From contig CAWJCS010000006.1 of NCBI GenBank assembly GCA_963841435.1, positions 480,001 to 544,000 on the forward strand: 64,000 bases of DNA. The letters run 5' to 3'. A program made the translations under genes and the position numbers. This stretch comes from an uncultured delta proteobacterium. Its GTDB lineage: Bacteria; Myxococcota_A; Polyangia; Polyangiales; Polyangiaceae. A model generated the notes under the pieces. It was not told the origin of the DNA. It saw only the letters and a list, made by a program, of their open reading frames with translations, and did not search any database. Of this stretch, positions 1 through 64,000 are shown one piece after another (position 1 is the first letter of the stretch; each line of letters begins with the position of its first letter).

Positions 1-30
1 ACCTCGAGCTCGCGTCGGCTTCGCGGGCCG

Positions 31-279
31 TCAGCGCGGGCGCGCCCGCTCAGTGGCGGCGTCTGGCCCGGCGTCGCTGCCCGCGTCGACGGCGACGGGC
101 ACGGGGACGCAGGCGTCGCCATCGGGCAGCGTGCCGCGCGGGCAGGCCGCGGTGAGCGAGGGTGCGAGCTCGCTCGATGTGGATGGCAGCGCTTGCGCAC
201 CCACGCGCACGATGTGGGGGGAGCGCGCCACCGCGACGGCCAGGGCGGCGAGGACCGCGGCGAGCACACCGGCTTTCAC
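31..279 (-). CDS. Small putative membrane-anchored hypothetical protein (~82 aa)
   Basis: 3' part of ORF 31..1329. GTG at 279 gives MKAGVLAAVLAALAVAVAR (hydrophobic leader), followed by a Cys pair (ACPRGTLPDGDACVPV). Start is uncertain (GTG 291 is an alternative). Confidence 0.4.
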   Translation of the reverse strand: MKAGVLAAVLAALAVAVARSPHIVRVGAQALPSTSSELAPSLTAACPRGTLPDGDACVPVPVAVDAGSDAGPDAATERARPR

Positions 280-321
280 GACGGGCGACACGAGCCCAGG
301 ATAGCGCGCTATTGTCGTCCC

Positions 322-1143
322 GTGTTTCGAAGCGGCAAGCTCTCTCCGGCCGACGCGGCCATCTTCGAGACGTTCGTCGTCCCGCGCTACCTCTCGCTGT
401 ACGGCGAGCTCGCGCTCGACCTCTTGCTCTCGGGGGACGTGGCGCGCGCCCTTCACGTCGGCTGCCGCACGGGATACCCGGATCTCAAGCTCTACGAGCG
501 TGTCGACCAGGTGGAGATCATCGGCCTGGACGCGTCCTTGCCGGCGCTCGAGCTCGCGCGCAACAAGGCGGCCGCGCGCCGCGCCGAGAGCATCGAATAT
601 CGCGTGCTCGAGGACGGTCTGGGCGACATGGAGGGCGGCCAGTTCACGCACGCACTCTGCTTGCATCCGATCACGCTCGTCGAGGATCGCCTCGAGCTCT
701 TTCGTGACCTTCGGCGCCTGCTCTGCGAGGGCGGCCAGGCGCTCGTCGCGCTGCCGCTGCGCGGCTCCTTCCAGGAGATCGCGGACCTTTTGCGCGAGTA
801 CGCGCTGAAGTTCGACGCGACCGACTTCGGCAAGGCCGTCGAGTTTGCGCTCGCCACGCGCCCGTCGATCGAGTCGCTGTCCGAGGAGCTCGAGGGCAGT
901 GGCTTCGAGGACGTCGACGTGGAGATCCGGCAGACGGTCTTGCCGTTCGACAGCGGGCGCGCCTTCGTCGAAGACCCCGTGACACGCCTTCTCATCATGC
1001 CGGAGCTCGAGACCTGGCTCGGCGGCCACGATCTCAAGAAGCCCATGGAGTACGTGCGCGACGCCGTCGACAAGTACTGGTCCGAGGGCAAGCTCGAGGT
1101 CACGCTGAACGTCGGCTGCGCGAGCGCCCGCGCCTACGGCTGA
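322..1143 (+). CDS. Class I SAM-dependent methyltransferase-like protein
   Basis: GTG 322 in frame with ORF 193..1143. Motif I-like ALHVGCRTGY, then IIGLDAS, and RRLLCEGGQALV, typical of the Methyltransf_11/25 fold. Confidence 0.75.
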   Translation: MFRSGKLSPADAAIFETFVVPRYLSLYGELALDLLLSGDVARALHVGCRTGYPDLKLYERVDQVEIIGLDASLPALELARNKAAARRAESIEYRVLEDGLGDMEGGQFTHALCLHPITLVEDRLELFRDLRRLLCEGGQALVALPLRGSFQEIADLLREYALKFDATDFGKAVEFALATRPSIESLSEELEGSGFEDVDVEIRQTVLPFDSGRAFVEDPVTRLLIMPELETWLGGHDLKKPMEYVRDAVDKYWSEGKLEVTLNVGCASARAYG

Positions 1144-1162
1144 CGCGCGGGCGCGCGACTTT

Positions 1163-1927
1163 TCACGTGGCGGCGAGCACGGCGCCGAGCGCGGCGACGC
1201 TCGCGAGCTCGGTGCGCAGCACGAGTCCACCGAGGCGGGCGCGCACGAAGCCCGAACGTTCGGCTGCTTCAATCTCGCGGGCGCTGAGGCCACCCTCGGG
1301 TCCGACGAGCAGCACGACGCCGCGCTCACCGCGCCCGGCGACGAGAGCGCCGAGCCCCGTCTCGCCGAGCGGATCGAGGCAGAGCTTCAGGGCGGGATCG
1401 GCGGCGAGCGTGGGAACGAGCTCGGCGAGCAGGCTCGGGCCGTCGATTTGCGGCAGGTCGCCGCGACCGCTCTGGCGCGCGGCGTCGAGCGCAATCGCGT
1501 GCCAGCGCTCGTTGCGCCGCCCGGGCTCGCGCGACAGGCGCACCACGCTGCGCTCGCTCTCGGCGACAATGAGGCGACCCACGCCGAGCGCGGTCGCCGC
1601 TCGCACCACGTCGTCGATCTTGTCGCCCTTCGCGGCACATTGAATCAGGGTGACGCCGCGCGAGCCGTGCCGGGCCGCCGCGACGGGCGTCGCGAGCCGG
1701 CACACGAGGTGATCACGCGCGACGCGGGCGATCACCGCCTCGGCCTCGATTTCGCGCTCGGGGTCGAAGGCCGTGAAGCGATCGCCCGCACCGAGCCGGA
1801 GCACACGCGTGAGGTAGCGCGCCTCCGCGTCGCCGATGCGCCGCTCCCCCTCGCTCGGATCGGCCACCCACACGCGCGGCAGCCGCGTCCGCTCGCTCGG
1901 CTCGGAACCGGATCGCGCGTCGGTCAT
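1163..1927 (-). CDS. rsmE: 16S rRNA m3U1498 methyltransferase RsmE
   Basis: YLTRVLRLGAGD, KGDKIDDVVRAATALGV, AARQSGR, LLVGPEGGLS, LGGLVLRTELA (SPOUT RsmE motifs). ATG at 1927. Confidence 0.93.
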   Translation of the reverse strand: MTDARSGSEPSERTRLPRVWVADPSEGERRIGDAEARYLTRVLRLGAGDRFTAFDPEREIEAEAVIARVARDHLVCRLATPVAAARHGSRGVTLIQCAAKGDKIDDVVRAATALGVGRLIVAESERSVVRLSREPGRRNERWHAIALDAARQSGRGDLPQIDGPSLLAELVPTLAADPALKLCLDPLGETGLGALVAGRGERGVVLLVGPEGGLSAREIEAAERSGFVRARLGGLVLRTELASVAALGAVLAAT

Positions 1928-1943
1928 CGTGACGTGCTCCGGG

Positions 1944-2654
1944 TCAGTCGGGCAGCGCGTGACCGTAGTCCGCGTACGCGGTGCGCGCCGGCACCGACAC
2001 GAGCACGTCGCGGCGCTCGGCGGGCGGCGGTGGCAGCGTGCCTTTCGGGAGCACGAGCGCCGTGAGCTCGCCGCCGTAGACGCACGCCGTGTCGATGCCC
2101 GTCGCGTCGGGGTGAAGCTGCGGCTCCTTGCGCGCGTTGTGGCCGAACACGACGTGCGGCGGGCCGACGTAGGTCTTGCCCCACGGCGTGCCCCATTTGA
2201 CGCTCGGCGTGCCGTCGTCCGAAATGGAGCGAACGTGCGTGAGAAGGTACGGATCTTGTTCGGAAAACGGGACGCCCGGCACGACGCCAGCATGAACGAT
2301 GCGAAGCCCCGCGTCCCGCACGTCGATGAAGAGCGGAAAGCTCTCGAGCATTGCCCACTCCTCGGCGTCGAGCTCCTCGAAGAGCGCCTGGTGCGTGCGA
2401 CCGAGCTTCGGCAGGGGCTTGCCCTCGCGGTGCGCCGCGCGCGCGTCGAGTAGCCGTTCTTCGTGGTTGCCGCGCACGACGCCCGCGCCGAGTGCCTTGA
2501 CGACCGAGAGCACGTGATGGCTGTCGGGCCCGCGCGCCACGAGGTCGCCGACGAAGAGCAAGCGGTCGTCCGCGCTCGGTCCGAGCTTCTCGAGCAGACG
2601 CTCGAGCTCGGCCGCGCACCCGTGCACGTCCCCGATGACGATCGTCCGTGCCAC
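1944..2654 (-). CDS. Calcineurin-like metallophosphoesterase (ApaH/PrpA-type)
   Basis: GDVHG, GDLVARGPDS, RGNHE, VHAG, VVFGH and GIDT motifs. Confidence 0.92.
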   Translation of the reverse strand: MARTIVIGDVHGCAAELERLLEKLGPSADDRLLFVGDLVARGPDSHHVLSVVKALGAGVVRGNHEERLLDARAAHREGKPLPKLGRTHQALFEELDAEEWAMLESFPLFIDVRDAGLRIVHAGVVPGVPFSEQDPYLLTHVRSISDDGTPSVKWGTPWGKTYVGPPHVVFGHNARKEPQLHPDATGIDTACVYGGELTALVLPKGTLPPPPAERRDVLVSVPARTAYADYGHALPD

Positions 2655-2876
2655 GGAGAGGGACTCTACAGCGAAATTTGCGCTCAGGCTGGCGGGAGGG
2701 CGCGCGTTGCAGCGTGGGAGCGCGGCCTTGCGCTGGTCCGACGGGGCCCTGGCCGGGCGGCCGAGGGCGCCGCAGGGAGCCTTGCGGTGGCGGTGGAATG
2801 CGGACTAATGTGGCGACCTCTCGCGGCCCGCCGGTTGCGGCGCGAGGTCGAGCCCAATGCTCGAGGAGGCTCCCCG

Positions 2877-3578
2877 ATGTTTCCCAAGGTCGCTCGTATT
2901 TCCTTGTTGATGGGTGCAACGCTGGTCCCGCTCGCCTGCGGGCAAGAGGAAGCCAAGTACGAGCCGAAGCCGGCGTACAGCGGCACCAAGGCGTCGTTGC
3001 CCTCCGTGCCCACGCTACAGAAAAAGCCGATCAAGCAGGGCGACGCCTACACGGTGTGGGGCGCCGCCTACTACCTGCGCAGCCTGGTGCACAGGAAGGA
3101 CATCGCCGGCAAAGACATCACCATCGCGGGTTACATCACCAAGACGAATCTCGGTGATGCGCCCGAGTGCGCCGTTCACAAGACCGGCAAGGCCGATCCC
3201 GAAGGTTGCAAGGCGCCCGTGCCCACGTTCTGGGTCGGCGACACCAAGGACGCGCCCGAGAACGAGTCGATCAAGGTGATGGGCTGGGCCTCGAACTTCG
3301 CGAACCTGCACGACGCGATCGAAGCGTTCGACAAGCCGAAAGACGATGCCGGCTACGACGATCAGCTCTGGGGCGTGAAAGTCCCGGACCCGCTGCCCGC
3401 CGTGGGCGCGAAGGTGCTCGTCAAGGGCAAGTACTCGACGACCTTCATGAAGGCGTCGTCCGGTGCCGAGGCGGATCCCTACCAGGGCATCCTCGACTTC
3501 CAGGACATCACCGTGCAGGAGCCGGCTCCCGAGCTGGCAACGCTGCCCGGGATGAAGCGCAAAGCGCCCGCCAACTGA
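2877..3578 (+). CDS. Hypothetical lipoprotein
   Basis: GAGGAGG RBS at 2863-2869, ATG 2877, signal peptide ending VPLA-C. Strong GC3 codon bias and Lys-rich, clearly coding. Confidence 0.8.
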   Translation: MFPKVARISLLMGATLVPLACGQEEAKYEPKPAYSGTKASLPSVPTLQKKPIKQGDAYTVWGAAYYLRSLVHRKDIAGKDITIAGYITKTNLGDAPECAVHKTGKADPEGCKAPVPTFWVGDTKDAPENESIKVMGWASNFANLHDAIEAFDKPKDDAGYDDQLWGVKVPDPLPAVGAKVLVKGKYSTTFMKASSGAEADPYQGILDFQDITVQEPAPELATLPGMKRKAPAN

Positions 3579-3595
3579 GCGGCGCGGCCACGGCA

Positions 3596-3616
3596 CGCCG
3601 CCGTCGTACGGCGGCG
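3596..3616 (+). terminator. Perfect 9-bp stem-loop downstream of the lipoprotein gene
   Basis: CGCCGCCGT-CGT-ACGGCGGCG, 17 nt after the stop codon. There is no U-tract, so it may be a stabilising hairpin. Confidence 0.35.
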
Positions 3617-3842
3617 CGCGGGCCTGTCCTCGTTGGACGGCTGAGCGCGTAGGGTTTCGTGCGTCCTCGTCGGGCGGCAGGGCTGGCTGGGTCCCCGCCG
3701 GACGCCTGAGGTCGCGCGAGCCGTGGCGCGCTCCTGCGGTCGCCCGTGGACGCCGTCGTGTCTCGGGGCACACGCCTCGCGAAGGCGGAAGCGAGCCAAG
3801 TCCGCGGTCTCGTTGGGTCCTTGGTTGGGAACGCCGCTTGCG

Positions 3843-3962
3843 ATGGATGGCGACATGCTCGTCATCGCCATGCTCCCTGCCGCGCTCGCCGTCGCCCTGT
3901 TCGCCTCGACGCTCCTCTGGGCGCCGCCTCGCGTGCGTGAGCGGCGCTCACTGAAGAGCTGA
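3843..3962 (+). CDS. Possible small single-TM peptide (39 aa)
   Basis: MDGDMLVIAMLPAALAVALFASTLLWAPPRVRERRSLKS: hydrophobic helix plus basic tail, with GC3-biased codons. Confidence 0.35.
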   Translation: MDGDMLVIAMLPAALAVALFASTLLWAPPRVRERRSLKS

Positions 3963-4036
3963 ACGCTAGTTCATGTGGGTGTCTGGAGTAGCACCAAACA
4001 CAGGGTGTTTGGCCGGCGGCGAGCCTTCCAGCATTG

Positions 4037-4066
4037 TTGACAGACCGGCGGCTGGACCCTTAGCTT
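4037..4066 (+). promoter_or_regulatory. Sigma70-type promoter of the dcw cluster
   Basis: TTGACA (4037-4042), 18-bp spacer, TAGCTT (4061-4066), about 80 nt upstream of the mraZ ATG. Confidence 0.7.
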
Positions 4067-4077
4067 CGGCAGGTCCA

Positions 4078-4122
4078 GTGGGAAATAGTGGGGCTGAGTG
4101 TCAAGCCAGCCCACCCAGTGGC
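4078..4122 (+). promoter_or_regulatory. MraZ binding repeats (autoregulatory operator)
   Basis: GTGGG at 4078 and 4088, GTGTC at 4098, GTGGC at 4118, all in 10-bp phase between the promoter and mraZ. Matches the known GTGG-type MraZ boxes. Confidence 0.75.
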
Positions 4123-4144
4123 AGAAACGAGCCACCCCAAGCCG

Positions 4145-4591
4145 ATGTTCCGCGGGCACTTCATGCACAGCGTCGATGCGAAAGGTCGCATCAGTCTGCC
4201 CGTGCGCTTTCGCGAGCTCGTCTCGGCTTCGGGCGACGCGCGCGTCGTGCTCGCGCCGGCGCCGTTCGATCCGTGCCTGCACCTCTATCCGTTGCGCGCC
4301 TGGGAGGTGTTCGAGAGCCGTGTCACCGAGCTGCCGAGCCTCGCGCGCCACGCCGTGCGCTTTCGCCGGCTCTACGTGTCCGCGGCCGTCGAGTGCGAGC
4401 TCGATGGCTCGGGTCGCGTGCTCGTACCGCCGAACCTGCGCGAGCGCGCGAAGCTCGACAAGGACGCCGTCTGGGCCGGCATGGGCAAGCACCTCGAGCT
4501 CTGGTCGAAGAGCGAATGGGACCGCGCGCTCACGATGACCGAGTCCGAGGTCGAAGAGCTTCGCGCTGCCATGGAAGGGGTCAACCTATGA
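4145..4591 (+). CDS. mraZ: Transcriptional regulator MraZ
   Basis: MFRGHFMHSVDAKGRISLP and LDGSGRVLVP (two DxxGR motifs), LELW; first gene of the dcw cluster. Confidence 0.97.
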   Translation: MFRGHFMHSVDAKGRISLPVRFRELVSASGDARVVLAPAPFDPCLHLYPLRAWEVFESRVTELPSLARHAVRFRRLYVSAAVECELDGSGRVLVPPNLRERAKLDKDAVWAGMGKHLELWSKSEWDRALTMTESEVEELRAAMEGVNL

Positions 4592-5520
4592 TGGCCGCCA
4601 CTCGAATCGACTCCGACCACCAGGCGTTTTTCCACGCTCCGGTGATGCTGAAGGAAGTGCTCGAGGCGCTCGCCGGCGTCGGAAACGGCGTCGTGATCGA
4701 CGCCACGCTGGGTGGAGCAGGGCACTCGACGGCGCTGCTCGAGGCGCTTCCCGAAGCGACGCTCTACGGCTTCGATCGCGACCCCCGCGCCGTGACGGTG
4801 GCGCGCGAGCGACTCGCCCGCTTCGGCGCCCGCGCCATCGTGACGCACGCGTGCTTCGACGAGATCGAGGCTGTGCTCGACGAGCACGGCGTCGGGGAGG
4901 TCGCCGGCATGATCGTCGATCTCGGTGTGAGCTCCGAGCAGCTCACCGATGGCGAACGTGGCATGAGCTTCCGCGTCGCCGGCCCCATCGACATGCGCAT
5001 GGACCCGACCCGTGGCGAGACCGCGCGGGAGCTCATCGAGCGCTCGTCGCAAGAAGAGCTCGCCGACATCATCTACGAGCTCGGTGAGGAGCGCGCGTCG
5101 CGGCGCATCGCGCGCTGCGTCAAGCAGGCGCTCCTCGCCGACCGTCTCTCGGACACGCTGGATCTCAGGCGCGCCGTCGTGCGCGCCGTCGGCCCGCGGC
5201 GCGTCGGCGGCATAGACCCCGCGACGCGCACCTTCCAGGCGCTGCGCATGGCCGTCAACGGCGAGCTCGTCCAGCTCCGCTCCGTGCTCGCGCTTGCCCG
5301 CAAGCGCGTGGCCCTCGACGGCGTGGCCGCCGTCTTGAGCTTTCACTCGATGGAGGACCGCCTGGTCAAGCGCGAGCTCTTCGGGCGACCCGAGTGGGAG
5401 GCGCTCTCGAAGAAGCCTCTCGTGCCGAGCGACGAAGAGGTGGAGACCAACGCCCGTTCGCGCAGCGCGAAGTTACGTGCGGCGCGGCGCGTCGCCGTCG
5501 AGGACGGGGAGGCGGGATGA
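4588..5520 (+). CDS. rsmH: 16S rRNA m4C1402 methyltransferase RsmH (MraW)
   Basis: HAPVMLKE, DATLGGAGHS, DLGVSS, DMRMD, ATRTFQALRMAVN, SFHSMEDRLVK, SRSAKLR. Confidence 0.97.
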   Translation: MMAATRIDSDHQAFFHAPVMLKEVLEALAGVGNGVVIDATLGGAGHSTALLEALPEATLYGFDRDPRAVTVARERLARFGARAIVTHACFDEIEAVLDEHGVGEVAGMIVDLGVSSEQLTDGERGMSFRVAGPIDMRMDPTRGETARELIERSSQEELADIIYELGEERASRRIARCVKQALLADRLSDTLDLRRAVVRAVGPRRVGGIDPATRTFQALRMAVNGELVQLRSVLALARKRVALDGVAAVLSFHSMEDRLVKRELFGRPEWEALSKKPLVPSDEEVETNARSRSAKLRAARRVAVEDGEAG

Positions 5521-5873
5521 CCGAGGACAACCGCTTCCTTGCGCTCTGGATCCTCGCCGTGGTGTCGGCCACGGCGGCGTTCGTGCTTCATCTGGCGCTG
5601 CGCGTCCGCTCCGTCGAGCTCGGCTACGAGCTCGGGCGCACGCACGCCCACGTGGCGCGCCTCCGCGAGGTGGAGCACGTGCTCGAGCTCGAGCTTGCGA
5701 GCCACAAGACGCCCGAGCGCGTCGAATTCGTCGCGCGGACCTTGCTCGGCATGGGCGAGGCGAGCGCCGACCGCATTCTCCCCGCGGGTCCGTTGCCGCG
5801 CGAGGTCGCCGATGCCGACGGCGAAACGGGGCGCGTCGCCGCGGGGCCGCCGTCGCTGGAGAGCGCTCCGTGA
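5517..5873 (+). CDS. ftsL: Cell division protein FtsL
   Basis: Single TM helix, coiled coil, PERVEFVARTLLGM; lies between rsmH and ftsI with overlapping stop/start codons. Confidence 0.85.
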   Translation: MTEDNRFLALWILAVVSATAAFVLHLALRVRSVELGYELGRTHAHVARLREVEHVLELELASHKTPERVEFVARTLLGMGEASADRILPAGPLPREVADADGETGRVAAGPPSLESAP

Positions 5874-7942
5874 TCGACGAAGCGGCCCGCGGACGCTGGG
5901 TGCGCATCCGCATGGGCCTTTTGTGCGGCGTTCTTTCGCTCGGGCTCGGCCTCGTGGTCTCGGCCGCCTACTCGATCATGGTCGAGGACCACGGCGGGTG
6001 GCGCGAGATCGCCGAATCGCAGCGTCAGAGGCGCTTGCACGTCGCGCCGAAGCGCGGCGGGCTCTACGATCGGAACGGCGACGCCCTGGCCGTCAGCGTC
6101 GACGTGCCGAGCGCGAGCCTCGATTCCGTGGAGCTCTTGCGCGGCGTCGTGCCGCAGCAGGTGCCGCTCGTCGCACGCGAGGCCGCGAACCGCATCGGCG
6201 CCGCGCTCGGCATCGATCCCGCTCAGGTCGAGAAGCGCATCCTCTCGAAGCGCCGCTTCAGCTGGCTCAAGCGTCAGCTCACCGCCGAGGAAGCCGACGG
6301 CATCCGACGCCTCGCCGCGGGCGAGGACGGCAAGACGCCGCTGCGCGGCCTCGTCGTCGAGGGCGAGGGGCGCCGGTACTACCCGCGGCGCGAGCTCGCA
6401 GGACCCCTGCTCGGCTTCGTGGCTCCCGACGGCGAGGGCAAGGACGGCCTCGAGTATTCGCTCAACGACGACCTCGCAGGGCGCGTCGAGAGGCTTCGCG
6501 GGTTGCGCGACCGCTCGGGGCGGCTCCTTTTTTCCGAGGGCGCCGAGGACGAGCGCGCCCTCGCGGGGCACAGCATCACGCTCACGCTCGACCAGGGGCT
6601 GGAGTACGTCGCCGAGCACGAGCTCGCCGCCGCGGTGCGCACGTTCGAGGCGGCAGGCGGCTCGGTCGTCGTCGTGGATCCGTCGAACGGGCGAGATCCT
6701 CGCGCTCGCGAGCGTGCCGTACTTCAATCCCAACGACTACACGGAGAGCGAGCCCGAGGCGCGGCGCTTGCGCGCGACGGGCGACGTCTTCGAGCCGGGG
6801 TCCACCTCGAAGATCTTCACGGTGTCGGCGGCGCTCGCGGCGGGCACCATCCAGCCCACCGAGAAGCTCTACTGCGAAAAGGGCATGATGCCCCTCGACA
6901 ACGTCGTCATTCGCGACACGCACCCGTCCGAGTGGCTGACGATCGCGCAGGTGCTCGCCGTGTCGTCGAACATCTGCGCCGCCAAGATCGGCCTCGGTCT
7001 CGGCGGCGACCGGCTCTACGAGTCGCTGCGCCGCTTCGGCTTCGGTGAGCCGACGGGGTTGCCGGTGCCCGGTGAATCGTCGGGCACCTTGCGGCCCAAG
7101 GGGCGGCCCTGGGTGCAGGTCGAGACGGCGTCCGCCGCGTTCGGCCAGGGTATCGGCATCACCAACGTGCAGCTCGCGATGGCCGCTGCCGCCATCGCGA
7201 ACGGCGGCGAGCTGATGGAGCCCGTGCTCGTCAAGCGCGTGACGACGGCCGACGGCGAGATCGTGCGCGAGGCGACGCCGCGCGTGCGCCGGCGGGTCGT
7301 GCCGACGCACGTCGCGCGCACCGTCGCGGAGCTGCTCGTCGCCGTCACCGAAGGCGAGGGCACGGGCATCGAGGCGGCCATCGACGGCTATCGGGTCGCC
7401 GGCAAGACGGCGACGGCGCAAAAGGCCGAGCCCGGCACGGCGCGCTACTCGCTCGACCGCTTCATCGCGTCCTTCGTGGGCTTCGTGCCCGCCGAGAAGC
7501 CCGTCGTGGCGATCGCCGTGACGATCGACGAGCCCATGGTGGAGCACGCGGGTGGCGCCGTCGCGGCGCCCGTGTTCCGCAAGGTCGCGCAGGCGAGCCT
7601 CAAGCTTTTCGGCCTCGCGCCGCGCGGCGCAGGTCACGCCGACGTCGCCGAGCTCGGGCACCTCCCCGACCCCGCGAACGCCGCCATCGAGCTCATCCGC
7701 CGCGCCCAGGGCAAAGCGCCCGCCGTCCAGGAAGGCGTGGCGGACAATGGTCCGGTCCCCGCGGGGAGCGTGCGCGTGCCCGACATGACGGGTTGGCCGG
7801 CGCGCTCGGCGCTCAGGCGCTCTTTCGAGCTCGGCGTCAAGCCGCGCCTCTCGGGTAGCGGGCTGCTCGTGAGCCAGACACCGCGGCCGGGCGCCGTGAT
7901 GGACAAGGGGCAGGACCTCTTGCTCGTGTTCGAGCCCGCGTC

Positions 7943-7946
<4 letters not shown>
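5870..7946 (+). CDS. ftsI: Penicillin-binding protein 3 FtsI with C-terminal PASTA domain; apparent +1 frameshift at 6689-6691
   Basis: RGGLYDRNG, RRYYP, GLEYS, then EPGSTSK (SxxK), SSN and GKTAT. Removing one G from GGG at 6689-6691 gives DPSNGEILALASVP and a 691-aa protein. Confidence 0.93.
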
Positions 7947-9462
<1,516 letters not shown>

Positions 9463-9463
<1 letters not shown>

Positions 9464-10890
9464 TGGCGAGCGCGCTTCCCGACAATAGCGCGAGCTTCTC
9501 GCTCGAGGAGGTGCTCGCGATCACGGGTGGCACGCTCGCGCCGTCGTCGCGCGGCGCCTCGCCCGGGGCTCGCGTCGAGCGCGTCGTCACCGACAGCCGC
9601 GCCGACGTTGACGAGGCGCTGTTCGTCGCCCTCAAGGGCGAGCGTTTCGATGCTCACGATCACGCCGCTCAGGCGGCGCGCGGCGGGGCGCGCGTCCTCT
9701 TGCTCGAGCGCGATCTCGGCGACGTGGGGGCGCCGTGCGTGCTCGTTTCTTCGACGCTCGCGGCGCTCGGCGCGCTCGCGGCCGCGCATCGCCGGCGCTC
9801 GCCGGTGTGCGTCGTGGCCATCGCCGGCTCCGCGGGCAAGACCACCACGCGCAGCGCCGTCGGCGCCGCCCTCGAGCTCGCGGCGCCTGGCGTGGTCCAC
9901 CAGACGACGGGCAATCTCAACAACCAAGTCGGCGTGCCCCTCGTGCTCTTCGGCCTTCGTCCCGAGCACCGCTACGCCGTCGTCGAGCTCGGCACGAACG
10001 CGCCCGGCGAGGTCGAGCGCCTGGCCGCGATCGCCGCCCCCGATGTCGCGGTGCTCACGCTGATCGGCATCGAGCACAGCGAGGGCCTCGGTGATCTCGA
10101 CGGCATCGAGGCCGAGGAGGGCGCGCTCTTCGCGCGGCTCGGTGAGCAGGGCATCGCCATCGGCAACGGCGACGACGCGCGCGTGCGGCGAACGCTCGAG
10201 CGTGCCCCCGGACGAAAGCTCACCTACGGCTTCGGCGACGACGCTTTCGTGCGCGGCGTTGCGCGCGCGCCGAACGGCGTGTCGGGCCAGCGTCTCACGG
10301 CTACGGGGGGCTTCGGGCGCCTGACGTTCGAGCTTTCGATGATCGGCGAGGCAGGCGCCTACGCGGCGCTCGCGGCCCTCGCCGTGCTCGAAGCGCTGTC
10401 GCTCTCCCCGGCCCCGAGCGCGCTCGCCCGCGCGTTCGCGAGCGCGGGCGAGCCCGGGCGGCTGCAGGCCCGCGAGCTCGCCGACGGAACGGTGGTGCTC
10501 GACGACGCGTACAACGCGAACCCCGCGAGCGCGCTCGCGTCGCTGCGCACGGCCCGCGAGCTTGCGTTGAGCCGGCGCGCACGGCTCGTCGTCGTGCTCG
10601 GCGAGATGCGCGAGCTCGGCGCGATTGCGGCGCGCGAGCATGCTCGCGTGGGCGAGCAGGTGGGCGCGAGCGGCGCGGCCCTGCTCATCGCCGTGGGCGG
10701 CGACGCCCGGCTCTACGTGGACCCGGCGCGCGCGGCCGGCGTGGAAGCGTGCTTTGCCGCCGACGCCGAGGCGGGGCTCGGCGAGGCCCTAAGGCGTGTA
10801 CGCGCGGGTGACGTTGTGCTCGTGAAGGCGTCGCGTGGCGTGCGAGCCGAGCTCGTCGTCGAAGGGCTCGTCGCGCGAGGTGCCGCGTGA
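9463..10890 (+). CDS. murF: UDP-MurNAc-tripeptide:D-Ala-D-Ala ligase MurF
   Basis: TDSR, GERFDAH, GSAGKTTT, NLNNQVGVP, DDAYNANP, LGEMRELG, LVKASRG. Confidence 0.97.
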
Positions 10891-12014
10891 TCTACGAGAT
10901 CCTGTTCCCGCTGCGCACCCTCGCCGGGCTCGGTTGGCTCAACGTGCTCAGGTACACGTCGTTTCGCGCCATCATGTCGGCGCTGACGGCGATGATCGTC
11001 TCGTTCCTCGTCGCGCCTTGGTTCATCTCCAAGCTCCGCGGCAAGCAGATAAGCCAGATCATTCGTGAGGAGGGGCCAGAGAGCCACCTTTCGAAGAAGG
11101 GCACGCCGACCATGGGCGGCGCGCTGATCCTGCTCAGCGTGCTCGTTCCTACCGTGCTTTGGGCCGACGTGCGCAACGTCTTCGTCATCTGCACGGCGGC
11201 CGTGACGGCGGGCTACGGCGCCGTCGGCTACCTCGACGACTTCATGAAGATACAGGGCTCGAGCTCGCGCGGCCTGCCCGGACGCTACAAGCTGCTCGGT
11301 CAGATTGCGATCGGCGGCGCGGCCATCGGCTACCTGTTTCTCGCGCAGGACGATCTGCCTTCGCAGTGGCTCGATGTGCGGGCGCGCGTGGCCATCCCGT
11401 TCCTCGCCTTCGAGAAGCACCCCGTTGCCTTACCGCTCGCCGCCTACGCGGCGTTCGCTTTATTCGTCGTCGTCGCCACGAGCAACGCCGTGAACCTCAC
11501 GGACGGTCTCGACGGGCTTGCCATCGGCCCCGTGATCGTCAACGCCGGCACCTACTCGCTCTGGGCGTACGTCGCGGGCTCGGTGCTGTTCGGTCGTCCA
11601 CTCGCCGGCTACCTCGACGTCGCGGGCTTCCCCGAGATGGCCGAGCTGACGGTGTACGGCGCGGCCGTGGTCGGCGCGGGTATCGGCTTTTTGTGGTACA
11701 ATACCTATCCTGCTCAAGTCTTCATGGGGGACGTCGGCTCGCTCGCGCTCGGCGGCGGGCTCGGCATGCTCGCCGTGCTCACGAAGACCGAGCTCTTGAG
11801 CCTGATCCTCGGCGGCATCTTCGTGGTCGAGGCCGCGAGCGTCGTCACGCAGGTCATTTCCTTCAAGCTCTTCAAGAAGCGGGTGTTCTTGATGGCGCCC
11901 ATTCACCATCACTTCGAAAAGAAGGGCTGGCCGGAGCCTCGCATCATCGTGCGGTTCTGGATCATCACCGTCCTGCTCGCCCTCGTGGCGCTCTCCTCGA
12001 TGAAGCTCAGGTGA
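10887..12014 (+). CDS. mraY: Phospho-MurNAc-pentapeptide translocase MraY
   Basis: KKGTPTMGG, NAVNLTDGLDGL, PAQVFMGDVGS, MAPIHHHFE. Confidence 0.98.
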   Translation: MIYEILFPLRTLAGLGWLNVLRYTSFRAIMSALTAMIVSFLVAPWFISKLRGKQISQIIREEGPESHLSKKGTPTMGGALILLSVLVPTVLWADVRNVFVICTAAVTAGYGAVGYLDDFMKIQGSSSRGLPGRYKLLGQIAIGGAAIGYLFLAQDDLPSQWLDVRARVAIPFLAFEKHPVALPLAAYAAFALFVVVATSNAVNLTDGLDGLAIGPVIVNAGTYSLWAYVAGSVLFGRPLAGYLDVAGFPEMAELTVYGAAVVGAGIGFLWYNTYPAQVFMGDVGSLALGGGLGMLAVLTKTELLSLILGGIFVVEAASVVTQVISFKLFKKRVFLMAPIHHHFEKKGWPEPRIIVRFWIITVLLALVALSSMKLR

Positions 12015-12016
12015 CC

Positions 12017-13345
12017 ATGGATCTCAAGGGTAAACGCGTCATCGTGGTTGGACTCGGCAAGAGCGGCGTTGCCGCGGCCAAACTCTGCGTCGCCCAGGGC
12101 GCGCGCGTGGTCGGCACCGACGCGGCGCCGCCCGAAGCGCTCGCTCCGGACGCCCGCTCGCTCGCCATCGAGCTCGTCGCCGGTGGCCACGGGGGAGTCG
12201 ACTTCGACGGTGCGGACCTGGTCGTGGTTTCACCGGGCGTGCCGGCCCTGCCGGAGCTCGAGCGCGCCGTCGCGGCGGGCGTCGAGGTCATCGGCGAGCT
12301 CGAGCTCGCGTGCCGCTTCGTGGAAGCACCGATCGTCGCGATCGGCGGCACGAATGGCAAGAGCACGACGACGACGCTCGTCGGCGAGCTTCTGGGCGCG
12401 ACGGGCCGCTCCGTGTTCGTGGGCGGCAACCTCGGGCGCCCCGCCGCCGACGCGGCAGCGCACGACTACGATGCAGTCGTGCTCGAGGTCTCGAGCTTCC
12501 AGCTCGAGCGCGCGCCGCACCTTCGTCCGAAGGTGAGCGTGCTGCTCAACCTGAGCGAGGATCACCTCGACCGCTATCCGAGCTTTTCCGCCTACGCCGA
12601 GGCCAAGGGCAACGCCTTCGTCAATCAGCTCGCGGGGGACGTCGCGGTGATCCCGTTCGGCGACGCGCTCTGCGAAGAGCAGGCGCGCCGTGGTCAGGGA
12701 GACCTCTTGAGCTTCGGGCGCGGAGGGGACTACCCCGTCGAGCAGGCCGTCGTCGTCGAGGCCGCGACCGGCGAACGGTTCGACCTCGGCCGCTCGCGCC
12801 TGCATGGCCGTCACAACCAGGACAACGCCGCCGCCGCCATCGCGGCCGCGCGCGCACTCAACGCGCGCCTGGACGCCGTGCGCCGCGGTCTCGAAGGCTT
12901 CGAGCCGCTGCCGCACCGCATGGCGCTCGTCGCGAAGGTTTCGGGCGTCTCGTTTTACGACGATTCGAAGGGCACGAACGTCGGGGCTTCGGTGACGGCG
13001 CTCCTCGGCCTCGGCGAGGAACGCGGCGTTCTGATCGCGGGTGGACGCGACAAGCAGGGCTCCTACGCACCGCTCGTCGAGGCACTCCGCGCGCGCGGGC
13101 GCGCCGTCGTCCTGATCGGCGAGGCCGCGCCCCGGATCTTCGACGCCGTGGGTGGCGCGTTGCCCGTGGAGCACGCCACCGATATGGACGACGCCGTACG
13201 GCGCGCGATGCGTCTGGCGCAGCCCGGCGACGCCGTGCTCCTGAGCCCCGCGTGCTCGAGCTTCGACATGTTCAAGAGCTACGCGGAGCGCGGCGATCGC
13301 TTCGCGGAAGCGGTGCTCGCCCTCGGACGGGAGGCCAAGCCATGA
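12017..13345 (+). CDS. murD: UDP-MurNAc-L-Ala:D-Glu ligase MurD
   Basis: GLGKSG, SPGVP, GTNGKSTTT, LEVSSFQLE, DHLDRY, DDSKGTNV, LSPACSSFDMF. ATG at 12017. Confidence 0.97.
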   Translation: MDLKGKRVIVVGLGKSGVAAAKLCVAQGARVVGTDAAPPEALAPDARSLAIELVAGGHGGVDFDGADLVVVSPGVPALPELERAVAAGVEVIGELELACRFVEAPIVAIGGTNGKSTTTTLVGELLGATGRSVFVGGNLGRPAADAAAHDYDAVVLEVSSFQLERAPHLRPKVSVLLNLSEDHLDRYPSFSAYAEAKGNAFVNQLAGDVAVIPFGDALCEEQARRGQGDLLSFGRGGDYPVEQAVVVEAATGERFDLGRSRLHGRHNQDNAAAAIAAARALNARLDAVRRGLEGFEPLPHRMALVAKVSGVSFYDDSKGTNVGASVTALLGLGEERGVLIAGGRDKQGSYAPLVEALRARGRAVVLIGEAAPRIFDAVGGALPVEHATDMDDAVRRAMRLAQPGDAVLLSPACSSFDMFKSYAERGDRFAEAVLALGREAKP

Positions 13346-14589
13346 GAAACCTCGGCGCCGTCTGGTCTCGCGCCCGGCCCAAGGCGCCCATGGACGTCGT
13401 GCTCGCGGCCGCGGCCGTTGCGCTGCTCGGCTTCGGCGTCGTCATGGTGTACTCGGCGAGCGCCGTCGAGGCGACGACCACTTTCCACGATCCGCAATAC
13501 TTCGTCGTGAGGCAGGCGATCTTTGCGGGGGTTGGGCTCGTGTTGATGCTCGCGGCGTCGCGTATCGACTACCACCGGCTCAAGGCGTTCACGTACCCCA
13601 TCCTCGGCGTCGTGACCGTGCTCATGGTCCTCAGCGTCACGGGTTTCGGGCACACGGGCGGTGGCGCCGCGCGCTGGCTCTCGCTCGGTCCGATTCACGT
13701 GCAGCCCTCGGAAGCCGCGAAGCTTTCGCTGATTCTCTGGCTCGCGTACTCGCTCGAGAAGAAGCGCGAGCGCATGAAATCGTTCTCGATCGGCATGCTG
13801 CCGCACTTCTTGATGGCCGGCTTCTTGATGCTTTTGTGCTTGAAGCAGCCGGATTTCGGCGGCGCCGTCGTGCTCTTGTTCCTCACCTTCGCGCTGCTCT
13901 TCGTGGCGGGAGCGCGGCTCGGCTACCTGCTCGGCGCGGCGATGCTCGGCAGCGTGTTCGCCGCGTGGGCCGTCAGGTTCACGAGCTATCGCTGGGAACG
14001 CATGCTCGCCTGGTTCAACATGGCCGAGCACCGTCAGGATCTCGCGTACCAGCCCTTCCAGTCGGTCATGAGCTTCGGCTCGGGCGGACCCTTCGGTGAG
14101 GGGCTCGGTCGCGGCCTGCAGGTGCTCTACCTGCCCGAGGCGCACACCGATTTCGTGTCGGCGATCATCGGTGAGGAGCTCGGGTTCGTGGGCATCCTGC
14201 TGTTGTGTGGGGTGTTTCTGTTGATCGTGGCGCGCGGGGTGCGGGCCGCGCTCGCCGCCGAGGACGAATACGGCGCTTACATCGCGTTCGGCATTTCCGT
14301 GCTGTTCGGTGCGCAGGCGCTCGTGAACCTGGCCGTCGCCATGGCCATGCTGCCGACCAAAGGGCTGACGCTGCCGTTCGTGAGCTACGGCGGGTCATCG
14401 TTGCTCGTGAGCTCGGCCGCCATGGGCGTCCTGCTCAGCGTGTCGCGCGGACGCACGACGCCGCAAAACCAGAAGCGCGACGCCGACGCTCCCGCGCCCG
14501 AAGCGAGCGCGCTGCTCTTCAGTGAGGCAGGCTTCGCCGACGCGCCGGGCGAGCGCGCGAGCCACCGGGCGAGCGAGGCGAGCGCGTGA
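13342..14589 (+). CDS. ftsW: SEDS peptidoglycan polymerase FtsW
   Basis: VMVYSAS, QPSEAAK, QPDFG, YLPEAHTDF, KGLTLPFVSYGGSS. Confidence 0.96.
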   Translation: MRNLGAVWSRARPKAPMDVVLAAAAVALLGFGVVMVYSASAVEATTTFHDPQYFVVRQAIFAGVGLVLMLAASRIDYHRLKAFTYPILGVVTVLMVLSVTGFGHTGGGAARWLSLGPIHVQPSEAAKLSLILWLAYSLEKKRERMKSFSIGMLPHFLMAGFLMLLCLKQPDFGGAVVLLFLTFALLFVAGARLGYLLGAAMLGSVFAAWAVRFTSYRWERMLAWFNMAEHRQDLAYQPFQSVMSFGSGGPFGEGLGRGLQVLYLPEAHTDFVSAIIGEELGFVGILLLCGVFLLIVARGVRAALAAEDEYGAYIAFGISVLFGAQALVNLAVAMAMLPTKGLTLPFVSYGGSSLLVSSAAMGVLLSVSRGRTTPQNQKRDADAPAPEASALLFSEAGFADAPGERASHRASEASA

Positions 14590-15755
14590 CGCTTCCCGCT
14601 CCCACCCTGCTCTTCGCCGGCGGCGGCACCGGGGGGCACGTGTACCCCATGATCGCCGTCGCCGAGGCGGTGCACGCGCTCGCGCCCGCGGTGCGCGTCG
14701 TGTTCGTCGGCACCGAGCGCGGCATCGAGACTCGCGCCGTGCCGAAGAGCGGCCACGATCTCGAGCTCATGCGCGTTCTGCCGCTGCGCGGCGGCGGGCC
14801 GCTCGGCTTCGTCAGGGGCGTGGCACGTGCCGTGGGCGCCGTGGGCGACGGTCGCGGGCTCGTGCGGCGACTCGCGCCGCGCGCCGTGCTGTCCGTCGGC
14901 GGGTACGCGGCGGGCCCGGTGTCGCTCGCGGCCTGGTCGCTCGGCGTGCCGCTCGCCGTGCTCGAGCCCAACAGCGTGATCGGCCTCGCCAACCGGCTCG
15001 TGGCGCCGCTCGCGCGCCGTGCGTACCTCGCGTTTCCCCAAGCCGAGCGGCACTTTCGCCGCGAACGCGTGCTGTGCGCCGGCGTGCCGCTGCGACCCGG
15101 CTTCATGCCCGCGCCGCTCTCCCCCGCGAGCGAGCGGTTGCGCGTCCTCGTGCTCGGTGGGAGCCAGGGCGCGCGAGCGCTCAACGACGCGATGCCGCGC
15201 GCCGCGGCGGCGCTCGGTGCCGCGGTCGAGGTGGTGCACCAGGCCGGCGCAGCAGGCGAGGCGAGCGTCACGGCGCTCTACGCGGAGCTCGGGCTCGGCG
15301 AAACGGCGCGCGTCGTGCCGTTCATCGACGACGTGCCGGCGGCGCTCAGGGCGGCCGACCTCGTCGTGGGGCGCTCCGGTGCCGGCGCGCTCAGCGAGAT
15401 CTGCGCCGTCGGACGGCCTTCGCTGCTCGTGCCGTATCCGTTCGCTGCCGGTGATCACCAGCGCGTGAACGCCGAATCGCTCGTGCGGGCGGGCGCGGCC
15501 GTGAGCGTCGCCAATGCCGAGGCGACCCCCGAGCGACTCGCGCGCGAGATCGGCGCGCTCGCCGGAGATCGCGTGCGCCTCGCCAGCATGGCGGGGGCCG
15601 CGCAAAGAGCAGGGCGACCGCACGCAGCCGAGGCCATCGCGCGCGACTTGCTCGAGCTCGCCGGGCTCGCGGTGCCGCGCGCTCCCGTGACCGAGCTCGC
15701 GAAGCCGCCGCCGTCGGGCCTCGCGGCGCCGCTCGTCGCCATGGAGGCGGAGTGA
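14586..15755 (+). CDS. murG: MurG GlcNAc transferase
   Basis: GGGTGGHVYP, GGYAAGP, GGSQGA, RSGA, HQRVNA. Confidence 0.97.
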   Translation: MTLPAPTLLFAGGGTGGHVYPMIAVAEAVHALAPAVRVVFVGTERGIETRAVPKSGHDLELMRVLPLRGGGPLGFVRGVARAVGAVGDGRGLVRRLAPRAVLSVGGYAAGPVSLAAWSLGVPLAVLEPNSVIGLANRLVAPLARRAYLAFPQAERHFRRERVLCAGVPLRPGFMPAPLSPASERLRVLVLGGSQGARALNDAMPRAAAALGAAVEVVHQAGAAGEASVTALYAELGLGETARVVPFIDDVPAALRAADLVVGRSGAGALSEICAVGRPSLLVPYPFAAGDHQRVNAESLVRAGAAVSVANAEATPERLAREIGALAGDRVRLASMAGAAQRAGRPHAAEAIARDLLELAGLAVPRAPVTELAKPPPSGLAAPLVAMEAE

Positions 15756-17149
15756 TGTTTCGCGGTCGCGTGCGGCACGTGCACTTCATCGGCGTCGGAG
15801 GCATCGGCATGAGCGGGCTCGCCGAGATCCTGCGGACGCTGGAGTTCGACGTGTCGGGCTCCGATCTCCGCGAGGGCGAGAACACGCGGGCGCTCTCGCG
15901 GCTCGGCGTGCGCATCGACATCGGACACCGCCCCGAGAACGTGCGCGACGCCGACGTCGTCGTGGTCTCGAGCGCCGTCGCGGCGGACAACCCCGAAGTG
16001 GTCGAGGCGCGCGCGCACGGCGTGCCGGTGATCGCCCGCGCCGAGATGCTCGCCGAGCTGATGCGCGTCAAGTACGGCATCGCCATCGCCGGCTCGCACG
16101 GCAAGACGACGACGACCTCACTCGTCGCCACCATCCTGCGCGCGGCCGGCTTCGATCCCACCGTGGTCGTGGGCGGGCGCATGGCGGCGCTCGGCAGCAA
16201 CGCGCGCCTCGGGGCTGGCGACCTGCTCGTCGCGGAGGCCGACGAGAGCGACGGCTCCTTTTTGAGGCTCACTCCCACGATCGCGGTCGTCACGAACATC
16301 GATCCCGAGCACCTCGATTTTTACCGGACGCACGAGCGGCTCAAGGACGCGTTCGTGGCGTTCATCGAGAAGGTGCCGTTCTACGGGCTCGCCGTGCTCT
16401 GCCTCGATCACCCCCACGTGCAGGAGCTCTTGCCGCGCGTGGGGCGGCGGCACGTCACCTACGGTCTGTCGCCGCAGGCCGACTACCACGCGCGCGCCCT
16501 GTCGCAGCAGGGGCTTACTTCGACGTTCGTCGCCTACCGGCGCAGCGAGCCGCTCGGCGAGTTCGTGCTGCACATGCCGGGCCGGCACAACGTGCAAAAC
16601 ACGCTTGCCGCGATCGCCGTCGCCGACGAGCTCGAGGTGCCGCTCGACGTGGTCAAGGACTCGCTGTCGAGCTTCAACGGCGTCGCGCGGCGCTTCTCGA
16701 TCGTCGCCCGAGCGCGTGGCGTCGATCTGGTCGACGACTACGGACACCACCCGGCCGAAGTGGAGGCGACGCTGTCGGCCGCCCGCAGCGCCTACCCGGG
16801 CCGCGTGATCGTCGCCTTCCAACCGCACCGCTTCACGCGCACGGAGCTACTTTTCGACGACTTCACGCGCGCCTTCAACGATGCCGACTGCCTCTTTGTC
16901 GCCGACATCTACGCCGCCGGCGAAAAACCCATCGAGGGCGTGACGGCCGAGCGGCTCGCTCGGGCGATCGCCGAGCACGGCCACCACACCGCGAGCTACG
17001 TCGGCAATCGCGCCGAGCTCGTCGAGCGTGCCGCCGCCATGGCCGAGCCGGGCGACGTCGTCATCGCGCTCGGTGCGGGAGACATCAACAAGATCTTGCC
17101 CCCGATTGCTCAGGCGCTTCAGGGTCGCGGGCCGGAGCCTTCACCATGA
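15755..17149 (+). CDS. murC: UDP-MurNAc:L-Ala ligase MurC
   Basis: HFIGVGGIGMSGLA, GSHGKTTTT, EADESDGSFL, DDYGHHP, FQPHRFTR. Confidence 0.98.
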   Translation: MFRGRVRHVHFIGVGGIGMSGLAEILRTLEFDVSGSDLREGENTRALSRLGVRIDIGHRPENVRDADVVVVSSAVAADNPEVVEARAHGVPVIARAEMLAELMRVKYGIAIAGSHGKTTTTSLVATILRAAGFDPTVVVGGRMAALGSNARLGAGDLLVAEADESDGSFLRLTPTIAVVTNIDPEHLDFYRTHERLKDAFVAFIEKVPFYGLAVLCLDHPHVQELLPRVGRRHVTYGLSPQADYHARALSQQGLTSTFVAYRRSEPLGEFVLHMPGRHNVQNTLAAIAVADELEVPLDVVKDSLSSFNGVARRFSIVARARGVDLVDDYGHHPAEVEATLSAARSAYPGRVIVAFQPHRFTRTELLFDDFTRAFNDADCLFVADIYAAGEKPIEGVTAERLARAIAEHGHHTASYVGNRAELVERAAAMAEPGDVVIALGAGDINKILPPIAQALQGRGPEPSP

Positions 17150-18039
17150 AAGCCCAACGCGCACAGGTGCACGGTGCCTCCGTGTCGGCTCCAGCCGAGG
17201 ACGTGGCCGTCGGCGAGAGCCCGGCGCCCCCCAAGGCAGGAGGCAAGCGCGGTGGGGTCCGCCCCGGCGGCACGAGCTCGGGCACGAGTCGCGTGCTGCT
17301 CGCCGTCAAGCTCCTCTTGGGGCTCGCCATCGTGGCAGTGGCTTCGTCTGCCGTCGCGTTCAGCTTGCACCGCTATGCCCTGAGCACGCCGCGCTTCGCC
17401 ATCCGCGAGCTCAGGCTCGAGGGCGAAAAGCGCCTGACGCCGGAGCGGATTCGAAAAATTGCCGGCATCGAGCTCGGCCAGAACCTCTTCTCCTTCGACA
17501 CGCACGCCGCCGAGGAGCGGCTGCTCGCCGACCCCTGGCTGAGCGCCGCCCGTGTCGTGCGGGAGCTTCCGGGCACGCTCCGGGTCTCCGTGAAGGAACG
17601 CGAGGCCTACGCCGTCGCCGTGCTCGGGGACCGCCCGTTTCTCGTCACTCGCGACGGCGAGCCGTTCACCGAGCTCCGCGCCGAGGAGCCCTTCGACCTA
17701 CCCGTGCTGACGGGGGTGTCGGCCGCCGCGCTCGCCCGCGACCGGGCCGGCGCCGTCGAGCGGCTCAAGACCGGGGCCGACCTTCTGGGACAGTACGGGC
17801 GGCTCGGCATCGCCAAGGTCCACCCCGCCGAGGAGGTTGCCCTGGGCCCCACGGGCCGGGCGGTCCTCACGGTTGGAAAAGCGGGCATCACGCTCGAGCT
17901 CGGCCTCTTTCCCTACGCCCGCAAGCTTGCCATGGCGGAGCGCGTCCTCCGGGAGCTCGCCAAGAAGGGCCGCACTCCCGGGATCGTGTTTCTCGACAAC
18001 GAAGCACACCCCGAGCGGGTCGTGGTTCGCATGCGCTGA
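17146..18039 (+). CDS. ftsQ: Cell division protein FtsQ
   Basis: TM helix, then POTRA-like segment (FAIRELRLEG...PWLSAARVVRELPGTLRVSVKER); lies directly upstream of ftsA. Confidence 0.9.
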   Translation: MKAQRAQVHGASVSAPAEDVAVGESPAPPKAGGKRGGVRPGGTSSGTSRVLLAVKLLLGLAIVAVASSAVAFSLHRYALSTPRFAIRELRLEGEKRLTPERIRKIAGIELGQNLFSFDTHAAEERLLADPWLSAARVVRELPGTLRVSVKEREAYAVAVLGDRPFLVTRDGEPFTELRAEEPFDLPVLTGVSAAALARDRAGAVERLKTGADLLGQYGRLGIAKVHPAEEVALGPTGRAVLTVGKAGITLELGLFPYARKLAMAERVLRELAKKGRTPGIVFLDNEAHPERVVVRMR

Positions 18040-18136
18040 GGATGCCGATGAACCCCCGTTTTCCCAATGCGCGCGGAAACTTGGCCCCAAAAGAACCAGG
18101 GTGGCAGGGTCGCCCGAGCCTCCGGTTCAAGCTTCG

Positions 18137-19411
18137 ATGGAACGTCTCGACATGAAAACCCCCCCCGTTGAAGGTGGCATCGTCGTCGGTCTCGATCTCG
18201 GTACCACCAAGGTCTCCGCGGTCGTCGGAGAGGTGGACGCCGAAGGCATCACGATCCTCGGTGTCGGCAACGTGCCGTGCCGCGGCCTGCGCAAGGGCGT
18301 GGTCAGCAACATCGACTGGACCGTGCGCAGCATCCGCGAGGCGGTCGACGCCGCACAGACCATGGCCGGCGTCGAAATCGAAACCGTCTACGTCGGCGTC
18401 GCCGGCAGCCACATCCGCTGCCAGGTCTCCGACGGCGTGTGCGCCATCTCGGGTCGCGAGGTGACGCGCGCCGATCTCGAGCGCGTGCTCGAAGGCGCTC
18501 GTGCCATCCCGGTCGATGCCGACCGGATGATCCTCCACGCGCTGCCGCGCGAGTACGTGGTCGACAATCAGGACGGCATCCGCGATCCGGTCGGCATGAG
18601 CGGCGTGCGCCTGCAGGTGCGCGTGAACCTGGTCACGGCGGCCACTTCCTGCATCCAGAACGTCGTGCGCTGCGTCGAGCGCTGCGACCTCAGCGTCGCG
18701 GACATCGTGCTCGAGCCGCTCGCCAGCGCCGACGCGGTGCTCAGCGAAGACGAGAAGGAAATCGGCGTCGCCGTCATCGACATCGGCGGCGGCACGACGG
18801 ATCTGCTCCTGTTCGCCGACGGTGGCATCGCTCACACGAGCGTCATCCCGGCCGGCGGCAACAACATCACGCTCGACGTCGCGGCGGGGCTCCGCACGCC
18901 CGTCGCCGAGGCCGAGCGCCTCAAGCGCAACTACGGCTGCGCCCTCGGTCGCATGATCGCCGACGACGAGGAGATCGAGGTGCCGGGCGTCGGCGGCCAT
19001 GCCCCGCGCCGGGTCGCTCGCCGCCTGCTGAGCGACATCATCGAGCCGCGCGTCGAGGAGATCTTCGGCGAGGCACGGCGTCGCATCGAGGAGACGGGCA
19101 TGCTCGAGCAGGTGAGCTCGGGCTGCGTCCTCACGGGCGGCGCCGCGCTGATGGAAGGCATGGTCGAGTGCGCCGAGGAGATCCTGGGTATGCCGGTGCG
19201 GCTCGGGTTCCCCGTGGGCGTGAAGGGTATCTTCCAGCTCGTGCAGGGACCGCAGTACGCGACCGGCGTCGGCCTCGTGCGCTACGGCGCCGCGGAGCTC
19301 ATCGAGCACGCGGCCCGCGCCGAGGAGCACCGTGGGGGGGAACCGACACTCCGGGCCGTCGAGGCTCGCAAGGGATCCGGGATTTGGGAGTGGGTGCGCG
19401 CCGCCTTCTAG
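18137..19411 (+). CDS. ftsA: Cell division protein FtsA
   Basis: VGLDLGTTKV, GLRKGVV, IDIGGGTTD, VLTGG, YATGVGL, amphipathic tail IWEWVRAAF. Start is 18137 or 18152. Confidence 0.97.
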   Translation: MERLDMKTPPVEGGIVVGLDLGTTKVSAVVGEVDAEGITILGVGNVPCRGLRKGVVSNIDWTVRSIREAVDAAQTMAGVEIETVYVGVAGSHIRCQVSDGVCAISGREVTRADLERVLEGARAIPVDADRMILHALPREYVVDNQDGIRDPVGMSGVRLQVRVNLVTAATSCIQNVVRCVERCDLSVADIVLEPLASADAVLSEDEKEIGVAVIDIGGGTTDLLLFADGGIAHTSVIPAGGNNITLDVAAGLRTPVAEAERLKRNYGCALGRMIADDEEIEVPGVGGHAPRRVARRLLSDIIEPRVEEIFGEARRRIEETGMLEQVSSGCVLTGGAALMEGMVECAEEILGMPVRLGFPVGVKGIFQLVQGPQYATGVGLVRYGAAELIEHAARAEEHRGGEPTLRAVEARKGSGIWEWVRAAF

Positions 19412-19431
19412 GCGCACCAAAAGGCGAGGTC

Positions 19432-20676
19432 ATGAGCTTTTCAATCGAATTCGCAGAAGAGTCCCACGCGTACAACGCCCGCATCAAGGTGATCGGGGTT
19501 GGTGGCTCCGGTGGCAATGCCATCAACACGATGATCCACTTCGGTCTCGAGGGCGTGGAGTTCGTGAGCGTCAATACCGACGCCCAGGCGCTGAGCTCCA
19601 ATGCCGCGGTCGAGAAGATCGCGATCGGGCAGAACGTGACCCGGGGCCTCGGCGCCGGCGCGGATCCCGAGCGCGGGCGCAAGGCCGCGCTCGAGGACGT
19701 GAATCGCCTCAAGGAGATCGTGATGGGCGCCGACATGGTGTTCGTCACGGCGGGCATGGGCGGCGGAACCGGCACGGGCGCAGCGCCGATCGTCGCGCAG
19801 CTCGCGCGCGAGGCCGGTGCGCTCACCGTGGGCGTCGTCACCAAGCCCTTCGGCTTCGAGGGCAAGCTCAGGGCACGCCGCGCCGAGCAGGGCATCGTCG
19901 CTCTCAGCGAGCACGTCGATACCCTCATCACCATCCCCAACGAAAAGCTCATGACGCTCGCCGACGACGACCTCACCTTCGTCGACGCCTTCCGCAAGGC
20001 CGACGAGGTGCTGTTCCAGGCGGTCAAGGGCATCAGCGACCTCATCACGCTCGACGGCATCGTGAACGTCGATTTCGCCGACGTGCGCACCGTGATGGCG
20101 GGCAACGGCCGTGCTCTCATGGGTACCGGGTGCGCCAAGGGCGAGGGGCGTGCGCGGCTCGCCGCGGAGCAGGCGATTCACTCGCCGCTGCTCGACGACA
20201 TCTCGGTGCAGGGCGCGACTGGCGTGCTCATCAACGTCGTGGGCGGCCACGACATGAAGATGAAGGAAATCCAGGAAGCGGCGTCGCTCGTTCAGGAGCA
20301 GGCGCACGAGGACGCAAACATCATCTTCGGCGCGAGCATCGACGAGAGCATGGGCGACGCGCTCAAGGTCACGGTGATCGCCACGGGTTTCAACCCGGTT
20401 GCCGAGGAAATACCCGTCGAAATCGCGCGCGAAACGCGCCGCAGCAGCCTCTCCTTGCGCGAGAGCCTCGCGCCGCGCTCCGCGGCCGCCGCGTCGCGCG
20501 ACGCCGCCCCCGCGTTCTCGACGCGTCGCCCCGCCGCTCCGGCGCAGCAGGCCACGAATGCCCGCGACGGCCAGATCGGCCTGCCCGTGTTGCGCGATCG
20601 CATCACGTTCCCCTCGGCGCTCGATCCCGATGCCGAGTGGGACGTGCCGGCGTTTCAGCGTCGACAGGGTGGTTGA
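19432..20676 (+). CDS. ftsZ: Cell division GTPase FtsZ
   Basis: IKVIGVGGSGGNA, GMGGGTGTG, NVDFADV, C-terminal WDVPAFQRR. Confidence 0.99.
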   Translation: MSFSIEFAEESHAYNARIKVIGVGGSGGNAINTMIHFGLEGVEFVSVNTDAQALSSNAAVEKIAIGQNVTRGLGAGADPERGRKAALEDVNRLKEIVMGADMVFVTAGMGGGTGTGAAPIVAQLAREAGALTVGVVTKPFGFEGKLRARRAEQGIVALSEHVDTLITIPNEKLMTLADDDLTFVDAFRKADEVLFQAVKGISDLITLDGIVNVDFADVRTVMAGNGRALMGTGCAKGEGRARLAAEQAIHSPLLDDISVQGATGVLINVVGGHDMKMKEIQEAASLVQEQAHEDANIIFGASIDESMGDALKVTVIATGFNPVAEEIPVEIARETRRSSLSLRESLAPRSAAAASRDAAPAFSTRRPAAPAQQATNARDGQIGLPVLRDRITFPSALDPDAEWDVPAFQRRQGG

Positions 20677-20718
20677 GGGCTGGTCGCGGGCCGCTCGATG
20701 CCCAAAGAGGGCACCGAG

Positions 20719-20748
20719 TTGACGAAAAGAGTGGCCGCTCGGTACTAT
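20719..20748 (+). promoter_or_regulatory. Sigma70-type promoter of the chemosensory operon
   Basis: TTGACG (20719-20724), 18-bp spacer, TACTAT (20743-20748), in the ftsZ-cheW gap. Confidence 0.65.
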
Positions 20749-20836
20749 GTGAGTTGATGTTCGAGGGTGTCTGTCGGAGCGTCTTTGGCGCTGCTACCCC
20801 AAAGGTAGCCCCGGACTAGGGAAGAGAGGGGGACCC

Positions 20837-21262
20837 ACGGCCACCTTTCTGCTCTGTCGCATCGGGGCTCGTGTCTGCGGCCTGCCGCTCGACCACGTCC
20901 GCGAGGTGATGCGTGCGCTCCCCATCGAGCGCGTCGCGGGTGTGCCAAGCTTCGTGCTTGGCGTGAGCGTCGTGAGGGGCGAGCCGTGTCCGGTCGTCAA
21001 CGCAGCCGCGTTGCTCGGCGGCGACGCCCGCTCGGGCGCTCGGCTCGTGTCGCTCCGTGTCGCCGAGCGCAGCGTGGCGTTGCGGGTCGACGCCGTGCTC
21101 GGGACGCGGAGCGTTCCGGACGCCGTGCTCGGCAGCGTGGCGCCGCTCCTTTCGGGCGCACCCGGCCGCGACGCGCTCGGCGCACTCGACGGCCAGCTGC
21201 TCGAGATCCTGGATCTCGCGCGCCTTCTCCCCGTGGAGCAAGCGGCGGAGCTCATGCCTTGA
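20837..21262 (+). CDS. cheW: CheW adaptor 1 (no canonical start codon for the full domain)
   Basis: FLLCRIGARVCGLPLDHVREVMR...FVLGVSVVRGEPCPVV...VALRVDAVLG. Homology begins upstream of GTG 20906; ACG at 20837 follows a purine-rich RBS. Confidence 0.85.
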   Translation, partial: TATFLLCRIGARVCGLPLDHVREVMRALPIERVAGVPSFVLGVSVVRGEPCPVVNAAALLGGDARSGARLVSLRVAERSVALRVDAVLGTRSVPDAVLGSVAPLLSGAPGRDALGALDGQLLEILDLARLLPVEQAAELMP

Positions 21263-22725
21263 GCGCGCCTTCCGATCCCATCGCCCAGCGGCTGGGAGCG
21301 GCTGTCGAGAAGCGCCTTGGGGTTTCGCTCGACGCGCGCGGGTTGTGCGACCTCGTGGAGCGGCTGTATGCCACGCGTGGTATCGCCGCAGCCGACGCGC
21401 TCGTCGCAGGCCTCGAGAGCGGGGGCGAGCGCGAGCTCTTGGAGCTCGTCCCCACGCTTACAGTGGGGGAAACCTACTTTTTTCGTCACCGGGCTCAGTT
21501 CGACGCGCTAGCTTCGCTGGTCGCCCGGGGCGAGCTCGGCAAGCTTCGCCTGAGCTGTCTCAGTGCGGCTTGCGCTTCGGGCGAGGAGCCCTATTCGCTG
21601 GCCATGGTCCTCGACGAGCTCGGTGGGGCCGCGGCCCGGGGCGCGACGATCGCGGCGTTCGACGTGAACCCGGTGGCGCTCGAGCGGGCGCGGACCCGTC
21701 GTTATGCCGCGTGGTCGTTGCGCGAGACCAGCGCCGAGGCGAAGCGGCGCTGGTTCGCGGCGACGGGCGGAGGCTTCGAGATCTCTCCGGTCATCGCGGA
21801 ATCGGTCACGTTCGTCGAGGGCAATTTAACGGTGGACGACGACGAGCTGTTTCGGGAGGGCGCCTACGACGTCGTGTTCTGTCGCAACGTGCTCATGTAT
21901 TTCACGCGCGAGCAGGCCGCGCGGGCAGTCGCGCGCATCGCGCGAAGCCTCGTGCCCGGGGGCTATCTGTTCCTCGGGCACGCAGAGACCTTGCGGGGCC
22001 TGAGCCACGACTATCAGCTCTGCCACGCCGACGGCGCCTTCTACTATCGCCGCAGAGGGAGCGCCCTGCAGCCGGCGCCCGAAACGGCCGGCCCCGGCGT
22101 GCGGGACGTGTGGACGCTGCCATCGAGCGATTGGGTCGAGGCCATCGGCGACGCAACGCGTCGCATCGAGGCCCTGTCGGCCTCCACGCCGCCGGGGTCG
22201 GCCATGGCGGGCGCTCGGCAAGCCGATCTGAGCGAGCCCCTGCGGCTGCTCGGCGAGGAACGCTTCGAGGAAGCGCTCGGGCTGCTCGGGTCCCCGGGCC
22301 ATCGTGCGGCGGCCAGCGATCCCGAGCACCGCCTGCTCGAGGCCGCGCTCTACGTGCAGACCGGCCGGCTCCATGACGCCGAGCGCGCCTGCGAGGCACT
22401 CCTTTCGCTCGACGGTCTAGACGGCGAGGTCTACCACCTGCTCGGTCTGTGCCACGAGGGTAGGGGGCGAGTGCCGGCGGCGCTCGAGGCGTACCGGATG
22501 GCCGCGCACCTGGCGCCGACGTTCTCGCTGCCCCGCTTTCAGCTCGGCCTACTGCTCAGGCGTTGGGGGGAAGCGGGCCCCGCGCGGGAGGCGCTTTCCG
22601 AGGCCCGAGCGCTGCTCGAACGCGAGGACGCATCGCGCATTCTTTTGTTCGGGGGCGGCTTCGGGCGTGCGGCCCTACTCGCTTGCTGCAACGCGGAGCT
22701 CGCGGCGCTCGAGGCGAGATCATGA
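21259..22725 (+). CDS. cheR: CheR methyltransferase with C-terminal TPR domain
   Basis: LTVGETYFFRH, SAACASGEEPYSLAM, DVVFCRNVLMYF, LFLGHAE, followed by TPR-like helices. TTG 21259 overlaps the cheW stop. Confidence 0.94.
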   Translation: MSAPSDPIAQRLGAAVEKRLGVSLDARGLCDLVERLYATRGIAAADALVAGLESGGERELLELVPTLTVGETYFFRHRAQFDALASLVARGELGKLRLSCLSAACASGEEPYSLAMVLDELGGAAARGATIAAFDVNPVALERARTRRYAAWSLRETSAEAKRRWFAATGGGFEISPVIAESVTFVEGNLTVDDDELFREGAYDVVFCRNVLMYFTREQAARAVARIARSLVPGGYLFLGHAETLRGLSHDYQLCHADGAFYYRRRGSALQPAPETAGPGVRDVWTLPSSDWVEAIGDATRRIEALSASTPPGSAMAGARQADLSEPLRLLGEERFEEALGLLGSPGHRAAASDPEHRLLEAALYVQTGRLHDAERACEALLSLDGLDGEVYHLLGLCHEGRGRVPAALEAYRMAAHLAPTFSLPRFQLGLLLRRWGEAGPAREALSEARALLEREDASRILLFGGGFGRAALLACCNAELAALEARS

Positions 22726-23240
22726 GCGAGCACGACGACGACCGCTTGCGAGTGCTGCGCGAAACGTTCGATCGCTCCTTCGCGGAGCCCTATTTCGGCA
22801 CGGTGAAACGGACCGCGCCGCTGCTCGAGGTGCGCGTCGCGGAGTCACCGTACGCCCTCGATCTCGCCGAAATCGGTGCCGTGGTCGCGGGCATCTCGCC
22901 CACTCCGGTGCCGAGCGACGAGCCAGCGTTGTTGGGCGTCGTCGGCGTCTCGGGCGAGCTCATCGCGGTTTACGACCTGTCGCGCGTGCTAGGCCACGAG
23001 GGGTCGCGCCCGCCGCGCTGGCTCGCGCGCGTGCGCGGGCAGCCCGTGGCGTTCGCGTTCGACGCTCTCGACGGGCACAGCCAGCTGCCACCCGGGGTGC
23101 TCCTCGAGCCCGCAGCCGAAGGGGCGGACGCGCTGCCGGAGCTCGTGTGGCTGTCTGGCCTTTCGCGTCCCTTGATTCGACTTTCCGTGCTGGCCGCTCG
23201 GCTTCGGCGGCGGCTCACCCCGAGAGAGGAAGCGTTGTGA
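22722..23240 (+). CDS. cheW: CheW adaptor 2
   Basis: [49 protein letters not shown]. Confidence 0.85.
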
Positions 23241-23241
23241 C

Positions 23242-24708
23242 ATGAAGAACGAGTGGAGCTTCGGCAGGAAGATCGGCGTCGGATTTGCGCTTGCGGTGGC
23301 GCTCACGGTGGCCGTGGGCTGGATCGGCGCGTACGCCCTGCGTCGCGTCGTCAACGCCAAGGACCGCGTTCTGTCTCGCACGGCGACGGCACTCGTCGAC
23401 GGCCAGCGCTTCGAAGCCAACGTCGAGGCCGAAGTGTCGGCGATTCGTGGCTACGCGCTCACACGGGAGCCGCACTATCTCGAGGAATGGTCGAGCGTGC
23501 GTGCCGAGGCGCTCAAGATCATGGGACACTTGCGCGCTGGCGCGACGCAGCGCGCGGCGCTCGCCGAAGACGTTGCGAGGGCCGAGGAGGACTATTTTCA
23601 CGCGCAGCAGGCGCTCGTGGAGCTCGTCAAGCGTGGTGGGTCGCCCGCAGAAATCTCGCAGTCACTCGTCTCCGATCTACGGCCCGGCCGCCGTCAGCTG
23701 CGGACGGCCGTCGATGCCCTCGTGAGCGCCGAGGAGCAGGCCCTGAAGGTCGAGACCCAGGAAGGCACGCGGATTGCGAGCTCGGCCATCGAGCAGGTCG
23801 TGATGCTCACCGCATTCGTGGGGTTGCTCGCAGCCGTGGTCGCCGCCCTCCTGGTTCGCACGCTCAGCCGGCAGATCGGCTCGGCCGTCGGACAGGTGCA
23901 AAGTTCCTCGGCCGAGCTCCAGGCCGCCGCCAACCAGCAGGCGGCGAGCTCGCGCGAGCAGTCGACGGCCATGGCCGAGATCACGACCACGATCAGCGAG
24001 CTTTTGGCCACCTCACGTCAGATCGCCGAGAGCTCGCAGCGAGTAGCGCAGATGGCGGCACAGACGGCGGGCTCCGCTCGCTCGGGCGACGAAACTGTGG
24101 CGCGCGCTCGTGAGTCCATCGCGGGCATTCAGCGCCAGGTGGAGCTCGTCGTGGGGCACATGCTCGATCTCGGCAAGAAATCGCAGCAGATCGGGGTCGT
24201 GCTCGACATCGTCTCCGAGCTCGCCGAGCAGACCAACATCCTCGCCATCAACGCCACCATCGAGGCGACCGGCGCGGGTGACGCCGGACGCCGCTTCGGC
24301 GTCGTGGCCGACGAGATCCGCAAGCTTGCCGACCGAGTCGCCGGCTCGACGAAGGAGATCCGCAGGCTCATCGAGGAGGTGCGCAGCGCCGTCAACACCA
24401 CCGTCATGGTCACCGAGACGGGTTCCAAAGCCGTCGATGCCGGCACGCGCCAGTTCGGTGACGTCACGACCGCGCTCCGCCAGATCGGCGGGCTCGTCTC
24501 GAGCACGACGGATGCCGCGCGCGAAATCGAGCTCTCCACGAAGCAGCAGAGTACGGCCGTCGAGCAGGTCAACGTCGCGATCGCCAACGTCGCCCAGGCG
24601 TCGAAGGAATCCGAAGTGAGCTCGGCGCAAACGCTGCAGACCGCGTCGCAGCTCGCGACGCTTTCCAAGGATTTGTTGCGCTTGATTCGGCCCGACAAGG
24701 CGGCTTGA
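23242..24708 (+). CDS. Methyl-accepting chemotaxis protein (2 TM, periplasmic helical/CHASE3-like sensor)
   Basis: Hairpin tip [36 protein letters not shown]; two TM segments. Confidence 0.95.
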
Positions 24709-26732
24709 TGCCGAACGACGACCCGTTCAAGTACTTTCGCGTCGAGGCGGTGGAGCTCACCGAGCTATTGACTCAGGGCGCCGCGGCGCTCGAGCAGGGC
24801 CTGGTGCCGCCGGCCGGCGTGGCCGCGCTCTTGCGCCACGCCCACACGCTCAAGGGAGCGGCACGCGTCGTGAAGCAGCCTGAAATCGGCGACCAGGCGC
24901 ACGCCATCGAGGATTTGCTCTCGCCGTACCGCGCGCCCGGGGCGCAGCCGCCGGTCGAGTGCGGGCGGGCGTTGCTCGAGCGTCTCGCGGCCATCCGGGC
25001 GCTGCTCGCGTCGCTGGGCGCGCCGATCGAGCGGCGGAACGCCAAACCTTCGGTTGCCGACGACCTTCGCACGCTGCGCCTCGACGTGAAGGAGATCGAA
25101 GCGGTCGTCGAGAGCGTCGCCGAGGCGCTCGCCGAGCTCGAGCCGTTGCGCGAGGCGCTGCCCGTGCTCGACGACACCAAGAAGCTCAGCGCGTTGCTCG
25201 GTCGGCAGCTCGACGCCGCTCGTTCCGACGATGCGCGGCGCGTCGCGGGTGCGCGCTCGATTGCCGGCAATCTCGAACAGGGCCTGGGCAAGGTCGAGCG
25301 GATCGTTCGGTCCGGGTTCGAGCGGCTCGAGCGCGCGCTCGAGCAGACGCACGTGCGCGCGGAGCGCCTGCGCCTCATTCCCGTCGAGCGGCTTTTCGAA
25401 GTGCTCGAGAGCGCGGGGCGCGAGGCGGCGGCCGAGCTTGGTCTCGAGCTCGTCTTCGAACGCTCGGGCGACGACCTCAGGGTCAACGCGCACGCCCTTG
25501 GCGTCGCCCAGCGCGCGCTGCTCCACGTCGTTCGCAACGTGGTGGCGCACGGCATCGAGCCTCCGGCCGAGCGCGTTGCCGCCGGCAAGCCGCGCGCGGG
25601 CTCGGTGCGGCTCGGTGTGAGGCGAGATCGACGCCAGGTCGTGTTCAGCTGTCGCGACGACGGTCGAGGGCTCGACACCTCGGCGGTTCGGCGCGCGCTG
25701 GAGGCGGCGGGCGTCCACGTCGGCGGCCTCGGCGAGGCTGCCCTGCTCGAACGTCTGCTGGAGAGCGGGGTCTCGACCGCGACCGGTATCACGGGGCTTT
25801 CCGGCCGAGGCCTGGGCCTCGACGTCGTGCGCGACGCAGCGGAGACGCTCGGCGGTTCCGCCCGGCTCTTCACCGAGCGCGGTCGAGGTTTCGGGGTCGA
25901 GCTCAGACTGCCAATCACGGCGCTCTCCATCCCCGGCTTGGCCGTCGAGTGCGAGGGTCGCGTGCTCACCGTTCCGCTCCACGCCGTGCTCGAATGCGCG
26001 CGCCTGCGCCGCGATGAGATTTCGCATGGTGCCGAGGGAGACCAGGTGGCGTACGCGGGGACCCCCGTCCCTTTTGCGCCGCTTTCACGCGTGCTCGGGG
26101 CCACGCCGGGCTCACAGCGCGACGCCTGGGCCGCGCTCTTCGTCCGCGGAGACGGAGGGACGGCGGCCGTCGGCGTCGATCGCCTGCTCGGTCCGCGCAA
26201 CGTCGCCCTGCAGCTATTGCCCGAAGTGGCGCGCGCGAGCAACGTCGTGGCCGGAGCGTCGCTCGACGCGCTCGGCCAGCCCGAGCTCGTGCTCGATCCG
26301 GACGGCCTCGTCGCCAGGATCCGTCGTTCGGCGCACCGCGAGGTCACGCGTCGCGCGCCACGCCGGGTGGTGCTGGTCATCGACGACTCGCTGACGACGC
26401 GCATGCTCGAGCAGAGCATTCTCGAATCGGCGGGCTATGACGTAGACCTCGCCACCTCCGCCGAGGAAGCGCTCGAGCACGCCGACCCCGAGCGCCACGC
26501 GCTGTTTCTGGTCAACGTCGAGATGCCGGGCATCGACGGTTTCACGTTCGTCGAGCGGATCCGCAACGATCCCCGGCTCGGCCGCATCCCGGCCGTGCTC
26601 GTGAGCTCACGCGCCGCTCCCGAGGATCTGGCGCGCGGCAAGGCTCTGGGTGCAGCGGGGTACATGGTCAAGGACCGCTTCGACCAGAAGGAGCTGCTTT
26701 CACTGATCGCGCGACTCGTGGGGCCCGCATGA
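24708..26732 (+). CDS. cheA: Hybrid CheA (Hpt-dimer-HATPase-CheW-receiver)
   Basis: HAHTLKGAAR, RNVVAHGIE, DDGRGLD, SGRGLGLDVV, CheW domain, C-terminal receiver (VIDDS...LVNVEMP...VK). Confidence 0.95.
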   Translation: MPNDDPFKYFRVEAVELTELLTQGAAALEQGLVPPAGVAALLRHAHTLKGAARVVKQPEIGDQAHAIEDLLSPYRAPGAQPPVECGRALLERLAAIRALLASLGAPIERRNAKPSVADDLRTLRLDVKEIEAVVESVAEALAELEPLREALPVLDDTKKLSALLGRQLDAARSDDARRVAGARSIAGNLEQGLGKVERIVRSGFERLERALEQTHVRAERLRLIPVERLFEVLESAGREAAAELGLELVFERSGDDLRVNAHALGVAQRALLHVVRNVVAHGIEPPAERVAAGKPRAGSVRLGVRRDRRQVVFSCRDDGRGLDTSAVRRALEAAGVHVGGLGEAALLERLLESGVSTATGITGLSGRGLGLDVVRDAAETLGGSARLFTERGRGFGVELRLPITALSIPGLAVECEGRVLTVPLHAVLECARLRRDEISHGAEGDQVAYAGTPVPFAPLSRVLGATPGSQRDAWAALFVRGDGGTAAVGVDRLLGPRNVALQLLPEVARASNVVAGASLDALGQPELVLDPDGLVARIRRSAHREVTRRAPRRVVLVIDDSLTTRMLEQSILESAGYDVDLATSAEEALEHADPERHALFLVNVEMPGIDGFTFVERIRNDPRLGRIPAVLVSSRAAPEDLARGKALGAAGYMVKDRFDQKELLSLIARLVGPA

Positions 26733-27799
26733 GCGCGCTCAGGGTTCTCATCGTGGACGATTCGCTCACCGTGCGTTCACGGCTCGCCGAGGTGCTCGGC
26801 GCGAGCGACGACATGTGCGTCGTCGGCGCTGTCGGCGACGGCCAGAGCGCCGTCGAAGCGTGCGCGACGTTGCGCCCCGACGCCATCACCATGGACATGA
26901 TGCTGCCGGGCATGAACGGCTTGCAGGCAACCGAGCACATCATGGCGCACTTTCCCACGCCGATCCTCGTCGTGTCGTCCTCGTTCAATCGCGGCGAGCT
27001 CTTCAAGACGTACGACGCGCTCGCGGCGGGTGCGGTCAACGTGCTCGAAAAGCCGGCGGGTGACGAGCCCGAGGGCGCGTGGGAGGCTCGCCTGCTTGCG
27101 AGCTTGCGTCTCGTCTCGCGCGTCCGCGTCATCACCCACGTGCGTGCACGCCTTGGCACGCCGAGGGCGTCACCGTCACCGGTCGTGAACCTGGGCTGGG
27201 CGGGGTCGAGCCTAAGGCGTCGCGCGATCGCGCTCGGGGCTTCCACGGGCGGGCCTGCCGCGCTCGTGCGCGTCGTTGGCGCGCTGCCCCGCGAGGATCC
27301 CGTCCCCATACTGATCGTGTTGCACCTGGCAGCGCCGTTCGCGGGGGCGTTCGCCGAATGGTTCGGCGCGCAAACGCAGCGGTCGGTGCGCTACGCCGCG
27401 GGCGGCGAGCGCCTCGCCGAGCTCGACCATCAGGTGATCCTGGCGCCCCCGGATCGGCACCTCGTGGTTCGCGACGGTGCGCTCGCGCTAACGCTCGACC
27501 CGGAGCGCCACTCGTGCCGGCCGTCGGTCAACGTGCTGTTCGAGTCGCTCGCGGCCGAGCTTGGTGCGGGCGTCGCGGCCTGTCTACTCACGGGGATGGG
27601 CAAAGACGGCGCGCTCGGGCTCCTCGCCTTGCGTCGCGCGGGGTCCTTCACGCTCGCGCAAGACGAGGCCACGTCGTCGGTGTACGGCATGCCGCGCGAG
27701 GCAGCGCTGCTGGCGGCGGCCGCACGAGTGTTGTCGCTCGACGCGGTGGCGCCGGCGCTCGCGGGCTGGCTGTCGGTCGCCGCAGGCAGGGCGCGGTGA
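26729..27799 (+). CDS. cheB: CheB methylesterase (receiver plus catalytic domain)
   Basis: LIVDDS, MDMMLP; catalytic triad motifs GASTGGP, IVLH and LTGMGKDG; VYGMP. Confidence 0.96.
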   Translation: MSALRVLIVDDSLTVRSRLAEVLGASDDMCVVGAVGDGQSAVEACATLRPDAITMDMMLPGMNGLQATEHIMAHFPTPILVVSSSFNRGELFKTYDALAAGAVNVLEKPAGDEPEGAWEARLLASLRLVSRVRVITHVRARLGTPRASPSPVVNLGWAGSSLRRRAIALGASTGGPAALVRVVGALPREDPVPILIVLHLAAPFAGAFAEWFGAQTQRSVRYAAGGERLAELDHQVILAPPDRHLVVRDGALALTLDPERHSCRPSVNVLFESLAAELGAGVAACLLTGMGKDGALGLLALRRAGSFTLAQDEATSSVYGMPREAALLAAAARVLSLDAVAPALAGWLSVAAGRAR

Positions 27800-29865
27800 T
27801 GCCGACCGTGCTCATCGTCAACGACAGTCTCACGGTGCGCATGGACCTCGTCGAGGCCTTCGAATCCGTCGGATTTCGCTGTCTGGGCTGCGGCACCGTG
27901 CGCGAGGCGACGGAATTTCTCGGGCGCGAGGCGATCGACGTCGCGGTGCTCGACGTGATGCTGCCCGACGGCGACGGCATCGAGCTCTTGGAGCGCGTAC
28001 GGGGCGGCGCAGCGGCCCGCCGCATCGTCGTGCTCATGCTCTCGAGCGAGGCCGAGGTGCGTGATCGCCTGCGCGGGCTCGCGACGGGCGCCGACGAGTA
28101 CGTCGGCAAGCCCTACGAGGCGAGCTACGTCGTTGCCCGCGCCCAGGAGCTGATGGGTGGCGCGGAAGCGGCCTCGGAGCAACCCCTCGTCTTGCTCGTG
28201 GACGACAGTGCGACATTCCGAACCGCGTTCGGTCGGGCGCTCGTCGAGGGTGGCTTTCGCCTGGTCACGGCGAGCTCGGGCGAGGAAGGCCTCCGCATCG
28301 CCGCCGCGCGCGCGCCCAACGCCATCGTCGTCGACGGCGTGTTGCCCGGGATGGACGGCCCCACGCTGATCCGACGCGTGCGCCTCGACGGAGCGCTGCG
28401 CGGCGTGCCTTGCCTGCTCCTGTCGGGGTCGCAAGGCCCGGAGCACGAGCTCGCGGCGCTCGACTCCGGGGCCGATGCCTTCGTCAGCAAGACCGACGAC
28501 GCTCGCGTGATCCTTGCCAAGCTGCGGGCTCTCCTGCGCGCGTCCACCGAGGCCCGCGACGCGCCGCGCACGCGGAGCCTCGCGGGCCCTCGCCGCGTTC
28601 TCGTCGTCGACGACAGCGCGACTTTTCGCGAGACGATGGCGGAAGCCCTGCGGCTCGAAGGCTACGATGTCGTGCAGGTTGCCTCCGGTGAGGAAGCGCT
28701 CGAGCTCGTCGCGGTGCAGCCCGTGGACTGCGTGCTGCTCGATCTCGTGATGCCCGGTCTCGGCGGCACGGAAACCTGCCGGCGGCTCAAGCTGGCCGTG
28801 CCGTCGCGCGACATCCCCGTGCTCGTGCTCACGGCCGTCGAGGATCGATCGGTCGTCCTGGAAGTGCTCGGCGCCGGCGCGGACGATTTCATCCAGAAGT
28901 CGAGCGAGCTCGACGTGCTCAAGGCGCGTGTCCGGGCACAGCTCAGGCGCCGCCAGTTCGAGGACGAGACGCGCCGGGTGCGTGAGCAGCTGCTCCGGAG
29001 CGAAATCGACGCGGCCGAGGCACGTGCGGCCCACAAGGCCGCCGTTTCGCGCATGGCGTTTCTCGAGCGCCTCGCGGAGAAGAATCGGGAGCTCGACCAG
29101 GCCTACAAGGATCTCCAAGCGGCGCAGGCCCAGCTCGTTCAGGCAGCGAAGATGGCGTCGCTCGGCGGGCTCGTGGCGGGTATCGCGCACGAGATCAACA
29201 ACCCGTTGGCCTTCTCGCTCTCGCACCTGTCCACCGCGGAGCGCGACCTCGATGGCCTGGCGGCCTTGGTACTCGGCGCGCTCGGCGATGCCGAGCGTCC
29301 CGCTTGGGAGCGAGCACACACGCGCTTGCGCGAGATGCGCATCGGGCTCGAACGAATTGGTCAGCTGGTGCTCAAGTTGCGCACGTTCTCGCGCCTCGAC
29401 GAAGGAGCGCTCGAGCGCGTGGACATCGTCGAGAGCGTTGATTCCGTTCTCACCATCCTGCAGCACCGGCTCCGCGATCGCATCAACGTCGTGCGTCGCT
29501 TCGACGCGCCGCGCAAGCTCGATTGCTATCCTGGACCGTTGAATCAAGCCATCATGAACCTCGTCGCGAACTCCATCGACGCCATCGCCGGGCAAGGCAC
29601 CATCACCATCAGCACCGACGTGCAAGGCGACCGCTATTGCATCGCCGTGGCCGATACGGGCTCGGGCATCCTGCCCGAGCACCGCGAGCAGGTCTTCGAT
29701 CCGTTCTTCACGACCAAGCCCGTGGGGCAGGGCACGGGCCTCGGCCTCAGCATCACGTACGCCATCGTGCGTCAGCACGGCGGTGAGCTCGTCGTTTCAC
29801 AGCCGAGCACCGGCGGCACGACGATGACCATGCGCTTGCCCCTGTCGCAGGAGGGTGCGGCGTGA
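27799..29865 (+). CDS. Triple-receiver histidine kinase (Rec-Rec-Rec-HisKA-HATPase)
   Basis: Three receivers (VLDVMLP, VVDGVLP, LLDLVMP), H-box [36 protein letters not shown] 27799 overlaps the cheB stop. Confidence 0.93.
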
Positions 29866-31790
29866 GCGCGAACGCGGCTCAGCGCGTGCTCGTCGTCGAC
29901 GACGAGCCCCAGGTGCTCGTGGCGCTCGAGGATCTCCTGCGCGACCAGTTCTTCGTGCTCACGGCCGACTCCGCCGAACGCGCTCTCGCCGTCGCACGGC
30001 GCGAGCCCGACATCGCCGTCGTCTTGACCGACCAGCGGATGCCCGGGATGAGCGGTGACGAGCTCCTCACCCAGCTCGCGGGCTCGCTACCCGCCGAGCG
30101 CATCCTGCTCACGGGGTACGCCAACGTCGCGGCCGTCGTGAGAGCCGTCAACGAAGGCCGCATCTTCGCGTACGCCACGAAGCCGTGGAACCCCGACGAC
30201 CTGCGGATCAAGGTGGCGAAGGCCGCCGAGCGCTACCGGCTCGCCACGGAGCTCACCCACGAGCGAGAGCTCTTGAATCGCGTGCTCGGTGGCATGGCCG
30301 ACGGCGTCATCGCCGCCTCCCGCAGCGGAGAGCTTTTGCTCTTCAACCTGCAAGCGGAGCGTCTGCTCGGGATCCAGGCGTCGCGGTTCGACCCGCGGAC
30401 TTGGCTCGAGGCCTGCGGCGTTCACGAGCCCGACGAACGCACGCCGCTCGATCCGGCTCGCGATCCGCTGCGCCACGCGATGGACGGACGGCCCCAGGGC
30501 GATTGCGAGATTTTCGTGAAAAATGCGCGGGTCGAGGGGGCGTTTCTTTCCGTCGCTTCGGCCGAGCTGCGCGACGAAGCGCGCGCGGTCGTCGGCGGCG
30601 TCCTCGTCTTGCGGGACATCACCGACCGAAGGCGGCTCGAGAGCGAGCTCGCCCAGGCTCATAGGGTGGAAGCCCTGGGAATGCTGGCGGGCGGCGTGGC
30701 TCACGACTTCAACAACATGCTCGCCGTGATCACGGGCCACGGGGAGCTGTTGCTCGGTGAGCTCGCCGAAGACGACGCTCGGCGGCCCGATCTCCTGCAG
30801 ATGCTGACGGGCGCGCGCCGCGCAGCGGGTCTCACGCGACAGCTGCTCACCTTCAGCCGCAAGCAGGTGCGACGGCTCGAGATCGTCAACGTGAACCAGA
30901 TCGTGGCGGGCATGCGCAGCATGCTCGAGCGGGTGATCGGGGAGGACATCGCGCTTTTCGCCGAGCTTTCGCCCGACCTGTGGCCGGTGCGTGCGGACGT
31001 GAGCCAGCTCGAGCAGGTGTTGCTCAATCTCACGGCGAATGCGCGAGACGCAATGCCGTCGGGCGGACGTTTCACGATCCAGACCGCAAACGTCGCGGCG
31101 AGCGCCGCGGGCGAGGGGCGCGTGCGCCTCGCCGTGACGGACACGGGTGTCGGCGTCGACGACCAGACGCGTCTCCGCATGTTCGAGCCGTTCTTCACGA
31201 CCAAGGAGCCCGGGCGCGGAACCGGCCTCGGCCTTGCCACGGTGCAGCGCATCGTGCAGGAGCTTCACGGCGAGCTTCGGGTCACGAGCACGGTCGGCCA
31301 GGGCACGACGTTCGTGTTGGACCTGCCAGCCGCGCCGGGCCTCACGCCGGCGGGGCTCGGCACCAGGCGATCACTTTCGCCCATTGCCGAGGGTGGCGCT
31401 TCGATCCTCGTCGTGGAGGACGAGGACGCCGTCAGGAAGGTCACGGCGCGCCTCCTGCGCCAGCGTGGCTACGCCGTGCTCGAGGCGCGGCTGCCAGGCG
31501 ACGCGCTCGAGCTTTGCGAGCGGGAAAGCACGCGCGTCAACCTGCTGCTCGCGGACGTCGTCATGCCGCAGATGGCTGGGCCCGAGCTCGCCGAGCGACT
31601 GCGGCGCATGCGCCCCGATCTGCGCGTGCTCTACGCCTCTGGTTACTCGGCATCGAGCGTCGCCGAACGCGGCGTCAACGTGCTCGGTGCTGCCTATCTC
31701 GAGAAGCCATTCTCGGCGGAAGCGCTCTACGCGGAGGTCGCCGCGGCGCTCTACGGGCCCACGAGCCTCACGCCTCGTTCCGCGCCCTGA
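29862..31790 (+). CDS. Hybrid histidine kinase (Rec-PAS-HisKA-HATPase-Rec)
   Basis: VVDDEP/TDQRMP/TKPW, PAS ([17 protein letters not shown]), [20 protein letters not shown], final receiver ADVVMP/EKPF. Confidence 0.93.
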
Positions 31791-32955
31791 GCACGAGCCC
31801 CGCGAGCAGGCCCGTGAGCGCCGCGAGCCGCAGGCCGGTGCGACCCTGGACCCACGGGGCGGGCACGCGCTCGACGAGCAGCTCGGCGCATCTTTCGAGC
31901 TCGAGTGGGCGCGGCCGAAAGATGCGGCGCGCCATGGGGCGGACGTCGAGGCGCTCCGGCAGGCGCGCCCCCTCGGCTCGCAGGCGCTCCGAAGGGAAGA
32001 AACCCCAGCCGCACAAGAGGTCGGTGGGGCGCAAGAATGCGTCCCAGCGCTCCGAGAAGGACGCGAAGCTCTCGCCCCCCTGGAGCACGGCGCCGTCGAT
32101 GCCCGTGTGGTGGGTGAACGTGGGGGAGAGCGGATGGCGCGGGGCGATCACCGACTCGAAGCGCTCGCCGGTCGCGACGCGCTCGGCGGCGAAATGCACG
32201 ATCTCGGGGCAGTGCCCGAGCGGCGTGCCTCGCGGCCAGGCGTTCGCTTCGCCGTAGCCGACGACGAGGTCAGGCTCGCGCTCGAGCAGGCCCCGCAGAC
32301 CCGGCGTTCGTCGCGGCCGCGCCGGTCGCGAAAGGTGGCGGCGCATCGGGTTGTCGCGGGCGAAGGCCAGCTGGTGCTCCACCAAGGCGTCGAACGGCGC
32401 GAGCAAGGCGCGTACCTTGGGGTTCCCGCCTTCGAGCACGAAAAGCGCCTCGACGACGGCCTCGATCGTCGACACGCAGTGCGCGGCTGGCTCGCGGCGG
32501 ATGCGGTAGCGGCTCGGCACGCGGGGCGAGAGGGAGTAACGCGGGAGCCTTGCGAGCCACGGATTTTTCTTCAGGAGCTTCTGCGCTTGCCACCAGGTGC
32601 CGTCGACGACCACGAGCGTGACGGGCGCGGGCGGAGGCTCTGCCTCGAGGTCCCGCGCCCCGGGCCCTGGGTAGAGCAGCACCGGGGTCGCCGCGGCCGT
32701 TCCGAGCGAGGTCGCCACCGGCCCGTCCTCGGGGAACGTGACGCCGACGTGGCGCTCGACCCCATCGAGGCCGAGCTCGAGCAGGCGCACCGTGCCGATC
32801 GGCACGCCCGCCTCGCGCGGATGCTGCAAAACGACGAGCTTCGTGGCGACCGCGACCCGACTCACGTGGGCACACAGGCAGACGCGTGCTGGGCGCCCGC
32901 ACCGCGGGCACATGGCCCTCGGCTCGCTCGTCGCGCGCGGCGACTGGTTACCCAA
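31768..32955 (-). CDS. DTW-domain protein (TapT/YfiP-like tRNA aminocarboxypropyltransferase) with C-terminal exonuclease-like extension
   Basis: CPRC...CLC zinc motif, LQHPRE, LLYPG, VVDGTWWQAQKL, STIEA. Start is uncertain (TTG 32955 or ATG 32913). Confidence 0.88.
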   Translation of the reverse strand: MGNQSPRATSEPRAMCPRCGRPARVCLCAHVSRVAVATKLVVLQHPREAGVPIGTVRLLELGLDGVERHVGVTFPEDGPVATSLGTAAATPVLLYPGPGARDLEAEPPPAPVTLVVVDGTWWQAQKLLKKNPWLARLPRYSLSPRVPSRYRIRREPAAHCVSTIEAVVEALFVLEGGNPKVRALLAPFDALVEHQLAFARDNPMRRHLSRPARPRRTPGLRGLLEREPDLVVGYGEANAWPRGTPLGHCPEIVHFAAERVATGERFESVIAPRHPLSPTFTHHTGIDGAVLQGGESFASFSERWDAFLRPTDLLCGWGFFPSERLRAEGARLPERLDVRPMARRIFRPRPLELERCAELLVERVPAPWVQGRTGLRLAALTGLLAGLVLRARNEA

Positions 32956-33092
32956 ATCATCGGGCAAGGCAGGCCCGCCGTACCCAAATGACGGTCCCCG
33001 GGCAACCGTCACCTCGCCGCCGGGCGGTGGACGGCGCGCAGGCGCCTTTTTTGGGATCCCTCGACCCCCGCCGCGCATTAACCCTCGGACCC

Positions 33093-34955
33093 ATGGCGAG
33101 CATCAATCGGTTCCTCCTCGAGCACGGCTTTACCATTCGCGATAATCCCTGCATTTCTCCGGACTTCTGCCTCGACTGGGCGTCGCTCCGTGCGGCGCTC
33201 GAGCGCGGCGACCCCGTGCTCGAGCACCCGGCGAGCAAGGTCAGCGTTGCGGCCGGAGAGCTCAGCTTGCGCGAAAACGCCGCGGGTGACCACGCCTGGG
33301 TGCTCGAGCCGCGTCCCGGGGTCGCCGCCGCCGGGCTGCTCGCCGAGGGCGCGCCCATCGGTGGGGGTCGGTTCGCCTACCCGGCGACGTTCGACAACCT
33401 CGTCGCGATCAAGAATCTGGTCCAGGAGCACGACCCGGCGTCCACGGTGTTCCCCTCCGCGACGGGGACGCTCGAGCGCTCGAGCCTGGGCGTCGGTGCG
33501 CGCTTCACGACGCTTCATTGGCCCGCGGTCGAATGGGCGATGGCGGAGCTCTCCCTCAGCATGACGGCAAACCAGAACAGCATCCCGCGGGAGCTCGTCT
33601 ACGACGTCAACGCGATGCTTCGGGGTGCGCTCGAGGGCGTCCCGTTTCCCTTCATCGGGGCCGACGTTCCCGAGGGGCATCAGGGCCAGAGCGTGCAGGG
33701 CATGAGCCACGGCGCCGTGCTCTCCAAGCTCAAGACGGGCTTCCACGCCCGCCGCATCCCCTGGGGCTTCAACGCCGATCATCAGCCCATCGGCGGGAGC
33801 TTCGACCGGCGCGAAGCCGAGCTCGTGTCGGGCTGCCTGTTTGCAAGCTACATCACCTTCGACCTTTCCCCGGAGCTCTCGGTGACGCCGAAGGCGGCGG
33901 AGCCGGCCGCATGGTGCGCGGCAAACGTGCCCGCCGGCGTCCTCGACCTCGTGCGCGCGCGGGTGAGCCGCGCCGGCGTCAGCCTCGCCGACGCCGAGCT
34001 CGTGGCGCTCGTCGCTCACGTCTGGCCCGCCGTCGCCAAGATGCAGCGCCGCGACCGGCTCTATGGCGAGGCACGGCAGCGCGCCTTCACGACCCCCGTC
34101 GGCCGTGCTTACTTCCGCGAGCTCTCCATCGACGAGCTTCCGGGGCTCACGGAGCAGGGAACCCTCGCGACGATGCTCGCGCTGTGCGAAGCGCTCGACG
34201 TGCGCGTTGACTACGTGGCCCCCGCGTTCGGCTTCCAGAAGAATTTCCCCTTCGAAGACGGCCCGGAGCTCGAACGGCGAGTGTCCGCGGCGTTCGAGGT
34301 GTGCCGCACTTTCGACGTTTCGATCGGTTTCCACTCGGGATCCGGCAAGTCGGCGGACAACTACCGCACGCTCGGTCGAGTCACGGGGGGGCGGCTCGAG
34401 ATCAAGACGAGCGGGCGCTACACGTACGAAATGGGTCGCGCCCTCGCGGCGTCCGAAGACGCCGGTGACCGCGCGCTGTTCGAGGACTGGTATCGATTCA
34501 CGCGCGAGCTCGCGCTAGAAAGCGCGTTCAGCGAGCGTGCCGACGAGAACAAGCTCTCGCGCAGCTTCATCGCGCACGCCCTCGAGCTCGAAGGTCGGCG
34601 GGGCGACGTGTTCGAGAGCCGAGAGTCCGCTGCCCAAGCGCTCGCGGCGCTCGTGCCGAGCCCGGAGCACATGTTCTTTTTCGAGTATAACTTCCTCTTC
34701 GTTCTCGCTGCGGGCGGCAGCGCGGCGAAATCGGCGCTCGGCGATCACGGTCCCGAGGGCTATCGCCAGCGCGCGCGCTTCTACGCCATCAGCGACCGCG
34801 GAAAGCTCGGGTACGTCAAGCGCGTCGCCGAATACCTTTGCTTTTTGGCCGAAGAGACGGGCCTTTCCAGCGCCGCTGTCGTGGGGCGAGCCAGGGACAA
34901 GCTTGCTCGCACGGCGAGCTATGGCGATTTCCTCGCTGCCATCTCAGAAGGGTGA
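33093..34955 (+). CDS. Divergent tagaturonate/fructuronate epimerase (UxaE) family protein
   Basis: Ordered motifs SLGVGARF, QNSIPREL, FNADH, ELSIDE, VAPAF, FHSGSGK and EIKTSG parallel the UxaE motifs I recall (GDR, QQSxRE, DADH, ExSVDE, LAPRF, HSGSDK, KTAG). Confidence 0.72.
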   Translation: MASINRFLLEHGFTIRDNPCISPDFCLDWASLRAALERGDPVLEHPASKVSVAAGELSLRENAAGDHAWVLEPRPGVAAAGLLAEGAPIGGGRFAYPATFDNLVAIKNLVQEHDPASTVFPSATGTLERSSLGVGARFTTLHWPAVEWAMAELSLSMTANQNSIPRELVYDVNAMLRGALEGVPFPFIGADVPEGHQGQSVQGMSHGAVLSKLKTGFHARRIPWGFNADHQPIGGSFDRREAELVSGCLFASYITFDLSPELSVTPKAAEPAAWCAANVPAGVLDLVRARVSRAGVSLADAELVALVAHVWPAVAKMQRRDRLYGEARQRAFTTPVGRAYFRELSIDELPGLTEQGTLATMLALCEALDVRVDYVAPAFGFQKNFPFEDGPELERRVSAAFEVCRTFDVSIGFHSGSGKSADNYRTLGRVTGGRLEIKTSGRYTYEMGRALAASEDAGDRALFEDWYRFTRELALESAFSERADENKLSRSFIAHALELEGRRGDVFESRESAAQALAALVPSPEHMFFFEYNFLFVLAAGGSAAKSALGDHGPEGYRQRARFYAISDRGKLGYVKRVAEYLCFLAEETGLSSAAVVGRARDKLARTASYGDFLAAISEG

Positions 34956-35073
34956 TGAGCGCCGAGGCGAGCCGTGGCGCTGCCGTGCGAACCGAGCCGG
35001 CACAGGCCGCGCGCGCGTGCCACGCGTGAGTGCCCTTGACGCGGGTGGGGTGCGCGTGCAAGCCCTACACGCG

Positions 35074-35484
35074 ATGCCCCGCTTCGAAGCCGCGTACCGC
35101 CGCCTGATCGATGGTCTCGTTTCCGACCTGTCACGTATTGCTGCCGCCTGCGCCCGGGAAGCGGTGGAGGCGGCTCGCGCCGAGCAGGCAGCGCAAGAAG
35201 CCAAAGCGTCGCGCCTGAGCCCGCGCCTGCGCCGTGCTCTCGAGCTCGTGGAGCAGAAGCGCGCGCGAGCCGCCGCGCAGCGGTCGCGACCGGCACCGGC
35301 GAGGACGCCACGCGCCGAGGCGCCGCCGAGGCCCCGCCGCTCGTCCAACGGCGCCTCGCTACGGGCCGAGTCCCCGCCCGCCGCGCCCCTCCCGGCCCCG
35401 CTCTTCGTGCACAAGCGCAATCGAGACGGCAGCATCGAGCGGCTCGAGCGAGGTCAAGGGGAGAGCGCCCCCCCGCCGGCCTAG
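35074..35484 (+). CDS. Hypothetical basic, helical protein (~136 aa)
   Basis: ATG 35074 in ORF 34537..35484; ends 2 nt before the HAD gene; plausible codon usage. Confidence 0.5.
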   Translation: MPRFEAAYRRLIDGLVSDLSRIAAACAREAVEAARAEQAAQEAKASRLSPRLRRALELVEQKRARAAAQRSRPAPARTPRAEAPPRPRRSSNGASLRAESPPAAPLPAPLFVHKRNRDGSIERLERGQGESAPPPA

Positions 35485-35486
35485 TC

Positions 35487-36080
35487 GTGCTCTCCCTCCC
35501 CGACGGCGACTTCGACGCCTACATCTTCGACTGCGACGGCACGCTCGCCGACAGCATGCCGCTCTATCATCGAGCGTGGCAGGCGGCGCTGAGGTCACAG
35601 GGTGCGACCTTCGACTTTGGTTGGGAGATCTTCGTGCGCCGGGCGGGGATGAGCACGGCCCGCACGGTCGAGGCGCTGAACCTCGAGTTCGGCAGCGCGC
35701 TCGACGCGAGCCTGGTCGAAGAGCGGCAGCACGCCGAGTACCTCTTGCTCGTCGAAGGCGTGCAGCCCATCCCGGAGGTCGTCGAGGTGGCCCGGCGCGC
35801 CCGCGGGCGGCTCCCGATGAGCGTCGCTTCGGGCGGGACGCGACCGCTCGTCGAAAAGACGCTCGGGCTGATCGGCGTGCGCGACCTCTTCGCCCACGTG
35901 CTCGTCGCGGGCGACGTGCAAAGCGGCAAGCCGGAACCCGACATTTTCCTGCTCGCGGCCGAGCGCATGGGCGTCGAGCCGTCGCGCTGCCTCGTGTTCG
36001 AGGATGGCGAGCTCGGCATCGTTGCGGCGGGGCGCGCGGGCATGCGGTGCGTGAAGGTCGAGCTCGGCTCCCGCCGCTGA
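35487..36080 (+). CDS. HAD-superfamily phosphatase (YqaB/beta-PGM-like)
   Basis: FDCDGTLADSMP, VASGG, GKPEPDIFL, VFEDG...AGM. Confidence 0.93.
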   Translation: MLSLPDGDFDAYIFDCDGTLADSMPLYHRAWQAALRSQGATFDFGWEIFVRRAGMSTARTVEALNLEFGSALDASLVEERQHAEYLLLVEGVQPIPEVVEVARRARGRLPMSVASGGTRPLVEKTLGLIGVRDLFAHVLVAGDVQSGKPEPDIFLLAAERMGVEPSRCLVFEDGELGIVAAGRAGMRCVKVELGSRR

Positions 36081-36162
36081 CGCCGGCCCAAGCGCCCCCG
36101 GCGAGCCTCACTCGCGAAGGCCCGCGAGTGCCCGTCGGGAGAGCGTTTCGACGTGGGCCGCT

Positions 36163-36670
36163 CACGGAGTAGATGCCGTTGCCGGCGTTGGTCACGGCTT
36201 CCATCATCGAATCGTTGAGGTTGCCGTAGCCGAAGCCGAGCGCCGTGAGCGTCACGCCCGACGTTCGCTTTTCCTCGATGAGCGAGACGAGCGCCTCGTT
36301 CGTGTACGGTCCGACGTTGAAGTCGCCGTCGGTGCACAGGATGACGTGGTTGATGCCGCCGTCGATGTAGGCGCTCGTGGCCTGCTCGTAGGCGAGGTCG
36401 ATGCCCGACGCGCCGGCCGTGCTGCCAGCGGCGCCGAGCCCGTCGATCACGTCGCGGATGGTGCTCGCCTCGGAGACCGGGGTCGGCGAGAGCCGCACCC
36501 TCGTGGCACCGGCGTAGGTGACGATCGACACCGTGTCGGTTGGCGCCAGCACGCCGAGCGATCGCTGGCTCGGCGAGCTTGCCCTGGATCCCGACGCGCA
36601 AGAGCAGCGTTCCGGCGTCGTGGAGCGCGGGGGCGGCGGCGAGGTGGATGGCGAATGGCTCCGTGGCGTG
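36163..36670 (-). pseudogene. Remnant of a YfbK-like VWA-domain gene
   Basis: EPFAIHLAAAP...LLRVGIQGK in one frame, then LAPTDTVSIVTYAG...GSTAGASGIDLAY...ILCTDGDFNVG...GFGYGNLNDSMME...GNG in another. The MIDAS DxSxS segment and both termini are missing. Confidence 0.8.
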
Positions 36671-36740
36671 TCACCGGCGCCGCAGGCGGCGTCGCCGCTC
36701 GCTCGCTGCCGCTCAGTGCGTCGCCGCAGGCCGCTTTGGC

Positions 36741-38576
36741 TCAGCGCGTCGCCGCGAGCGCGAGCCCGCCGCTCTCACGCCGGTCGGCGTAGCCGTACGC
36801 TTTGCCGCCGTCGACGAGAATGCAGTTGGCGTCGCCCTGTGCCGACCACGAAGGCAGCAGGCGATGCCCGAGCGCCTCGAGCCCGTCGAGCACGGCGCGC
36901 GTCGGCGGTCGGGCTGCCTCGTAGCGCACGCCATCCGGGACGAAGCCATGGTGCAACCGCGGCGCATCGACCGCTCGGTCGAGCGGCTGCCCGCGGTCGA
37001 CGAGCCTTCGCACGAGCAGCGTCAGCGTGCTCGGGATGGTGTCGCCGCCGGGCGTACCGAGCACGAGCACCGGCTCGTCGTGGAGGAGAACGAGCGTCGG
37101 GGCCATCGAGCTCGTCGTGCGGCGCCCCGCGACGGGCTGGTTCTCGCCGACGCTCGAGAACGAGGCGACGGCGTTGCCGAGCAGCACGCCCGTGCCCGGT
37201 GCCATGCGGCGCGCCCCGAAAGACGCGGAAAGCGTCGTCGTGAGCGAAACGACCATGCCGTCGGCGTCCACCACCGAAAGGTGCGTCGTGTGCTCGGTCT
37301 CGCGCAGCGCTTCGTCGTAGAGCGGGTGAACGGTGGGGGAAGGTGTGGCGTGCGCCGGATCGACGGGTACCCGGAGCAGGCGCGCTGGATCGAGCAGCCC
37401 CGCCTGACGCGCGCGTAGCGCCTCGACCCCGAGCGTGTCGGGATCGACGAGCGACAGGCGCCGTTCGGCTTGCGCGCGGCGTGAGACCTCGACAAACAGA
37501 TGGGCTTCGGCCGCGCTCTCCGCGGGCGTCGCGTCGGCGGACAGGCTCGTGAGGGCCGCCAGCTCGCCTTCGAGCACGACACCGCCCGTCGACGGAAGCG
37601 GCATGCTCTCGACGGTGTACCCGAGGTAGGCGAGGCTCAGCGGCTCGCGTACGACGGCGCGGTACGTGAGCAGATCCGCCTCCGAAACGTGGCCCTCCGT
37701 CGCGGCGACGATGGCCCGCGCGGTTTGCCCTGCGTAGAAGCCCGCCTCGCCGAGCGTCGCGATGCGTTCGAGGGTTGCCGCGAGATCGGACTGCACGAGC
37801 CTGGCCCCGGCGGCGAGCGGCTTGCCCCCGGTGCCCGCGAAAACGCGGCGGATCGCGGGGTCGAGACGCAGGCTCTTCCAGTTTGCCTTGAGCACGCGCG
37901 CCTGAGCCGCCGACAAGGGGTGGCCATTTCGTGCGATCTCGATGGAGGCGTGGAGCACGTCCGGCAGGGGGCGTCGCCCGAAGCGCCGCTCGGCGAGCAA
38001 CAGACCCGCGACCGAGCCCGGCACGCCGACGGCGACCGGCCCCTGGCCGCGGTTCGCGATCATGCGGTCGAACTCGGAGCGCACGAGCGAGCTCGGCGCC
38101 GTCTCGCGAAAATCGAGCGCGACGGTGGGGCCGCCGCGCGGGCGCACGAGCAGAAAGCCGCCGCCGCCGAGGTTTCCGGCGCTCGGATGCGTGACCGCGA
38201 GCGCGGCCGCGGTCGCGACGGCGGCGTCCATGGCGTTGCCGCCGGCCTCGAGCACGGAGACCCCGGCGCGCGTCGCCAGCGCGTCGGCGGACGTGACCAC
38301 GCCGTGCTCGCCCGCAACGGAGCGCGATCCCGGGCCGCCGAGGCGAGGCGGCTCGACGGGTGTCGTCGCGGCGGGCACGGCGGGCGACGAGGCGCTCGCG
38401 CCCGCGGGTGTCGTGGGCGAGCCCGCCGGTGGAGCGGCGCCGGACGCCGGAGCGGCGGGCGTGGCGCTTCGGGCCGCTTTCGTGGGCGCTGCGGTCGCCG
38501 AGCGTGCGGGGGCGGCACCCCGGGCGCACGAGAGCGCGAGCGCGGCCGCCCACACCGAGCGCGCGCCGCGGATCAC
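36741..38576 (-). CDS. ggt: Gamma-glutamyltransferase family lipoprotein
   Basis: GGNAMDAAVA, LGGGGF, DFRETAP, VGVPG, autocleavage site H/TTHLSVVD, SSMAPT, GTPGG. GTG 38576 overlaps the upstream stop; lipobox-like LALS-C. Confidence 0.93.
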   Translation of the reverse strand: MIRGARSVWAAALALSCARGAAPARSATAAPTKAARSATPAAPASGAAPPAGSPTTPAGASASSPAVPAATTPVEPPRLGGPGSRSVAGEHGVVTSADALATRAGVSVLEAGGNAMDAAVATAAALAVTHPSAGNLGGGGFLLVRPRGGPTVALDFRETAPSSLVRSEFDRMIANRGQGPVAVGVPGSVAGLLLAERRFGRRPLPDVLHASIEIARNGHPLSAAQARVLKANWKSLRLDPAIRRVFAGTGGKPLAAGARLVQSDLAATLERIATLGEAGFYAGQTARAIVAATEGHVSEADLLTYRAVVREPLSLAYLGYTVESMPLPSTGGVVLEGELAALTSLSADATPAESAAEAHLFVEVSRRAQAERRLSLVDPDTLGVEALRARQAGLLDPARLLRVPVDPAHATPSPTVHPLYDEALRETEHTTHLSVVDADGMVVSLTTTLSASFGARRMAPGTGVLLGNAVASFSSVGENQPVAGRRTTSSMAPTLVLLHDEPVLVLGTPGGDTIPSTLTLLVRRLVDRGQPLDRAVDAPRLHHGFVPDGVRYEAARPPTRAVLDGLEALGHRLLPSWSAQGDANCILVDGGKAYGYADRRESGGLALAATR

Positions 38577-39601
38577 GCCGCGCCTCGCGCCGGTGCCGGA
38601 ATGACCACGAGCCCCGCGTCGTTTTCGGCCCACGCGGCGAGGTCACCCGCCTCGACGGCGACCACGGGGGTGCCGAGGGCGCGGGCTTCGCGCACCACCG
38701 ACGGCGCACCTTCGAAGCGCGAGGCCGACACGAGCGCGTCGGCCGCCGCGATCAGCGCGAGCGCGCGAGGACGGGCGACCCTGCCGACCAGCTCGACCTC
38801 GGGGTACGCGCGACGGAGCGCCTCGAGCTCGGGTCCGTCGCCGATCACGACGACGCGGCACCCACCCGCGAGCCTGAGCGCTTCGAGCGCGACGCCGACG
38901 CGCTTGTCCGCAACTAGGCGCCCGACCACGACGACGAGCCGCTCGCCGGGCCCGACGCCGAGCTCGTCGCGCGTCGCGTCGCGCGCGCGTGCGCCCGAGA
39001 CGTCCAACGGCACCGGCGCGACGCGCAGTCGCGCCGCGACCTCGGCACCGAGCGCGTCGCCGGCGACTCGAGCGAGCTCGGCGGACACCGCGCGTAGCTC
39101 CGTCCCCCGCAGACACCGCGCGACGTGCGCCCGCAACGCGCGCGGCAAACGGGCGACGAGCCGCGCGTCCGAGCCGTGCAGCACGACCTCGAGCGCGGCT
39201 CCGGGCGGCGCGGCAAACGCCGCAATCGGCCAGCCGCAGGGCACGACGAAGTGCGCGATCACCCGCGTGGCATCGCGGTGCCGGGCGAGCGCGCGCCAGG
39301 CCCGCACCACGAAGCCGAGCGCCGAGAGGAGCCGCTCGGGGCGCTCCCGCAGGCGGCTCGGCGCTCCCGGCCACCCGAAGGCGCTGCCAGCCTCGAGCCA
39401 CTCGACGCCGCGCGCGCTCTGGGCTCCCCCGGCCGGTGCCGCTGCCAGCACGGTCACGTCGTGCCCGGCGGCGCGCAGCGCTTCGACCTCGGTCGCCACG
39501 AAGTGTCCGCTCGGGTCGCCGTCGTACGCGGGGTAGGAGCTCGTAAGGACGACGATGCGCTCGAGGCGAGACGCGCCGAACGGCTCCGAGCGGGGCGTCA
39601 T
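38573..39601 (-). CDS. Glycosyltransferase family 4
   Basis: LTSSYP, VGRLVADKRV, IGDGP, SRFEGAPSVVREARALGTPVVA (Ex7E motif). Confidence 0.9.
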   Translation of the reverse strand: MTPRSEPFGASRLERIVVLTSSYPAYDGDPSGHFVATEVEALRAAGHDVTVLAAAPAGGAQSARGVEWLEAGSAFGWPGAPSRLRERPERLLSALGFVVRAWRALARHRDATRVIAHFVVPCGWPIAAFAAPPGAALEVVLHGSDARLVARLPRALRAHVARCLRGTELRAVSAELARVAGDALGAEVAARLRVAPVPLDVSGARARDATRDELGVGPGERLVVVVGRLVADKRVGVALEALRLAGGCRVVVIGDGPELEALRRAYPEVELVGRVARPRALALIAAADALVSASRFEGAPSVVREARALGTPVVAVEAGDLAAWAENDAGLVVIPAPARGAA

Positions 39602-39951
39602 ACGCGCGGCAGCTCGCCGAGCGCCTTCACACCCTCGGCCCCTTCGACCTCGAGGAGGTCACCGAGCGCCCTCAGATACCGAAACGAGTAGATGCCGGAG
39701 TTGTGCCCGTCCGCCCAGGCGAGGCCGAGGGCGTAGTTGCCGACCTGTTCGATGTCCCTGAGCTCGAGGTTGCCTTCGGGGACGAAACGAATCCGGCCCG
39801 AGTGGCCCTGACAGCTGGCGCACGGGCAAAATCCCCTCAAGATTTCGTGTGGATAGAGCGACTGATGGCCGTCGGCCCAGGTGATCTCGAAGGTCTTGGC
39901 GCCGTGGGGCGCCCGGACGCCCTTGGGTCTCAGGCGGTCATCGTCCGTCAT
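39598..39951 (-). CDS. DUF971 / GBBH-like N-terminal domain protein
   Basis: ITWADGH, LRGFCPCASC, VGNYAL, WADGHNSGIYSFRYL. Start is 39951 or 39966. Confidence 0.9.
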   Translation of the reverse strand: MTDDDRLRPKGVRAPHGAKTFEITWADGHQSLYPHEILRGFCPCASCQGHSGRIRFVPEGNLELRDIEQVGNYALGLAWADGHNSGIYSFRYLRALGDLLEVEGAEGVKALGELPRV

Positions 39952-40006
39952 CGTGGCCGGATGCATCCTTGCTGTGCGGGAAAAGGCGTGTCAATAAGGC
40001 GGTCCC

Positions 40007-40249
40007 TTGGCAAACCCGAGTGATCCCGTCCAGTGTAAGCCTCTCGAAGTCCAGGTCGGCGACAAGGGCATCGAGCGCGCGATCAAGCACCTCAAGCGCA
40101 AGATGGCCGCCGAAGGCATCCTGCGCGAGCTCAAGCGCCGCCGCCACTACATGAAGCCGTCCGTGAAGCGCCGAAAGAAGATGAGCGAGGCCGCCCGCCG
40201 TCGTCGCAAGCGCCTGCGCACGGACGACATGCCGCGCGCGCTCCTCTGA
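40007..40249 (+). CDS. rpsU: 30S ribosomal protein bS21
   Basis: IERAIKHLKRKMAAEGILRELKRRRHYMKPSVKRRKK. Confidence 0.95.
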   Translation: MANPSDPVQCKPLEVQVGDKGIERAIKHLKRKMAAEGILRELKRRRHYMKPSVKRRKKMSEAARRRRKRLRTDDMPRALL

Positions 40250-40304
40250 GCGAACGGGCCGGATTCTTGGCCGCCTGAGAGCGGCTTCGTACATTCGGGG
40301 GCCC

Positions 40305-41573
40305 ATGGCACGCGCCACGGCCGCCGCGCCGCCGAACGTCCTGCCAGCGCCGCCTTTCCGGCTGCGCTTCGTGCTCGCGTTCGCCCTCGCTGCGGTTACG
40401 GTCGCCTGGCTCTACCCGCGTGTCGTCGCCGCGTGGCGCCTCAACGGGCTCGCGGCGGCCCTCGCGGACTACGGCGCCTGCATGGTGGGGCCCACGGGTC
40501 CGGCGCTCCTGCGGGGGCGTCAGGTCGACGCGTTCGCCGAGCTCGTGCGACGCCGTCTCGTCACGGCACCCGCCGGCGAGGCGCCGTTCGCGCGCTGTGC
40601 CCCGTTCGCCGGAACGCTCACGGGCTCGAACGAGGCGGAACGCGTCCACCGCGCCGCGGCGTTCGAGTTCGCCGAGTACGGCGGCAACCCCGCGCCCAGC
40701 CACCGGCTCTCGGAGCTCGCGGTCTCGCCCGGCTCGGTCGCCGACCAGGCACGGCGCGCCTGGCCCATCATCCGCGGCTACTCGACGCTCGTGAAGCCGT
40801 CGCTCGGCGCCCACGAGGCACAGCACCCCGTGGCACCGCCGAAACCGGCGACCGGTCGCGGGCTCCCGAACGCCCGCGCGTACTATCGGACGGTGCGCGT
40901 CGACGAGGGCGCCATCGTGCTCGCCTTCGGGGCGGGTGCCAATCTCCAGGTCCTGAAGAGCACCGACGGCGGCACGCGCTTCGTGCAGGAGCCGACCTCG
41001 ATCGCCGCCGACTTCGCCGAGCGCTGTCCCATGGGGCAAAACGGTCAATACTTCGCGCTCCAGGGGGATCGGCTGGGAACGATGGCGGTCTCGATGCAGA
41101 GCGGCGCGCTGCCGCGTCCGGCGCGGCTCGCCGGGCCGAACGAGGAGCTCGTCGCCGTGGCCTGCGACGAGCGGGTTCTCGTGGCGGCGGCGCGCGCCGA
41201 GGGGCAGACGCGCGCCGTGCTCAGGCGCTGCGTTTTCCGGGGGGACTGCGCCCCGATGCCCGAGCCGAACCTCGGCCGGCCCGAGCTCGGGCTCGACTTC
41301 CCACTCGATCTCGCGCGGGTCTCCGGGACGACCGTGATGGCGCTCACGATGGGTGACATCGTGCGCGTGGTGTCGGCGCGTGACGGTGGAGGCTGGACGC
41401 CGCCGACCGTGGCGTACGACGGCGAGCTCTACCCGCTGCGACCGCTCGAGCGGCCGTCGCGTCTTTTGACCATTGGCCGTCGCGTGCTTTTGCACGGCGT
41501 CGCGTCGCGCTCGAAGAACGTGTACGGGCTCTTGTACTCCGACAATCAGGGCGCGAGCTTCCGCGGGCTCTAG
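40305..41573 (+). CDS. Hypothetical membrane-anchored exported protein
   Basis: N-terminal TM helix, several Cys residues, BNR/Asp-box-like motifs (KSTDGGTRF, YSDNQGASF). Confidence 0.75.
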   Translation: MARATAAAPPNVLPAPPFRLRFVLAFALAAVTVAWLYPRVVAAWRLNGLAAALADYGACMVGPTGPALLRGRQVDAFAELVRRRLVTAPAGEAPFARCAPFAGTLTGSNEAERVHRAAAFEFAEYGGNPAPSHRLSELAVSPGSVADQARRAWPIIRGYSTLVKPSLGAHEAQHPVAPPKPATGRGLPNARAYYRTVRVDEGAIVLAFGAGANLQVLKSTDGGTRFVQEPTSIAADFAERCPMGQNGQYFALQGDRLGTMAVSMQSGALPRPARLAGPNEELVAVACDERVLVAAARAEGQTRAVLRRCVFRGDCAPMPEPNLGRPELGLDFPLDLARVSGTTVMALTMGDIVRVVSARDGGGWTPPTVAYDGELYPLRPLERPSRLLTIGRRVLLHGVASRSKNVYGLLYSDNQGASFRGL

Positions 41574-41616
41574 CCGGCGGCGAGGTCAACGCCGTTCGCT
41601 TCGCGCCTCCGGGGCG

Positions 41617-41634
41617 CGTGTCCCGTGGGACACG
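41617..41634. promoter_or_regulatory. Inverted repeat upstream of the alpha-2-macroglobulin gene
   Basis: CGTGTCCC-GT-GGGACACG (8-bp arms) in the intergenic gap; could be an operator or a hairpin. Confidence 0.3.
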
Positions 41635-41755
41635 AAAGCGGGCACGGAGGCGACGGGTCGGGAGCCCCCGGGCGGCAGGTCGGGCCGAAAGCCGGCGACT
41701 TTGGCGGATTGCTCCCCGGGCACGGTCGTTGCTGACTCGGGCGTGGAGGCTTTCC

Positions 41756-44700
41756 TTGACCATTCTGCATCACCGGGGGCTCCGGCGGCCCCTGCTCGTG
41801 GCTCTCGTCGTGTCTCTCGCCGGAGCTTGCATGCAAGCGCAGAGGCCGGGCGACGTCGGCGCCGACGCCGTGCTCGGTCCGCGCGGCGAGCTCGCAGGAG
41901 CCGGCGACGAGGGGCCGTTTCGCGTCGTGTTCGCGGCGCCGCGCGGCGCCGCGAGCGACACGAGCGCGATCCACGTCGTCTTCAGTCGTTCGCTGCGCAC
42001 GCTCGGTGCCGAGGGCCAGCCTCCGCCCCGCATCGAGCTCTCGCCGCAGCTTCCGGGCCACTGGATGTGGATCGGAGGGCGCGCGCTCGGCTTCGAGCTC
42101 GACGAGGGGGCCACGTTGCCGGGTGCCACGGCGTTTCGCGTCGTGGTTCCCGCCGCAACGCGCGCGCTCGACGGCGCGACGCTCGGAGCGCCCTACGCGT
42201 TCGACTTCGAGACGCCACGGCCCTCCGTCGCGCGACACGCGCCCGACGGTGAGGGTGCGCTGCCGAGCGCCTCGCTCGAGCTTTTCATGACCCAGGCCGT
42301 CGAGCCCGCCGTGCTCGAACGTTCGCTCGAGCTCGTCGCGCTCGGTCACGGCCGCGAGCTCGCGTTGAAGTATCGGGTGGAGCGTCCCGAGCCGAGCCTG
42401 CCCAAGCGGCTGCGCGTGGTGTTCGACCACGCGCTGCCGCTCGACAGCACGATTCGCGCCACCGTGAAGAAGGGCCTGCGTGGAACGGAGGGTTCGCTGC
42501 CGACACTCGAAGATCAGTCGGTCGCCTTCAAAACCTACGGCCCGCTTCGCGTCTCCGACGCGGTCTGCAACGCGGACCGTGCGCACGCTTGCCGGCCCGG
42601 CAGCTCCCCGTCGCTCACGTTCTCGAATGACGTGACGTGGCGCGCGCTCAAGGCGGCGCTCAGCGTGAGCCCGCCGCTGCCGCTGCGCTTCGAGTCGTGG
42701 CAAGAAGACGCGGAGACGACGCGCTGGCTCTCGATCCCGGCGAGCTTTCCGGCGGGCAAGAGCGTCACGGTGCGCCTCGCCGCCGACCTCCGGGATCGCT
42801 TCGGCCAAGCGCTCGGGCAGCCCTACGCGCGCACGTTCCGCTACGGTGACTACGATCCACTGCTGGCGGTCGGGCTCGAAGGCGAAAATCTCGAGCCCGC
42901 GAGCAAGCTCGTCGTGCCCGTCGGGTCGGTCAATCTCTCGCGCTACGACATCGTGCGGGCGGGCGTCGGGCCGGCCGAGGTCCTGCGCCTCATCGAGGCG
43001 GGGCAAAAGCAACGCGGCCTTTCCACGCTCCTCGCGCTGCCCGGGGTACGGCGCGAGCCCGTTTCGCTCACCGTCGAGCGAAACGGCGTCATGGCGCGCG
43101 ACATCGAGCTCGGCGACCTTCTGCCGGGCGGGCGCGGCGCGTTCGCGCTTGCGGCACTTTCGCCGGATCCGCGCGTGGGTCAGCGAGAGCCGTCACTCGC
43201 GAAGGTGAGCGACCTCGGCATCACGGCGAAGCTCGGCGACGAAGGCTCGGTGGTGTGGGTGACGCGCCTGTCGAGCACGGCGCCCGTACCGAACGCCGAC
43301 GTCGAGATCTGGCGCAGCGGCAACCGCGTCGCGCGCTACAAGACCGACACCGACGGCATCGCGCGCGTCCCCGGGGGCGAGCTGACCCTGCTCCGTGATC
43401 GCTACGATTATCGTGAGAGCGCGATCGTGGTGGCGCGCTCCGGCTCCGATTGGACCTTCGAGTCGATCGCGAATCACCTGCCGGCGTGGCGCTTGCCGGT
43501 TTCGACGGATCTCTCCGCGAAAGCCCGGCGTTATGGGATGATTTTTACCGAGCGCGGGGTCTATCGGCCGGGCGACAACGTGTCGGTCAAGGGCATCGTG
43601 CGCGAGGAGGCGCGCACCGGCAACGCCATCCCCGCGCAGGCACCCTTCGAGGTGGCGCTTCGCTCACCGAACGGCGACGTGCTCGAGACCCGGCGCGTCA
43701 CGACGAGCCGCTACGGTACCTTTGCGCTCCAGTACCGCGTTCCGCCGAGCGGCGGTCTCGGCAACTACGAGGTGACGGCAGGGGCGCCCGCGCACGACCC
43801 GGGCGACGGGCCCGAGCTTTCGGGCTCGTTCGAGGTCGCCGAGTACCGGCCCGCGGAGTTCGAGGTCGGCGTGCGACCTCGAGCGGCCACGTACGTCTCG
43901 GGTGAGCGTGCCCGCTTCGAGCTCGCCGGAGACTACCTCTACGGTGCGCCGATGGCGGGCGCGAAGGTGCGCTACGTCTTCAGCCGCTCGGAAACGCAAT
44001 ATCCCGTTCCCGGCCTGGAAGACTTCGCGACCGACGCCGACGAGCTTTACGCCGACGAGCCGTACTCGCCGCTCGCGGCCGGCGAGCTCGGCCACGGGGA
44101 AGGGGAGCTCGATGCCACGGGCCGGCTCGTCGTCGAGCGCGATCTTTCGCTGCCCGAGCAGCGGGGTCCGGTGAGCGTGCTCGCGAGCGTCGAGGTGACC
44201 GACGCGAGCCAGCAGACAATCGGCGGGTCGGCGAGCGTGCTCGTGCACCCGGCGCGCTTCTACCTCGGGCTCGAGCGGCCCAAAGACTGGTTCTTCGACG
44301 CGCCGGGCGCCTTCGAAGCGCGGGTCCTCGCGGCCAAGCCGGACGGCACGCGGCTCTCGGGACAGCGCGTCGAGCTCGAGCTCGTGTCGCGGCGCTGGAC
44401 GCTCGCCCGCGAGGCCGTCCAGGGCGAAAACGCCCACGCCGTCTCCCGGCCCGTCGACAACGTCGTTTCGCGCTGCAGCGTCGTGACGGCGGCAGAGCCG
44501 AAAGGCTGCCGGCTCGCGGCGCCGCGCGGCGGCTACTACCTCGTGGTCGCGCGCGCGACCGACGACAAGCGCCGCCGCATCACCGCGGCGCTCGGCGTGT
44601 ACGGCATCGGAGGCGGAGCCGCCAGCTGGGCGGACGGCGATCGCGCGACGCTCGAGCTCGTCCCCAATCGACGAAAGTACGCGGTCGGCGACCGCGCCCG

Positions 44701-47414
44701 GATTCTCGTCAAATCGCCGTTCCCCGAGGCCGAAGCGCTCGTGACGATCGAGCGCCGCGGCGTCTACCGCGCCGAGCGCCACCGGCTCGTGGGGCCGACG
44801 CCCACGCTCGAGATCCCCATCACGGCCGACCTCCGCCCCAACGCGTACGTGGCCGTGCAGCTGTTGCGCGCGCGGCACGGCTCGCGGCCCGAGGCGCGCG
44901 TGGGGCCGAGCTATCGTGTCGGCTACGCCAATCTCGTCGTTGCGCCCGAGCTCCGGCGTCTCGAAGTCGCCGTCAAGCCGAGCGCGTCGCAGACGACGCC
45001 GGGCGCCGAGCTCTCGGTCAACCTCGCCGTCACCGACGCCGGGGGCAAGGCGCTGCCCGCCGAGCTCACGGTGTTCGCGGTGGACGAGGGCGTGCTGTCG
45101 CTCACGGGTTACCGGACGCCGGACCCGCTGCCGATCTTCACCGCTTCGCGCCCGCTCGGCGTGACGACGCTCGAGACGCGCGATGCGCTCGCCAAGCTCG
45201 GTCTCGGCGGGCTCGAAGGCATGCTCGGCATCGACAAGGGCGGCGACGGAGGCGGTGGCGGCGAGCTCGGAGCGCGCTCCGACTTCCGTCAGACCGCGTT
45301 CTTCGAGCCGAGCGTCGTGACCGACGCCAAGGGTCACGCACACGTCCACTTCAAGCTGCCGGAGAATCTCACGACCTATCGCGTCATGGCGACGGCCGTC
45401 AGCGACGACAATCGCTACGGCTACGGCGCCGCCCGCGTCACGGCGAGCAAGCGGCTCATGGCACGCCCGGCCCTGCCGCGCTTCGTGCGCGCCGGCGACC
45501 GTATCGAGGCCGGCGTGGTCGTCGCGAGCAAGGGCTTCGACCCGCACCGCGTGCGCGTGAGCGTCGAGGCGCGTGGGCTCGTGCTCGAGGGTGCCTCGAG
45601 CCGAGACGTCGAGCTTCGCGCCGACCAGGCGCGCGAGGTGACCTTCACGTTTCGAGCGGAGCGTGTCGGCAAGGCGAGCCTCGCGTTCCAGGTGAGCGGT
45701 GGCGGAGAAAAGGACGCGGTACGCGTCGAACGCAACGTGCTCGTGCCCGCTGCGCTCGAGACGGTCGCCGTCTACGGCAGCGTCAACGACCGGGCCGAGG
45801 AGCGGCTCGGCGCGCTCTCGAGCGTGCGCGACAACGTCGGCGGTCTCAACGTCTCGCTCGCGTCGTCGGTGCTCTCGGGGCTCTCCTTCGAGCTCTCCAA
45901 TCTTTTCGACTACCCCTACGCGTGCACCGAGCAGCTCGCGAGCCGGCTGCTCTCGCTCGTGCCCCTCGGCAATCTCGCGCGCGCGCTCGGCAAGGCGCGG
46001 CCCACGGGCGAGGCTCAACTCGTCGAACCGGAGCGTCGGCGAAATCCTGGCCCGGCAGCGCCCCGACGGGGGCTTCGGGATGTGGCCGGGCGCGGCCGAG
46101 AGCTCGCGCTGGGTCACGCCCTACGCGCTCTGGGTGCTTTCCGAGTCCGCGCGCCTCGGCGTGCGCGTCCCCAAGGCGCCGCTCGAACGAGCCCGCGCGT
46201 ACGTGCACGACGGCCTCGCGCGCCTCGTCGAGCAGGATCCCGCGACGGCCGCGTTCTCGCTCGACGTGCTCGCGATGCTCGGCGCGCCGGACGCGGGCTA
46301 CACGAGCCGGCTCCTCGAACGAGAGCGCGAGCTGCCCGTCTTCGCGCGCGGGCTACTCTTGCACTCGCTCGGCGTCGGCAAGCTGCCGGGCGCAAAAGGC
46401 CTGCTCGCGAGCGTCGAATCGGCGATCGCGCTCGTGGGGAACACGGCGCGCGTAGCGGAGAATCTCGGCAATCGCTACGCCGAGCTCATGGATTCACCCG
46501 CGCGCACCCAGGCCATCGTGCTCCGGGCCATCCTCGCGACGCGCCCCGAGCACGCGCTCGTTATGCCGCTCACGCGGGGTCTGCTCGCCGCGCGCGGCGC
46601 GACGGGTTACCGCTCGACGCAGGAGGCCGCGTTCGCGCTCGTGGCGCTCGATGCGTACCGGCGGGCGCGCGAGGCGGCGATGCCGCGCTTCGACGCGACC
46701 GTCCTGTTCGGCGACCGGCGCCTCGTGTCGCTCGCGGCGCGGGGCCCCGGCGTGCCCGCCGCGAGCGGCTCGGTGTCCCTCGCCGTGCTGCTCGCGAGCC
46801 CCGAGCGGACGCTCCGGTTCGAGAAGCACGGCACGGGCACGCTGAGCTACGAGGCGCGCCTCAGCTACGCTCCGCGCGACCTCCCCGCGGCGCCGCTGGA
46901 CCGGGGATTTTTCGTGAGCAAGGTGCAACGTCGTGTGCCGCCCGCAGCGCTCGGGACGCTCGAAAAGAGCGTGCCCCGGCGCGGCGATGCCGCCTTCGCG
47001 CGCTCGGACCTCGTCGTCACCGACCTCTTGGTCGTCGTGCCCCAGGTGCGCGAGTACGTCGTCATCGACGATCCGTTGCCCGCGGGCCTCGAGGCCATCG
47101 ATCCGTCGCTCGCCACGAACGTCGTGGGCTTGCCCGAGTCAAACGCCCCCACAGCGTGCACCGACTGCGACGAGGCCGACGAAGACGAAACCGCGCACCA
47201 GCGCGCCTACCGTGCGGCGCCGTACCGCACGGAGCTTCGCGACGATCGCACGCTGTTCTTCGTCAACCACATGCCGCCGGGCGTTTACCACTACCGCCAT
47301 CTTGCACGGGCCACGACGGGCGGGCGCTTCGTCGTGCCGCCCACGCGCGTTTCGGCGATGTACGAGCCCGAGGTGTATGGGCGTACGGCCGGGGCCGTCG
47401 TGGAGGTGCGCTGA
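41756..47414 (+). CDS. Bacterial alpha-2-macroglobulin lipoprotein; apparent +1 frameshift near 46028
   Basis: GGAGG RBS plus TTG 41756, signal ending LAGA-C; FTERGVYRPGD, AVDEGVLSL, RSDFRQTAFF, LPENLTTYR; thioester YPYACTEQ (45923-45934); QRPDGGFGMW; AMYEPEVYGR. Removing one base gives 1885 aa. Confidence 0.94.
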
Positions 47415-49838
47415 TGCGCGCCACGCGCTGGGTGTTCGGGCGGGTCGTGCCGGGCGGCGCGGCGCTCGGCACGGGCCTTCGGCGTGCGGCCGTCGTGGGG
47501 CTCGCCGTGCTTCTCTCGCTCGCGCTCGCGCTCGTCGTCGCGGTGGCAAGAAAGCCGCTTCCCGCGGCTCTTTCCGCGCGCGGCGACGTGAGCCTCCGCA
47601 TCACCGACCGCGGCGGTCGGCTGCTCTACGAGGCGCGCACGCGTGACGGCCGGCTCGCGGGGCGCGTGCGGCTTTCCGAGCTCTCACCCTGGGTGGTGCC
47701 GGCGCTGGTCGCTGCCGAAGATCGTCGCTTCTATGCGCACCCGGGGGTCAATCCGCTCTCGATGCTGCGCGCGTTCGCTCAGCTCGTCGCCGAGCGGCGC
47801 CTCGTGTCGGGCGCGAGCACCCTGACGCAGCAGCTAGCGCGCGCGGTCGAGCCGCATCCACGAAACGCGCTCGGCAAGCTGTCGGAGATCGTCACGGCAC
47901 TCAGAATCGAGCGGGAGCTCGACAAGCGGGCCATCGTCGAGGAGTACCTCGGTCGCGTCGAGTTCGGTCCGGGCGTGCTCGGTATCGAAGCGGCGAGCCG
48001 CCGCTACTTCGACAAGCCGTCGAGCGCGCTCGACCTCTCGGAGGCCGCGACGCTCGTCGCGCTGCCGCGCGGTCCGACCTACTACGACCCGTCGCGCCGC
48101 CCCGCTCGACTCGACGAGCGCCGCCGCCGCATCCTCGGCAAAATGCGCGATTTCGGCCTTGCCGACGCTCGCGCCGTCGAGCGCGCCCTCCTTTTGCCCA
48201 TCACGCTTTCGCCTGCCGAGCGGGGCCTCGGGCCGAGCCAGATCGTGCTCTCCGTGGCGCGCGCGGCGCGCGGCGAGCTCTCCGCCCAGGGTCCCGTCGA
48301 GCGCATCGAGACGACGCTCGACCGGGGGTTACAAGAAGAGGCCGTTGCGCTCGCGCGGCGTGCAGTCAATCGCGCGAGCGACCACGCCGTCGGCGCCGCC
48401 GCGGTGCTCGTCGTCAACAATGCGAGCTCGGACGTGCTCGCGTACGTCGGCTCTCCCGATTTCTTCGACAGCGAGGCGCTTGGACAGAACGACGGCGTGC
48501 GAGCGCTCCGCCAAGCCGGCTCGACGCTCAAGCCTTTCCTGTACGCCCTGGCGCTCGAACGCCGCACGATCACCGCGGCGTCGCTCCTGCCCGATCTGCC
48601 GCTCGCGCTCGCCACGGACAAGGGCACGTTTTCTCCCGAAAACTACGACCGTCGTGCGCATGGCCCCGTCCGCGCCCGCGAAGCGCTGGCGAGCTCCTTC
48701 AACCTTCCGGCCGTCGCGCTGACGAACCGTCTCGGTGTGGAGCGCTCACTCGACGCGCTCCGGCGCATGGGGTTCTCGTCGCTCGTTCGCCCTGCCGCCG
48801 ACTACGGCGCGGCCCTCGCGCTCGGTGACGGCGAGATCCGGCTCGTGGAGCTTGCGCGCGCCTACGCCATGCTCGCGCGAGGCGGCGTGCTCGTGCCCGA
48901 GCGGGTCGTCACCGCGACGGTGGGGCCCGGCGGGCTGCGCCGCGCGCTGCCGCGGTCCGAGGGTGAGCGCGTGCTCGATGCCCGCGTCGCCGCGATCGTC
49001 ACCGACGTGCTGTCCGATCCCCTCCGCCCGGGCGCCGGGCTTTGGGCGCGGAAGCGCGCTCGAGCTGCCGTTTCCCGTGGCTGTCAAGACGGGAACCTCC
49101 AAGGGTTATCGTGACAACTGGACCGTCGGCTACACGCGCGAGGTCACGGTCGCCGTGTGGGTCGGCAACTTCGACGGCGCGCCGATGGTGAGATCCTCGG
49201 GGGTCACGGGCGCCGGCCCCTTGTTTCACGACGTCATGCTGGCAGCGATGCGGGGTCGCGTCCCGGGGCCGCTCGTCGACCTGGATGGGCTCGTGTCCGT
49301 CGAGGTGTGCGCGCTGAGCGGTGAGCGACCCGGCCCGGCGTGCGATCACCGCGAGCAGGAGCTGTTCGTGGCCGGCACCGAGCCGCACGAGCGCTGCTCG
49401 CTGCACGAGCGCGTGTGGGTCGACTCACGCGACGGCGGCCGCTCGGCGCCCGGTTGCCCGGACGCCGAGGAGCGCACGTTCGAGCGTTACCCGTCGGAGT
49501 ATGCGGCTTGGGCCGAGCGCACCGGGCGACCCCTCGCGCCACGCGCGTCGTCGCCGCGCTGTTCTCGCGTCTCGGGCCCTCGGGAGCCCGCTTCGGTCAG
49601 CATCGTGTACCCGCACGCCGGCACGAGCTTCCGGCTCGATCCGGCGCTAAAACGGCAGGAGATCGTGCTCGAAGCGCGCGCGCCGGCCACGGCGCGCGTG
49701 CGCTACGTGCTCGACGGGCGTCCGCTCGCCACGGTGGACGCGCCGTTCCGGCTGGTCTGGGCCCTCGAGCCCGGGGTGCACCGGCTCGAAGCCGAAAGTG
49801 CCGGCGCGACGGCGAGCGCCGGATTCAGCGTGGAGTGA
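47414..49838 (+). CDS. pbpC: Penicillin-binding protein 1C; apparent +1 frameshift at 49019-49022
   Basis: AEDRRFY, SGASTLTQQLA, GSTLKPF, SFN, AVKTGTS and a C-terminal BiPBP_C-like domain; follows A2M. Removing one C gives 807 aa. Confidence 0.94.
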
Positions 49839-49848
49839 GCTCGGGGCG

Positions 49849-52800
49849 CTAGCCCGAAACGCCGGCGCGGGCGCGCGCCTCGGCATACTGCTCGCTCACC
49901 GTGAAGATCATGAGGTCGCGCGCCTCGGCGTTGCGCGCGATCCAGCGTAGGCGATCGGGGCCATCGGCGGGCAGCTCGACGTTCGCGGCGAGGGACAGCG
50001 CCCGGAGCGCCGTGAGCGGGCTGCCCACGGCGACGAGCGCGGTGCGATTCGCCCATTGATTGAGCGCGGTCGCGAGCTGGCTCGAGCGACTGCCCATGCT
50101 GCCCACGACCTCGAGGGCGAGCATCGCGACGTCGGGCGGGAAGGGCCCTTGCACGGCGGACTTGATGCGCTTCTGCGCGTCGCCGAGCCGCTTCGGGTCG
50201 ATGCCCTCGGGCGTGTAGGAAGCGAGCGTCGAGAGGTACGCGGCGACGACGGGACCGAGATCGGTCGGCACGGTGCGCGCGAGCGTCGCCGCACGCACCT
50301 GCACGAGCTTCAGCGCGCGGACGAGCAAGAAGTAGCGTGTCGAGTCGTCGCCCTTCTCGAGCAGGCTCGCACCGCACACGATTTGCGGGGGCACCGAGCG
50401 CGCCGCGAGGCAGGTGGCGCCGAGCACCGGCGACACGAGCACTTCGATGTTGTGCACGCCAAACGCGGGTCCGAGGTCGGCGATCTGGCTACCGAGTGCG
50501 GCCGCCTCGACCGGCAGCGGCGCCGCGCGCAGCGTGCGCGGATCGAGCGAGTAGGCCGCGTCGAGGATCTCACCCGTCTGCCGCAAGAGCGCCCGCAGCG
50601 CCGGGCTCGCGAGCTCGGGTGCCAGAAGGTCGTCGAGCTCGGGTGCCGCTGCGCCTGCCGAGGCGCCGTGCACGGGGAACGGCTGCCCAGCGAGCGCCGA
50701 AAGCGTCGCGTCCGCGACGAGCGCGGCGTCGGGCGCGCCCCTCGAAATCCGCCACCGTCCCGAGCACTTCGAACTGGTTGGGCTCGAAACGGCCCGTGCC
50801 GAGCGCGCGCCGCGCGTCCGTCGCCGCGCGATCGAGGAGCAACTGAGCGGCCCGCTGTTCCCCGCCACGCCGGTGATACTCGACGAGCGCACGCAGCACG
50901 GTGACGTCCTGTGGCCACTCCTTGCGCGCCCGCTCGAACGTGGTGTCCGCCAGCTTCTTGTCGCGTGCGATCTGTTCGTAGACGAAGCCGAGCGCGAGCG
51001 TCCGATCCCGCTTGTCTTGAGGCGTCGTGGCGCGCGCCAGGAGCCCCTGCGTGAGCTCGATCGCTCGTTCGGGTTGATTCAGCTTCGCGGTGACGCGCAC
51101 GAGCTGTTCGACGGCGGCCGCGTCGTCGGGCTCGCGCTTGAGCACCTCCTGGTAGGCGAGGTCGGCGCGCTCGGGATTCGGCAGGTGCGTGTCGTAGAGC
51201 TCGCCGAGCTTTCGGTAGATCTGCGCCTGGCGCGTGGGCTCGGGCGTGTGGCGCACCAGACGAATCAGCGCCTGCTCGGCCGCGGACCAGTCGCCCTCGG
51301 CACTCGAGAGCTCCGCCAGCGCCTCGAGCGCACCGGAGTGCTCCGGGTTCGCGTCGAGCGCGGCGGTGAGCGCGGCCTTGGCCGCCGTGTGCTCACCCAC
51401 GCCGGCAAGCAGACGCCCCCGTTGCACCTCGAGCGCGACGCGCTCCTCGGTGTCGGCCGCGAGCTCGATGCGCCGCTCGAGCAAGCTCGCGAGCGCCTGG
51501 CGGTCGCCCTGCTGGATCAGGAGCTGCTGCAGGCGCGTGATGGCATCCTCGTGCCCCGGATCGAGCTCGATGACGCGCTCGAGTGCAGCACGGCCGCGTT
51601 CGAGGTCCTCGACCCTGTCGAGCCAGAGCGTCGCGGCCTGGTGCCACGCCCCGACGCGATGCGCGCTGATCGAGCTCGACTCGGCGGTGAGCTCGGCCGC
51701 GCGCGCCGCGCCCGCGTAGTCGCGCAGGCCCTCGAGCACCTCGGAGAGGGTCGTGAGACCGACGAGATGGTCGGGGACTCGCTCGAGGCACGCGTCGAGC
51801 AGGGCCTTGGCTTCCTCGAGGCGACCGAGCCTCGTGGCGGCTTCGGCTGCGCGGAGTGCGAGCGTCGCCTGGTCGAGGGCGAGCTCCTCGATCTCGAGCA
51901 GCTTCTGGTAGAGGGCGAGCGCGCGGTCGGGCTCGTCGCTGGCGCGCGCGTGGGCCGCGAGTGCGCGCAGCGCCCACAGCGAGGACGCGTCGCGACTCAA
52001 CGCGAGCTCGGCGAGCTCGCGGCGCCCCGCCCAGTCACCCGCCTTGAGCCGCAGGCGCCCGGCCATGCGGGCGTGGGCGATGCCCTCCGCTTCGGGCAGC
52101 GCCCGCGCGAGAGCCGCTGTGACGGGCTCGAGATCCTCGTCGCTCCCGGCGCTGCCGTAGGCCCGGACGAGCTGGCGCAGGGCGGGCAGGTAGCTCGGGC
52201 TGTGCTCGAGAATCGCGCTCTGCCAGAGCGTCACGCTGGCGCTGTCGCCGCGCTCGCGGTCGAGCTCGCTGAGTTGCTCGTAGAGCTCACGCTCCGTCAC
52301 GGGGTCGCTCGCGCTGCGCGCGCGCTCGAGGAGGCTCGCCGAGACGCGCGAGGCCTCCGCGGTACCGGCCGCGGTGCGCGTGGCCGTCAGCGCCGCGAGG
52401 GCGCCGCCCGATTCCGCGGCGATCCGCGCGGTGCGCGCCGCTGCCTCCCGATCGCCGGCGCGCTCGTACTCGAAGGCGGCCTGCAAAAGAAGCAGCGAGC
52501 GCGTCGGCTCGGTCGCGTGCGTTGCCGCGGCTTCCCGCCACTCGCCGCGCTCGGAGCCCGAGCCCGCGGGGCTCATGCGCTCGCACAGCTCGCGTAGCCC
52601 GATGTCGCCCGGGTGCGTCGCGATCGCCGAAAGGAGCAGATCGGCGGCGGCGGACGGTGCCGAGTCCGCCGTCAAAAGAGCGTCTCGAACGGAGTCGAGC
52701 GCGCGCTCCACGTCGTCCGTCGTGACCTCGCGCCGCGCGCGCAACCACTTCACCAGACGCTCCACGTCACCGAGCGTGCGCGCGTGCTGCTCGCCGAGCC

Positions 52801-55204
52801 GATACGCGAGCGAGATCGTCGGGTCGAGCGCGATGGCGCGTTCCAGCCACGTGTCAACGTCCGCGGGATCGCGGAGCTCGCTGCGGATCGTCGCCTCGAC
52901 GAGCGAGAGCGCGGCGTGCGTCGAATCCTCGCAGGCTTCGGCGAGGCGCACGAGCGCCGCGCTCGCCTCCTGGGCATCGAGCGTCGCGAGCCGCGCGCGC
53001 AGCGGTGCCTCGAAGCTCGCGTCGAGATCCGTCGCCTCACGGTAGGCATCGCGTGCTGCGCTCTCGTTGGAGCCGAGCTCGGAGAGCAGCGCCCGCAGCA
53101 GCGCTCGATCGCGCGCCGACGGCTGATTCGGCCCCGGCGTGCCCCATTCGCCGAGCGCCTCGCCCACGCGCTCGGCGGCGCTCGCGAGCACGAGGAGCTC
53201 GATGTCGAGCACGCGCGACAGCGCATGGTCGGCGTGCTCGGCACGGAAGCCGTCCACCGACGCGAGCAGCGCCATCGCAGAATTTTCGGCGCCGGCCTGC
53301 GAAAGCGCGCGACCGAGCGCTGCCTCGCTGCGCGACGTCTCGTTGCCGGCTTCGCCGCTCGGTCGACCGGACGTTGCGAGAACGGCGGCCCTGAGGGGAG
53401 CAAAGGTCTCGCCCTCCAGGGCCTCGACGCGGCTCCCGAGCGCTTCGCCGGTCGCGCCCGTGAGCGCGGCGAGCACGAGTCGATCCTCGGGCGTGAAGGC
53501 GTCATCGCTTGCCGCCAGCGCCTGTTCGAGCAGCGCGGCGTCACCGAGCTCGAGCGCTCGCGCGGCGAGGCTGCGGCGCGCGGCACGCTGATCGGGGCCT
53601 TCTGTCAGGGCTTGCAGCCGGTTCCCGCCGTCCGCGCGGGTCGCCGGATCGTGGATGAGTAGCGCCGCGGAGAGCCACGCCGAGGCGCCGGCGAGCCCCG
53701 CGACCTCGCCGACCTCGGAGAGCGCGGCGGCGGCCCCGGCGCGATCCCCCTGCGACAGGGCGCGGCGAGCGATCGCGAAGGCAGCGGCTCCCGTGCGGTC
53801 GGCCGGCTCCCCGACGCCGCTCCGGAGGGCCACGATTCGGCGCAGTGCCCTCGCGATGGGCAAGAGCTCCGGCTCGTCGGGCAGCGTTTCTGTGGGCGCT
53901 GCGGCGGATTCGCCGAGGGCCCGCGAGAGCCGCGCCAGATGCCCACGAGGATCGTTCGGCTGCGCGCTCACCGCGAGCTCGAGCCTCTGCTGCGCCGCGG
54001 CGTCGTCGCCGAGGCAGAGCCGGTGCACCTCCGCGTCGAGGAACGCTGCGTGCGAGCGAGCCTCCGGCGTGGAGGCGCTGCGAAGCTCGAGCTCGAGCGT
54101 GCTCGCGACGGTCTTCCAGTCACCTCCGGCGGCGGAAAGCCAGCGGAGCTGCCGCCCCGCGACGGCGCCTCGTCCCGCGGCGCTCGCGTCCTGCGCGGCT
54201 CGGCGGGCGCGCTCGAGATCGCCGGCGATCGCCCAGATTTCGCTCGCCACGACCAGCGCACGCGAGCGGCTCGCCGGATCGGAAATGCGGCGCGCTTCCG
54301 TCTCCATCCATTCGGCGCGCAGCACCCACTCGTCGGCATGACCCGGCTGTGGGACGAGCGGCGCCGGTGCGCCCGGCGGTGCCACGGAGGCCGGTAGCGA
54401 GGGAGCCGGCACCGATATGCGGCGGGGCGCGGCGACGGGTGGCGCGCGCACGGCGGGTGCCGACCCGAGCACCGGAACCGGCGGAGGCTCGGGGGCAATG
54501 CGCGCGGGAGCAGGCTCGCTGGCGGAGGGCGGGCTCAGGCTCTCGAGCTCTTCGAGCGCCGCGATCTCCGCGTTGCTGAGCGACGTGCGCTGGCTCTCCG
54601 GCGCTTCGTCTGGTTCCTCGTCGATGCGGAAGTTCGGAGGCGGTGGAGCAGTCGGCGCGGCTTCCACCGGTGAGGGCGAGCGCCCGAACGCGCTCGGCGA
54701 ACCTGGCCGCGGTGGCTTGACGCGTGTCGTCGGTGCGGGCGTGGCACTTCCCGGCCGCGGCACGGCGGGCGGTGACCGGAGCCCCGGCGCCGGAGGCCTC
54801 CCGGCCGCGGGTGGCTGCATGAGCGGCGTGCGCGCGGTGGTGTCGCGCTCGGCCAGCTTCGGCAGCCTCGGTAGCGGGGGAGCGGCGAGGCCGCCTTTCG
54901 ACGGCGAGTCGAACATCTCGCGCGGTCCGACGAGCGTCACTTCGTCGTCGGGGTAGCTCGGTCGGAAGGTTTCGCGATCCTCCGCATCGAGCGGCTCGGG
55001 CTCGATCGACTCCGGGGGCTCGGATTTTGCCGGTGGGGGCGGCGGCGCCGTGCGAGGAGCATCGTCGTCCATCAAGGAGTCGAGCAGGGCATCGGGCTCG
55101 AAGTCGAGATCGCCGCCCAAGGCCTTGCCGATCGTGCCGGGGGTACCGCTCGCGCCCGCACCGGGGCGCGGCGGTCGCGTGCCGCGGTCGTCCGAATCAC
55201 TCAT
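49849..55204 (-). CDS. Giant TPR-repeat protein B (Pro-rich N-terminus, degenerate M48-like C-terminus); apparent +1 frameshift near 50744
   Basis: ATG 55204 overlaps the upstream stop (ATGA). Continuous Ala/Leu/Glu-rich TPR helices. Joining ORFs 50570..55798 and 49849..50892 gives 1784 aa. Confidence 0.85.
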
Positions 55205-58200
55205 CGGACCCCCATTCCGAGCCGCTCGCGCAGCATCAGGTACGGCGGCGAGAGGACGAACGAGAGGAGTCGGCGCATCCGCTCCTGGCCTTCGAGCGAC
55301 GCGGCCGGGCGCCCGCGGTTCCTGGCGTCGCCCGCCAGCACCCAGGAGACGTCGCCGGCCGCAACCGCCGCCATGCGGTCGAGGCTCGACGTCGCTGCGC
55401 GATAGAACGTCAAGAGGTCCTGCCCGGAATCCGCGACCTCGCGAGCGAGCTCCGGCAAGAGCTTCTTCACCCGGCGTGGCATCTCCTTGCCGAGCTGGCG
55501 CTGGAACTCCGTCAGCATGGCGAAGGGCGGCGCGTCGAGCTCGATGCCGCCGAGCTTGCAGGCCGCCACGACGAGCGCCGACACCTCGGGCGCCTCGCGA
55601 TGACCGAGCACGGTGGTCCCCCGGCGCAGCGCGAAGAGCTCGCGCGCCACCGACTGCCGGTAACCGGGGGAAAGCGGCGCCCGCACGCCCTCGCCGACGA
55701 CGAGGCTCGGCGGGTCGCTGGCGACGCCGAACACGGCGCCCGGATCCCGCCCGCCCACGTACACGTCGATCTCGGGGATGCCGAGCGCTCCGGCCCACGC
55801 GACGATCTCGTTGCGAATGGGGTGCCCCGCCTTCGGGTCGACGCGCTCCTTCTTGCTGACCCCGAGCGCCGCGAGGTTCGGTCCGATCGCCGCGGAGATC
55901 GTGGTTCCGAGCTCGCGCATGAGCCGCGCGAGCGCGCCGCCGTCCTCGGGGTCCGCGAGATTGGGAATGGAGTCCTCGTCGATGGCGATGCTCGGAACGT
56001 GTGCGACGCGCCGGTCGAGCTTCGCGAGCTCCGTGTCGAGCGGCCCCGGTTCCACACCGAGCGCCACGAGCGCGCCGAGTGTCGCTTGACGCAACGGATC
56101 GTCGCCGAGCGCGAGCGCGATGCGGGAGAGACGCTCCACGTTTTCGAGCTCGACCTTGCCGGCGCCGAGCGCCCCGGCGACGGCTATCCTGCCGGCATCG
56201 AGCAGCGGCACACTAAAGTCGCTCGGGAACGCACCGCCGAGCACCAGATCGAGCCCCTCGCCGTCGCCCGGGATCTCCGACAGGAGCTTGAGCGCCGCGG
56301 AGCGCGCCGAGGCCGGATTGCCGAGCCGGTCGCGCCGGATCGCGAGCGCGAGTCGCGCCGCCTCCGAGCGCCCCGCCGCCGCGTCGCGCTCGGTCATCAA
56401 GAGCTCGAACGTGGTCGCCGCGCGCTCCCACGCGCCCGCCTTGGCGGCGACACGTGCCAGCCGCTCGCGGACCTGCGCCGTGCCGAGCCCGGCGTCCTGC
56501 AGGCCGACGAGGACCGCGAGGGCGGAGGGCAAGTCCTTGAGCTTGTTCTCGCAGATGTCCACGGCGGCGATGCCGCTCATCAGGCGCTGCTGAGTGGGAG
56601 CGCCCGAGAGGCCCGAAAGGCGTCCGAGCTGCTCGGCAGCCTCGCCGAATCGCCCGAGCGTGAGGTGGATCTCGCCCGAGAGGGCGAGCGCGCCCACGTG
56701 GTCCGGCTCGAGCATGCGCACGTTCTCGAGGGCTGACAACGCTCCCTCGCGGTCGCCCGACGCGCGCATCACGCGCGCCCGCTCCCAGAACAGCTTGACG
56801 ATCTCGTCCGGGTCTTCGGCGACGTCGAGCCGCCGCGCGATGAGATCGAGCAAGCGGGGACCGTCCTTGCGTTCGCGCACGATGCGGAACAGCCGGTCGA
56901 ACGCGCTGCCGCGTCTGATGTCTCGTTGGACCGCGCGACTCAGCGCGAGCTCACCGCGCTCGCGATCGTCGAGCTCGTCCATCAGAGATCGTGGCAGCGC
57001 GCTCCCAGAGCTCGGCGCCGCGAGCGTCGTCGTGCACGGCGTCGCCCAGTGCGGCCGCGGCCTCGGCGACCACCGATTTGTCGCCCACGAGCTCTGCGGC
57101 GGCGCGCAGGCCTTCCCAGCCGATCACTTCCTGCGGAGCCGCCTCGACGACGCCCCGAAACGTCGACATCGCGGCGTCGGCGTCGCCGGCGGCCAGCTGG
57201 TTGTAGCCCGCGAGCGCCTGGGTCACGGCGAGCGAATCGTCGCCGAACAGCGTGCTCGCTCGCGCGAGCGCGTCGCCGCGGCGCCTGGGGTCGGAGCCGG
57301 GCGGCGCGATCTCGACGTTGGCGAGCAGCACGGGAGCGCTCCCGCCGTCGAGAGGCGGCGGCTCCTCGAGCCCCGTGAGCCAGGCCGCGAGGCTCGCGCT
57401 CGCGGCGATCGCCTCGCCGCTCTCTCCGCCGAGGCGCTGGGCGAGCGCTCGGCGCGCCGCGACTTCGGCGCCGACGTCATTTTTCGCGGCCGCGGCGGCC
57501 AACCATTCGAGCGCCGCCGCCGCGGACGCGTCAACCTCCGCCCAGCGCGCGGCCGTGGCTTCGGTCTCGGCCGCGTCGGGTCGCCCGCCCTTGGCCTGCG
57601 CGAGCTCGAGCTCGAACGCCGCGGCGCGCGCGAGCGCGGCCGCGTCCGTGCTTTTTTCGGCAAGCGTGTCGAGCGCCGCTGCCCGCTGCGTGCGCTCGGT
57701 GCCGTCCCAGAGGGCCGTCGCGAGCAAAAGCGCCGCTCCGGGACCGTCTTCGGGGGGCATGACCGCGCGCGCCAGCGCCGCACGCGCGAACGGCTCCTGG
57801 CCCGAGGGCCCCACTTCCAGCGTGAAGCGCTCGAGAGCGTTCGTTGCGAAGTCCGTGGCCTCGGACGCCTCGAGGGCGCGCCGCCGCGCTTCCGGCGCAT
57901 CGGGATCCGCGGCGCGAAGCGCCCACGCGGCCATCGAGCTGGCAGCTTTCTCCGAGGCCTCGGCGGCAAGCTCGAAGGCTTCGAGCGCCCGCTTCTTGTC
58001 GCCGCCGCGCCACTCGATGAGCCCCGCTTCCAATCGCAGCGCCGCGCCGAGCTCATGGTCGCCCGTTGCGCCGGCCAGCGCGAGCAGAGCGCGCGCCGCT
58101 TCCACCGGCCTTCCGGCGCTCGCCTCGAGGGTCGCGAGCGCCACGCCGGCCACGGGATCGCCCGGCTCGTCGTCGGCGAGCGCGGCCAAAAGATCCCGCG

Positions 58201-60017
58201 CAACGTCGCTTTCGCCTGCCCTTAAGGCGCGGAAAGCCGCAGCCATGCGCTCGGCACGCGCGAGCTCCTGGTCGGTCTCGTCTCGTGCGAGCGCCACGAG
58301 CGGCGCCCAGGGCTCGGCTGCGGCAGGCGGGGCGTGCGTGGCACCGGGTGCGGGCGCAGCCTGCGTCGCCGCCTCGGCGTCGCTCGTGGCGTCGCGCTTC
58401 GGAAGCAGCTCGAGCGCGAACGCTTTGAGAGCGTTGCCGAGGAATGCTCCTCCGGGAGTCTGGGCGATGGCGTCGAAGGCGCGCTCCGCTGCCGAGCGAT
58501 CCCCGCGCAGCGCGCGCGCGCGGCCGAGCTCGAACCAGAGACTCGGCTGCTCGTCCGGCGAGACGCCCTGGCCGATGACCCGGCGCGTCGACTCCTCGTA
58601 CCAAGTCGCGTCGTCGATCGACGCCGCCAGCAAGCGCCCGACGCGCGCGACGAGCGTCGGCGGCGCGCCGGCCATTCCGGCCTGTGAAAGCGCCGCGCGC
58701 GCCCCCTGGGAGTCGCGGGCCTGGCGAGCCCAGAACGTCGGCTGCGACGAGGTAGAACCCCGCGCGCGCTCGGTCCGTTGCCACGCGCTCCGCTGCGGCT
58801 TCGAGCGCCGTCGCCGTGGCCGGCGCGTCCCCGCTCGCGCTCAAGAGGTCGAGCTCGAGCGCGCGCGCGGGGATGCTGCTCGCATCCTCCTTCAGCGCCC
58901 GTCGCACGGCGTCGAGCGCTCCGGCCCCGTCCGAGTCGGCAGCGGCCGCCTCGGCGACGCGCAGCCACAGCGCTGCGGCGAGCTGCCCGACGGCGCCCGC
59001 CTCGAGCTGCGACCGGGCGAGCCGCGCCATCGTGGAGGAGTCGCCCGTTGCCTCGGCGGCAGTGAGTCGAGCGTGGGTAAGCGCCGGGTCGCCCGGCAGC
59101 TCGGCGAGGGCCTTGTCGAGCAAGGCCGTCGCGTCGAGCGGCGAGCCCGCCTGCCGGTGGGCTTCGGCCGCGCGGAGCCAGCTGTCGGCCGCATGAGCCG
59201 CGGAGCGCCGGTGGAGCGGTACGCCGAGCCCGTCACCCGCGGACGCGTCGGCCGTGGCCTTCTGGATGAGCTCCGCCTGTGCCTCGAGATAACGGGCCTC
59301 GAGCTCGCGGCGCCCCACGGCCTTCGCGAGCCGCGCGCCGCGTTCGAGCGCGATGAACGTGGCCGGGCCATCGAGCGAAATGGCCTCGTCGCACGCTGCC
59401 TCGACCCCGGCGTCGTCCGCCGCGGCGGCGTGGAGCGCAGCGAGGTCGAGCAGGAGCAGCGCGCGCCATTCGGGCAGCGTCGCGAGCGCGGCACGCTGGG
59501 CGAGCGCCCGTTCCTCGAGCTCGTGATCGCCGGCCTTGAGCGCGAATAGCTCGAGCGCCAACCAGACGCTCACGTTGCCCGGGACCTCGTCGGCGGCCTG
59601 CTCGGCGAGCGCACGCGCTCGACCGGCGTCCCCTTCCTGGTCGAGCACGAAGAACGCCTGCTCGAGGAGCGCGCGGACCCGCTCGTTGGGGTTCGAGGCG
59701 ACCTTGACGAGCCGATCGAGGAGCTTGCCCAGGTTTTTGTAGGACTGGCGTCGCTCGATGATCGCGATGAGCCGCTCGAGGGGCTCCGTGAAATCGGGCT
59801 CCGCGTTGACGGCGGCCAGCTGGTCGCGGGCGGCGGCCGCCTCATCCCCGAGCGCCTCCTCGAGCACCCCGACCTCGTGCAGGAGGATCGCCTGCCGTGC
59901 CGTCGTGCCTCCGGCGTCGTGCTCGGCGCGCAGCCGGTTGATGGCCGCCACGACCAGCGCCGAGTCCTGCGCTGCCGACGCCGAGAGAACGCTCCCCGTC
60001 CTGGTCGTGCTCGTCAT
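55201..60017 (-). CDS. Giant TPR-repeat protein A (degenerate M48-like C-terminus); apparent +1 frameshifts near 58734 and 56986
   Basis: Three ORFs join cleanly (AADV/WARQARD and AATI/LMDELDD) after removing two single bases, giving 1604 aa. Confidence 0.85.
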
Positions 60018-60132
60018 CTAACTAAAAAAAACGCACCCTGCGGGCGGGCTCGAAAGCCTCAGAATAGTCCGCCTTCCATCCGCCTGTGAACCGTCTCTCG
60101 CCGCCAAGCCCCCCGCCGGCGTCGCTTTTTCG

Positions 60133-60714
60133 TCAGTTGATTCGCCTGACGACCCAGTACCCGCGCGGCGTATCCACTGGCTCTGGGGCCACCGCACCCT
60201 TTTCGAGCGTGAAGAGCACGTACTCGGCTGCCGATTCGAGCACGCCCCGCGGAACTCTACCCGCGTTCGCCGTGGATCCGCGGTCGCCGTGTGCCACGGC
60301 GGCCGAAAAATCCCGCTTGGCCTCTTCGATGGCCGCGCGCGCCTTGTCGCGGGCCTGCTCTTTCGTGCGGGCGCCGGTCGGTGCGAGCTCGGCGCCGGCG
60401 TAGGTGAAGACGACGACGCCGAATGTCGCACTCTGCGGCGCGGACTCGGGCAGGGGCGGCGCTTTGCGGCCGTCGAAGAGCACATCGAAGCCCTCGCTGG
60501 CCGCTAGCTCCTCGGGCGGGGGGAGCTCCGCCGCGTCGAGCGCCGGAGAGGCCGAGGACGAAGCCAGGGGTGGCGCCGAGGCCGAGGCTCTGGGGTTTGC
60601 GGACGCCGTTGGCCGCTTCGGGGAGGGCGCGGGGGCCTGCCGCGACACGGCGAAAGCGATCGCCAGCCCCACCAGGAACAGGAGCCCGACCGCGATCGTC
60701 TTGGAGCGCTGCAT
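60133..60714 (-). CDS. Membrane-anchored parvulin (PpiC-type rotamase)-like protein
   Basis: TM helix, Pro/Ala linker, RTKEQARDKA, DFSAAV, LFTLEKGAVAPEPVDTPRGYWVVRR. Confidence 0.82.
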   Translation of the reverse strand: MQRSKTIAVGLLFLVGLAIAFAVSRQAPAPSPKRPTASANPRASASAPPLASSSASPALDAAELPPPEELAASEGFDVLFDGRKAPPLPESAPQSATFGVVVFTYAGAELAPTGARTKEQARDKARAAIEEAKRDFSAAVAHGDRGSTANAGRVPRGVLESAAEYVLFTLEKGAVAPEPVDTPRGYWVVRRIN

Positions 60715-61030
60715 CGCGGAGCGCCGTAGCACGGCCGCCCTTTTTTGCCGAGACTAACGCGGCAACTTGGGGGAGCCCTTCTCGCAGCCCCGGGAAAGAC
60801 GTAGTACTACAACTCGAGTTGGGCGATCTTGGCTCCCATTGCCGGGTAGGGGAGGCAGAAACGTCGGGCCAACGCCGCCCTGGCGGAGGTCCCGCGTCCG
60901 TCGCGGTGCTCGAACCGAGCCTCGTGCCGGCCTCGCCAGCGCTCTTCTGCGGCGAGTCGCCGCTCGCGCCGATCGAGATCTTGCCTTCCAGGATTGCCCA
61001 AGTCGAGACTAGAGGCAGAAAGTAGAGGCC

Positions 61031-64000
61031 ATGTTCAAGGTCGAGTGCCCTGGGTGCAAGGCCCCGTACCAGGTTGACGAGCGGAGGGTACCTTCCTCCG
61101 GTCTCAAGATGCGCTGCCCGAAGTGCGGCACGTCCTTCCAGGTCGAGGCTCCAGACGATCCGCGCCGCACGGGGCCGAGCCCCGTGCTCGGCGAGGCACC
61201 TCCGCCCCGTAAAGATCCACGCGCGCCGCTCAAGAACCCCGCGGCGAGGACGATGGTGGGCGTCGCGCCGTCGGCGCTCGGCCTGCCGTTGCCTGGCGCC
61301 AAGCCCCCCGCGGCTCCTGCGGCGCCGCCCGCACCCGCGCGTCCACCACTCCCGGCGCCCCAGCCGCCGGCTGCCCCGAAAGCCGCTCCACCGCGGCCGC
61401 CACCGCGCGTCGCCGCGCCGGGCCCGCCTCCCCCCCAGGATCCCTACGCGGACGCCGATCTCCCAGCGATCGGCGCTCGGTCGGACGTCAACCTCCCGGC
61501 GCCTGCCGGGCGACCGAAGCCACCGCCACCGGTACGAGGTCAGGCCCCAGCCGCGCCTCCCAAGAGTCCGTCGACGCTGCCCCCCGACGACGTCAACATG
61601 CTCGACGACCTGCCGGCCGTCCCCGGCGGCTCCGGCCTCGACATCGACCTCCCTTCCCCCGCTCCGCCCGCTGCGCTTTCGGTGGCTGGCCCGTCCCAGG
61701 GCGCGGACCTGCCGGCGCTGGCGGGCGACCTCGAATGGGGCCTTCCCGACATCGGTCAGCGCGCCGACCGGGGCGCCCCCGCGGCGTCGGTCCCCGCACC
61801 CACGATGGAGCTCGACCTCCCCGACCTGCCGGACCTCGACTTCCCGGCGCCCCAGGGCGACCTGCCGTCCCCAGCCGGAGCGGGGCTGCCTTCGGCCGCG
61901 CGCGGTCCGGGGCTCCCTGCCGCGTCGGCTGGGCTGCCCGCAGCGAGTGCCGGTCTGCCGGCCGTCTCGGCGGGGCTGCCCTCGGCCTCGGCTGGGCTGC
62001 CGGCGTCTTCCGCCGGCCTGCCTGCTTCGTCAGCGGGTCTTCCGTCGGCGTCGGCAGGTCTCCCGTCAGCCTCGGCGGGCCTCCCGTCAGCCTCGGCCGG
62101 TGTGCCGAGCCGCGCGCCGGGCCTTCCTGCTAATCACCCGGGGGGCGGAGCGTCGTCCCCGGGCTTCGGCGAGCTCGATCTCGATCTGACGCCCGGCGCG
62201 CCCTCGGGGGCGCCGCCCTTGCTCGATCTCGGTGCCCGGCAGCCGAGCGTTGCCCCGCCCACGAGCGGCGGCTTCGGGGAGATCGATTTGCCGCCTCGCG
62301 CGAGCGGGCAGCCCATGGCGATGCCGAGCGCGCGGCCGTCGCCGCAACCGTTCGATCCGCTCGAAGCCGACCCGTTCGGCGAAGCCGCGATCCCGTCGCA
62401 ACGGCCGATGGTCGAAGCGCGGCGGTCCGCCCCGCCCGCAGAGGTCGTCGGGTCGCAGGTGGGTGGCACGAGCTACGGCGAGGTGAACCTCGACGGCGAA
62501 GGCGATGGGGGCGGCAGCGGCGGCGAGGTCCCGCTCGAGGGCGCTCCGATCCGTTCGGGTGCGGCCCGCGAAGAGGACATGGAGTTCGGCGCGCTGCCGG
62601 AGCAACGGCCCCCGGGCGCCATGAAGGCGGACGTCGGCCCGGCGGTGCCGGCGGCGCGGCGGCGCTGGCCCCTGCGGGTCTTCGCGGGGCTGCTCGTGCT
62701 CGCCGTGGGCGGCGGCTCGCTCGCGTTCGTGCCCGGCGCGGGACCATACGGTGCGTACTTCATCAGCGACCGCCTCCATGCCGCCGAATACGGGCGGCTC
62801 CTCGGCGACGCGCAGCGCGCTGCCCGCGCGAGACTCGGCCACGACATCTGGCCGGAGGCCGTGCAGGCGTCGGTCAACGTCGACGCGACCCACGAGAAGG
62901 CGAAACGCTTCTATCCGCTCGCGACCTACGCCGCCTTCACCGGCTACCTCCGCGAGCTCAGGTTCGGCTCGGACCCGGCAGCGCACGCGCGGGGGCAGGT
63001 GCTGCTCGCGGAGATCGGGGACGCGAAGGACGTCCCCTACCTCGACTTCGCCGTGACGGCCCGCGACGCGCTCGACGGGCAGCTCACGCGCGCGCTCGAG
63101 AGCGCGCGCTCTCTCTCCCAGCGCCATCCGAACGACCCCGACGCGCTCGCGCTGCTCGGCGAAGTCGCGCTGCGCGGCGCCGACCCCGCGGCGGCCAAGA
63201 GCCCGTGGCAGGCGCTCGAGAAGCTCGAGCACAGCGCGCGCTCGGCGTTCGGTATCGCTCGGGCAAGCTACGTGACCGGCGACATGACGGCCGCGGCGGC
63301 GGCCGCCCGCCAGGCACTCGAACGCACCCCCGGGCACGTCGGAGCGCGCGTCCTCCTGGCCCGCATCGACTCCTTCGGCCGCGGCAACGAGGCGCGGAGC
63401 CTCCAGGAGATTGCCGACCTCCTGAAGAGCGCCGGCCGCGCCAGCCCCGACGAGGTGGTGTCCGCCCAGACCCTGCTCGGCGAGATCCATCTCGGCCGGT
63501 CCCAGGTGGCGCTCGCCGAAGTTGCGTTCGACCGCGCCCTCAAGATCAATCCGAGCGCCGCTCGCGCGCTGGCCGGCCTCGGCGAAGCCCTATTCCGTTC
63601 GCGACGCTTCTCCGAGGCCCTCGCCCGTTTCGAGTCCGCTTCCCAGGCCGATCCTCGGGCTCTCGAGGCGAAAATCGGAGTTGCCAAGAGCAAGCTCTCG
63701 CTCGAGCGGGTCGAGGACGCGCTGCGCACCCTCGCGAAGCTCGAAAAGGAGAACCCGAAGAGCCTGGCCGTGTCGCTCTGGTACGGCAGAGCCGCCGATG
63801 CCGCGGGCGATCACGATCGCGCCGCGGCGATCTACCGAAGGGCGCTCGACAAGGGCTCGACGGATCCAGAGCTCGTCGACATCTACGTGGCGCTCGCCAT
63901 GCTGGAAAACGAGCGCGGTGAGACCGCGCGCGCTCAGCAGACGCTGGTGCGAGCCAAGGCAAAGCTCCCCGAATCGGTCGCCCTGCACCGCTCGCTCGGC
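61031..64000 (+). CDS. MJ0042-type zinc-ribbon / Pro-rich linker / TM / TPR protein (3'-truncated by the window; absent from the ORF track)
   Basis: ATG 61031 after AGAGG: MFKVECPGCKAPYQVDERRVPSSGLKMRCPKCGTSFQV. The frame stays open to the window end, with a TM helix at ~62666-62731 followed by TPR helices. Confidence 0.9.
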   Translation, partial: MFKVECPGCKAPYQVDERRVPSSGLKMRCPKCGTSFQVEAPDDPRRTGPSPVLGEAPPPRKDPRAPLKNPAARTMVGVAPSALGLPLPGAKPPAAPAAPPAPARPPLPAPQPPAAPKAAPPRPPPRVAAPGPPPPQDPYADADLPAIGARSDVNLPAPAGRPKPPPPVRGQAPAAPPKSPSTLPPDDVNMLDDLPAVPGGSGLDIDLPSPAPPAALSVAGPSQGADLPALAGDLEWGLPDIGQRADRGAPAASVPAPTMELDLPDLPDLDFPAPQGDLPSPAGAGLPSAARGPGLPAASAGLPAASAGLPAVSAGLPSASAGLPASSAGLPASSAGLPSASAGLPSASAGLPSASAGVPSRAPGLPANHPGGGASSPGFGELDLDLTPGAPSGAPPLLDLGARQPSVAPPTSGGFGEIDLPPRASGQPMAMPSARPSPQPFDPLEADPFGEAAIPSQRPMVEARRSAPPAEVVGSQVGGTSYGEVNLDGEGDGGGSGGEVPLEGAPIRSGAAREEDMEFGALPEQRPPGAMKADVGPAVPAARRRWPLRVFAGLLVLAVGGGSLAFVPGAGPYGAYFISDRLHAAEYGRLLGDAQRAARARLGHDIWPEAVQASVNVDATHEKAKRFYPLATYAAFTGYLRELRFGSDPAAHARGQVLLAEIGDAKDVPYLDFAVTARDALDGQLTRALESARSLSQRHPNDPDALALLGEVALRGADPAAAKSPWQALEKLEHSARSAFGIARASYVTGDMTAAAAAARQALERTPGHVGARVLLARIDSFGRGNEARSLQEIADLLKSAGRASPDEVVSAQTLLGEIHLGRSQVALAEVAFDRALKINPSAARALAGLGEALFRSRRFSEALARFESASQADPRALEAKIGVAKSKLSLERVEDALRTLAKLEKENPKSLAVSLWYGRAADAAGDHDRAAAIYRRALDKGSTDPELVDIYVALAMLENERGETARAQQTLVRAKAKLPESVALHRSLG
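61910..62140 (+). repeat. Intragenic 21-bp tandem repeat encoding GLP(A/S)xSA, 9 good plus 2 degenerate units
   Basis: Units start at 61910, 61931, 61952, 61973, 61994, 62015, 62036, 62057, 62078, 62099 and 62120. Confidence 0.92.

Follow-up and report, generated by a model that had tools for sequence, protein, structure and literature searches.

The Asp-to-Asn changes found throughout this genome can almost certainly be put down to base-calling errors that persist in a long-read assembly and are not real mutations. Consensus mis-calls at two methylated palindromes, GTCGAC and GACGTC, would form the whole explanation with a probability of about 0.87. A technical artefact of some kind is very likely, and methylation, which we infer to be its trigger, is likely. 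The genome (6 contigs, 7.78 Mb, 69% G+C, soil, rated 95% complete) is probably that of a Polyangiaceae-like myxobacterium assembled from a long-read metagenome, and the window is the whole stretch of 64,000 nucleotides analysed from it. Under the proposed mechanism, about one third of GTCGAC sites, and GACGTC sites to a similar extent, would be mis-written in the consensus, with the G directly 5' of A called as A to give GTCAAC or AACGTC, and the opposite-strand error seen as C-to-T to give GTTGAC or GACGTT. Where the motif lies in frame, GAC (Asp) would become AAC (Asn), or GTC would become the rare synonymous codon GTT.

GTCGAC occurs 4316 times in the genome, GTCAAC 2824 times and GTTGAC 1873 times; the corresponding counts are 563, 111 and 114 in 705 kb from relatives, and 37, 27 and 7 in the window. 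Hexamers that are one-base neighbours number around 1000 each in the genome and are symmetric (ATCAAC/GTTGAT 1027/1031, CTCAAC/GTTGAG 1127/1080). The baseline for codon-pair ratios is the 705 kb of relatives only, which share ∼67% DNA identity with the genome. Against it, the in-frame ratio of GTT-GAC to GTC-GAC is 575:2517 in the genome and 7:327 in the relatives, an approximately 10-fold excess, and the ratio of GTC-AAC to GTC-GAC is 1806:2517 and 99:327, respectively. The control ATC-AAC:ATC-GAC matches between the two (942:3166 and 89:259). A sequence-only reading of the window had proposed a systematic replacement of GAC by AAC at GTCGAC-like sites, mirrored by silent GTT GAC cases, and both parts are borne out by these genome-wide excesses.

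The second affected palindrome, GACGTC, lay beyond that reading and is changed to AACGTC or GACGTT. GAC-GTT:GAC-GTC is 717:1706 in the genome and 23:262 in the relatives, and AAC-GTC:GAC-GTC is 1824:1706 and 105:262, while the control AAC-GTG:GAC-GTG again matches (1323:3385 and 144:354). Only these two 6-base palindromes of restriction-site type are strongly affected, and GAC elsewhere is spared, as in the ATC-AAC and AAC-GTG controls. The affected motifs are short and fall in reverse-complement pairs, and the excess forms (GTCAAC, GTTGAC, AACGTC and GACGTT) are transitions only, G-to-A or C-to-T. The pattern is present in the sequence far beyond chance.

In both motifs the altered base is the G directly 5' of A, or the mirror C. 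The earlier proposal that the CpG carries a modified cytosine is not supported, the altered bases in GACGTC being the outer G1 and C6. This bears on true hypermutation, in which C5 methylation of GTCGAC would be followed by deamination of 5-methylcytosine to T without Vsr repair. The GTCGAC changes do fall on the CpG bases, as that account needs, but the GACGTC changes lie outside the CpG, and GAT-GTC, the CpG-position change in that motif, is not in excess. Its ratio to GAC-GTC (365:1706 in the genome, 30:262 in the relatives) is higher only because the GAC-GTC denominator shrank.

The 18 sites picked out in the sequence-only reading all read as described there. GTCAAC accounts for 10 of the 12 Asn sites, the other two being CCCAAC (28315) and GCCAAC (30120). 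The six silent cases comprise four GTTGAC in + strand genes and two + strand GTCAAC within − strand genes, and all six are in-frame GTT GAC by arithmetic from the ORF coordinates. Relatives were aligned to the sites by tblastn, with paralogous receiver domains among the matches. The sites are as follows.

8231..8236, + strand: in murE, Val-Asp encoded in frame as GTT GAC; probably GTCGAC with its C mis-called as T, silent.
9607..9612, + strand: in-frame GTT GAC in murF, preceded by GAC so that the motifs overlap (GACGTTGAC); silent.
20996..21001, + strand: GTCAAC in cheW (PVV-N); no relative aligned by tblastn; Asp in the solved CheW chains 2ho9_A and 8c5v_E, Asn in 3ja6_A.
25482..25487, + strand: GTCAAC in cheA (RV-N-AH); D in 6 and E in 2 of 8 relatives; probable mis-called GTCGAC (Asp).
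26511..26519, + strand: GTCAACGTC, both motifs overlapping, where the CheA receiver (LV-N-VEMP), covered by a Pfam Response_reg match, has its phospho-acceptor; D in 29/29 aligned sequences and 34/34 in another comparison, paralogous receivers included; probable mis-called Asp.
27035..27040, + strand: GTCAAC in the CheB receiver domain (GAV-N-VLEKP); D 7, E 1 and Y 1 of 9, with D in all four best orthologs; probable mis-called Asp.
27527..27532, + strand: GTCAAC in the CheB methylesterase domain (RPSV-N-VLF; Pfam CheB_methylest), at what is presumably the catalytic-triad Asp of CheB; D in 8/8 relatives; probable mis-called Asp.
27817..27822, + strand: GTCAAC where a receiver (LIV-N-DS) has its first acidic-pocket residue; D 11 and E 1 of 12; probable mis-called Asp.
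30123..30128, + strand: AACGTC, the second motif, within GCC AAC GTC (TGYA-N; listed as 30120); D in the best ortholog (65% identity), more distant matches varying; probable mis-called GACGTC (Asp).
31536..31541, + strand: GTCAAC in a hybrid kinase receiver (V-N-LLLAD); D 4 and H 1 of 5; probable mis-called Asp.
34206..34211, + strand: in-frame GTT GAC in ORF 32886-34955; silent, frame by ORF-coordinate arithmetic.
47262..47267, + strand: GTCAAC in the C-terminal part of the alpha-2-macroglobulin gene (FFV-N-H); weak matches (E 0.003-0.008) with Asn in 4u48_A and 4u4j_A and Asp in 4ziu_A.
48413..48418, + strand: GTCAAC in pbpC (VV-N-N); Asn in both solved PBP1a alignments that cover it (5u2g_A, 3udf_A), and possibly natural here.
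52853..52858, − strand: + strand GTCAAC, in-frame GTT GAC in TPR gene 50573-55798; silent, with GTC next and AACGTC overlapping.
57530..57535, − strand: + strand GTCAAC, in-frame GTT GAC in ORF 56954-58675; silent, frame by ORF-coordinate arithmetic.
61073..61078, + strand: in-frame GTT GAC in the zinc-ribbon/TPR gene starting at 61031; silent.
61487..61492, + strand: GTCAAC (DV-N-LP); no relative or solved homolog aligned.

That Asp is the consensus at the Asn sites is supported for seven of the 12 and undecided for four (20996, 47262, 48413 and 61487). The remaining one, 28315, is unrelated, as CCCAAC is without the motif and the four best orthologs carry L, A, T and T. Three unlisted GTCAAC sites, at 24391, 24568 and 30147, have Asn in the best ortholog too, and so carry natural Asn.

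Orthologue comparison across the genome shows Asp in the relatives at 32 of 98 GTC-AAC sites in + strand genes and at 7 of 80 in − strand genes, with a background of 142/2134 at other AAC sites. At AAC-GTC sites the figures are 12/77 in + genes and 4/84 in − genes. Across the genome's 136 receiver domains, a conserved Asp reads as Asn at 13 of the 65 positions with the codon in either motif, compared with 2 of 213 outside the motifs (Fisher p 1.6e-7), and all 13 sit in + strand genes. In the receiver column represented by 27817, all 8 Asn are encoded as GTC AAC GAC in + strand genes. Even near-invariant Asp, such as the CheB catalytic position and receiver phospho-acceptors, is altered at about the genome-wide rate, and the changes are without purifying selection.

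With four giant homopolymer runs set aside, GTCAAC/GTTGAC is the most strand-asymmetric hexamer pair in the genome (z 13.9). GTCAAC outnumbers GTTGAC on 6/6 contigs and in 66 of 78 100-kb bins, the ratio being 1.42 in regions of positive GC skew and 1.63 in regions of negative skew. Coding bases are balanced between the two strands. GTT-GAC is found 201 times in + genes and 374 times in − genes, and GTC-AAC 1051 and 755 times, respectively. What the bias tracks is therefore the arbitrary + strand of the assembly, whatever the GC skew or the strand of the gene.

Natural variation together with lineage codon usage could account for part of the Asn and GTT codons, as some half of the GTCAAC occurrences should be natural, Asn is shared with the best ortholog at the three unlisted sites, and several listed sites are undecided. 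As the explanation of the pattern its probability is negligible, given the GTT-GAC excess, the restriction of Asn at near-invariant receiver Asp positions to the motif context, Asp in relatives at one third of + strand GTC-AAC sites, and the strand asymmetry. Hypermutation is also poorly reconciled with a bias that tracks the assembly strand on every contig regardless of GC skew, and with near-invariant Asp altered at the genome-wide rate. It would further need a very recent burst, with about one third of sites altered and the rest intact. A real in vivo conversion of the G 5' of A, or the mirror C, at both motifs could be driven by a methyltransferase or a targeted deaminase in a recent burst outrunning selection. 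This is extremely unlikely, and a separate cause would be needed for the assembly-strand bias.

Other features are marks of an unpolished long-read assembly, and together with the 6 contigs for 7.78 Mb they are indirect evidence for nanopore reads. Frameshifts affect essential genes too. The Pfam domains of ftsI, the alpha-2-macroglobulin gene and pbpC are each spread over two reading frames, one C5 methylase and one N6_Mtase gene are likewise split between frames, and kilobase homopolymers are present (1573 A then 445 T; 191 T then 354 A). The best 8 of 215 read pieces from one run, which spans a small share of the stretch, included none over a motif site, and the metagenome collection yielded no conspecific contig.

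The methyltransferase genes comprise one C5 gene (PF00145), three full and two partial N6_N4 matches, one Dam-family gene and N6_Mtase matches. Their homologs carry generic names only, with no gene tied to GTCGAC or GACGTC, and no restriction partner was recognised in the genome. The RE_XamI family (PF09572), which we take to cover a GTCGAC-cutting enzyme, had no match in the genome, and the control search was likewise blank in 14/14 control genomes. Of the C5/N4 methyltransferase and vsr genes suggested as worth seeking by the sequence-only reading, the C5 gene and the N6_N4 matches are present, and Vsr (PF03852) has no match in the 95%-complete genome. The C5 methylase adjoins an HhH-GPD glycosylase and an MTaX1 domain gene, and this arrangement and the lack of a Vsr match would speak for hypermutation; the C5 gene is, however, frameshift-split in the assembly, and taken with the evidence above hypermutation is very unlikely. 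Of the DNA-level cause advanced earlier, the sequencing shadow is favoured and the true hypermutation is not. RNA editing, already disfavoured there on the silent cases, need not be invoked, since the silent changes arise about as often.

A fixed k-mer context bias of the basecaller or polisher, acting without methylation, is the remaining alternative. The assembly-strand asymmetry does point to software, and a general G-to-A/A-to-G bias persists in amplified DNA according to excerpts of one report (bioRxiv 10.64898/2026.01.14.699587). Such a bias is unlikely, as only two palindromes of restriction-site type are strongly affected while GAC in control contexts is spared, and the same excerpts place the R10 error excess at methylated motifs, with values near zero elsewhere.

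The most likely trigger of the mis-calls, we infer, is methylation of both palindromes by the organism's own methyltransferases, and the best guess for the modified base is N6-methyladenine at the A beside the mis-called G. Methylation would distort the signal on one strand of each read, the platform presumably being nanopore, and the assembler or polisher would retain the wrong base where strands disagree. The + strand preference might arise, at a guess, from tie-breaking or reference bias in polishing. In the sections available of three reports, residual errors in R10.4.1 assemblies are mainly C-to-T and G-to-A, strand-specific in reads and located at modification motifs (PMC11610603), R/Y ambiguous positions in nanopore data share RA/TY as minimal motif and disappear after PCR (PMC11610573), and methylated motifs in R10 reads give predominantly G-to-A errors (bioRxiv 10.64898/2026.01.14.699587). 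M.AatII is described, in the portion of PMC3287169 available, as methylating the adenine of GACGTC (m6A). The rule common to the two palindromes, a G directly before A, fits both the RA/TY error motif and the m6A of M.AatII.

Some counts go against an artefact. A process blind to coding would be expected also to turn GT CGA C into a stop (GT TGA C) or to change Arg to Gln (GT CAA C). Only 3-4 read-through-like stops in GT-TGA-C were seen, with no enrichment over other TGA contexts, and GT-CAA-C numbers 51 against 49-67 in control contexts, on a small base with 67 GT-CGA-C left. Such a process should also give equal Asp-to-Asn and silent excesses, but rough hand estimates put the former somewhat higher, at ∼690 against ∼500 for GTCGAC and ∼680 against ∼460 for GACGTC.

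This kind of artefact has already been described and is of low biological interest, and its main import is as a quality warning, since the predicted proteins of this genome carry many false substitutions. A crude gene set covering ∼60% of the genome is roughly estimated to hold ∼1,400 false Asp-to-Asn and ∼950 false synonymous changes. Several of them destroy apparent catalytic or phospho-acceptor residues, and ftsI-type genes are frameshifted as well. 'Degenerate' receivers, an 'inactive' CheB or odd codon usage reported from this genome would be misleading, as would its use in training protein models. The pattern also gives a hint of the methylome, predicting for an uncultured lineage that GTCGAC and GACGTC are methylated, with GATC perhaps a weak third motif. 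Such errors are detectable from a finished assembly alone, the signs being strand asymmetry of reverse-complement k-mers and an excess of a rare synonymous codon in one context.

Among known systems, those of AatII type (GACGTC) and SalI type (GTCGAC) recognise the same hexamers, in which the G mis-called here is directly 5' of an adenine. The modification made by M.SalI is m6A. Haloarchaeal enzymes of SalI type for GTCGAC are listed as m5C (PMC11033074). In contrast to these systems, no restriction enzyme is recognised here, and the enzymes may be orphan methyltransferases.

Hot spots of 5-methylcytosine deamination, such as the Dcm-type sites repaired by Vsr and the decaying CpG of vertebrates, are similar in that C-to-T and G-to-A transitions arise within a methylated motif, with symmetry at the sequence level. 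Selection filters genuine hot spots, and these have no link to the arbitrary strand of an assembly, whereas here near-invariant residues are altered, and one motif is altered outside the CpG.

The closest features are shared with R10.4.1 methylation errors, as reported in the excerpts compared (PMC11610603, PMC11610573, bioRxiv 10.64898/2026.01.14.699587). There also, G-to-A and C-to-T occur in reverse-complement motif pairs, the mis-called purine precedes A (RA/TY), a fraction of sites flips, and the error is strand-dependent, here as an asymmetry between assembly strands. Unlike those cases, the evidence here comes from assembled sequence and from an environmental genome rather than an isolate, and GTCGAC and GACGTC are not among the motifs named in the excerpts. 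The flipped share of about one third and the consistent bias to the + strand of the assembly look larger here than the figures in those excerpts, some of which count ambiguous read positions and not consensus errors.

GTCGAC occurs 4316 times in the source genome (G000; 7,783,927 bases in 6 contigs, C1 to C6, with 69% G+C), GTCAAC 2824 times and GTTGAC 1873 times. Neighbouring hexamers that differ in one flanking base are symmetric, at about 1000 copies each (ATCAAC 1027 and GTTGAT 1031; CTCAAC 1127 and GTTGAG 1080; GTCAAG 1165 and CTTGAC 1219). The baseline, made up of three relatives and seven orthologous loci (705,093 bases), contains 563, 111 and 114 copies of GTCGAC, GTCAAC and GTTGAC, respectively, and the nearest genomes compared share about 67% DNA identity with G000. 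Codon pairs were counted in a crude GC3-based gene call of 3,900 ORFs, which covers 58-65% of each contig and is a sample, not an annotation; the same gene caller was applied to the relatives.

Codon-pair ratios at GTCGAC and GACGTC and in control contexts (this genome; relatives)
GTT-GAC : GTC-GAC, 575:2517; 7:327
GTC-AAC : GTC-GAC, 1806:2517; 99:327
ATC-AAC : ATC-GAC (control), 942:3166; 89:259
AAC-GTG : GAC-GTG (control), 1323:3385; 144:354
GAC-GTT : GAC-GTC, 717:1706; 23:262
AAC-GTC : GAC-GTC, 1824:1706; 105:262
GAT-GTC : GAC-GTC (change at the CpG of GACGTC), 365:1706; 30:262

The excess of Asp-to-Asn and of silent GTC-to-GTT changes that the sequence-only reading had proposed for the GTCGAC context is thus beyond chance relative to both the neighbouring hexamers and the relatives. 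It extends to the third frame, where G TCA AC is found 120 times against 15-25 in control contexts. A rough hand estimate that takes the ratios of the relatives as its baseline puts the converted share of in-frame GTC-GAC in the crude gene set at about 32% (∼690 to Asn, ∼500 to GTT); the Asn excess is somewhat above the silent one, but within the uncertainty given the small baseline. No dependence on single flanking bases outside the hexamer was found. Context-matched tests were used, as plain codon-pair bias was swamped by ordinary context effects; a whole-genome 6-mer comparison with the relatives was dominated by lineage codon usage (e.g. CTG versus CTC).

The two altered forms are not equally distributed with respect to the strand on which the assembly is written. 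All six contigs are biased alike (GTCAAC/GTTGAC 138/98, 427/311, 570/387, 321/239, 731/450 and 637/388), and of 78 bins of 100 kb, 66 have more GTCAAC than GTTGAC. Grouping the bins by GC skew gives a ratio of 1.42 for positive and 1.63 for negative skew, and C3 and C5, whose skew is opposite to that of C4 and C6, show the same bias as these. Coding bases are evenly split between strands. The silent form, GTT-GAC, is found 374 times in minus-strand genes and 201 times in plus-strand genes, and the Asn form, GTC-AAC, 1051 times in plus-strand and 755 times in minus-strand genes, which is what G-to-A on the plus strand alone predicts. Among hexamer pairs, only AAAAAA/TTTTTT ranks above GTCAAC/GTTGAC in asymmetry; it was discarded as a homopolymer bias, its source being four giant runs.

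When GTCAAC/GTTGAC and the giant homopolymers were masked, the top remaining strand-asymmetric words led to AACGTC/GACGTT and, weakly, to AATC/GATT. When synonymous codon pairs were scanned with matched contexts, both GAC-GTT and GTT-GAC came out with the strongest outliers. A second palindrome, GACGTC, is therefore affected, at its outer G1 and C6, and about 40% of in-frame GAC-GTC in the crude gene set has been converted (∼680 to Asn, ∼460 to GTT; again a rough hand estimate on the relatives' ratios). The difference from the relatives in GAT-GTC arises because the GAC-GTC denominator has shrunk. The common rule is that the G immediately 5′ of A within either palindrome, or the mirror C, changes. 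The CpG, at which the sequence-only reading placed the modified cytosine, is not what the two motifs share, since the changes in GACGTC lie outside its CpG. GAGCTC was considered as a third motif and rejected: GAG-CTT stands at 1371:8594 versus 45:713 in relatives, but CTT is generally commoner here, and AAG-CTC has no clear excess. On the assembly plus strand AATC exceeds GATT (11285 versus 10614, z 4.5) and AATCG exceeds CGATT (5113 versus 4610, z 5.1), and relative to GATC the frequency of AATC/GATT shows no clear difference between G000 and the relatives. GATC is possibly a third, weakly affected motif under the same rule. CTT is also unusually common before TCG and GCC compared with relatives (CTT-TCG 1332 versus CTC-TCG 2283; CTT-GCC 866 versus 6840), which may reflect either lineage codon usage or another C-to-T error context.

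The window (C6:480001-544000) contains 37 GTCGAC, 27 GTCAAC and 7 GTTGAC, and the genes in question belong to three Pfam-supported groups.

Cell-wall and division cluster: rsmH, ftsI, murE, murF, mraY, ftsW, murG, murC, ftsQ, ftsA
Chemotaxis cluster: cheW, cheR, mcp, cheA with a receiver domain, cheB, hybrid kinases
Alpha-2-macroglobulin and pbpC pair

All 18 sites picked out from the sequence alone match it. The 12 described as Asn for Asp are GTCAAC in 10 cases, the exceptions being 28315 (CCCAAC) and 30120 (GCCAAC followed by GTC), the latter explained by GACGTC being affected as well. The six silent sites are as described, with four GTTGAC on the plus strand and two GTCAAC on the plus strand inside minus-strand genes, and arithmetic from ORF coordinates places GTT GAC in frame at all six.

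Residues in aligned sequences at individual window positions
25482: D in 6 and E in 2 of 8 aligned relatives
26511: D in 29 of 29 aligned sequences
27035: D in 7 of 9 relatives
27527: D in 8 of 8 relatives
27817: D in 11 of 12 relatives
31536: D in 4 of 5 relatives
30120: D in the best ortholog
28315: L, A, T and T in the four best orthologs; outside the pattern
20996: D or N in solved CheW chains
48413: Asn in both solved PBP1a chains that align there
47262: either residue among weak matches
61487: no aligned relative or solved homolog
24391, 24568 and 30147 (further GTCAAC sites): Asn also in the best ortholog

Some half of all GTCAAC sites can therefore be expected to be natural, which agrees with the baseline.

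The crude protein set was also compared by tblastn with ∼1.1 Mb of relatives' DNA (hits with ≥40% identity over ≥80 residues); one match, the best, was used per position, and paralogs were kept in.

Asn codons aligned with Asp in a relative
GTC-AAC: all genes 39/178; plus-strand genes 32/98; minus-strand genes 7/80
AAC-GTC: all genes 16/161; plus-strand genes 12/77; minus-strand genes 4/84
Other AAC: 142/2134

GTC-AAC differs from other AAC with Fisher p 5e-10; for AAC-GTC, p is 0.14 if the identity threshold is 40% and 0.011 if it is raised to 55%. An internal test came from response-regulator receiver domains, of which 136 were found with a profile built from G000's own copies; the columns scored were the three conserved Asp, two in the acidic pocket and the phospho-acceptor. 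Asn occupies 13 of 65 such positions in GTCGAC or GACGTC context versus 2 of 213 elsewhere (Fisher p 1.6e-7), and all 13 are in plus-strand genes (13/44 versus 0/21 in minus-strand genes). Selection has had no effect on these changes, because the 20% Asn rate is approximately the genome-wide conversion rate. The decisive feature is that the changes track the arbitrary plus strand of the assembly, which marks them as very probably artefact, not mutation; unfiltered by selection as they also are, they leave the hypermutation alternative of the sequence-only reading without support.

If the error were blind to coding, GT-TGA-C stops and GT-CAA-C codons would be expected too. Strict settings found one such stop between two coding-like stretches and looser settings 3-4, with no enrichment over other TGA contexts, the expected number being small. 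GT-CAA-C is not enriched either (51 versus 49-67 in controls). With only 67 GT-CGA-C sites left, the test is weak. From the one public soil-metagenome run found (X1; share 0.05), 122 short contigs were aligned with no differing letters listed, and none of the pieces listed (8 of 215) covers a GTCGAC-type site. Scanning metagenome contigs with a 22-base unchanged cheB stretch revealed no conspecific contig; the three matching loci have either 70% identity or a local match only. Overall, a sequencing shadow of a modified base, the other alternative of the sequence-only reading, is very probably the best explanation (probability about 0.87), while its assignment to a CpG cytosine is without support. 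That the platform was nanopore, which base is modified and why the plus strand is preferred are inferences.

Other errors appear to be present in the assembly, including frame splits within single genes.

ftsI, window 5477-7946: PBP_dimer in ORF 5477-7048 and Transpeptidase in ORF 6714-7946, in different frames
Alpha-2-macroglobulin (with pbpC in window 41618-49835): MG2, MG3, BRD and A2M in one frame, MG10 in another (ORF 45696-47411)
pbpC: C-terminal BiPBP_C domain at 48735-49835, in a frame other than that of the Transgly and Transpeptidase parts
L061, C2:6749-7674: PF02384 (N6_Mtase) match in two pieces in different frames

The ftsI frame switches near 6690-6720, directly behind '...VVVVDPSNG', with '...GEILALASVPYFNPND' as the continuation in the other frame. 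As ftsI is essential, a broken copy in a living cell is not credible, and a single-base indel error is probable. The splits in alpha-2-macroglobulin, pbpC and L061 are probably also frameshift errors. Outside the window, C2:851351-853368 consists of 1573 A followed directly by 445 T, and C6:1694909-1695473 of 191 T followed by 354 A; these giant blocks are almost certainly spurious products of reads or assembly, and the contigs may be mis-joined there.

G000 carries one C5 methylase, one Dam-family enzyme, N6_Mtase matches, and three full-length and two partial N6_N4 matches.

L029, C2:543460-547302: the sole C5 cytosine methylase, split over two frames
Dam-family methylase, C3:1365235-1365954
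L031, C5:1636625-1637380: N6_N4 methyltransferase

Besides L031 and the Dam-family enzyme, candidate methyltransferases lie at C5:1323682-1324404, C6:1000658-1001410 and C2:544769-545802. Scans of the methyltransferases against Pfam and NCBIfam and a single search for homologs gave generic names only and tied no enzyme to either motif, and Vsr had no match in G000. The neighbours of L029 are an MTaX1-domain ORF, an HhH-GPD/endonuclease III-like glycosylase and an Mrr_N-domain ORF; L029 may be a methylase that comes with a dedicated mismatch-repair glycosylase. L031 has very many homologs of ∼340 residues (65-80% identical) in environmental assemblies, some labelled Polyangiaceae, and its ORF is open over 547 codons, ∼200 beyond them; judged by these matches, it looks like a conserved lineage-wide methylase, possibly an orphan.

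Enzymes that recognise these palindromes are known. M.SalI forms m6A in GTCGAC. The adenine of GACGTC is given as the methylation target of M.AatII in part of one paper (PMC3287169), and haloarchaeal m5C enzymes for GTCGAC are mentioned in part of another (PMC11033074). The artefact is of an already known kind and its biological interest is low; its practical value is that thousands of wrong bases are flagged in a public genome, and the error pattern predicts two methylated motifs. In the sections available of a study of R10.4.1 nanopore assemblies, residual substitutions are chiefly C-to-T and G-to-A at modification motifs, are strand-specific in reads and survive two different polishers (PMC11610603). 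Excerpts of a second describe 'ambiguous' R/Y positions as reverse-complement motif pairs with a minimal shared motif RA/TY, mostly gone with PCR-based libraries (PMC11610573). A preprint, as far as its accessible text goes, reports that G-to-A prevails among the methyl-motif errors of R10 reads, with >50% alternative base at some sites (bioRxiv 10.64898/2026.01.14.699587). As these partial accounts describe them (PMC11610603, PMC11610573, bioRxiv 10.64898/2026.01.14.699587), nanopore methyl-motif errors are of the same class as the changes in G000.
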